Source: Tubiluchus corallicola
Taxonomy: Eukaryota; Animalia; Priapulida
Reading direction: 5' to 3'
Assembly: GCA_030141605.1 (NCBI GenBank)
Contig: JAQGDQ010002437.1
Location: 1 to 37,632, forward strand
Length of the DNA stretch: 37,632 nucleotides
Under the pieces are notes generated by a model. The model saw only the letters and a list, made by a program, of their open reading frames with translations, did not search any database and was not told where the DNA came from. Position 1 is the first letter of the stretch, and the number at the start of each line of letters is the position of its first letter. The translations under genes were made by a program, and so were the position numbers. This document shows, piece after piece, positions 1-37,632 of the stretch.

Positions 1-1
1 T

Positions 2-1294
2 GGCCTGCGGATCACCCGGCAGACCTCCGCTCATCGCTTCGGCGTTCAGCCCCGCATTTTCATCGAGACAGAGTTCCACCGGGATGGATGTATGGATATT
101 GGCGGCGGCAGCCATCGGAACAGGCTTTGCCGCCTGCTCGGTATCCGCATGGGACTGGTTACCTTTCAGGCAAACGAAAAGGCGCTCCTTGGCGCTGGAT
201 GCCTCGCCATGCTTGGAGGTGATCGAATACTTATGGTCCTTGGTCTTCATTCGGCTCTGACGCCCCAGACCGCCGATGATCTTTTTCATCTGTTGTTCGT
301 TCGGATAGGCATGATCGCGGTATGAAATAAGCCAGTGCGGGATATGGGTGGCGTTGCCGAGAAACTCCTGAAAGAAGTCGGAGGCGTTGCCCTTGGTGAC
401 CGTTACATGGCTGGTCTCGTAGTTTTTGACCTTGGTGTCCGACTTAATGGTCAGGCCATCCCAATACGTCATCAGCCCTTCGACAAAGTGATAGGCTTTT
501 TCGTAATTGGTGGTCGAAAACTCGGTGGCATACGGAGGATCAAAGTAAGCGAGGTCAGCTTTCACCTTGGGAAGGATCTCGTTAACATCCCCGCGATAGG
601 CTTTGTTCTCCTTGCCGTTATCGAATATCAGGGCGTTGATTCGCTCGATATTCGCTTTCAGGCGTTTTTTGAATTCATCAGGTGTGTCCTGACGTTTGCC
701 GTAATCGGTGGAAGACGAAAAGTGGCCGAATCCGCCTTTGCCGCTCATGCAGGTTTTGCCGAGAGCAAAAAGCGCGATGTCCTTTTTGTATCCGGATAGA
801 TCGTCGCAATTGGCTCTCAACGAGTCGATGAGTGCGTGAACGCCTTTGGCAAAGAAAATCCCTTTGAAATTGTCCTGAACAAAGGTTTTGGCTTTGGGGT
901 TGTCCGCCAGCAGTTTTTCGATCTCTGCCTCGGACAGTCGTGTCGAACTGTTCTCGACGATGGCTTTGGCTGCGTGATGACTGTAGCGAAGACGGTCATT
1001 GGCAAAAACCCGCAGCCCTTTGGATTTGTACATGTAAGCAACAACGGCCGAGCCGGAAAAGGCATCCAGAACGGAGGAAACTCCGTCCGGGGTATTACGC
1101 CAGATCCAGTCGACCAGTTTCTGTTTGCTGCCGATGTAGTTGGTGATGTACTTGGGGCGTTTCTCCGGGGGCTGCTCTTCAGGAGCCTTCTGTTCGGCTG
1201 CATCGGTCCCGAGCTCGTCGGGATCGATTGCGAGCGCCGCATCTGCCTCAAGGAGGAACGCCAGCCTTTCCAGGTCAGTGGCAAACATTTCCAT
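2..1294 (-). CDS. D12-class N6-adenine DNA methyltransferase with N- and C-terminal extensions; open at the left edge (not in ORF track)
   Basis: Manual translation from ATG 1294 (GGAG RBS at 1301-1304): MEMFATDLERLAFLLEADAA...YITNYIGSKQKLVDWIW...VLDAFSGSAVVAY...ADLAYFDPPY...; no stop seen before base 1. The + strand ORFs 92-325, 335-799 and 836-1456 are its codon-aligned antisense shadow. Confidence 0.88.
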   Translation of the reverse strand, partial: MEMFATDLERLAFLLEADAALAIDPDELGTDAAEQKAPEEQPPEKRPKYITNYIGSKQKLVDWIWRNTPDGVSSVLDAFSGSAVVAYMYKSKGLRVFANDRLRYSHHAAKAIVENSSTRLSEAEIEKLLADNPKAKTFVQDNFKGIFFAKGVHALIDSLRANCDDLSGYKKDIALFALGKTCMSGKGGFGHFSSSTDYGKRQDTPDEFKKRLKANIERINALIFDNGKENKAYRGDVNEILPKVKADLAYFDPPYATEFSTTNYEKAYHFVEGLMTYWDGLTIKSDTKVKNYETSHVTVTKGNASDFFQEFLGNATHIPHWLISYRDHAYPNEQQMKKIIGGLGRQSRMKTKDHKYSITSKHGEASSAKERLFVCLKGNQSHADTEQAAKPVPMAAAANIHTSIPVELCLDENAGLNAEAMSGGLPGDPQA

Positions 1295-1360
1295 CAAATT
1301 CTCCGGTTCAATCACTGTTATTTGCCCCGATCGCACCGGGCGAGCGGGAGGTTTCAGCGA

Positions 1361-1391
1361 TTACTTACCGGAAGGCTTCGAAATGTGTCGG
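1361..1391 (-). promoter_or_regulatory. Element promoter-like motif copy 1 (CCGAC-N16-CGGTAAGTAA)
   Basis: + strand TTACTTACCG-16 nt-GTCGG, about 66 bp upstream of the MTase start. Confidence 0.75.
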
Positions 1392-1457
1392 AAAGGCGTC
1401 TGCTTTTTTATGAAGGAATCTTCAAACAACCTATTTTGCTGATTTGTTGGGAATAAT

Positions 1458-1486
1458 TTGACTTCTCTATTATCATCCGTTATCTT
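1458..1486 (+). promoter_or_regulatory. Sigma70-type promoter of the R-M/AbiH cassette
   Basis: TTGACT-17 bp-TATCTT upstream of the 1531 start. Confidence 0.6.
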
Positions 1487-1530
1487 TTAATCTCAAATGT
1501 TAACTTTTAATACAAAGGAGTTTTGCAGAT

Positions 1531-1749
1531 ATGACAGAAAACGACAAATGGCTGACCGTGGAAGAGCTGGCGGCATATCTGAAGATGAGCCGAACCAAGC
1601 TTTATGCCATGACGCAGAAAGGTGAAATTCCGGCGTCGAAGATCAGGAACCAGTGGCGGTTTGACCGGGATGAAATTGACGAGTGGGTGAAGAATCAGAG
1701 GTATACTGCTCAAAAAGAATCTGAGGTCAGTAATGGGTTGTCATCATAA
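1531..1749 (+). CDS. Excisionase-like (HTH_17/MerR-type) DNA-binding protein, possible R-M regulator
   Basis: WLTVEELAAYLKMSRTKLY...GEIPASKI.NQWRF pattern; AAAGGAG RBS. Confidence 0.85.
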   Translation: MTENDKWLTVEELAAYLKMSRTKLYAMTQKGEIPASKIRNQWRFDRDEIDEWVKNQRYTAQKESEVSNGLSS

Positions 1750-1761
1750 AGTGAGGATATT

Positions 1762-3501
1762 ATGTCACATTTAACGCAACCTGCATTATTTGATCTGCTT
1801 GACACATCAGTATTCCCAAGATCAAAAACAGTGGATGAGGCAATAGAATCCTTGGCCTTAAACAGCGGCATAGAGGAAAGAGGTGCTGTTTTTACGCGAC
1901 TTGAAGTTGTTGAATTTATACTTGATCTTGTCGGGTATGTGGAAAACAAGCCTTTACATCGAGAAACTATTCTTGAGCCTTCTTTTGGTGAAGGAGATTT
2001 TCTTCTACCAATAGTCGACCGCTTAATTGCCTCGTGGAAAAAGCATAGTGGGAATTTTTCAAATGTATTCGCTGAATTGAGCGGAGCCATTTGTGGAGTA
2101 GAACTACATAAGGATACATTTGTCAGGACAAAACGGTTAGTTGTTAAGCGTCTTGAAAGTGAGGGAGTGTCAACATCCATCTCTTCTGAGATTGCTGATC
2201 GATGGCTGATACAAGGAGACTTCCTACTTGAACCTCTGAACTTAGATTTTAATTATGTTGTCGGCAATCCGCCTTATGTCCGTCAAGAGCGTATCCCGGC
2301 TCCTTTGCTTGCAGAATATCGTCAGCGCTACAAAACAATGTACGACAGAGCAGACCTTTATATCCCATTTATTGAACGCTCGCTATCGCTTATCGTTGAT
2401 GGGGGAATGTTTTGCTTCATATGTGCTGACAGGTGGATGAAAAACCGTTATGGCGGACCATTACGTGAATATATTGCAGAGGACTTTCATTTAAATGCAT
2501 ATATAGACATGGTTGGTACCGACGCCTTTCACTCAGATGTTAGCGCTTATCCAGCAATCACCGTAATCACCAAAGGAACCGTCGGAAAAACTCGGATAGC
2601 CCATAAACCGAAAGTTAATAGGGAAAGTTTATCAGCTATAGCATCAGATATATGTGCAAAAAACCTTCCTTCAGGTTCTGTCGTTCGCGAAGCAGCTGGT
2701 GTTGTGAAAGGATCGGAACCTTGGCTTCTTGAATCTTCGGACCAATTGTCTCTTGTTCGAAGTATTGAAAATGAATTTCCGACGATTGAGCAGGCAGGCT
2801 GCAAAGTTGGAATAGGTGTAGCTACAGGTTCTGACAAGGCGTTTATTGGCAGTTTTGACTCTCTTGATGTAGAACCTGATCGCAAACTCCCCATGGTCGC
2901 AACTCGTGATATAAAGTCAGGTGAAGTGATATGGAAAGGTCAAGGTGTTATCAATCCGTTTGCCGATGATGGTAGTCTTGTAAAATTGCAGGATTATCCA
3001 AAGCTGGCAAAATATTTTGACGCACGTAGAGAAATAGTGGAGAAGCGTCATTGTGCCAAAAAATCACCGGCAAACTGGTATAGAACAATAGATCGCATCT
3101 GGCCCGACCTGACCAAAAAACCTAAGCTGCTCATCCCTGATATTAAAGGAGAGGCTCATATTGTCTTTGAGCCCGGAGAACTTTATCCCCATCATAACCT
3201 TTACTACATTGTTTCAGACACGTGGGATTTAAGAGCATTACAGGCTGTACTTCTTTCAAATATCGCGAAGCTATTTGTTTCGACTTACTCAACGAAAATG
3301 CGTGGTGGTTACCTACGCTTTCAAGCACAGTATTTACGTCGCATTCGCATCCCATATTGGAAAGACGTTCCAGAAAACCTGAGGCAGGAGCTTATACTTG
3401 CCGCGAATGAAAGAAACGTCGATAACTGCAACAAAGCAGTTTTTAAACTTTACAAATTGAACCAAGAAGAACGATCTGCCCTTGGCGGAAATGGAGAATA
3501 A
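1762..3501 (+). CDS. Type II N6-adenine DNA methyltransferase (Eco57I/TaqI-C class, M.PaeR7I/XhoI-like)
   Basis: Motif [12 protein letters not shown], motif [18 protein letters not shown]; paired with a PaeR7I-like endonuclease. Confidence 0.92.
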
Positions 3502-3503
3502 TA

Positions 3504-4244
3504 ATGGCTATTGATCTTGTTGAATACGAATCAAAAACTCGCGAAGCTATCAAAGGTTTCTGGGGAAGTAGAAGTGCGGCAAAACAAAAACAAAAAGAAT
3601 CTGGTAAATTAGATCAGGGTGAATGCGCAGGTGTTACCGCCGGGAAAAATATGGATGGATTCATCGACTTAATCATCGACATAATTCGTGCAAATGGACT
3701 TGAAGGTGCTGATATTCACCAGAAACGTGCAGTTTTGACGCTTCCAGGTTTTTTCCGACCCACAAAGCTATGGGATCTTTTGGTGATTTATAAGGGCGAG
3801 TTGATTGCTGCAATTGAGCTAAAAAGCCAAGTAGGCCCATCTTTTGGTAACAATTTCAACAACCGAACAGAAGAAGCCATAGGAACTGCACACGATTTGT
3901 GGACAGCTTACCGAGAAGGTGCGTTTGGAAATCAGCCTCGACCCTTTGTCGGTTGGCTGATGTTGGTTGAAGATGCTGACAAATCTCGTTCACCAGTTAG
4001 AGACAGCTCTCCTCATTTTGACGTTTTTGAAGAGTTTAAAGGAGCTTCTTATCTCCAGAGGTATGACCTGTTGTGTCAAAAGCTAACGAAAGAACAGCTT
4101 TATACCACAGCATCAATTCTTGCCTCACCAAGGGGAGCGGCCAAAACTGGTGATTTCTCTGAAATGTCAAAAATGACAGGGATAAAGACCTTTGTTACTT
4201 CCTTGGCTGGTCATATTGCCGCTGAAGCTGCTCGCCTGGATTAG
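3504..4244 (+). CDS. PaeR7I/XhoI-family type II restriction endonuclease (likely CTCGAG)
   Basis: 246 aa; [20 protein letters not shown] and [23 protein letters not shown] motifs typical of the family. Confidence 0.88.
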
Positions 4245-5137
4245 TGATGAGCACATTATATATCATAGGAAATGGCTTTGATTTATGGCATGAGTTGCCG
4301 ACTGGATTCGCGCAGTTTTATGAGTTTGCTAAAGAAACTTTGGATGAGCTTGAGCAATACTTGAATCTTGAATCATCCGATCAAAACTTGTGGAATAATT
4401 TTGAGCGTACTATAGGCAAATATGACTGGAAATCATTTTACGACACTCACAACAACCTCACCCCTCTAGATGACTCCTTTAGACCAAGTATGTGCTTTTG
4501 TCTGGAGGATGATATAACGGAGCAAACCGACAATTTGGTGGGAGAAATAAAGCAACAATTTTTTGATTGGATTGATTCGATTGACTTGGATGCTGCAGCA
4601 AGAAAATTGAAAATAGCTCCCAATTCCAGATTTCTTAGTTTCAACTATACCAACACATTAGAGAAAGTATATGGGGTTGATACATCGTCTATTTTTTACA
4701 TCCACGGAAGCGTCCATGCTTATGATGACTTAGTATTTGGTCACGGCGAGACCATGGTAGAAGAACCAGAAATTGATGAGCATGGCGATAGCAACCGAAC
4801 TATGTTTACTGATTCAGAAAACGCCGCTAAATATCCGTTCTATGCATTTCAAAAACCCGTGAAACAAATCATTGAGAATAATCCGGATTATTTCGATTCT
4901 CTGGAAAACGTCGATACTATCATCGTCATTGGCCATTCACTCAATGACATTGATTTACCGTACTTTCATAGAATTGTAGACACAACCAACGCTCAACGAT
5001 GGATAGTAAGTTATTACAATAATGATGAGACTATATGGCAGACCGATAAACTAAAGAAGTGCGGAATCAATCTCGACACTGTTTACCAATGCCATATAGA
5101 CAATATCAATTCCAGCATTGCCGAAATATTGTTGTAG
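4244..5137 (+). CDS. abiH: AbiH-family abortive infection protein (SIR2-like fold)
   Basis: LYIIGNGFDL, FNYT, IHGS and IGHSLNDIDLPYF motifs; start overlaps the REase stop. Confidence 0.82.
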   Translation: MMSTLYIIGNGFDLWHELPTGFAQFYEFAKETLDELEQYLNLESSDQNLWNNFERTIGKYDWKSFYDTHNNLTPLDDSFRPSMCFCLEDDITEQTDNLVGEIKQQFFDWIDSIDLDAAARKLKIAPNSRFLSFNYTNTLEKVYGVDTSSIFYIHGSVHAYDDLVFGHGETMVEEPEIDEHGDSNRTMFTDSENAAKYPFYAFQKPVKQIIENNPDYFDSLENVDTIIVIGHSLNDIDLPYFHRIVDTTNAQRWIVSYYNNDETIWQTDKLKKCGINLDTVYQCHIDNINSSIAEILL

Positions 5138-5158
5138 AAAAAAATAAGACTCGGCATC

Positions 5159-6022
5159 TCAAATATTTTTCAGTTTGATATCACTCAACACAGGAAGGTT
5201 GGTGCATCTGCAAAATGGATGTGCCGGTTGCCCCGGGAATTTATCAATTGGAAAGGTTTTACCATTGAGAGGCCCACAGACCGGACAGGTCCGCTCGTCA
5301 CCCATGGTCATCCACTCCAGCTTTTCAATTCCGACATGCTGGTGAAACTTGAGTCGCCCCATGTTGTGCGCCCGTAACACCTCAGTTCGGGCGATCATCT
5401 CCATGCGATATTGGGCTTTGCTGAAGACTTTTGTTCCGGCCTGATTGAAGGAATCCTTGTAGATGACAACCCGCCCAAGGTCCCGGACAATGTCATCCGT
5501 ACCTTTCCCTTCTATGATGCCCTGCATGATGACGCGCTTTATGCCGTCGGTCAGTTCCCGATTCACATCACCAGTCAGCGTCAGGTTGTATTGCGTCATG
5601 AAATCAAGGGCGTTGGTATCGACGATAGTGAATACCTTGGTGGCCAGCTTGTCGATACCTCCGGCCTTCAGGTCGGCATAGAAAGGTAGTGACGCCGATG
5701 TCAGTTCGGTAATGCCCTGAGCGATGCCGCCCTTGAACGCGTCCTTGGTACTTTTGCGGAAGACGAGCGTCTGGTCCCGTTTTAATTGGCGCAGAACATC
5801 GTCCAGCTCTCCCTGTAGCTTCTCCAGACCTTTCAAAGCCGCCAGCTTGTTGTCCGGCAGAGATCCCAGACTGCGGTATTTCAAAATGGCCTGAGCCACT
5901 TCCTGTTCAGCCTTGTTGAGGGACTGGGTCAGTTGGGCGGTAATGGAATCGTTGTAGCGGTTACGGGATTTCAGGCTTTTGAGCGTTGCCGCCTGAATGC
6001 GTTCTTTAAGGTCGGAGGGCAT
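5159..6022 (-). CDS. Phage minor head/head morphogenesis protein (SPP1 gp7/MuF family)
   Basis: MIARTE, DERTCPVC and HPFCRC motifs; directly downstream of portal. Confidence 0.85.
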   Translation of the reverse strand: MPSDLKERIQAATLKSLKSRNRYNDSITAQLTQSLNKAEQEVAQAILKYRSLGSLPDNKLAALKGLEKLQGELDDVLRQLKRDQTLVFRKSTKDAFKGGIAQGITELTSASLPFYADLKAGGIDKLATKVFTIVDTNALDFMTQYNLTLTGDVNRELTDGIKRVIMQGIIEGKGTDDIVRDLGRVVIYKDSFNQAGTKVFSKAQYRMEMIARTEVLRAHNMGRLKFHQHVGIEKLEWMTMGDERTCPVCGPLNGKTFPIDKFPGQPAHPFCRCTNLPVLSDIKLKNI

Positions 6023-6024
6023 GG

Positions 6025-7530
6025 TCAGGATTCCCGGCGGTCAATAAATCGGCAGGCCGGGGAATCGAAAGTGCGCTCGGAGTTGTGTACCCGGCAGCGG
6101 TTGGAGTCGGGATTGAAGTGACTGCATTCATCACACAGAGAAGCTGCCGCCGTTGCTTCCAGCTCCTCTGTATAGTGATTGTGTGCCTCGGTATCGAGAT
6201 CATTGCCGTCAGCGGGAATACCGAGCATCTTTCTGGCACTGGGAACACTCATGATTCCAGACACAACCATATCGACTACGGGCTTCACCTGCTTCTCATC
6301 CATCAGGTCAATGTTCTTGCGCTCGGTCTCACGATTTGCGGCTTCGATGTCCGGGTCCAGATCCATCTTGAGCTGCAGGCTGGAACGGCTGATCAGTTTA
6401 CGGTCATACAGCTCGATGAGCAGCTTCTTGAAGTCGACGGCATCACTTGGGTCGAAGTCATTGAAGATGAATTGCAGGGATTTGTCGCTGTGGCCTTTCA
6501 GTTCCATCCAGTCATCGAAGACCCAGTCGAGCAGTTTGCGGGCGGCCTGTTTGATCTCCCGGATCATGACCATCATTTTCTGCATGCTGACGGAGGCCGT
6601 GGCAAAATTGGGGCCGTCGCCGGTTACCAAGGAGCGTGAAAGGCCCAATGCCACCACAATGTCTTCTTTGACCTCCTTGACCTTGTCCTCGACGTTGAGG
6701 ACCTGGCCATCGGTGCCATGGGTTTCCACATTCACATAGAACGGGACCACAAGGCCGCTTTTCATATCCATCTTGTTGACCATGTCGCGGACCTGTTCCA
6801 GCATCCGCTGGTCGGGCATCACCATCTTCTGGCCGAAGGCACCGCCCACTTTGAGCAGGCGGAACGGAGTGGCCCAGCGCTTGGCAATAGCCTGTTCGGC
6901 TCGGCGATAGTCACGCAGCAGTTCGATGGCCTGAAAGGCGGGCAGAACCAGTGAGTTGCCTCTTGGTGAAAAGCCCGGGGCATCCCATTTCAAGTGGATG
7001 ACCTGATCCACCGGAAGGTCGATGGGGTCGCTGGCCGAGCCTGAATCTTCGGCATATTGCTTGGCTTCGATAAGCTCGCCTTGGGCATACTTCACCTTCA
7101 CCGAAACCGGATTGACGCACACCACTTCCTCGATGTCCTGACCGGAAGTTGCGTATCGTTTGAAGCCGACGGCATCGCCTTTGACCAGCAGCTGAAGGAT
7201 CATGTCCTTTATGAACTCCGAGACATCGAGTCTCCATGCGGTGCTGACCGCATCGTCTTTCAGCGTCTCGTCATCGCTGGTGATTTTGATTTCATCCCCG
7301 ACCGCAAAGGTGCGCCATGAATTGACGCAGTTCTTTACCAGCGGTTCTTCGACATAGTATTCCCAAGCCTTTCTGGCTCGCTCTTCCCATGTGGCCGGAA
7401 CCGCGTCCGACGCGTTTACTTTACTGAATGCAGATGCGTCGAGGGCTGCTGCTGCGGCCATGGGCACAATGGCATATCCATTGGATTCGTTGTCAGGCTG
7501 CTCGGTATCTGGCTGGGCGTTTGTATCCAC
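6025..7530 (-). CDS. Phage portal protein with C-terminal Cys/His-rich tail
   Basis: 501 aa between terL and the gp7-like gene; LLVKGDA, VIHLK...PRGNS and IVVALGLSRSLV are portal-like; GTG start with GAGG RBS. Confidence 0.78.
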   Translation of the reverse strand: MDTNAQPDTEQPDNESNGYAIVPMAAAAALDASAFSKVNASDAVPATWEERARKAWEYYVEEPLVKNCVNSWRTFAVGDEIKITSDDETLKDDAVSTAWRLDVSEFIKDMILQLLVKGDAVGFKRYATSGQDIEEVVCVNPVSVKVKYAQGELIEAKQYAEDSGSASDPIDLPVDQVIHLKWDAPGFSPRGNSLVLPAFQAIELLRDYRRAEQAIAKRWATPFRLLKVGGAFGQKMVMPDQRMLEQVRDMVNKMDMKSGLVVPFYVNVETHGTDGQVLNVEDKVKEVKEDIVVALGLSRSLVTGDGPNFATASVSMQKMMVMIREIKQAARKLLDWVFDDWMELKGHSDKSLQFIFNDFDPSDAVDFKKLLIELYDRKLISRSSLQLKMDLDPDIEAANRETERKNIDLMDEKQVKPVVDMVVSGIMSVPSARKMLGIPADGNDLDTEAHNHYTEELEATAAASLCDECSHFNPDSNRCRVHNSERTFDSPACRFIDRRES

Positions 7531-7605
7531 GTAATCCTCTCGGGTTATTTCCGGTTTAACGGCCGCACATCTCCCCGCTGTGGGGCGATCACGGCAACAC
7601 TGGGG

Positions 7606-7636
7606 TTACTTACCGGAGGGAGAGGAAAAACGTCGG
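7606..7636 (-). promoter_or_regulatory. Element promoter-like motif copy 2
   Basis: TTACTTACCG-16 nt-GTCGG in the terL-portal intergenic region. Confidence 0.75.
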
Positions 7637-7645
7637 AAAGGCGGG

Positions 7646-9172
7646 TTAAATAAAGACCGGCTCTGTCAGAACAGGTTTGAGCCAAACGGTCTCTTCCCCG
7701 GCAAGGTCGAGGTTGCCTTGCTCCCGAATGAGCATGGCACAGCGAACCGCGTCGATGATGTGGTCGTTGCCTTTGGAGTAGATAATCTTACCGTCCCGCA
7801 GGGTGTAAGTCTGGGTGGTGAACTGGTCTTCAATTTCCAGATCGTCTGACGGGAAGATGATCTGTTTGCGCTGGAGGGCACCGTTGATCAAGCTGGTCAT
7901 CAGTTCCTTTGTCCGCTTTTTAATTTCCTTGCCGTCGCGGATGGTGAGCCGGGTCATGCCGCCGAAGTCAAAACCTTTCAGTCGGCCTTCAAGTTCCAGC
8001 TCTTTGTATTTGTCGAGGGTCAATAGTTCCTGCACTACGGTCAGACCGTTGCCGCCATTATCCACGCCGATTCCAGCCGGAGTGAAATAACGTTCGAGCA
8101 GTGCGATGGTCTGGGCAATATGCGGATACGATACATGCTCCATGTGAAGGCGCAGCACCAGTTTCAGGAGACTGCGATCACCCACCTCGGCTTCCTGAAA
8201 GATAACCAGCTCGGTCGGGTCGTTTGTATATCCAAGGTCACCGCCAATCCAGAACAGTCCGGTTCGGGGCGTCAGGTTAAGCAGTAGTTCAAGCCGGTCA
8301 TAGGCGGCTTCCTCCGTTTCACAATCGCGCAGCTCGGTATCGGTAATGGTGACCTTCTGATACTCCAGCAATTCCTGACGGCAGAGATTGAACTGCTCCA
8401 CGTTGAACGTCCCGTAGGAAGGCTTTCCGTGTTCCCCGGCAACTTCATGCTGCCAGCCCGAGGTATCTTTGCCACCGTAGAACTCCAGCAGCTCCGACTC
8501 CCGTTCAGCGGTCCAGAACGGATTGAGCCACGATGCCCAGCGGAACACCCTGAACTGTTCCGACATGGTCAGTCGATAGTAGGTAGTGTTTCGCAGGCCG
8601 TTGGGCGTGGAATAGATTTTCAGACGGCCGCCTGTTTTCAGGCATTGTCTGAGAGCCTTCCATGCGCGTTCGGAAAGCCACGCTCCTTCATCCACCCAGA
8701 TCCGGCCGACATGAAGCGAGCGGAAAGCATCGCCATAGGCACCGGCCGGGCGGAAATAAAGAACCGATCCATTGGTAAACTCCAAACGGAAATACGGCTT
8801 CCGGGTGATTTTCGGTTTGCCATATTTCGAGAGTGCAATGCTGTTCATCAAGTCTTCATTGTGATCCAGCTGGTACTCGATTTCCTCGATGACCGTGTCG
8901 AGATGTCCCTGATGAGGAGCGGCAATCAATCCCTGTCCGCCGCGAGTCGTGAAGGCATAGTGCAGTGCATCCGTCGAAAGCACGATCGACTTGCCAACGT
9001 CACGGCCATCGAGGTGGATGATGTTTTTATGGGAGCAGCGGAGATCTTCCTTCTGATGGTCCCAATACGATCGTGCCGAACCGTCCCGGTTGTAGAGATA
9101 TGCTTGTCCCCACAAAACCGGGTCACGGAGAGTTTCGGCCAGCCTGCGCTCCTTATCAGAGACACCCATCAA
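7646..9172 (-). CDS. terL: Terminase large subunit
   Basis: Walker A GRDVGKS, Walker B IWVDEG, YSTP coupling motif, RNase H-like GGDLG...GVDNGG...DHIIDA. Confidence 0.9.
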   Translation of the reverse strand: MMGVSDKERRLAETLRDPVLWGQAYLYNRDGSARSYWDHQKEDLRCSHKNIIHLDGRDVGKSIVLSTDALHYAFTTRGGQGLIAAPHQGHLDTVIEEIEYQLDHNEDLMNSIALSKYGKPKITRKPYFRLEFTNGSVLYFRPAGAYGDAFRSLHVGRIWVDEGAWLSERAWKALRQCLKTGGRLKIYSTPNGLRNTTYYRLTMSEQFRVFRWASWLNPFWTAERESELLEFYGGKDTSGWQHEVAGEHGKPSYGTFNVEQFNLCRQELLEYQKVTITDTELRDCETEEAAYDRLELLLNLTPRTGLFWIGGDLGYTNDPTELVIFQEAEVGDRSLLKLVLRLHMEHVSYPHIAQTIALLERYFTPAGIGVDNGGNGLTVVQELLTLDKYKELELEGRLKGFDFGGMTRLTIRDGKEIKKRTKELMTSLINGALQRKQIIFPSDDLEIEDQFTTQTYTLRDGKIIYSKGNDHIIDAVRCAMLIREQGNLDLAGEETVWLKPVLTEPVFI

Positions 9173-9447
9173 TGCATTCCTTTGCGGATGGCAATTCCAA
9201 GAACCGATGAGATCAGCTCTGTGAGGATCTGCTGGACCGCCAATGTGTTCGTCCTGTTACTGACAGCTTCCTCAATATCCAGAATGGCCTGATCGAGTTC
9301 CTGCCATTCCACGTATTTCTGCCGGGCGGCTTCCATACGTTCGAATGCGTCGTCTATGCACCCGGCCGCCAGCTCGGAGCCGATATCGACCAGTGCCTGA
9401 CCGGCTTCCCGGATCGCTTCGCTGTTTTGTTCGAGTATTTCTTTCAT
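9169..9447 (-). CDS. Hypothetical helical protein
   Basis: 92 aa with 4-bp overlaps to both neighbours. Confidence 0.7.
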   Translation of the reverse strand: MKEILEQNSEAIREAGQALVDIGSELAAGCIDDAFERMEAARQKYVEWQELDQAILDIEEAVSNRTNTLAVQQILTELISSVLGIAIRKGMH

Positions 9448-9716
9448 TGTTCACTGTCCTCCGGGTTTGTGTTCGCCCAGCTATCCAGTGAATCAATGGC
9501 TTTCTGCAGACGCAGGCCGATTCCGACCAGACGCTCTGCATCCGGGTGCTTGGATTCGACCAGAGCCTTGTTTGCCTCCCGAACATATTCCGGGGTGTAG
9601 CGGTTCAGGGTGGATGTTGCCGACTGAATCTGCTCAGGCGGCCTGTACGTGGCGCAGCCAGCAACCATACCGGCCAGCGTCAATGGGATTACCCATTCGA
9701 GTGCTTTCTTTAACAT
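9444..9716 (-). CDS. Putative small lipoprotein
   Basis: MLKK plus hydrophobic stretch plus VAGC lipobox; AAGGAG RBS. Confidence 0.7.
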   Translation of the reverse strand: MLKKALEWVIPLTLAGMVAGCATYRPPEQIQSATSTLNRYTPEYVREANKALVESKHPDAERLVGIGLRLQKAIDSLDSWANTNPEDSEQ

Positions 9717-9771
9717 GTTGCGCTCCTTTGTTTTAGGGTTGTTGAATTAATGCAGAAACATCTCTGCAAAC

Positions 9772-9802
9772 ACTTGATTTCCAAGGGGATATAAGCGTCA
9801 TT
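9772..9802 (+). promoter_or_regulatory. Recombinase-operon motif ACTTGATT-N14-AGCGTCATT, copy A
   Basis: Same two blocks and spacing recur on the minus strand at 28467-28497. Confidence 0.6.
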
Positions 9803-9856
9803 GGACATGACGCGGGACGGTCCCGCAGAACCATAAACCGAAGCAGGAGACGCCCC

Positions 9857-10051
9857 ATGAAACAGGTAAAAAACAGCGACGACGCCAGAACGGCCTACAA
9901 AAAGCGCCAGGACAACATTGCCGAGTACATCCAGCGGATTCAGCAGAAGCTGGCCGCAGATGCAGGGCAGTCGAATATCAACTGGGCGCATGTCGGCTCG
10001 CTCGGGCATGTCGAAGAGCTGCTCCAGCAGATCGATGAGTTTCTGGGTTAA
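9857..10051 (+). CDS. Small hypothetical protein
   Basis: 64 aa; AGGAG RBS; first gene of the Xer-like module. Confidence 0.7.
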   Translation: MKQVKNSDDARTAYKKRQDNIAEYIQRIQQKLAADAGQSNINWAHVGSLGHVEELLQQIDEFLG

Positions 10052-10084
10052 GCCACCGGCTTCAAAAACAAAGGAGTTAATGCC

Positions 10085-10456
10085 ATGACAGAAATGACCA
10101 TTCATGAAACCACAGCCGCCTTCATCAACCATCTTCGGGAGAACGGCAAAAAGGAACGGACGCTCTACACCTACCGGAAGGACCTCGATCTCATCGAGGG
10201 ATACTTCGGCAAGGACAAGAAGCTTCAGGAGCTGCGTATCACTCAGGTTGGAAAGTTCCTCAAATGCGATGCGCTGCTGAAGCTCGGAAATGGCAATGCC
10301 CGGGCCGAAAGAACCGTCGCCAAGACCATCCGCGTGTTCCGGATGATGCTGGTCTGGGCCAAGGATGCCGGACTTATCGATGAGCTCCCGCTGCCCAAGA
10401 GCACCCCGATGGGACACAGCAAGCAGGCGGAGGTGACCGATGCCGAACAGCAGTGA
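10085..10456 (+). CDS. Stand-alone integrase N-terminal SAM-like domain protein
   Basis: FINHLRENGKKERTLYTYRKDL pattern of the phage integrase SAM-like domain; AAGGAG RBS. Confidence 0.7.
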   Translation: MTEMTIHETTAAFINHLRENGKKERTLYTYRKDLDLIEGYFGKDKKLQELRITQVGKFLKCDALLKLGNGNARAERTVAKTIRVFRMMLVWAKDAGLIDELPLPKSTPMGHSKQAEVTDAEQQ

Positions 10457-11348
10457 TCGACTGGAAGCGGCCATAGAGCGGTTCTGTGCCCACCTGTCGG
10501 CCGATAACAAAGCGGCAGGGACTGTGACCGCATACCGGCGGGATCTGCGACTGGTGGCCTGTGTGGCCGAATCCTTCCAGCCTGGACTCTGCTGCCAAGA
10601 TGTGACACGCGGTCTGCTTGACCGGGCTTTATCCTCGCCAGAGCTGTTGACCACAGACACGGGAGCACGATCCCCGGCATCGGTACATCGGCTGAAGGCA
10701 GCGGTCCGCTCATTCTTTACATGGACAACCGATGCCGGGCTTACAACTGAAAACCCGGCCCGGTCGGTTCGCATGAAAAGACTGGCGCAGAAGCCGCCGG
10801 TGTTTCTTACGGCTTCAGAAAAAAAGGCGCTGCTGAAAGAGGTAAAAGGCCGCACGGGCGTTGCCGGAATGCGGGACCGGGTCATGATCGAAGTCCTGCT
10901 TGGCACCGGTATCCGCATCGGTGAGCTTGAGGCGCTGGACACAGACGATATCGACCTCGATGCAAAGCATCTGAGAGTCAGAGCCAAAGGGAATGTGGTG
11001 CAGGTCAAATTCATAAAAACCGACCTCCGCATCCTGTTGAAAAGATATTTGAAAGAACGATCCCGGCAAAGCACAGCGCCATGCAGCGCACTGTTTCTGT
11101 CCAATAGAGGAACACGTCTTTGCCAGCGGCAGATAGCCAACCGAATAGCCTTGTGGCTGAGGAAGGCCGGGATTGAAAAGAACCTGACTCCGCATGGGCT
11201 GCGGCATACGTTTGCAACCCACCTTTACGGAGCCACCAATGACCTGCTTGTCGTGCAGAGGGCGCTGGAGCACCGGGATATTTCAACAACCCAGATTTAC
11301 ACCCACCTTGTCGATGGCCAGCTCGAGGATGCTCTTGAAAGACTGTGA
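10440..11348 (+). CDS. XerC/XerD-like tyrosine recombinase
   Basis: RDRVMIEVLLGTGIRIGEL, KG, TPHGLRHTFAT and LEH...TTQIY catalytic motifs; GGAGG RBS. Confidence 0.92.
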   Translation: MPNSSDRLEAAIERFCAHLSADNKAAGTVTAYRRDLRLVACVAESFQPGLCCQDVTRGLLDRALSSPELLTTDTGARSPASVHRLKAAVRSFFTWTTDAGLTTENPARSVRMKRLAQKPPVFLTASEKKALLKEVKGRTGVAGMRDRVMIEVLLGTGIRIGELEALDTDDIDLDAKHLRVRAKGNVVQVKFIKTDLRILLKRYLKERSRQSTAPCSALFLSNRGTRLCQRQIANRIALWLRKAGIEKNLTPHGLRHTFATHLYGATNDLLVVQRALEHRDISTTQIYTHLVDGQLEDALERL

Positions 11349-11371
11349 CAGCATCCTTGGCCTGAACATCC

Positions 11372-11400
11372 GGAGCGGCTCCTGCTGCTCCTTTTTCGTT
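11372..11400 (+). terminator. Intrinsic terminator after the tyrosine recombinase
   Basis: GGAGCGG/CTGCTCC stem followed by TTTTTCGTT. Confidence 0.6.
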
Positions 11401-11405
11401 CCCGG

Positions 11406-11535
11406 GCCGCATATTAAAATTGCGGCATATGCCGTTATGCGCGAACAAGGCCATATAGGCCACTTTGGGATTTATGGCGTTATGTGCGCATAAGCCAATA
11501 AAGTTGATTTTCTTATGTATGGTCTTATGCGCATA
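11406..11535. repeat. Cluster of short palindromes and TTATG/CATA half-sites
   Basis: CGGCATATGCCG 11423-11434, GTGCGCATAA 11484-11493, TATGCGCATA 11526-11535, repeated TTATG. Confidence 0.6.
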
Positions 11536-11557
11536 GGATTGGAGGGAGTTGCTCAGT

Positions 11558-12352
11558 CTATGCATGGCTGACTCCCGGGAAATTCTGATTAAGAAAAGTT
11601 TCCTCCGCTAATTGTTCAACCTGCAGCGAGAGGTCAGAAACGGCTTCGGCCAGCGCAGAGTTCTTTCTGAACTGTTCTCCGTTAATCCTGATGACATGCC
11701 AACCTGCTTTTTTCAGGGCGGCATCTTTTCGGGCGTCGCGCTTCTGGCGTATCTGTCCGGAGTGGGTGAAGGTGTTGTCGATTTCAACTGCGATGCGGCA
11801 GGCACTGGAGCTCTGGCGGTCGACGAGCACCAGCGGAATATCGACCTCAAAACGATCAAGAATATGTTGAAGGTGATCGCCGATGATGACGTCCCACTTC
11901 ACATCGAGTACCAGCAATGCTTCGCGAAGCAGGTAGCGAACCTTGTGTTCCGCTTTTGAACCAAGCAGATATGTCTTTTTTCGGCTCTGCCGTGACTTAG
12001 CCATGGAACCGGCCATCTTGCCCTGTTGCCACGACAGTGATTTGCACTCCGCCCGTGTTCGCATTGGGACACCGGACTTCCTGACGAGGTTATAAACTGT
12101 TCGGTCAGAGGGGCAGAGTCCAAGCTGCTCCTGAAAAGCCCCGCACAGGTCAGGCACACTCATTTGAGCGTCAACGTAAAGATCCTGCATGATTGCATTG
12201 AGCGGCTTCTTGAATACCGCAATCAGAAAGAATTCAAACTTATGGAATTCAATCCCATCCAGCACAAACAAACGGCCAGCCTGCCGACACCGATCCTTGA
12301 TATCCGGAATCAGTTTATTCGTGGAACATGCCTTATCTGAAATTTCTGTCAT
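11558..12352 (-). CDS. DUF559/Vsr-like endonuclease domain protein
   Basis: C-terminal FEVDI...IAVEIDNTFTH...RDARKDAALKKAGWHVIRI pattern. Confidence 0.72.
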   Translation of the reverse strand: MTEISDKACSTNKLIPDIKDRCRQAGRLFVLDGIEFHKFEFFLIAVFKKPLNAIMQDLYVDAQMSVPDLCGAFQEQLGLCPSDRTVYNLVRKSGVPMRTRAECKSLSWQQGKMAGSMAKSRQSRKKTYLLGSKAEHKVRYLLREALLVLDVKWDVIIGDHLQHILDRFEVDIPLVLVDRQSSSACRIAVEIDNTFTHSGQIRQKRDARKDAALKKAGWHVIRINGEQFRKNSALAEAVSDLSLQVEQLAEETFLNQNFPGVSHA

Positions 12353-12371
12353 CTTGAGCCTCCATAACTGC

Positions 12372-12908
12372 CTAATCCTTCTCGATCTTTCTTTTCGAGG
12401 CTCTGGTGTTATCTGAACTTTTTTTCGGCTTTTTCACGGAAGCGGTCTTCTGGGCGGCGGCTTCACTCACTTTTTCAAGAAGAGCGGAGGCCCATTCGGC
12501 CGGTGACGTCTGCGGACCTTTCGGCTCTTCACCCTCTCGGGCAATCTTGGTGGTCTTGAGATCCTTCATGTGGCAGCGGATCATCCGGTCGAGACTCTCG
12601 GCGGCCTGTGTGTTTCCTTCAACCTGAGCCCGGACCAGCTTCACCGAGTAGATGCCCACCAGTTCGACCTGCAGGAAGTCGCTGGACTTGTTGAACTGAA
12701 AGTCCTCGTGCAGCTTTTCAATGATGCTGTCGAACATGACCTTCTCTTCCGGAGTCAGGCAGCGGTCGGCAAAGATGCCGTGTTTGAGGGTTTGAAGGTT
12801 ACCCTGCATCGCTTCCACCTTATTTTTCATGGCCTCGGAGTGTTCGGCTTTACCCTCATTCCGATGCCATCGGTCTAAGCTGCTTTTGTCTGTTTCTGAT
12901 ATCGCCAA
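12372..12908 (-). CDS. Putative terminase small subunit
   Basis: GNLQTLKHGIFA resembles the GN.NAxKHG motif of TerS-like proteins; upstream of terL on the same strand. Confidence 0.5.
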   Translation of the reverse strand: MAISETDKSSLDRWHRNEGKAEHSEAMKNKVEAMQGNLQTLKHGIFADRCLTPEEKVMFDSIIEKLHEDFQFNKSSDFLQVELVGIYSVKLVRAQVEGNTQAAESLDRMIRCHMKDLKTTKIAREGEEPKGPQTSPAEWASALLEKVSEAAAQKTASVKKPKKSSDNTRASKRKIEKD

Positions 12909-12996
12909 GGCTTATCTCCGGTTCTTCATTTTCGTTTTGCTAAGTCGGGGTTCGGGGCGGAAGGCAGATTTAGCCCGTTTTCCCGCACATCAAGCC

Positions 12997-13027
12997 TTAC
13001 ATACCGGAAGAGTCCTCAACCTGTCGG
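12997..13027 (-). promoter_or_regulatory. Element promoter-like motif copy 3 (variant, inside the 3' end of the upstream gene)
   Basis: TTACATACCG-16 nt-GTCGG; includes the TAA stop of the 12997-13272 gene. Confidence 0.65.
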
Positions 13028-13272
13028 GCGTCGGTCTCTTTTCTGTGGTCTGCGAGGATTTGGTTGACCCGGCGACGTGTGATACCAGCGAGGCTGGCAA
13101 TTTCATCGGTTTCGATTCCCTGACTTCTCAGGGCAATGACCAGCTGTCTGCGCTCCTTGTAAAAACTGCCCGGCGCTGGAATCCAAAGAATGCCGGAGTG
13201 ATACTTCTGTACCTCTTTGAGAAGCTCTCTCGGGAGGATGTGTTCGGCATTGGCGTATTTCTTAATGCTCAT
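12997..13272 (-). CDS. CD3324/Mor-like HTH transcriptional regulator
   Basis: KYANAEHILPRELLKEVQKY...LWIP N-terminus and C-terminal HTH (TDEIASLAGITRRRVNQIL). Confidence 0.68.
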   Translation of the reverse strand: MSIKKYANAEHILPRELLKEVQKYHSGILWIPAPGSFYKERRQLVIALRSQGIETDEIASLAGITRRRVNQILADHRKETDARQVEDSSGM

Positions 13273-14050
13273 GGTTACTCTCCACTTTCTTCAACCACGG
13301 CTGCGGTACATCCGGGTTGTGAAACCTGAGCGTGCTGGGACGCGGTGTATCCGGGCTGTGGATGATTTCGATATATCGTTCCGTCACGGCTCCAATCTTC
13401 TTGTCACCGCCGACAAAGCAGACCAGTCCGTAGTCCTGACCGCAGGGGAAACGGTATCGTCCTTGATTCTGGTATAACCTGGCTTCAGACCATTTCTGGG
13501 ACATAGCTTCCTCCTTGATGGCATCAACTTTGGCCAATGCGTCGGAGCTGACCTGCTCTATGCAATTCCAAGCTTCGTTTAGCGGATAAATCCAGTTGTT
13601 CTTGGGAGGTTCTGCAGGTTTCTCCGGTTCTGCCTGAACATGGCGGGGAGCTTGATAATTTTGCGGGCAGAGCTGGCGAAATGCCTGTTGTAAATCTTCC
13701 TTGCCGAATTTCTGAACAGCATATTCCTGAAGCGGATTGAATCTGCTTTTCAGGCTTTCCCATGTTGATTTAGGAAATTTACCGGCTTTGAAAGCGGACT
13801 GGGCTGCCAGCATGCGTGAACGGAGCCATGCGAAATACTCCGGTTCGAGACGTCGATAGATTTTGCCGTTATATTCCACATCGCTGGCGGACGTGACGGC
13901 CCACTCGAATTGTGCGGTATCCAGATCGGTGGATACAAAAAGATCGGGCTCCGGTGCGCTGGTGTCGTTTTCAGTTAGCTGCGGAGCTTGTTCGGAAGGC
14001 TCACACTCAGGGGAATCGAGATGCGTGAGCATGGTTTGTAAAAGGCTCAT
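13262..14050 (-). CDS. Hypothetical protein
   Basis: 262 aa; GGAGG RBS; preceded by a motif copy. Confidence 0.75.
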   Translation of the reverse strand: MSLLQTMLTHLDSPECEPSEQAPQLTENDTSAPEPDLFVSTDLDTAQFEWAVTSASDVEYNGKIYRRLEPEYFAWLRSRMLAAQSAFKAGKFPKSTWESLKSRFNPLQEYAVQKFGKEDLQQAFRQLCPQNYQAPRHVQAEPEKPAEPPKNNWIYPLNEAWNCIEQVSSDALAKVDAIKEEAMSQKWSEARLYQNQGRYRFPCGQDYGLVCFVGGDKKIGAVTERYIEIIHSPDTPRPSTLRFHNPDVPQPWLKKVESNHEH

Positions 14051-14088
14051 GGGTGACCTCCGGAAGTTCGGGTTTATTTTTCTTCCCG

Positions 14089-14119
14089 TTACTTACCGGA
14101 ACCGGAGCCTGAGTGTCGG
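14089..14119 (-). promoter_or_regulatory. Element promoter-like motif copy 4
   Basis: TTACTTACCG-16 nt-GTCGG about 38 bp upstream of the 14050 start. Confidence 0.75.
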
Positions 14120-14122
14120 ATG

Positions 14123-14445
14123 GTAGAAAGCGTAGAAAGGGGTTTCTACGCCAAGAGACCTTTCTACACCCCCTTTCTACATCTCTTAACAGTGGTAATA
14201 GCAGTTAGTTATAGATATTTTTGTAGAAAGTGTAGAAAGGTATAGAAATATTACTCACACATAGCCCTTTTTTTTCAGGCATGCCTTCATCCCATGATTT
14301 GAAAAAACTGAACAGTAAGGGGGAGTAACCTCTGAAACCTTTCTACACTTTCTACGCCTGCTGCATAACGCCATAAATAACAGTGACTTGCGCCGTAGAA
14401 AGGTGCTCTATGGACATTCTACATTGTAGAAAGGTCTTTCTACAC
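14123..14445. repeat. Iteron-like GTAGAAAG repeat array, putative replication origin
   Basis: Forward copies at about 14123, 14132, 14223, 14232, 14395, 14426; reverse copies (TTTCTAC) at about 14143, 14161, 14174, 14340, 14349, 14437; AT-rich spacers; non-coding. Confidence 0.72.
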
Positions 14446-14599
14446 CGGCGGCCTTTGTAACGATTTTACCAACCAGATGCCGGTTTCTAATCGTTTTACC
14501 AGCCGAATAATAGTTTCGCCAGCCAGATGCCAATTTCTAAATACTGGCTGCTCGCTCGTAATTGTTTTACCAAGCAATGGTCGATTATTAATTGTTTTG

Positions 14600-14628
14600 T
14601 TGACAAATGGCCTGATTTTAACTATATT
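14600..14628 (+). promoter_or_regulatory. Sigma70-type promoter of the fic gene
   Basis: TTGACA-17 bp-TATATT. Confidence 0.75.
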
Positions 14629-14661
14629 ACCAGCAGAATAACAGTTTTACGAGGAGACCGC

Positions 14662-16173
14662 ATGGATATAAACATTTTGGAATCTCGCCCGGCAGGCTAC
14701 GCGTATCTGCTTGATATGATGGGGCTGACAGGCATGCCCCATTGGCATACCTCGTTTGTGTCCTCATCAGGAACTCACAGATCGAAGGTTCAGGATGGAA
14801 CAATAGAAGACATCTACCCTATAAGGTACTGGCCCGGTGACAAGGTCGGCAATCATCTTGAATTCGCGCTGAAATATGACGGGGTCAATCTGGGCTTACT
14901 GGCTCGAATCTTCGAAAAGGTTTCTCAGGATGAGCTCACCGAGTTCATCAAATCCAAACCTACCGGGAAGTATGCTCGGAGAATATGGTTCTTCTATGAG
15001 TTTCTGACCGGCAAACAACTGCCTGTCGATGACCTGACTTCCGGCAATTATGTCGATGCATTGGAAGCCAAAGATTATTACACCGTTCAGAACGGAGAAA
15101 AATCTTCACGTCACCGCATTGTAAACAACCTTCTTGGCCCCAAATCGTTTTGCCCTGTCGTAAGAAGGACCGAAAAGCTTGCCAAGCTGGATTCATCCGA
15201 CCTGCGCAAAAGGTGTGAGGATATTGTCACCGCATATCCACCGGAACTGCTTCGCCGGGCACTGAGCTACCTCTACAACAAGGAAACGAAGTCATCTTTT
15301 GAAATTGAGCACATAAAGCCCAATGCTTCCCGTACTGAAAAATTCATCACATCGCTGGAGCTTGCCGAAAAGGAAGACTTCTGTGAAAAGGAAAGGCTGA
15401 TAGAGCTTCAGAACCGAATCGTTGATCCGCGTTTCAAAGACAGTGATTATCGGGTGAGCCAGAATTATGTCGGCCAGACGGTTGCCTATCAAAAGGAGAT
15501 CATACATTTCATTTGTCCAAAACCTGATAATCTGCAAAGCCTCATGGAGGGATTGATTGACTCCCATAAGCGGATGAAAGCGGGAAATGTATCCCCGGTC
15601 ATTCATGCGGCGAGCATTGCCTATGGCTTTGTGTTCCTGCACCCGTTTGAAGATGGGAACGGACGAATTCATCGGTTTCTGATACATAACATTCTGTCGC
15701 TGCAGGAGCTGGTACCACGCGGACTCATGTTTCCGGTTTCAGCTGTCATGCTCAAAAATCCGGCGGACTATGATGCATCACTGGAAGCTTTCTCCAGACC
15801 ATTGTTGCAACTCATCGATTATCGGCTGGATGAAATGGGGCAAATGACCGTCGAGAACGCAACCGCATGCTGGTATCAGTATATGGATATGACAGCTCAG
15901 TCAGAAGCTTTGTATGAGTTTGTAACCAAAACGATTGAAGAAGAACTCGTGGAAGAGCTCAGCTTTCTGGCCAACTACGACAATACCAAGAAGGCGATAC
16001 AGGATATCATTGATATGCCTGACCGCCTGATCGACTTATTCATCCAGTTGTGCCTGCAGAACAACGGCAACCTTTCTGCAAGGAAGAGATCCACTCACTT
16101 TGACTTCCTGACCGATGAAGAATTGTCGGCTATGGAACAGGCAGTTAAAGACGGCTATAACCGACCCGATTAG
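14662..16173 (+). CDS. Fic-domain protein (AMPylase-type)
   Basis: HPFEDGNGRIHR Fic motif; start moved to ATG 14662 (GAGGAG RBS, downstream of the promoter). Confidence 0.9.
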   Translation: MDINILESRPAGYAYLLDMMGLTGMPHWHTSFVSSSGTHRSKVQDGTIEDIYPIRYWPGDKVGNHLEFALKYDGVNLGLLARIFEKVSQDELTEFIKSKPTGKYARRIWFFYEFLTGKQLPVDDLTSGNYVDALEAKDYYTVQNGEKSSRHRIVNNLLGPKSFCPVVRRTEKLAKLDSSDLRKRCEDIVTAYPPELLRRALSYLYNKETKSSFEIEHIKPNASRTEKFITSLELAEKEDFCEKERLIELQNRIVDPRFKDSDYRVSQNYVGQTVAYQKEIIHFICPKPDNLQSLMEGLIDSHKRMKAGNVSPVIHAASIAYGFVFLHPFEDGNGRIHRFLIHNILSLQELVPRGLMFPVSAVMLKNPADYDASLEAFSRPLLQLIDYRLDEMGQMTVENATACWYQYMDMTAQSEALYEFVTKTIEEELVEELSFLANYDNTKKAIQDIIDMPDRLIDLFIQLCLQNNGNLSARKRSTHFDFLTDEELSAMEQAVKDGYNRPD

Positions 16174-19100
16174 TCAACCGCCTGGATGGTGTAGAGCTTG
16201 GTTCCGTACCGTTTCTGGCTGAGGACAACATCGAATCCGGCCTGGCGGATGGTTTCAAGGTCGTTGGCAAAGCGCTGGGCAAACTGCCTCGATGAATCCA
16301 TTTCAAAGCGGAGGCCAAAATCTCTGGCCACCCGCTTGAGCGCCACGAACAGTTCCCGGGATAACACTTCCTTCAGGCAGCCGTCCTCTTCGAATTGAAT
16401 CTGATAGCGGGCGACGAACTCCTGAATGTGATCCACCCGGCGATCGTTATACATATCCTTTCGGTCGGCTTCCACGGCGGTCTGCCATGCTTTGAACAAG
16501 GTTGAGAGCGCCGTTGCAGTGTGATTGGATTCCCGGGCCGTTTCCCGACTGGTCTGGTTGATGGTCTGGATCTGCTGCTTGAAGGCCGGGGCAAGAGTTG
16601 TCATTCCTTGCTCTACCTGTTCCTGAGAAGATCCTGCCAGCAGCATCAGATACATCAAACTGAGGTATTCATTACACCGCCGCTTGTCATGGTTACCAAG
16701 AGCTTCATGCAGCAGTTTCATCGCCTGTGTCCGCATGCTGTCCTTCATCATTGCCAGGACCTCGCTGGTCCTTTTCATAATGGCGGAAATAATCAGATCG
16801 CGGTTCTGCTGAATGGAGGCAATGACCTCAGATTCAATGAAACAATCATTGCCCTGATTATCGATATCAAAATTGACGACAAAGCTCCGTGACTGGATTT
16901 CGGAAAGCTCTCCGCACAATGGCTCAATGCCGGTTGTGTTCAGCAGGCACTTGGTCCGTTCGGTCACCGTCTCACTGTCTGTACCGCTCTTGCGTTTCTC
17001 CTTGGCAATGCCGGTGATGCTGGTGAGCATGAATGTGGTCAGCTCCTCGCTCATTTGCCGTACCTCGATGTTGTCGAGGACAATAAGCGGATTCTGGGAA
17101 CCGTCGGTATAGTTGGCAGCATCGGTGGCTTTCTTGTGCTGAGGTTCTCCGTACAGCAAAGCAGAAATGATTTTACTGGCCGTGGTCTTACCCGATCCGG
17201 CAGAACCTTCAAAACGGGTCATAGGCCGGGTTCCTGAAAAATCAATCAACAGGAAACAGGTCAACCACGAGAGAATCAGAAAGCGGTCCCCCTGAGAGCA
17301 GGTCATATTGTTGATTAAAAAATCGACCAGTAGTTTGTCGGCTTCCTCGGGAGAGGCATCTTTCAGGAATTTGAGTGGCTTCATCTTACGGGAACCATCG
17401 AGAATGATCCCATCGGCATTTCCTCCGTTCTTCAGAATCTCGATGCCATCCGGTGTAATCCGGGCAATCTCATGGTCCTGATTATTCAGGTTGAAGTAGA
17501 CTGTGAAATTGGAAATATCCGAATGAAGCCATGAGAAATGATCCCGGACCTGTCCACGAATCATGGCTAAACTGGGTAACACCTCAAAAAAAGTGCGACC
17601 GCCATTGGAAGTGGGAACCATGCCTGTGTGCTTGTAGAGCATGGCTGCATACTGCCTTTTGCGGCCCCGATCGGGTGAATCCATCCAGTATATGGAGTTG
17701 TCGAAATACATAAACGGTTCGCCAGTCTGGGTGTAGAAAAACTGAGCCCCGTTGGCGGTAAACCAATCATAGGCCGCCTCGGCTGCGGCGGTATAATCCG
17801 GAGCACCGTTTTCCAGCTCCGTATCGATCAGCACTTCATCGACCCGGGCGCGACAGGAACCGGGCGGTGATCCGCTGAGACGTTTGGCTTTCTTCTTTTC
17901 CTTCTTAGCGCTGTCCCGTCGGTTCTGCTGAACAGATCGCACCTGTTCCTTGAGGGTCGCCATTGGAACCGCTTTACCCAGCCGTTCCTGAACCAGTTTC
18001 AGCAGACGGCTTTGCTCCAGCGGTGAATGAGCCGAAATTTCGGCCAGAACCGGCTCGAGCTGGCGGTTTCGCTCTTCCTCCGGGGCATCCTCGGGCAGAC
18101 TTTGAATGCCGAACTCCACCGGCGTACAGGCCGCAGAAAGCAGCGTCTCAAATTCAGCCTTACCATTGCCGGATGCAAAGAAATCGTTCACATCGATCTT
18201 GGCGTTGGCCAGCAGCGTTTCTGCCTCCCGGATATCCTCGGCAGAGTGGCCTTCGAGTAATTTGGCCAACTCTCGGGGTCCGACGGCTGCCGTCAGATTG
18301 AACCGTCGCGAAAGTTCCTGACGTGCCTGCTGCTGGGGCTCATTCAGTGGAATGGTAACCAGCTTCGTATCAATCTTGTGTTCGGCCAGCGTGCGAGCTG
18401 TCTGCAAGGCTCCCTTGAGTCCGGCCTCCGAGATTTCATTATCCTGACAGATATGGACGGTCTTGAGTCCGCGCATCTTCGGAACCAGACGTTCCCAGTC
18501 AGCGGCTCGAATTCGTACCGTCACAGGAGAGAGCGCGGGAAATCCCTGCTGCATCAGAGCGATGCAATCGGTCACACCTTCAGTAATGATAATGTGATCG
18601 GGCTTGCCCAGCAGGCAGTCCTCATTGAACAGCACCGCATTGTTGACGAATCGGGCAACATAAGGGCGCTGATGTTCATCGTGAACCGGCAGTTTCTTGT
18701 ATTTTCCCTGTTCCCAGTTTGCATCCGGTGTCCATGGTGTCTTGCGGCCGATCATGAACACCACACGGCCACGGCTCCAGTATGGAAAGATGATGCGGTT
18801 TTCAAAAAACGGATTCAATCCATCCTGACTGGTCGGGCGAAAGGCTCCTGTAGCGGAAAGCTCCCGTTTACTGAACCCATGATCGCCGGAACGTAGGGCA
18901 GCAATAACACCGGACTCATTGTCAGCAAAACCGATCAACAGGTCGTCGATGGTCTCATCACTGATGGCGTACTTTTCTTTCAGCCAGGTCAGCGCCTCCT
19001 GATTTTCCTTGAGCCGCTGGTGATAATAGCGAGCCAGCTCGGTCAGAGCATCTTTGACCCGGATCTCAAACGAGCGATCATTTTCCGTCTGCTCCAAGCG

Positions 19101-19472
19101 TTCCTGAGTGAGGCCGTAACGTGACAACGGCGGCATTCCGGCTTTTCCGGCGAGGAAGTCTCGGGCCTGTCGATGGCTGTCGGGCATAGGACCGGATTGA
19201 CCGGCCGTTACCGTTCCCGATTGAACAAACTCGACCAGCTGCAGGACATCTCCACCCACACCGCAGCCGAAACAATACCAGCCCTGTTTGTCGAGCATCA
19301 CATGAAGTGAGCGACGGGACTGGCTCTGATGGTGCGGGCAATCACACTGGAGCCGCTGCCGGGATTCCTGCGAGATTCTTCCGGACAGAAGATCCCTTGC
19401 CACATCACCGATATCGAGCTCGGTTATCAGGCGGTAGTATTCTCTGACATTATCCGAACCGCCCATACTCAT
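16170..19472 (-). CDS. DnaG-type primase (CHC2 Zn finger + TOPRIM) fused to a P-loop helicase/ATPase
   Basis: CPHH...WYCFGC, IITEGVTD, CQDND-like TOPRIM (CQDNE), KIDVND, GSAGSGKTT, IVLDN; ATGA overlap with the recD2 stop gives start 19472. Confidence 0.88.
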   Translation of the reverse strand: MSMGGSDNVREYYRLITELDIGDVARDLLSGRISQESRQRLQCDCPHHQSQSRRSLHVMLDKQGWYCFGCGVGGDVLQLVEFVQSGTVTAGQSGPMPDSHRQARDFLAGKAGMPPLSRYGLTQERLEQTENDRSFEIRVKDALTELARYYHQRLKENQEALTWLKEKYAISDETIDDLLIGFADNESGVIAALRSGDHGFSKRELSATGAFRPTSQDGLNPFFENRIIFPYWSRGRVVFMIGRKTPWTPDANWEQGKYKKLPVHDEHQRPYVARFVNNAVLFNEDCLLGKPDHIIITEGVTDCIALMQQGFPALSPVTVRIRAADWERLVPKMRGLKTVHICQDNEISEAGLKGALQTARTLAEHKIDTKLVTIPLNEPQQQARQELSRRFNLTAAVGPRELAKLLEGHSAEDIREAETLLANAKIDVNDFFASGNGKAEFETLLSAACTPVEFGIQSLPEDAPEEERNRQLEPVLAEISAHSPLEQSRLLKLVQERLGKAVPMATLKEQVRSVQQNRRDSAKKEKKKAKRLSGSPPGSCRARVDEVLIDTELENGAPDYTAAAEAAYDWFTANGAQFFYTQTGEPFMYFDNSIYWMDSPDRGRKRQYAAMLYKHTGMVPTSNGGRTFFEVLPSLAMIRGQVRDHFSWLHSDISNFTVYFNLNNQDHEIARITPDGIEILKNGGNADGIILDGSRKMKPLKFLKDASPEEADKLLVDFLINNMTCSQGDRFLILSWLTCFLLIDFSGTRPMTRFEGSAGSGKTTASKIISALLYGEPQHKKATDAANYTDGSQNPLIVLDNIEVRQMSEELTTFMLTSITGIAKEKRKSGTDSETVTERTKCLLNTTGIEPLCGELSEIQSRSFVVNFDIDNQGNDCFIESEVIASIQQNRDLIISAIMKRTSEVLAMMKDSMRTQAMKLLHEALGNHDKRRCNEYLSLMYLMLLAGSSQEQVEQGMTTLAPAFKQQIQTINQTSRETARESNHTATALSTLFKAWQTAVEADRKDMYNDRRVDHIQEFVARYQIQFEEDGCLKEVLSRELFVALKRVARDFGLRFEMDSSRQFAQRFANDLETIRQAGFDVVLSQKRYGTKLYTIQAVD

Positions 19473-21691
19473 AATGCCCCCGCACAAGCTGACTGCTCTT
19501 CAAGGCAATTCACATTGTTCAAGAGAATGGATAGAAAGGTCTTGCGGTCGTCCACCTGACATTTCTTGGCGCAATTGCGGATGCCCCAGCGGTCACCCAG
19601 CACAATCGCCGTCTTGCGGGCACGGGTAACACCGGTGTACAGCAGATTACGATGATGCATGAAGGAATGAGCCTTGTGGACCACCACGACAGCGCAGGGA
19701 AATTCCGACCCTTGGGTTTTGTGGATTGTCAGCGTATATGCCAGCTGAATGTCCTGAAGGTTCGGTGAGCCTTTTTCGATCTCAACCGCCACACCCTCGA
19801 AATCAATCAACAGCGTGCCGTTGGGCAACACATCGACCACATGACCGATGGCACCGTTCATTACGTTCAGGTCATAGTTGTTGTGGGTCTGAATGACCTT
19901 GTCGTGTTTCAAAAATGGCGACCGGCGGCCGGGTTGTGTTTCCGGAACATTCACATTCCAGAGGCGCTTCTGGATAAGCCGCTGCAGGTCTTCATTGAGT
20001 GATTTGGTTCCCAGCGGCCCCTTGTGCGTCGGAGTCAACACCTGCACGTCCTTGATCAGATCAAAGCCAAGGGCATCCAATCGTTTGTCAAAGAGGTCCA
20101 GCAGGAAATTGCGGGCTGCACCCGGATCGGTGAACTGATCCGCCAGATACCAGTCCCGGCATCCCTGTGTGCTTGCATCACTGGTCTTTCTGACTTCTCC
20201 CTTGAGAATAGCGGTGCTGTTTTCCTTCAGCACACCGGCCTGCCTGACCACCTTATCCAGAATGACCGTGGGGATGTCATTGGAGTGGATCAAGTCCCGA
20301 AGGATATTTCCCGGACCGACCGGCGGCAGCTGGTTGTGGTCTCCCACAATGACAATAGCCGTTCTAGCAAAGTCGACCGCATTGAAAAGGTGCCACGCCA
20401 ACGGAACATCCACCATGGAAAATTCATCGATGATCAGCATGTCGGCATCGATGGGATTATTGCTGTCCTTGGAAAAGGACTTGCCGTCATAGCCAAGCAG
20501 GCGATGGATGGTGGTTCCGGTGCGACCGCTCACTTCCTCGAGTCTCTTGGCCGCTTTGCCTGTCGGCGCGGACAACACCACCTCCAGATCGCACTCTTCA
20601 CATACCGTGTTGATGACCGATACGGTGTAGCTCTTACCCGATCCGGCTCCACCGGAGATCAGGCTGATGGAGTGCTGCAACGCAGAGTGAACCGCTTCGA
20701 GCTGCTTTTCGTTGAGCGTTTCCGCCTGACGAAGAATTAGCTTCTGCAGATTGCGGGTCGATTTGAAATGAGGGTTCGAGGCATCCGCCTTGGTGAAAAT
20801 GGCAGCGATGTCCTGTTCCATTTTCAGGATATCGGAAAGCGCCACCAGAAAACGTCCCGCGTGTGACTCACAGGAGAGCAGTCTTTCGCTGATCAGGTTG
20901 TCCAGCGATGCTTCGATACGGATGCGGCTGTCCAGATTATCCATCACCAAAAGCAGGTTGGCCTGATCAACAAGGTCCTCGTATTCGACCCAGCAGTTTC
21001 CCTGATCCAGTGCCTCGTGCATACAGTACTGGATACCGGCACGGATTCTTGGTGTGTGGTCTTTGGGCGTGCCCAGTTTGCGGGCAATCTTGTCGACTTT
21101 CTTGAAGCCGAATCCACGCAGTTCCCGGATGAGGATGTAAGGATCGGCTTTAAGGATTTCCAGACAGTTACCGCCCAGCTTATCGACCAGCGTTGTTACC
21201 TGATGGTGGGTCAATCCAAAGGCGGAGAGCCATGCCAGGACGGCATTGACGCTGCGGTTTTTACACCATTCATCCTTCAGACGATTAGCGGCATCGAGGG
21301 AAATTCTGGCTTTTGATGCGATGAGCTCCGGGGATTCAATCAGAGTTTCCTCGAATGAATCGCCGAACTCTTCAACGATAAGGCGGGCTTTGGCTGGACC
21401 AATCCCTTTGATGTCCGGGTGATTGGCCAGATAGTGAATCAATCCTTCCGGGTTCAGATCAAGATCGTGCTCCATGGCATCGACCTTGAACTGACGACCA
21501 TATTTCGGATGGGTGGCCCACGTCCCCAAAAGGACCACGGGCTGATTTTCACGGGCAAAGAGGTTTCCGGCAAACTGGATTTCCTCTCCGGTGGCGGTGA
21601 GCAAACGGCCTGCTGAAAACTTTGGCCCGGCATAATAAACTCTCTCTATTCTTCCCCGGAGTTTTGCCGGGGAGTTTGTTTTTCTTGGCAT
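19469..21691 (-). CDS. recD2: RecD2-like SF1B DNA helicase
   Basis: HhH IKGIGP, GGAGSGKS, IIDEFSM, VGDHNQLPPVGPG, TIHKTQGSEF, LLYTGVTRA. Confidence 0.92.
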   Translation of the reverse strand: MPRKTNSPAKLRGRIERVYYAGPKFSAGRLLTATGEEIQFAGNLFARENQPVVLLGTWATHPKYGRQFKVDAMEHDLDLNPEGLIHYLANHPDIKGIGPAKARLIVEEFGDSFEETLIESPELIASKARISLDAANRLKDEWCKNRSVNAVLAWLSAFGLTHHQVTTLVDKLGGNCLEILKADPYILIRELRGFGFKKVDKIARKLGTPKDHTPRIRAGIQYCMHEALDQGNCWVEYEDLVDQANLLLVMDNLDSRIRIEASLDNLISERLLSCESHAGRFLVALSDILKMEQDIAAIFTKADASNPHFKSTRNLQKLILRQAETLNEKQLEAVHSALQHSISLISGGAGSGKSYTVSVINTVCEECDLEVVLSAPTGKAAKRLEEVSGRTGTTIHRLLGYDGKSFSKDSNNPIDADMLIIDEFSMVDVPLAWHLFNAVDFARTAIVIVGDHNQLPPVGPGNILRDLIHSNDIPTVILDKVVRQAGVLKENSTAILKGEVRKTSDASTQGCRDWYLADQFTDPGAARNFLLDLFDKRLDALGFDLIKDVQVLTPTHKGPLGTKSLNEDLQRLIQKRLWNVNVPETQPGRRSPFLKHDKVIQTHNNYDLNVMNGAIGHVVDVLPNGTLLIDFEGVAVEIEKGSPNLQDIQLAYTLTIHKTQGSEFPCAVVVVHKAHSFMHHRNLLYTGVTRARKTAIVLGDRWGIRNCAKKCQVDDRKTFLSILLNNVNCLEEQSACAGAL

Positions 21692-22128
21692 TGAGCGAAC
21701 CTCCGGTGAAAGCGCATTAAAAACTCTTCAACAAACCGGCAGGCTGCCTGACGGTCTGAACAGAAATAAACGGGCACACCGAAGTCGATGATGATGGAGG
21801 CAATGGTTCCTATGAGGGCGTTTGGATGGGCGTCGCTCTGGTAGCAGGCACCGAGAATATCCCGGTAATTGGCCTCAACGACGACACAGGCCGCGTCATA
21901 ATGCCGGAGCTTTTCCAGCTCCTTGTGAAAACGCTTTCGGCCTCGGATGACAGTGGAAACAAAATCCGCCATGGACTTCCTTTCCACCGCCACCCGGGTC
22001 TCGAATCCCTCGATGGAGTAATCTCCCGCCGGGAGGGCCTTGCGGACTGATACGACTGATTCCGAATCAAATCCGTAAGGCTCCTGTTCCCGGGTATCAA
22101 CGACAACGGTAACCATGCCCATCCTCAA
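21646..22128 (-). CDS. ERCC4 (XPF/Mus81-like) domain nuclease
   Basis: VVVDTREQ, GDYS and VERKSMAD motifs. Confidence 0.88.
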   Translation of the reverse strand: MRMGMVTVVVDTREQEPYGFDSESVVSVRKALPAGDYSIEGFETRVAVERKSMADFVSTVIRGRKRFHKELEKLRHYDAACVVVEANYRDILGACYQSDAHPNALIGTIASIIIDFGVPVYFCSDRQAACRFVEEFLMRFHRRFAQCQEKQTPRQNSGEE

Positions 22129-23006
22129 AACGGAATCATGTCGTCTACATCGTGACCGGCCGACGGTGCTGCGGCATCTTCATCCGAAAGCACAATCCGG
22201 CGGTTAAAGTAGATGTTCTCGAATTCGTTCTTCGTGCGCTTGGTCACCTCGAGCCCGACATCCAGAAGGGTTTCCAGTTTGCCCGGGAGGTCAGAGAGCT
22301 TGTCCATCTGCAGGCCGCAGGTATAGAGATCCTGCTTGAGCCATTTCACATTGTCCTTGCTGGCAATGACGTTGTTACGCCACAGCAGACGGCCTTTGTG
22401 CGTGGGACCCAGAATCTTCAGCGCCCACTTGAGCATGGGCTTGCCGTCATCACCGGTTTTCATGTCCAGATCACAGAACAGGATCAGGTCCACCAGACCG
22501 GTGACCAGCTTACGGGCCTTGTCCGGTAGGGTCGGCACAATGCGAGTGTGCTTTCCAGTGCGTGTCTCAATGTCACGCTCGTGGGAATGGGAAATGAGGA
22601 TCAGGCCGTAAGGCAGAAAGGCCAGTTTGTTGAGAACGCGCTGAAACTCATTGTTGATGAGGGCATAGCCTTTTCCATAGCCAAGGTCGGACTCGTGCTC
22701 GATCTTGAACTTCTTGCAGACATAATCCGCACACATGCGGTAGGCGTTATCCACCGTGTCGATGACGATGGTCTTGAAGTCGTGTTTGCCTTCGGCAATC
22801 TCGGCACACGCCTGCAGAAGGTCGTCCCAGCAGGTAATGGGCGCTTCGAACACTTCGAGGGCGTTCAGGCCCGGTTCCGTGGCTAGAAACAGGGCGTTTT
22901 CCGCGTGGGAGCACCAAGTGCTCTTGCCAATTTTGCTCGGACCATAAACCAGTGCGGTCAGGTCGTTCAGGGTTGCTTTCGGTTTGGTTTTGCTTTTCGG
23001 AAGCAT
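22125..23006 (-). CDS. AAA_24/Sak4-like ATPase fused to a DUF669/SSB-like C-terminus
   Basis: YGPSKIGKST, TIVIDT, GYGKG, LISH, then GKPMLKWALKIL...GRLLW...DDMIPF acidic SSB-type tail. Confidence 0.78.
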   Translation of the reverse strand: MLPKSKTKPKATLNDLTALVYGPSKIGKSTWCSHAENALFLATEPGLNALEVFEAPITCWDDLLQACAEIAEGKHDFKTIVIDTVDNAYRMCADYVCKKFKIEHESDLGYGKGYALINNEFQRVLNKLAFLPYGLILISHSHERDIETRTGKHTRIVPTLPDKARKLVTGLVDLILFCDLDMKTGDDGKPMLKWALKILGPTHKGRLLWRNNVIASKDNVKWLKQDLYTCGLQMDKLSDLPGKLETLLDVGLEVTKRTKNEFENIYFNRRIVLSDEDAAAPSAGHDVDDMIPF

Positions 23007-23031
23007 GATTTATCTCCTTGTATGGTTTGGG

Positions 23032-24048
23032 TTAAAAAACAGGGGCAGCATCTTCACTTGCTCCATCCCGCAGCTCTTCGTGCGGGATCACCCGTTGGTA
23101 ATGGTTTTCAATGACGTTGGGGTTCTCACCGCTCCGGCACAGCGGGAAGTAGGGACAGGCGCGTCCATACTGAAAACAGAAGGCCGTATTGCGGTAGAAG
23201 GTGTTGCGGCGGCGGGCATCCAGCATGGCTTTGGATAGTTCCCAAAGCTCACTGCGAAGCTCGTCGAATTGATCGCGGGAGATGTAGAGCAGCTCCCGGT
23301 GAAACATGCCGGTCTCGAGGTATTTGTCTTTGAGGCGCTGCTGGAAGGCATCATCCGGCTCGGGCATCTTGCGCTTGGCGCTGCTCTTGCCGGTTTTGGA
23401 TTTGGCGATCAGCTCGGCACGGCGGGTTTCAAACTCAGCTTCCGTTTCGCCTTTGCTCTGGCGCAGCTTTGCTTTGACCAGCACGTTGTAGATGATGCCG
23501 GAAATACGGATGCCGAGGGTCTGTTCCAGATACCACGCATAAATGATGATCTGAAAATCAGTCCAAAGCCGTTCCAGATAACCGGCATCGATTTGTGAGG
23601 CGGTCTTGTGCTCCAGCAGGAAGTATTGACCATCCTGTTGGACCAAACCGTCCACCTTGCCAGCCAGCACGAAACTCCTCGATGCGGCGTTGGTATCCGG
23701 ATTGACGATGGGACCTTCGAAGGTCTTCTCCAAAGCAACCACGTCAAAATCCTCGACGGGATACTGCTCCGAGTATGAACTCATCATCGCAGTGGCCAGA
23801 TGCCAGTCCGCGAGCTGATGGTCATCCTGTGCCCGGTTGGCATAGACCTGATCGATGTGTTCGAGAACCTTTTCGAGCTCCCGCTGGCCATGCCAGATTT
23901 CAAGGCAGTCGTGAATGACTGATCCGAAAGCCAGGTTGTGATCCCGCTCCAGAGGAACAAGGTCCCTCAGGTAGCGGTATTCACAAGCCTTGCGGCAATT
24001 GCGGAAGAGCCGCCACATGGAATACGTGGTGGTCATCAATTCGCTCAT
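23032..24048 (-). CDS. PD-(D/E)XK (RecB/Cas4-like) exonuclease
   Basis: FGSVIH, GKVDGL, LLEHKT, Q...Y motifs and N-/C-terminal Cys (CRKAC; CFQYGRACPYFPLC); start 24048 by ATGA overlap. Confidence 0.82.
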   Translation of the reverse strand: MSELMTTTYSMWRLFRNCRKACEYRYLRDLVPLERDHNLAFGSVIHDCLEIWHGQRELEKVLEHIDQVYANRAQDDHQLADWHLATAMMSSYSEQYPVEDFDVVALEKTFEGPIVNPDTNAASRSFVLAGKVDGLVQQDGQYFLLEHKTASQIDAGYLERLWTDFQIIIYAWYLEQTLGIRISGIIYNVLVKAKLRQSKGETEAEFETRRAELIAKSKTGKSSAKRKMPEPDDAFQQRLKDKYLETGMFHRELLYISRDQFDELRSELWELSKAMLDARRRNTFYRNTAFCFQYGRACPYFPLCRSGENPNVIENHYQRVIPHEELRDGASEDAAPVF

Positions 24049-24365
24049 ACCGCGACCTCCATTGCTGAAGGTGCTTTTGCATTGCAGGCGCATCCGCCAC
24101 CGGCGGGTTCACGGTCGATCATGACCGCACGCTCGCCGTATTCCTTGGTGGCGAATCCGGTAAAGATGCTCGCCAGATCACCGCCGACTTTGGTCGCGGC
24201 ATCGATCTGACAGGTGCGATTTTGTTTATCCAGATTGAAGCGGGATTCCATCCTCACTCTGGAGTGTCCATACATGCTTTCCACAGCCAGCAACGCCAGC
24301 ATAAAGGTGTCTTCCAAGTCCTGAGCCGGGACCGACTGATCAAAGCGATACTTGTAAGTTTCCAT
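24045..24365 (-). CDS. Hypothetical protein
   Basis: 106 aa; AGGAG RBS; first gene after a motif copy. Confidence 0.75.
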   Translation of the reverse strand: METYKYRFDQSVPAQDLEDTFMLALLAVESMYGHSRVRMESRFNLDKQNRTCQIDAATKVGGDLASIFTGFATKEYGERAVMIDREPAGGGCACNAKAPSAMEVAV

Positions 24366-24438
24366 TGTTAATCTCCTGTTGTTTTTCAGGTTTTCTGTTT
24401 ACCGAGGCCCCGGTCGTCCGCTTCATGCGGCACGATGC

Positions 24439-24469
24439 TTACTTACCGGAACTCCGGGTGATGCGTCGG
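24439..24469 (-). promoter_or_regulatory. Element promoter-like motif copy 5
   Basis: TTACTTACCG-16 nt-GTCGG right after the sigma gene stop, upstream of the replication operon. Confidence 0.75.
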
Positions 24470-24473
24470 TCGA

Positions 24474-25058
24474 TCACAGGTATTCTTCCAATCCGCCATC
24501 CCGGAAAGCGTCCCTCAGTTTGGTCAGTGTTCCGTAGAGAGTGCTGCGCGGCACACCCATCTCCCGTGCAATTTCAGCCATGTTGCTCGATTGCAGTTTT
24601 TCGCATAGCTCCTGCAGATCTTCCGGCAGTCCAGCAATGACCCGGTCGACATCGAAGCGGATATCGTTTTGCCGTTGCTCGATGGTTTCCTTGTTGTGGT
24701 GTCCCATCAACCCATCACTGGAAACCTGTTCGATACGCTCTGCTGAATCGTTGTCCCCGCCCGGAATAGGGTCATTGAGAGTGTTAAAGCATTTGCGCCA
24801 GTCTCTGCATTGAGCGAAGCGGGCTTCAAGAATGGTTGAAATCCGCCGCTCCACGATGCGGGTCATGAAGGTTGTTTTCTTCCCTTTGGCAGGGTTGAAG
24901 TGCTTCATTCTGCCCAACAGGTCGATCATTAGTTCCTGCTCAAGATCTTGCCGATCGTCTTCTGTCAGTCCTGCTTTACCCACCAGTTGCCTTGCTTTGT
25001 GCCGAATAAGATCTGCGGCATACCCATCGATGCCTTCATAAGAATTTCGATAAAACAT
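24474..25058 (-). CDS. Element-encoded sigma-70/ECF-like RNA polymerase sigma factor
   Basis: Region 2-like DRQDLEQEL...FNPAKG...TFMTRIV; region 4-like LPEDLQEL...MAEIAREMGVPRSTLY; GAGGAGG RBS. Confidence 0.78.
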   Translation of the reverse strand: MFYRNSYEGIDGYAADLIRHKARQLVGKAGLTEDDRQDLEQELMIDLLGRMKHFNPAKGKKTTFMTRIVERRISTILEARFAQCRDWRKCFNTLNDPIPGGDNDSAERIEQVSSDGLMGHHNKETIEQRQNDIRFDVDRVIAGLPEDLQELCEKLQSSNMAEIAREMGVPRSTLYGTLTKLRDAFRDGGLEEYL

Positions 25059-25062
25059 TTGG

Positions 25063-25250
25063 TCCTCCTCGGAGCGAGGAGGAGCACCGCGTGGGTGTCG
25101 GCACGGGCCGTAAACAGAGGAAGGAACTGATCCAACAAGCGGAGCGTCGCAGGTTCGCCTTTTCTGCCACCTGCCGTGCTGATAAACACACGGTCAGGTT
25201 TGGCTCGGCGACACCCACAACAGCCTCCGCCTTGCGTCCAGCTTGTTGTC
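25063..25250 (-). promoter_or_regulatory. Structured 5' leader of the sigma gene
   Basis: 9-bp stem TCCTCCTCG/CGAGGAGGA (25063-25083) covering the RBS; 10-bp inverted repeat 25091-25100/25209-25218; 39-nt segment shared with 28791-28829. Confidence 0.6.
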
Positions 25251-25273
25251 GAAGTGTCTAAATTCTCAGTTTG

Positions 25274-25600
25274 TTATGCTGCCCGTTCCTCGATGCGGAT
25301 CAGGAATGGCAGCCCATGCTTGATTTCAAGATGACGGATGATTCCGTCGCCCATGCCGGTCAGGTGCTCGAGTAGAGCGAGCACCTCCTGCTTTAGGGTG
25401 AAGTCATCCTTCTCGGATTCAGGCCGGGTTCCATTTTGGCCGCCCAGTTTGATTTCACGCTCGATGATGGTGTCTGCGGTGAGTTCGGGATTTCCGCCCA
25501 CAACCGGTATGTTGGAAATGCGCCCGAAGTTGATTTGCTGCATCAGCTCGATGAGCTTTTGCTGCGGTTCGTTTAGTTCTGTCTTCTTGATCTGGTTCAT
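25274..25600 (-). CDS. Hypothetical protein
   Basis: 108 aa; AAGGAGG RBS. Confidence 0.75.
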   Translation of the reverse strand: MNQIKKTELNEPQQKLIELMQQINFGRISNIPVVGGNPELTADTIIEREIKLGGQNGTRPESEKDDFTLKQEVLALLEHLTGMGDGIIRHLEIKHGLPFLIRIEERAA

Positions 25601-25870
25601 GCCGAACCTCCTTTGTTAAGGACCTCCCGGAAGACAGGTCCGGCATGATTTCTCCGGGTGAGGTCGTGAACGCTTTCCTGTTCACCAGACCTGTCACCCT
25701 TCTTTGGCGAAATTTCGTTGGGCCACTGAAATCTCACCCGATACAGATGCTCTGGGATTGGCTAATGCGTTGAATTTGAAGGGGATTTAGCCGGATGAGG
25801 CGGGGAAATATTTTTTAACTTTTTTTGCCACCCCTCAGTGAAATTTCGTTGAACTCACTCGTCAGGGCAT

Positions 25871-25896
25871 AAAAAAAGCCGACACGAAGGTCGGCT
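25871..25896 (-). terminator. Intrinsic terminator of the serine recombinase operon
   Basis: AGCCGAC/GTCGGCT stem followed by a T-run on the minus strand. Confidence 0.75.
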
Positions 25897-25923
25897 GTTG
25901 GGGATGGTGGTTTGGGATCTCGA

Positions 25924-26343
25924 TCAGCTGAATCCAAAGAATGTTCGCTGCTCACTCCAGTCGAGCGGGAATGTTTTCACCAGCTTTGAGAGGGATAATC
26001 CGCTGGGCTCTTCACCGTTAATGATGGCTTCGACAATGTCCGGCGCGAGCGTGGTCAGTTTCAGGGTTCTGGCGACGTAGGATGAGTCCACATCGAGATC
26101 CCTTGCCAGCTCGCTGATGGACCTGATCTCACCACTCTCGAGGATGTCCGCCCATGAAAAGGCTCTGGCCAGCGACTGGACAATGGCCGTCTGAACCGTT
26201 TCCGGCATGCCCTCATTTTCACCATCCAGCGTATCCGGCGTGAACACCATTTTGCGGCCGCGCATTCTCCGGATGAACATGGGGATATGGATGTGTAGGT
26301 TCCCGCTGTCTGATAGTTTGATGGTTGGTTTGATCTTTTTCAT
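25924..26343 (-). CDS. HTH-containing accessory protein of the serine recombinase module
   Basis: LARAFSW...SISELARDLDVDSSYVARTLKLTTLAPDIVEAI pattern; coupled to the recombinase stop. Confidence 0.75.
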   Translation of the reverse strand: MKKIKPTIKLSDSGNLHIHIPMFIRRMRGRKMVFTPDTLDGENEGMPETVQTAIVQSLARAFSWADILESGEIRSISELARDLDVDSSYVARTLKLTTLAPDIVEAIINGEEPSGLSLSKLVKTFPLDWSEQRTFFGFS

Positions 26344-27926
26344 CAGCTGTTACTCCTTTCCCTGACTTCACAAGCCAGACCGGCCAGCTCGGTGACAAGG
26401 TTTGTGAGGCCGTTGGTTTTCAGTTCCATGTCGATTCCTGTTTCCCGTATCTCGATGGTTTCCACCAAAAGCTGAATAAGTCGGTTACGTTCGAGGGGAA
26501 ACAGATCCTCCCAGAAGGTTTCCACGCTCTGGAATGCCTCGGAAACATCTCCCTCTGAAATCTGATCGGTATCAATCACCTTCAACCGAGCCGATACGTT
26601 GGTGAGCTGTTTGGTCAGATCGACGGCCTGCTGATTGACCAAGGGCAGTCGGCTGTTCCGGTCGGGATCGTCGTTGTCGGGCGACATCAGCTTCAGGGCT
26701 TCCTGCCTGACGCTTTGCAGAGATTGTCCAAGTTCCTTTTTCTGGACCTCCAGGCGGTGCTGCTCTTCGGCCTCGATCTCTCTGGCGGCAAAGTAGGTCT
26801 TGGCCACCAAGGTCGGCGTTCTGAATACCGCTCCCAGCTGATCAAGCACCACCGACTCGATGTCTCCTGCAGGAACCCGCTTCAAGGGGCATCGACTGAC
26901 GGCACGTTTAGTATCCTTTTCACATATATAATAGGAGTAGCGCCGATCGCCTTTGTTGGTATAGGTGATACCCATGGCGCTGTCGCAGTGGCCGCACCGG
27001 ATCACTCCGCTCAGGGGCGAGACCATTTTCACTCGGGCCTTGCTCATCTTGGTTCGATTGTTTTCCGAGAGCAGCGCCTGAACCTTGTCCCAAGTATTCT
27101 GATCGATCAGGGCTTCATGCTCAGCCGGATAGTTTTTGCCTTTGTAAGCAATCTCTCCGATGTAAAGCCTGTTATTGAGAAGGCGGTAGACCTGAGCCGT
27201 GTTCCATTCAGTACCGACCCGTTCTTTTCCTTTCTTGGTGGTCCATGACTTAGTTTTGTATCCCTGTTCGTTGAGTTCCTGCGCCACCTTTTTGGCTGAT
27301 CCCACCTGCGTGTATCGCCTGAATATGAGTTTTATCAGTGGGGCTTCACTCTGGTTGATCAGCAGCTTTTTGTTTTCACGGTCAACGTCATAACCAAGAA
27401 CCGCAGGTCCGCCGCAGTATTTACCTCGGCGTTTTGCGGCGGCCACCTTGTCCCGGATACGTTCGCCTATGACCTCACGCTCATACTGAGCAAAGGTGAT
27501 CAGGATGCCCAGAAACATGCGGCCTGTCGGATCAGTGGTGCTGAAGTGTTGCGTGACGGATACAAAGCTCACTTCCTTTTCGTTGAAGACCTCGATCATC
27601 TTCATGAAGTCCAGCAGGGAGCGGGACAATCGGTCGATCTTGTACACAACGATGACATCGATCTTACCGGCATCGATATCAGCCAGCAGTCTTTGCAGGG
27701 CCGGACGTTCCATGGTCCCGCCAGAAAATCCGCCATCGTCATAGCGATATGGAATGGCTCTCCAGCCTTGAAGCTTCTGGCTCTCTATATACGCCTCACC
27801 AGCTTCTCTTTGGGCATCGAGTGAATTGAATTCCTGTTCCAAGCCTTCTTCGTGGCTCTTTCTGGTGTAGATCGCACACCTAAGCGTTTTACGTTGACCG
27901 TTCTGTGTATTGGTATTGTTAAGCAT
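26343..27926 (-). CDS. Large serine recombinase (resolvase + recombinase + Zn ribbon)
   Basis: CAIYTRKS, SLDAQ, DDGGFSG, RPALQRL, KIDRLSRS, CGHC...YYIC...C; ATG 27926 with RBS. Confidence 0.93.
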   Translation of the reverse strand: MLNNTNTQNGQRKTLRCAIYTRKSHEEGLEQEFNSLDAQREAGEAYIESQKLQGWRAIPYRYDDGGFSGGTMERPALQRLLADIDAGKIDVIVVYKIDRLSRSLLDFMKMIEVFNEKEVSFVSVTQHFSTTDPTGRMFLGILITFAQYEREVIGERIRDKVAAAKRRGKYCGGPAVLGYDVDRENKKLLINQSEAPLIKLIFRRYTQVGSAKKVAQELNEQGYKTKSWTTKKGKERVGTEWNTAQVYRLLNNRLYIGEIAYKGKNYPAEHEALIDQNTWDKVQALLSENNRTKMSKARVKMVSPLSGVIRCGHCDSAMGITYTNKGDRRYSYYICEKDTKRAVSRCPLKRVPAGDIESVVLDQLGAVFRTPTLVAKTYFAAREIEAEEQHRLEVQKKELGQSLQSVRQEALKLMSPDNDDPDRNSRLPLVNQQAVDLTKQLTNVSARLKVIDTDQISEGDVSEAFQSVETFWEDLFPLERNRLIQLLVETIEIRETGIDMELKTNGLTNLVTELAGLACEVRERSNS

Positions 27927-28425
27927 TCGGACCACCTTCCTTTTTTCTGTAACTGTTCTTCAGGCCGAAAAAGATCTTGCCGTTCCAGCGGGTGCCTGTG
28001 ATTTCCCTCGCTATGGCGCTCAGTGATCTGAAGATGCGGCCGTCGTACTCAAAGCCACTTTCCCGGGCGATCACTTCATAGCGCTTGTCGTTCCAGATCC
28101 GGGCAAACCGGGTGCCCGGCAGGATGGCTTCCTGTGATTTTCGTTCTTCCGGAATCTTGCGGATGACCGTTGCCACCGGATCGGTCTCGGCAACTTTCTT
28201 CAGGTGGGATTTGGCCTGCTCCGACAGGCCGCCGTAAAAGAGCTCCTGAATCCTGTGCGCCAGCCGTTTAACCAGAAACTGCTTCTTGTACTGGGGTGGC
28301 TCGGTTCCATAAAGGTCCAGCCATTTCTCTCTGAGCTGATCAAGGCTCATGTTCTGGAGCGTTGCCAATTGCCTCAACACCGAGGTCTTGGTCGGCTCCG
28401 TTTTTTTGTTTTTCAAGTCATTCAT
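27919..28425 (-). CDS. DUF2924-like protein
   Basis: LREKWLDLYG, LAHRIQELFYGGLS, PGTRFARIW, SLSAIAREITGTRWNG; AAGGAG RBS favours ATG 28425. Confidence 0.82.
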   Translation of the reverse strand: MNDLKNKKTEPTKTSVLRQLATLQNMSLDQLREKWLDLYGTEPPQYKKQFLVKRLAHRIQELFYGGLSEQAKSHLKKVAETDPVATVIRKIPEERKSQEAILPGTRFARIWNDKRYEVIARESGFEYDGRIFRSLSAIAREITGTRWNGKIFFGLKNSYRKKEGGPNA

Positions 28426-28466
28426 TTTCAACTCCTTATATTCGATTACAGGACTCGGTTGTCATG

Positions 28467-28497
28467 AATGACGCTCTTTCCGGAAGAAGAATCAAGT
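28467..28497 (-). promoter_or_regulatory. Recombinase-operon motif ACTTGATT-N14-AGCGTCATT, copy B
   Basis: Reverse complement matches both blocks and spacing of 9772-9802. Confidence 0.6.
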
Positions 28498-28709
28498 CAT
28501 TCTCCGAAGGTTCCGGAAGAATCTGCAACATTCTTTAAGTTGTTGGCATTATTGGCCTTACGATATCGACTCCTGAGTGCGGCAATGGCCAGAATGGCCG
28601 CAATGGCATCCAGCCTCTGCTCCGGGTTAATGCCTTCAGCATCCGGCAATTTGGTGTCGGTCAACTGGTTTGAGTAAGGGTTTTCAGGTGCTAATTCCAC
28701 ATCAAGCAT
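28497..28709 (-). CDS. Small hypothetical protein
   Basis: ATG 28709 with GGAGG RBS; helical PEQRLDAIAAILAIAALR core. Confidence 0.6.
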   Translation of the reverse strand: MLDVELAPENPYSNQLTDTKLPDAEGINPEQRLDAIAAILAIAALRSRYRKANNANNLKNVADSSGTFGE

Positions 28710-28755
28710 AAGGGCCTCCGTTGGGCTGGTGCCGATGAGGGAAGCTGCGGGTGCC

Positions 28756-28805
28756 AAAAACAAAAGGCGGTTGGGATGCGCGTTTTTCAGCACCCACAAC
28801 CGCCT
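28756..28805 (-). terminator. Attenuator-like intrinsic terminator in the leader downstream of motif copy 6
   Basis: Minus strand AGGCGGTTG...CAACCGCCT followed by TTTGTTTTT. Confidence 0.65.
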
Positions 28806-28875
28806 CTGCCTGGCATCCGGCCAATTGTCTGGTTTCTAACTCATGTCCGAAGCGAACCCTCGGAACTTTCGGAGG

Positions 28876-28906
28876 TTACTTACCGGGAGTGATTTCAATC
28901 TGTCGG
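28876..28906 (-). promoter_or_regulatory. Element promoter-like motif copy 6
   Basis: TTACTTACCG-16 nt-GTCGG, back to back with the lexA-like promoter. Confidence 0.72.
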
Positions 28907-28927
28907 AAGTTTTATTTATAAGATTTC

Positions 28928-28956
28928 TTGACCTGATGGATATAAGGTCTTATATT
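28928..28956 (+). promoter_or_regulatory. Sigma70-type promoter of the lexA-like gene with an overlapping palindrome
   Basis: TTGACC-17 bp-TATATT; ATATAAG-GT-CTTATAT inverted repeat at 28940-28955. Confidence 0.65.
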
Positions 28957-29012
28957 TGTGTGTTATTCGGCCCAAACTGGGGCTCTCTGTCTTTTAAAGG
29001 AAGGAGGACGCT

Positions 29013-29636
29013 ATGGGCAGAAACAGAGAAGACGATATTACGCCGTTGCAGCAGGAAACACTTGATGAAATATGCCGGTACGTTTCAGCCAAAGGGTATC
29101 CGCCGACGGTTAAAGAAATGAGCGAAACATTTGGAATCAGTCACGCCAGTGTGCATGACCGGATCAACCAGCTGGTTCGCAAAGGTTATTTGAAAAGAGA
29201 GGAAGGTAAGGCTCGCGGTCTGACCGTGACCAAGCATCCTCAGACAAACGCGGTCGCCCTTGTGGCGGTTCCGATTGTCGGCACGGTTGCAGCCGGTCAT
29301 CCGATTTTCGCTCATGAGAACATCACGGGCGAGGTTCTGGTGGAAGCATCCGTTGTCGGATCAGGTAAGTGCTTTGCCTTGTACACACAGGGTGACAGTA
29401 TGATCGATGCCGGAATAAATGATGGCGACCTGATCATTGTGAGGCGTCAGCCAATTGCCGAGGACGGTGATATCGTTATTGCTCTGCTTGACGATGAAGC
29501 CACGGTCAAAAGGCTGAAAATTGATAATGAGCTCATCGAGCTGGTCCCGGAGAATCCGAGGCTGAAACCGATCAGGGTAAAACCTGAAGATGAATTGAGG
29601 ATTCTCGGCAAAGTGGTGGGCCGTAAACGAATTTGA
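29013..29636 (+). CDS. lexA: LexA-family repressor (element-encoded)
   Basis: YPPTVKEM wHTH, VAAG cleavage site, GDSM catalytic Ser, ATVKR catalytic Lys. Confidence 0.9.
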   Translation: MGRNREDDITPLQQETLDEICRYVSAKGYPPTVKEMSETFGISHASVHDRINQLVRKGYLKREEGKARGLTVTKHPQTNAVALVAVPIVGTVAAGHPIFAHENITGEVLVEASVVGSGKCFALYTQGDSMIDAGINDGDLIIVRRQPIAEDGDIVIALLDDEATVKRLKIDNELIELVPENPRLKPIRVKPEDELRILGKVVGRKRI

Positions 29637-29685
29637 GAGAACACTATGTAAGGACAGCTATAAGCTAAAAAAACAGGAGAAATTA

Positions 29686-30852
29686 ATGGCAACTTTAAAC
29701 CTTCGCCGCTTTTCGAAGCCGGAAATGCTCCGGAAGATCGACCGGAGCCATCTGATCACATTTTTTGAGCCCTACACCGAGTATCTATCCGGGCGAGGGA
29801 TAGAGTTGCCATCGGCAGCCGCAGAAAACGGACTGGACTATACAGTCATGAGTAATGTGCTGCTGAACCCGAACACCAGCACACCGCCAGAGATGTCGGA
29901 AGCGCTCTATTACATTAACGAGATGTCGACTCCTGAAGGATTCGACCTGATACAGGAGGCCATTGCCGACACCGAGATCGATGTCAGCATCTCCGAAGAT
30001 GCCGCTTACGGTGACCTGGCTCTGCAGGTCTGGATGCAGGACCGCAACATCATCGAGCGACTCCATGCCGAGCAGTTCCTTTTCCGCCCGCGCTCATTTG
30101 AGTATTTCAAATGCACCCGTGAAACCATCCCGGATTTTGAAGAGCCGAGCGAGGAAACCATTGCCGCCCTTGAGGCGGATCTGGATGAATGGTTTGCCAA
30201 GAAACGCCGGGGCCGGGCTTCCAAGGTTTTCATCTATGTGAAAGAGGACTATGTCTGGTTCCTTGTCCGCCATGGAGAGCCATTCACCCGGGAGTCGATC
30301 ATCAAGGATGGTGAATCCAAAAGCCTGTTCTATCGGCCGGAAAAATATGACGTGCTCGTTTACAGCCCGGAAAATGGTGAGATCCGGATGAACGCCCGCT
30401 CCAAGGGTGAAAAGGAACTGTACCGTACCAAGTTTGGCCTGCACCTTTTCGGTGACAGCGAGTTTTTCGACGGCAAAAGCAAATTCACACTGGAGCCCAT
30501 ACGGGAGGTAGGTTCGGCGTCCGTCCTCTGTGATGACATTGAAGAAATTAAATGGGTACGCCTGAAGGAGTTCCAGATCTTCCGTGGCGGAACACACAAA
30601 GAGATCGAGATCCGCAAAGCCGAAGATGTCTTTGCTTCATTGGAAGAGCGGGATCGCAGCATCCCCAATGGCGGCCGATTGAGCAAAGCCAGCTTCCAGA
30701 TCAAATTTACCGATTCCAAAACACCACGAACCGTCACACTTAGCTCCGGCAACCGGGCTCAGTTCAAACGGGACGATGATGCTGAAGTTCTGGAAAAATG
30801 GCTGATTCGCCGTGGATTTGTCATTTCCGGCTCAGAGGATAATGGTGAGTGA
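29686..30852 (+). CDS. Hypothetical protein
   Basis: 388 aa; AGGAG RBS; no family recognised. Confidence 0.82.
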   Translation: MATLNLRRFSKPEMLRKIDRSHLITFFEPYTEYLSGRGIELPSAAAENGLDYTVMSNVLLNPNTSTPPEMSEALYYINEMSTPEGFDLIQEAIADTEIDVSISEDAAYGDLALQVWMQDRNIIERLHAEQFLFRPRSFEYFKCTRETIPDFEEPSEETIAALEADLDEWFAKKRRGRASKVFIYVKEDYVWFLVRHGEPFTRESIIKDGESKSLFYRPEKYDVLVYSPENGEIRMNARSKGEKELYRTKFGLHLFGDSEFFDGKSKFTLEPIREVGSASVLCDDIEEIKWVRLKEFQIFRGGTHKEIEIRKAEDVFASLEERDRSIPNGGRLSKASFQIKFTDSKTPRTVTLSSGNRAQFKRDDDAEVLEKWLIRRGFVISGSEDNGE

Positions 30853-31942
30853 AACCCGGCTCTGGCAATTTTTAGAAGAGCACCCGAAGCAGAATGCCCC
30901 GTGGTGTGAGTGGCAGGATGCGTTTGGTGGTTGGGATTCCTTCAACGGATTTGAAAGGAAGTTTCTGCAGCTGACCAGCCAGCGGGCCTTTGCTGTCAAT
31001 TGCCGCACCGACTGTGGACAGGGCTGCCCCAGAAAAGTTGTCGAGCATGCCGCCGATGATATTGCTGCGGTGTGCCCTGAGCAGGAAGAGAAGCCATATA
31101 GTCTGAACAAGCGGGATGTGCTGGTCTATACATTGAACCGGTCATCGTTCCACAAAAGCATCTGTGCCGGGCTTGGAATCACACGAAATGAAAATTCACT
31201 GGACGGCATTCCCGGTGTTTTCCGTCTGGGGGATTACACGCCGACCGCCGGTTTCAATTTTCCGGTTTATCTGACCTTCAAGAATGACCCGGACGAACTT
31301 CTCGAAAGCGTCAGGAATATCAGCCTGCTTGGGCAGGACCCTTATGCGTTGATCATTCCAACCCGCAAACAACTGACACCCCGGACCGAAGACCTGCTGA
31401 GCCGGAGTGGTTCAATATGCATCGTGTTGAGCGAGGATTTTTCCATTCAAGCCAATGGCAGCCTGAAAGCTCTCAGGCCAGCGACCGATGTATTTGCAAC
31501 CTTTCAGGCTGATGTACCTGAACCGGATTCTGGAGCAATGGTCCATTTCGACACACCTGCCGGTATCAATTGGAGCGGTATCACCATCAAGTTTACTGAC
31601 GGCCACACCGTTTCCATCCGCACCACAAAATCACACGGCCAGTACAATTACACCCAGATGGGAATGGCCAACACCAGAAATGGCAACCCGACCATTCCTT
31701 GGGAGCTCCTTAGAGCTTTTGCCGAATCACGCGGCCAGATTGATTGGCAGAGCCAGCATGCACCCTTCAAGGTCAAGGACCAGAAACCGCGCCTGTCAAA
31801 AAAGCTCCGGGAGTTCTTTCGGCTGACAGACGACCCGATTGAATACCTGAAGGAAGAAGGCTGCTATCGTTGCCTTTTCACGATCAAACCCGAGGGGGAT
31901 GACGACTCAACCTATATCAACGAGGATGCGCTCTATGAATAA
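30842..31942 (+). CDS. Hypothetical protein with a Cys cluster and possible C-terminal winged helix
   Basis: Overlaps the upstream stop; CRTDCGQGC...C; C-terminal RLSKKLREFF...GCYRC. Confidence 0.75.
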   Translation: MVSETRLWQFLEEHPKQNAPWCEWQDAFGGWDSFNGFERKFLQLTSQRAFAVNCRTDCGQGCPRKVVEHAADDIAAVCPEQEEKPYSLNKRDVLVYTLNRSSFHKSICAGLGITRNENSLDGIPGVFRLGDYTPTAGFNFPVYLTFKNDPDELLESVRNISLLGQDPYALIIPTRKQLTPRTEDLLSRSGSICIVLSEDFSIQANGSLKALRPATDVFATFQADVPEPDSGAMVHFDTPAGINWSGITIKFTDGHTVSIRTTKSHGQYNYTQMGMANTRNGNPTIPWELLRAFAESRGQIDWQSQHAPFKVKDQKPRLSKKLREFFRLTDDPIEYLKEEGCYRCLFTIKPEGDDDSTYINEDALYE

Positions 31943-32364
31943 AGTCAGACCGTCGGCGGAGCAGGTGTCCATGTATCTGGAGCGGTGGGATTCGTTGGAC
32001 AATTATGTACTTCAGGAGAGCAGCCTCAGAAAACTGTTCGCTGAGACGTATCCCCGAAATGTCGATATGGATGATGTCCTGATCAAGGTCTGCTCTCTGA
32101 ACGACTTTTACAGCACGAACATTTTTTCACCATTTCCCGGAGGACTATCCGATCTATGACAGCTTTGTGGAAAAGATGCTCATGCACTTCAAGCGGGTGG
32201 ATAAATTCTATAGGTTCAAGAAGGACGACCTGAAGCACTATCCGACATACCACGCTATTTTAATGGAGTTCAGCAGGTTCTATGGTTTGGAAGGCTTCAC
32301 CCTCAAAGAGGTCGACAAGTACCTCTGGCAGGCGGGCAAAGAATACTTTCCCAAGCAATACTGA
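31935..32364 (+). pseudogene. Frameshifted or internally deleted gene (NDFYSTNI ... HHFPEDYPIYDS type)
   Basis: First frame reads to ...NDFYSTNIFSPF; from 32128 another frame reads HHFPEDYPIYDSFVEKML...VDKYLWQAGK, continuous with ORF 32167-32364. Confidence 0.68.
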
Positions 32365-32668
32365 CCGCTGGAAATCCGAATAAACATCACTTCCCGAAAC
32401 CTGCGAGAGACTTTTGGTTTGTGGAAACGGGTGGTTTAACCAGACCATTTGAGGTCTTAACACAACCGCAAAATACCGTCATTCGGCTAAATGCTTAATC
32501 TGAAAGGATATCTGTAACAGGACGCGTGTCGGACCCTGTCCGAACAAAACAGAGAATACCGCCCCAAACAGAGAATGAACGTCGGGAGAATGGAGAGAGT
32601 CTGGTGGCTGGAGAGAGGTTCCGGAAAGATGTCAAAACGGCCGAAACCCTTTGAAAACAAGGGGAAAT

Positions 32669-32715
32669 AGACAACCCGTCGTCCCCGGAAGTGGTCCCGG
32701 AGAGACGGGTTGTCT
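32669..32715. terminator. 12-bp inverted repeat just 3' of the tRNA (terminator/att-associated hairpin)
   Basis: AGACAACCCGTC 32669-32680 / GACGGGTTGTCT 32704-32715. Confidence 0.65.
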
Positions 32716-32724
32716 TTTTTCAAA

Positions 32725-32751
32725 TGGTGGAGCCGAGGGGAATCGAACCCC

Positions 32752-32793
<42 letters not shown>

Positions 32794-32800
32794 CGGCCCC
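32725..32800 (-). tRNA. tRNA-Ala(GGC)
   Basis: GGGGCCGTAGCTCAGTTGGGAGAGCGCTACAATGGCATTGTAGAGGTCAGGGGTTCGATTCCCCTCGGCTCCACCA; 76 nt, G3:U70 pair, CCA end. Confidence 0.97.
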
Positions 32801-32882
32801 TTTAAAGGTCAATTTATAGAAAAGCGCGGCTGAACGCAAGGAAAACTTTCTGCTTTTTCATGCTATAAGCTCGCAAGAGGAA

Positions 32883-34175
32883 TCACTGTGTTAATAAAAG
32901 CCGTGGCAGCCAAAGTGAAATAGCCGGAATGTACGTGATGAGCATTAACGCGATAAAAATCGCTCCATAAAATGGCCATATGGTTTTGATCGCCTCTTCG
33001 ATTCGCAGGCGTGCTATCGAGCAGCCGACAAACAGGCAGCCTCCTACTGGTGGTGTTACTAGACCGACGCCTAAATTCATCATCATAATAATGCCAAACT
33101 GCAGTGGATCCATGTCAAATTCACGAACGACAGGAAGGAAAATCGGTGTGCAAATTAAGATTAATCCTGCCATATCCATAATAGATCCTAAAACAAGCAA
33201 GATAATATTAATCAGAAAAAAGATAACATATTTGTTGTCAGAGAGCTGTGTTAGAAAGGAGATGATCATCTCGGGCAGTTGATAAATTGTTAACAGATAG
33301 GCAAACGCTTGTGCTGCCGCGACAAGAATCATGACCATTGCTGTTGTTCTTACCGCGTTGCTGACAGCGACACAAAAGAGCTTAAACGTTAAGCTTCTAT
33401 AGGCGAACATTGTGATAATCACAGCGTAAATAGCGGCGACTGCCGCGGATTCTGTAACCGTAAACAAGCCAGAGATAACCCCGACAAGAATAATAACAGC
33501 TGTCATTAATCCGGGAATTGTTGCCGCAGCGATAAGGAGAGTCGCGCGCCATCCGGGGAAAGTTTCTGCCTTATAACCCCGCCGTACAGCAACGGCCCAT
33601 GCGCAGGTCGCGAGGCATAGGCACATTAAAATACCAGGAAGAATGCCGGCAAAAAAAAGATTAACAATTGATATTCCGCCTCCTGCCGCGACAGCGTAGA
33701 GAATCATATTATGGCTGGGGGGGATCACAACACCGGCAACAGATGAGGTGACTGTAACATTAACGGAATAATCATCGTCATAGCCTTTTTTGCGCATCAT
33801 TGGAATCATGATTGATCCGAGCGCTGATGTATCTGCGACGGCGGATCCGGAAATGCCTCCAAATAGCATGCTTGCTAACACATTAACAACGCCAAGACCT
33901 CCTCGGATCCAGCCCACAAGGCAGGTTGCCAGTTGAACTAAACGTTCGGCGATACGGCCATGGAGCATGATTTCGCCGGCAAAAATAAAAAAAGGAATAG
34001 CTAAAAGAGAGAAGATCTGCATTCCATCTGTCATTCGCTGAACGACCAGCCAGATCGGATTATAGTCGTAAATCAATGTTACCGCTGTGGCGGAAGCCAG
34101 CGCGAAAGCAATAGGCATTCCCATAAACAGTAAAACAAGAAAACTACCGAATAAAATAACGAGACCCCACTCCAT
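32883..34175 (-). CDS. dctM: TRAP transporter large permease
   Basis: LLAIPFFIFAG, FGGISGSAVAD, IPPSH, TPPVG motifs. Confidence 0.95.
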   Translation of the reverse strand: MEWGLVILFGSFLVLLFMGMPIAFALASATAVTLIYDYNPIWLVVQRMTDGMQIFSLLAIPFFIFAGEIMLHGRIAERLVQLATCLVGWIRGGLGVVNVLASMLFGGISGSAVADTSALGSIMIPMMRKKGYDDDYSVNVTVTSSVAGVVIPPSHNMILYAVAAGGGISIVNLFFAGILPGILMCLCLATCAWAVAVRRGYKAETFPGWRATLLIAAATIPGLMTAVIILVGVISGLFTVTESAAVAAIYAVIITMFAYRSLTFKLFCVAVSNAVRTTAMVMILVAAAQAFAYLLTIYQLPEMIISFLTQLSDNKYVIFFLINIILLVLGSIMDMAGLILICTPIFLPVVREFDMDPLQFGIIMMMNLGVGLVTPPVGGCLFVGCSIARLRIEEAIKTIWPFYGAIFIALMLITYIPAISLWLPRLLLTQ

Positions 34176-34178
34176 AAT

Positions 34179-34688
34179 TTAGCCTTTTTTCTTAAATGTA
34201 TTTTTAATATCAATAACGAGGTAAATACTGCGTTCAATTTCAAATAAAGTGAGTAGAATACCAGCTGAAAACGCAGGAATATAAATAATGCCACGAGGTG
34301 TTTTCAAAAGAGAGTGTTTAATGGACCATGTTTGCGTGATGGCGTCCCAGCCTCCTTTAGCGAGAAGAACGCCAAAGCTCAATAGGCACAGCACGACCAT
34401 AAGTTCGATAATCAACTGGCAAACAAGGGGTAGACGCAGAACAAAAAAGTTAATACCGAGATGGAATTTCTCACGAATACCGACAGCGGCGCCGGGAAAA
34501 GCCACACAGACAAGAAGCAGCAAGGCGACGCTTTCCGTCCATGTCGGTGGGTTATTCAGAGCGTAACGTCCCCAAAATTGCCAGCCCGCGACGACAATAA
34601 CGCCAACAAGGCAGGCACTACAAAACACAATCACAAATCGACAAAGCCAATCCATGCACCAGGACCAAAAACGTAAAGCTGCCATCAT
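34179..34688 (-). CDS. dctQ: TRAP transporter small permease (start uncertain)
   Basis: Four hydrophobic segments; RYALNNPPTWTES and FHLGI motifs; lies between dctP and dctM. Confidence 0.88.
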   Translation of the reverse strand: MMAALRFWSWCMDWLCRFVIVFCSACLVGVIVVAGWQFWGRYALNNPPTWTESVALLLLVCVAFPGAAVGIREKFHLGINFFVLRLPLVCQLIIELMVVLCLLSFGVLLAKGGWDAITQTWSIKHSLLKTPRGIIYIPAFSAGILLTLFEIERSIYLVIDIKNTFKKKG

Positions 34689-34748
34689 AAGAAACACGAC
34701 TTTCACAAGCTTATTAAATATTAGTATCAAGCAATATCTTTAGGAATA

Positions 34749-35747
34749 TTATTCGATAGCCTGGATACGGTTTATAAGGCCAAGTTCCTGAGTATTTAGA
34801 AGCTTTTGCCAAACGGGCTGCATAGCGGCGACAAAGCTATCAAGGTTAACTTCATTAATTTTTGCGCCTTCTTTTGTAACGAGCTCTATACTTTTTTCCA
34901 CACGCTCATCCCACGCTTTGCGCATGACCTGTACAGAGTCCCGCGCGGCGTTTTGAAAGATTTCTTTTTCCTTTTGGGAAAGTCGGTTCCATAATTTTTC
35001 AGAAACACAGAGCATTTCAGGAATAACCATATGTCGATCCAGAGAATAATAAGGCGCGACCTCGTGGTGAGCTTGTGATTCATAAGAGGGCCAATTATTT
35101 TCCGCGCCATCGACGACTCCTGTTTTAATGGCGGTATAGACCTCGGAGTAAGGAATAGGTGTTGCTCTGGCGCCAAGGGCCTCTACCATAGCGACAGCGA
35201 CGGCGGAATTTTGGACACGGATTTTCATACCGATCATATCTGCGGGGGTTACAATCGGCTTTTGGCGATTATAGAAAGAGCGAGAGCCAGAGCCGTACCA
35301 CCCCAAGCTGACAAAGCCGTATTTCGCGACTTCCTGGTTAATTTCGGCGCCGATTTTTCCGTCCATAACACGGTACATATGTTCCGGCGAGCGGAAGACG
35401 TAGGGCATATTTAAGACTTTTAAGAGCTCGACTGTCTCGGAAAGAGGCGCGAGGTTAAAAACAGCCCAGTCTACAGCGCCAAAGCGAAACTGATCAATCA
35501 CACTGTCCTGAGCGCCAAGAGTTCCGGAAGGAAAAACCCTTAACGTATATTTTCCCTGTGTTAATTCATGCACACGATCAGCGAAATTCTGCATACCGAT
35601 AACCACGGGGTAATCATTAGGATGAGAAGAATATCCTCTTAGCGTACGAGCTTCTGAAAATGAAACGGCCAATAGGCATACTAGGCAATAAAGAGACGTG
35701 ACGAGTATACGATCATAGCGATAGTGTTTTAATTGATTTATTTTCAT
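34749..35747 (-). CDS. dctP: TRAP transporter substrate-binding protein
   Basis: Signal-like N-terminus; FPSGTLG, GMKIRVQ, EVYTAIKTGVVDGAENN. Confidence 0.95.
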   Translation of the reverse strand: MKINQLKHYRYDRILVTSLYCLVCLLAVSFSEARTLRGYSSHPNDYPVVIGMQNFADRVHELTQGKYTLRVFPSGTLGAQDSVIDQFRFGAVDWAVFNLAPLSETVELLKVLNMPYVFRSPEHMYRVMDGKIGAEINQEVAKYGFVSLGWYGSGSRSFYNRQKPIVTPADMIGMKIRVQNSAVAVAMVEALGARATPIPYSEVYTAIKTGVVDGAENNWPSYESQAHHEVAPYYSLDRHMVIPEMLCVSEKLWNRLSQKEKEIFQNAARDSVQVMRKAWDERVEKSIELVTKEGAKINEVNLDSFVAAMQPVWQKLLNTQELGLINRIQAIE

Positions 35748-35801
35748 GTGAGTGCCCCTCTATTTAAACGAGTTTTTAATTCTTACTACTTCTTAATCTG
35801 T

Positions 35802-35830
35802 AGTATCTAGAAATAAAAGGTGTTTGTCAA
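35802..35830 (-). promoter_or_regulatory. Candidate sigma70 promoter for dctPQM
   Basis: TTGACA-17 bp-GATACT on the minus strand. Confidence 0.5.
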
Positions 35831-36384
35831 TAGCGCGGGAATGAATTATCCGTCCTCTTAAAAATATTATTTCCATAGTTTAAACGCGGTTTATAGGATT
35901 CAGTTTCTAGTGGTTATAAGATTTTTCTAGGTCATGGGTTTCATAGCGGCAAAATTCTGCGTGCTGGTGAGCATAGGATAATCGTTGGGGTGAGCGGAAA
36001 CTGCATTTTGATATAACGAGTATTTCTAGAGAATGAAATTGTCAGTTTAAGTCTGTGAGGCGGTAAAAAGATGAAATGGGCGGATCCGATCGTCCGGAGC
36101 GTAGAATATAGTGTTTAGTAGGTTTAATTTATATCAATATTTTTAATCTTTTGAGGAACGTTTAAAAATTTCCTGTCTATTTTTTAAGTTTACAATAGTA
36201 TAATATTAGGTTGTTTAGAGGTAAAAAGTGTTTGTCAATAGTATTTAGGTATGTGCTATCCATAGTGTTTTTGTGGCGCTTTCAGGAATGTAATTAAGGG
36301 CTTTGAAGTTTTTTCATGAAGGTGTAAAAGGGTCCGCAAGCTTAGGTTATGGAATAGAGTCCTGAGGATTAAAATGAGGTTCTT

Positions 36385-36660
36385 ATGTTTTCGTTAGGGT
36401 GGATGGAGCTTTTTATTGTCATGGTTATTTTGCTTGTTGTTATGAAACCGGCGGATCTTCCGGGAAGCGTTGCGAAAATTGTTCGTTTTGTTCGTTATGC
36501 GCGTCAGGTTTCTACAGAGATTCTCAGCGATATTTATCAGGCTTCCGCTGTTGAAGAGGCAAGGCAGGCTGTACAGAAAGCAGAGCGGGAATTTAATAAA
36601 ACGCAAAGAGACATGGTGAAAAACATGCCTGAAAATGGACAATCTTCTGAAAAAAAATAA
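36385..36660 (+). CDS. tatB: TatB-like Sec-independent translocase subunit
   Basis: MFSLGWMELFIV...VVMKPADLP N-terminus followed by an amphipathic helix. Confidence 0.72.
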   Translation: MFSLGWMELFIVMVILLVVMKPADLPGSVAKIVRFVRYARQVSTEILSDIYQASAVEEARQAVQKAEREFNKTQRDMVKNMPENGQSSEKK

Positions 36661-36831
36661 AGAATTAGCTTGCGGAAGAGAGAAATTTTATATAGAAATA
36701 TACTAGCTTTTTTAAAGTATTATAGGAAGCTGAGATAATAATTTCTGCTGGGTATATGGTCCAGCTATGCTTGTCGATAAACAGTGTGGGACAAGTTGAG
36801 AAAAGCCAAAGAATATGGAGATGAATTAAGA

Positions 36832-37329
36832 ATGCCTTTTTATGAAAATGTTTATATCACCCGTCAGGATTTCTCCACGAGCCAGATTGAGAATATGGTG
36901 GAGAAATTCCAGGAGCTTATAAAAAAGTATGACGGCAAGGTTACAAAAGTAGAGCAATGGGGATTAAGAACTCTTGCCTATCCTATTAATAAAAGTCGGA
37001 AAGGGCACTATGTGCTGATGAATATTGACGCACCGGCGGCGGCTATTGAGGAGCTGGAGCGAATCATGCGTATTAACGAGGATGTTTTACGTTTTCTTAC
37101 TGTTCGTGTGGAAGAGCTGGAAGAAGGTCCTTCAGTAGTTATGCGCCGTAGTAGCGAGCCTTCGAGACGACCTTATGATAACCAATATGGTTATGAGGCT
37201 ACGGAAGAGAAAGCGCCTGAGAAAGCCGTTTCTCAGAAAGAAGAATTGGATGAGAATACAAAGAGCCCGCAGGAAGAGCCGCTTCCTGAAAATGGTGCGA
37301 CTGAGAATACAGAAGAAGGAGAAGTTTAA
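36832..37329 (+). CDS. rpsF: 30S ribosomal protein S6 with a long acidic tail
   Basis: [27 protein letters not shown]...[11 protein letters not shown]. Confidence 0.96.
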
Positions 37330-37556
37330 TGAATGCAGGTCGTTTTGGTCGTCGTCGGAAAATGTGTCCTTTTTCTGGTCCTGATGCTCCTAAGATTGAT
37401 TATAAGGACACAGATTTGTTGCGGAAATATATCTCTGAGCGAGGAAAGATTATCCCAAGTAGAATCACGGTTGTTTCCGCCTGTAAACAAAGAGAATTGG
37501 CGAAGGCTGTGAAGCGGGCGCGTCACCTTGCTCTTTTGCCTTACGCTGTCAAGTAA
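37329..37556 (+). CDS. rpsR: 30S ribosomal protein S18
   Basis: CPFSG...IDYKD...[13 protein letters not shown]...[19 protein letters not shown]. Confidence 0.97.
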
Positions 37557-37632
37557 ATCGCCGGGTAAATTTGTGGTATTTTTAAAGAGATAAGGCGGAG
37601 GATGTGAAAACCGATACAGGCTCTTCTCATAT

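Follow-up and report, generated by a model that had tools for sequence, protein, structure and literature searches.

A prophage sigma factor and a two-block motif predicted to serve as its promoters

Six copies of a two-block motif in an integrated phage genome are very probably promoters that are read by the host RNA polymerase when it carries a 194-amino-acid sigma factor encoded by the same prophage. This reading was derived by sequence analysis of a 37,632-nucleotide stretch of DNA, hereafter called the window, and of its relatives. The original prediction, that the sigma factor drives replication, packaging and head genes through this motif, is supported by where the sites lie and how they are spaced, by a start-site signature, by their occurrence alongside the sigma gene, and by covariation between protein and DNA. 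The regulon is probably wider than was stated, as evident by the tail and baseplate operons of G001, a complete relative, which also carry the motif. We infer both the function of the motif and the ‘orthogonality’ of the transcription system.

An exact scan of the window for TTACWTACCG-N16-GTCGG yields six plus-strand matches (at 1361, 7606, 12997, 14089, 24439 and 28876), confirming the six identically oriented copies of CCGAC-N16-CGGTAWGTAA that had been reported, and 100 shuffles of the window yield none (mean 0.00, maximum 0). No additional copies with one or two mismatches occur elsewhere in the window at spacers of 14 to 18 nucleotides. As had also been stated, each copy is located 5′ of a minus-strand gene, and each of these genes is preceded by a Shine-Dalgarno-like site. 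The predicted 5′ leaders are 61, 70, 83, 33, 68 and 161 nucleotides long, in the order given above, and an Rfam search found no family at the motif copies or at these leaders. The features are as follows.

1361..1391, minus strand: motif copy for a D12-class adenine methyltransferase gene (late) with its ATG at 1294, which continues past the end of the window; predicted +1 at 1355
5159..9172, minus strand: terminase large subunit, portal and MuF head genes, putative targets
7606..7636, minus strand: motif copy between the terminase large subunit and portal genes; predicted +1 at 7600
12997..13027, minus strand: motif copy ahead of the 12908 gene and terminase block; predicted +1 at 12991
12997..14050, minus strand: 262-aa gene and 91-aa Mor/CD3324-like helix-turn-helix gene, putative targets
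14089..14119, minus strand: motif copy in front of the 262-aa and Mor-like genes; predicted +1 at 14083
16170..24365, minus strand: replication/recombination operon (106-aa gene, PD-(D/E)XK, AAA_24/DUF669, ERCC4, RecD2, primase), putative target
24439..24469, minus strand: motif copy heading the replication operon, 5 nucleotides past the sigma stop codon; predicted +1 at 24433
24474..25058, minus strand: 194-aa sigma70-family factor of ECF size, with region 2 and a helix-turn-helix in region 4; proposed to read the motif
25274..25600, minus strand: 108-aa gene without a family match, in most cases directly 5′ of the sigma gene
25877..25896, minus strand: terminator-like hairpin (consensus match only) at the boundary between the recombinase operon and the 108-aa and sigma genes
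25924..28709, minus strand: recombinase arm (small ORF, DUF2924, large serine recombinase, 139-aa gene), putative target
28876..28906, minus strand: motif copy ahead of the DUF2924/serine recombinase arm, adjoining and divergent from the lexA promoter; predicted +1 at 28870
28928..29636, plus strand: lexA-like repressor gene with a sigma70-like promoter (28928-28956)
32725..32800, minus strand: tRNA-Ala(GGC) at the element edge, where integration probably took place

The copy at 12997 and the stop codon of the 91-aa Mor-like gene overlap, and the position of the 24439 copy next to the sigma gene is kept across the whole family. The ‘TerS-like’ label given earlier to the gene at 12372-12908 cannot be retained as more than positional, as this gene has no Pfam, NCBIfam or PHROG family match. 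The MuF gene encodes 287 amino acids in the window versus 1523 in G001. The spacers had been described as largely unrelated. Their length of 16 nucleotides holds, but they are not free in sequence (R at position 6, T-rich at 8-10, YTC at 19-21), and the motif is therefore rewritten as CCGACR-N12-YTC-CGGTADGTAW. The sigma70-like promoters proposed for plus-strand genes are indeed present before fic (TTGACA-17-TATATT at 14600), lexA (TTGACC-17-TATATT at 28928) and the HTH/R-M block (TTGACT-17-TATCTT at about 1458, read by eye). A LexA box lies at 25622, before the sigma operon. Because this box is conserved solely in G001, direct control of the sigma gene by LexA is not claimed.

Region 2 of the sigma factor matches Pfam Sigma70_r2 (E 1.9e-6, 28 bits against a cut-off of 24), and the protein matches TIGR02937 (48 bits, cut-off 42.9) and PHROG 1740. 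In a predicted model, residues 7-80 superpose on region 2 of sigma70 (Z 8.3, rmsd 2.0, 69 aligned). Region 4 is represented in the model by helices 146-187, which score modestly against region 4 of sigmaE (Z 6.5, rmsd 2.6, 65 aligned), and the sigma profile aligns to region 4 of AlgU/RpoE. The overall architecture is that of an ECF factor, with only regions 2 and 4, no region 3, and two helical domains between which the linker is modelled with low confidence. A Foldseek search with the model returned nothing at E <= 0.001 (best E 1.1e-3), and all 48 matches listed are titled as sigma factors or their polymerase complexes; the fold comparison score (VIA) was Z 9.0, graded as modest. If it acts as proposed, the product of 24474-25058 would bind core RNA polymerase and direct initiation. 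No copy of the motif lies directly 5′ of the 108-aa and sigma genes in the window or in the related elements examined. Because no copy stands in front and the gene sits behind the terminator-like hairpin, the factor does not appear to be a classic self-activating ECF sigma. None of its neighbors matches a known family in Pfam, NCBIfam or PHROG, and no anti-sigma gene is recognized among them.

The nearest genome, G001, carries ten motif copies, all within one 48-kb prophage, and no other copy is found in its 4.3 Mb at one mismatch. Forty genomes chosen for a sigma homologue hold 383 motif matches versus 15 for the reversed pattern. Among 301 genomes drawn from the phylum of G001, the three sigma holders have 10, 14 and 10 matches and the remaining 298 have 0 to 4. 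The spacer is rigid, with 61 matches at its canonical length versus at most 6 at any other length in 37 sigma clusters. The same operons are headed by the motif in 11 related elements, and in 12 elements 89 of 98 sites are at most 700 nucleotides upstream of a co-oriented reference gene. Sites also flip together with the inverted recombinase arm in G012 and G017, and with the inverted sigma/replication arm in G036. In 157 of 160 homologue loci a motif is positioned 3′ of the sigma gene, the three misses being contig ends; most loci were chosen by sigma homologue, and the presence of sigma is therefore built into those counts. In the converse sampling, the sigma gene was found in 6 of 20 viral records picked by motif; of the 14 records without it, 12 are 20-68% complete with 2-8 sites each, and G378 (complete) and G370 (51%) have one site. 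Some operons of G020, G025 and G028 lack the motif, and no site lies behind the second sigma copies of G358 and G369. The sigma family comprises 960 protein clusters at 50% identity (E <= 1e-30), with hosts labelled in 13 phyla.

The distribution of bases beyond the motif points to a fixed start site. At positions that played no part in choosing the sites, a purine is present in 38 of 131 sites at position 36, and in 105, 111 and 107 of 131 at positions 37-39. This pyrimidine-purine step, 6 nucleotides downstream of the motif, is seen across site classes, and it sets an ECF-like register of G-14 G-13 T-12 A-11 N G-9 T-8 A-7. The solved element of M. tuberculosis sigma-L, as described in PMC6372665, reads T-12 G-11 N-10 C/A-9 A-8 G-7 and likewise has its variable base at -10. 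All 17 sigma holders recorded as RNA are contigs, in which a start site would not show, and a run search for the relative L119 likewise yielded assembled contigs alone.

Covariation provides a link between this motif and the sigma factor itself. Residue 78, in helix 2.4, agrees with the base at -15 in 82 of 86 sigma clusters (R78 with G-15 in 43, R with another base in 3, non-R with G in 1, and neither in 39), where 35 of the 121 clusters were left out for having no site that satisfies the offset and core rule; sites scoring 12 or more occur in only 58 of the 121. None of 3000 tree simulations reached this agreement (maximum 76). Independent pairs over all branches change in the same way in a mean of 6.8 cases, in the opposite way in 0 and are tied in 2.2, and the strict version, with just two pairs on well-supported branches, gives p 0.5. 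None of the five residue-base pairs tried in this strict test was resolved from chance, and Y175/A-33 and R67/G-9 gave no clear signal in it. At sites distant from the sigma gene, the base is C in 91 of 92 cases for elements with E78 and G in 8 of 9 for elements with R78, the latter of which may represent one clade. The top partners of -9, -13, -15 and -16 are residues 67, 71, 78 and 82, respectively, and those of -32 and -33 are residues 171 and 175; for several -35 positions the top partner falls outside region 4 (residue 66 for -36 and residue 170 for -14). The highest score, +2 with D38, was rejected as an artefact of an invariant column. Sampling had been widened because the switch at residue 78 formed a single clade in a first, smaller set; the locus search could not use the broad alignments A2-A4, which diverge too far, and their clades are sampled solely via A5-A7. 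Overall, motif letters appear to change with the predicted DNA-reading residues of the sigma factor across related phages, including Wolbachia phage WO.

It is improbable, but deserves the most consideration among alternatives, that the phage protein acts as an activator, or requires a phage co-factor such as the product of the 108-aa gene, rather than serving as a sigma factor alone on core polymerase. This gene is just 5′ of the sigma gene in most elements, phiEco32 gp36 is stimulated by gp79 (PMC8948821), and region 4 is divergent, with no Sigma70_r4 match among the five Pfam families listed. However, the 108-aa gene is undetected in G017, G349 and G354, which keep the motif, as do further elements that show no match to the 108-aa or 106-aa genes. 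Moreover, region 2.2 retains D35, D38, Q41 and E42, which align with DAEDLTQE of M. tuberculosis SigE, and both DNA blocks covary with the domains expected of a sigma factor. A prediction of the complex between the two proteins, run without alignments, scored 0.00 and speaks for neither reading.

We consider it very improbable that the motif is instead bound by the Mor/CD3324-like activator (12997-13272) acting with host sigma70. The gene of this activator has a match to PHROG 836, annotated ‘late transcriptional activator’ (E 3.5e-5), and is found in large myovirus-like elements. In Mor/C-type regulons the activator gene travels with its sites, whereas here no match is found in the CheckV-complete elements G343, G361 and G363 or in the small G059 elements, which have three motif copies each, and the covariation with residue 78 would be left unexplained. 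We give still less credence to the motif being an oriented site of the type termed stoperator, a concept that comes from mycobacteriophage L5, through which the LexA-like protein would silence lytic operons. The copies are numerous, asymmetric, intergenic and oriented with transcription, as such sites would be. However, a different palindrome, CCT-N10-AGG, lies on the lexA promoter in the window (GACCT-N10-AGGTC at 28930-28949), G001, G012, G354 and L119, and the lexA gene does not travel with the sites, as no lexA match is found in G017 (9 sites), G343 or G361, all of which keep the motif. A start-like purine step at a fixed distance is also unexpected for a roadblock. Finally, a role outside transcription, in recombination, module exchange or RNA processing, is equally improbable, for although copies occur at module borders, often adjoining accessory genes (R-M/AbiH, fic), the spacer varies among copies, dyad symmetry is absent, one copy lies within the tape-measure gene, and the motif letters covary with the predicted DNA-reading helix of the sigma factor.

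If the motif copies are promoters for the prophage sigma factor, then this protein and the host polymerase would switch on the recombinase, replication, packaging and head operons, and those for the tail in complete relatives, using about ten separate start points. Region 4.2 (residues about 171-176) would contact CCGACR at -36..-31, and the last helix of region 2 (residues 67-82) would contact CCGG-TA-N-GTA at -16..-7, with Glu78 pairing with C-15 and Arg78 with G-15. Transcription is predicted to begin 6 nucleotides beyond the motif.

A tblastn search of 50,697 GenBank phage records found sigma homologues solely in Wolbachia phage WO (7 records, 23-26% identity). The homologue, sigma-70 family protein gwv_1123 (KX522565.1), is followed by replication genes. 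The WO motif, TGGAC-N16/17-GTGTATATAT, is AT-rich and drifted and has three copies rather than ten, and the WO sigma carries Arg at the position of residue 78 together with G at -15. No paper assigning promoters to the WO sigma was found in the literature searched. These three exact candidate promoters make the question of how WO activates its lytic genes directly testable.

A phage sigma factor with private promoters is an old concept, and phage sigma regulons are already known. No paper on this motif or sigma family was found in the literature searched, which covered few subscription titles. It is possible, with a likelihood that we place a little below even, that a very large undescribed family of temperate phages, to which WO belongs as a distant relative, controls the entire lytic program, recombinase through tail, by means of a single small sigma factor that has promoters of its own and a readable residue-to-base code. 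If so, the phage would be freed from host promoter rules when crossing phyla, the lytic switch of phage WO would be named, and the code would supply many natural sigma/promoter pairs. The system would offer a concrete, testable switch for a widespread prophage group with almost no isolated members, and the motif serves as a 16-letter marker for locating such prophages and the starts of their operons. With the natural E78/C and R78/G pairs, the ECF specificity code would come to include the extended -10 position, left unresolved by the sigma-L structure as reported in PMC6372665, and these pairs are candidate orthogonal parts for synthetic circuits.

Among known systems, the factor resembles ECF (group 4) sigmas such as M. 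tuberculosis SigL in having only regions 2 and 4 in about 190 amino acids, and its putative -10 element is likewise specified at -12, -11, -9, -8 and -7 and free at -10 (PMC6372665). As for ECF factors, the proposed reader of the bases just 5′ of the -10 element is the final helix of region 2, and Y175 aligns, in the AlgU alignment, with Arg171 of RpoE, which sets a -35 base (Todor et al., 10.1101/2020.06.23.168245). Phage sigmas are not captured by the ECF classification as presented in PMC7826278, and the motif is absent from part of its supplementary data. The two blocks with a rigid spacer are also like those of ECF promoters, if the sites are promoters as proposed. Unlike typical ECF systems, there is no recognized anti-sigma gene, and the -35 block is CCGAC rather than GGAAC, with PRSTLY in the region 4.2 helix. 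An autoregulatory promoter upstream of an ECF gene is common, not universal; here the motif is just downstream of the sigma gene and none is upstream.

PBSX Xpf, T4 gp55 and SPO1 gp28/gp34 are sigma or sigma-like proteins of phages that bring the host polymerase to phage promoters, and none of them is known to serve more than one temporal class or a few promoters. Closer in form are gp47 of Salmonella phage 7-11 and gp36 of phiEco32, phage sigmas that use the host core at several phage promoters, where the 7-11 consensus is a bipartite GTAAtg-16-aCTA with a 16-bp spacer and starts 6-9 bp from the element (PMC8948821). These factors have a different consensus and drive late or middle/late genes only (PMC8948821), whereas the phage in the window is integrated, and its recombinase and replication operons share their signal with virion genes. 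No phage of the 7-11/phiEco32 type is among the matches to the sigma factor in the tblastn search. SigN (ZpdN) of Bacillus subtilis pBS32 is likewise an ECF-like factor of a mobile element, with a LexA link and a local regulon that includes replication genes (PMC6751061). However, SigN is self-activating, and few of its promoters lie in the phage structural region (PMC6751061), whereas in the window no site precedes the sigma gene and the sites head structural operons.

An exact pattern scan recovers six copies of TTACWTACCG-N16-GTCGG in the window, all on the plus strand, at 1361, 7606, 12997, 14089, 24439 and 28876, precisely the positions originally given, and none in 100 shuffled sequences. 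Allowing one or two mismatches and spacers of 14 to 18 reveals no further near copy in the window. On the minus strand the motif reads CCGAC-N16-CGGTAWGTAA, and each copy indeed precedes a minus-strand gene (6 of 6, with predicted leaders of 33-161 nt). The plus-strand fic, lexA and restriction-modification genes also agree with the original prediction in having sigma70-like promoters instead of the motif. The spacers, however, are not the largely unrelated sequences they were taken for. They are conserved in part: among 131 de-duplicated sites, position 6 (counting from the first C) is a purine, positions 8-10 are T-rich and 19-21 read YTC.

The part of an integrated phage captured by the window is its early and packaging half, with lexA, DUF2924, serine recombinase, sigma, replication, terminase, portal, MuF and late methyltransferase genes. 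The nearest genome, G001, has the element in full, including genes that resemble those for sheath, tube, tape measure and baseplate; these were named from ORF translations and gene order, not by family search. Features of the window element are as follows.

2-1294, minus strand: late methyltransferase, corresponding to the start of an 809-aa ORF in G001
1531-5137: HTH gene, Eco57I-type methylase, XhoI-like nuclease and AbiH, where G001 has the remainder of its 1523-aa MuF and a 196-aa gene
5159-6022: MuF gene, ending at 287 aa (1523 aa in G001)
10440-11345, plus strand: tyrosine integrase-family gene, lying antisense between the terminase and the 12908 gene
14131-14444: ten repeats of CTTTCTACR or its complement, directly downstream of the primase operon
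32725-32800: tRNA-Ala(GGC), adjoining the element

Because MuF stops at 287 aa, the prophage copy in the window may be defective. The CTTTCTACR repeats look like an iteron-type replication origin. The element carries its tyrosine integrase-family gene besides the serine recombinase. Instead of tRNA-Ala(GGC), the G001 element, 91-95% identical to that of the window, adjoins a tmRNA gene whose 3′ end is similar.

Judging from the motif itself and from its observed geometry, confinement, placement and covariation, it is very probably a promoter read by the element's own sigma, a 194-aa protein encoded at 24474-25058 on the minus strand. This protein scores above the Pfam Sigma70_r2 and TIGR02937 cut-offs, its structure model shows a bundle for region 2 and a helix-turn-helix for region 4, and its best structural matches are sigma factors, with modest scores. 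The G001 element holds 10 motif copies in 48 kb, in a single orientation throughout, and the rest of that genome (4.3 Mb) has none outside the element, even at one mismatch. One of the G001 copies is inside the tape-measure coding sequence, at its 3′ end, and is kept in two relatives (G012 and G016).

In 40 genomes picked for a sigma homologue, a relaxed pattern gave 383 matches versus 15 for the reversed control. Of 301 genomes from the phylum of G001, three have the sigma, and these show 10, 14 and 10 matches. The remaining 298 show 0-4 each, and some of these matches, located on short contigs, resemble genuine copies. The motif follows the end of the sigma gene in 157 of 160 loci (39-98% identity), and the three misses are contig ends. 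Because these loci had been selected by sigma, the converse test was run from 166 motif loci, using 20 larger viral records. The sigma is present in six; a further 12 are fragments (20-68% complete, 2-8 sites), and the last two, G378 (complete) and G370, have one site each and lack the sigma. The motif is also present in elements where other candidate regulators go undetected: no match was found to the Mor-like gene in the complete records G343, G361 and G363, to LexA in G017, G343 and G361, to the 108-aa gene in G017, G349 and G354, or to the 106-aa gene in five records.

The spacing is rigid across 37 sigma clusters, with 61 matches at the canonical spacer and at most six at any other from 10 to 25. 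Of the 98 sites in the window and 11 related elements, 89 stand no more than 700 nt upstream of a co-oriented reference gene; the same operon heads recur among them, and sites turn along with an inverted recombinase arm (G012, G017) or sigma/replication arm (G036). Positions 36-39, never used for picking sites, show a pyrimidine at 36 (purine in 38 of 131) and then purines at 37-39 (105, 111 and 107 of 131), a step visible across site classes. Taking position 37 as +1 would place the conserved bases at C-36 C G A C-32 R-31 and C-16 C-15 G-14 G-13 T-12 A-11 N-10 G-9 T-8 A-7 W-6. This register would give the same layout of specified and free -10 positions as the solved element of M. tuberculosis sigma-L, where -12, -11, -9, -8 and -7 are described as specified and -10 as free, and where the last helix of region 2 is proposed to read bases upstream (PMC6372665).

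Bases and sigma residues also covary. From 307 loci we obtained 295 full-length homologues with downstream DNA, which fall into 121 clusters (70% identity). When scored with a profile that masks -16 and -15, 58 of these clusters reach at least 12, as against none of the 295 reverse-strand controls. Among the 86 clusters retained, each having a site at an offset of 0-23 that bears T-12, A-11 and T-8 (35 were left out), Arg78 accompanies G at -15 in 43 and another base in three; non-Arg residues accompany G in one and other bases in 39. With column 78 excluded from tree building, 9 and 10 changes are required for the two traits taken singly and 12 for both jointly; of pairs drawn from all branches, 6.8 point in the same direction, 0 in the opposite and 2.2 tie. 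Traits simulated on this tree agreed in at most 76 of 86 clusters versus 82 observed (0 of 3000 reached it), and the strict treekit test on well-supported branches retains just two pairs. At sites distant from the sigma gene, the -15 base keeps to this pairing: it is C in 91 of 92 in Glu78 elements and G in eight of nine in Arg78 elements, which may be one clade. The top partners of -9, -13, -15 and -16 are residues 67, 71, 78 and 82, respectively, at intervals resembling those along one face of the region 2.4 helix; for -32 and -33 the partners are region 4.2 residues 171 and 175. Y175 aligns with RpoE Arg171, which sets a -35 base (Todor et al., 10.1101/2020.06.23.168245). Off this pattern, -36 pairs first with residue 66 and -14 with 170. 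The highest-scoring pair, +2 with D38, is an artefact.

Once made, the sigma would join the host core polymerase and start about 10 transcripts covering recombinase, replication, packaging, head and tail genes, and lysogeny and defence genes would stay on sigma70 promoters. No motif copy lies ahead of the sigma gene itself, and between this gene and the recombinase operon stands a terminator-like hairpin. The lexA promoter carries a conserved LexA-type palindrome; ahead of the sigma operon, the palindrome is not conserved. Because lexA and the sigma gene are co-directional in several relatives, read-through would be possible there; the window arrangement, which is not co-directional, would not permit it. 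The leader after the 28876 site and that before the sigma gene share AGGCKGTTGTGGGTGY (at approximately 28791-28806 and 25212-25227, both minus strand), also present in G001, G012, G019, G028 and G036. This sequence, which gave no match in an Rfam search, may be an RNA control element.

The sigma family is large, reaching 960 clusters (50% identity, E <= 1e-30), with homologues in records labelled as 13 phyla (77 of 80 labelled, many being MAGs). Sampling 401 genomes from G007's phylum gave homologues in 41. Five sigma genes 91-97% identical to that of the window (L005-L008 and L011) carry Thermodesulfobacteriota, Gammaproteobacteria and Phycisphaerae labels, reflecting either cross-phylum spread or binning error. 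Smaller elements (G059:C1 2.84-2.90 Mb, G343, G361 and G363) carry the sigma and motif module with three sites only; the one inspected, L195, has another primase and terminase/portal set. Some elements (G359, at L144; G358; G369) have a second, more divergent sigma, followed in G359 by a variant site, CGGAC-17-GCATAAGTAA, and in G358 and G369 by no site.

On sequence evidence alone, the finding is real and has good support, and no paper on the motif or sigma family was found in literature consisting mostly of non-subscription papers. The proposed regulon resembles those of phage sigmas such as 7-11 gp47, whose late-gene promoters are given as GTAAtg-16-aCTA (PMC8948821), and would work like the pBS32 SigN regulon (PMC6751061). 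The sigma shares the build of ECF sigmas, but lacks the autoregulation usual among them, and no anti-sigma was recognised. The ECF classification is described as not capturing phage sigmas, and the accessible part of one of its supplementary files holds no such motif (PMC7826278). Among 50,697 GenBank phage records, the sole match to the sigma is Wolbachia phage WO (seven records). The WO record KX522565.1 has three copies of TGGAC-N16/17-GTGTATATAT, a pattern defined from one of the three and expected by chance at a mean of 0.01 in Markov simulations:

after the sigma gene
before a minus-strand block leading into tail genes
near the right end and, if the genome circularises, facing the packaging genes

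Position 78 of the WO sigma is Arg, and the base at -15 is G.
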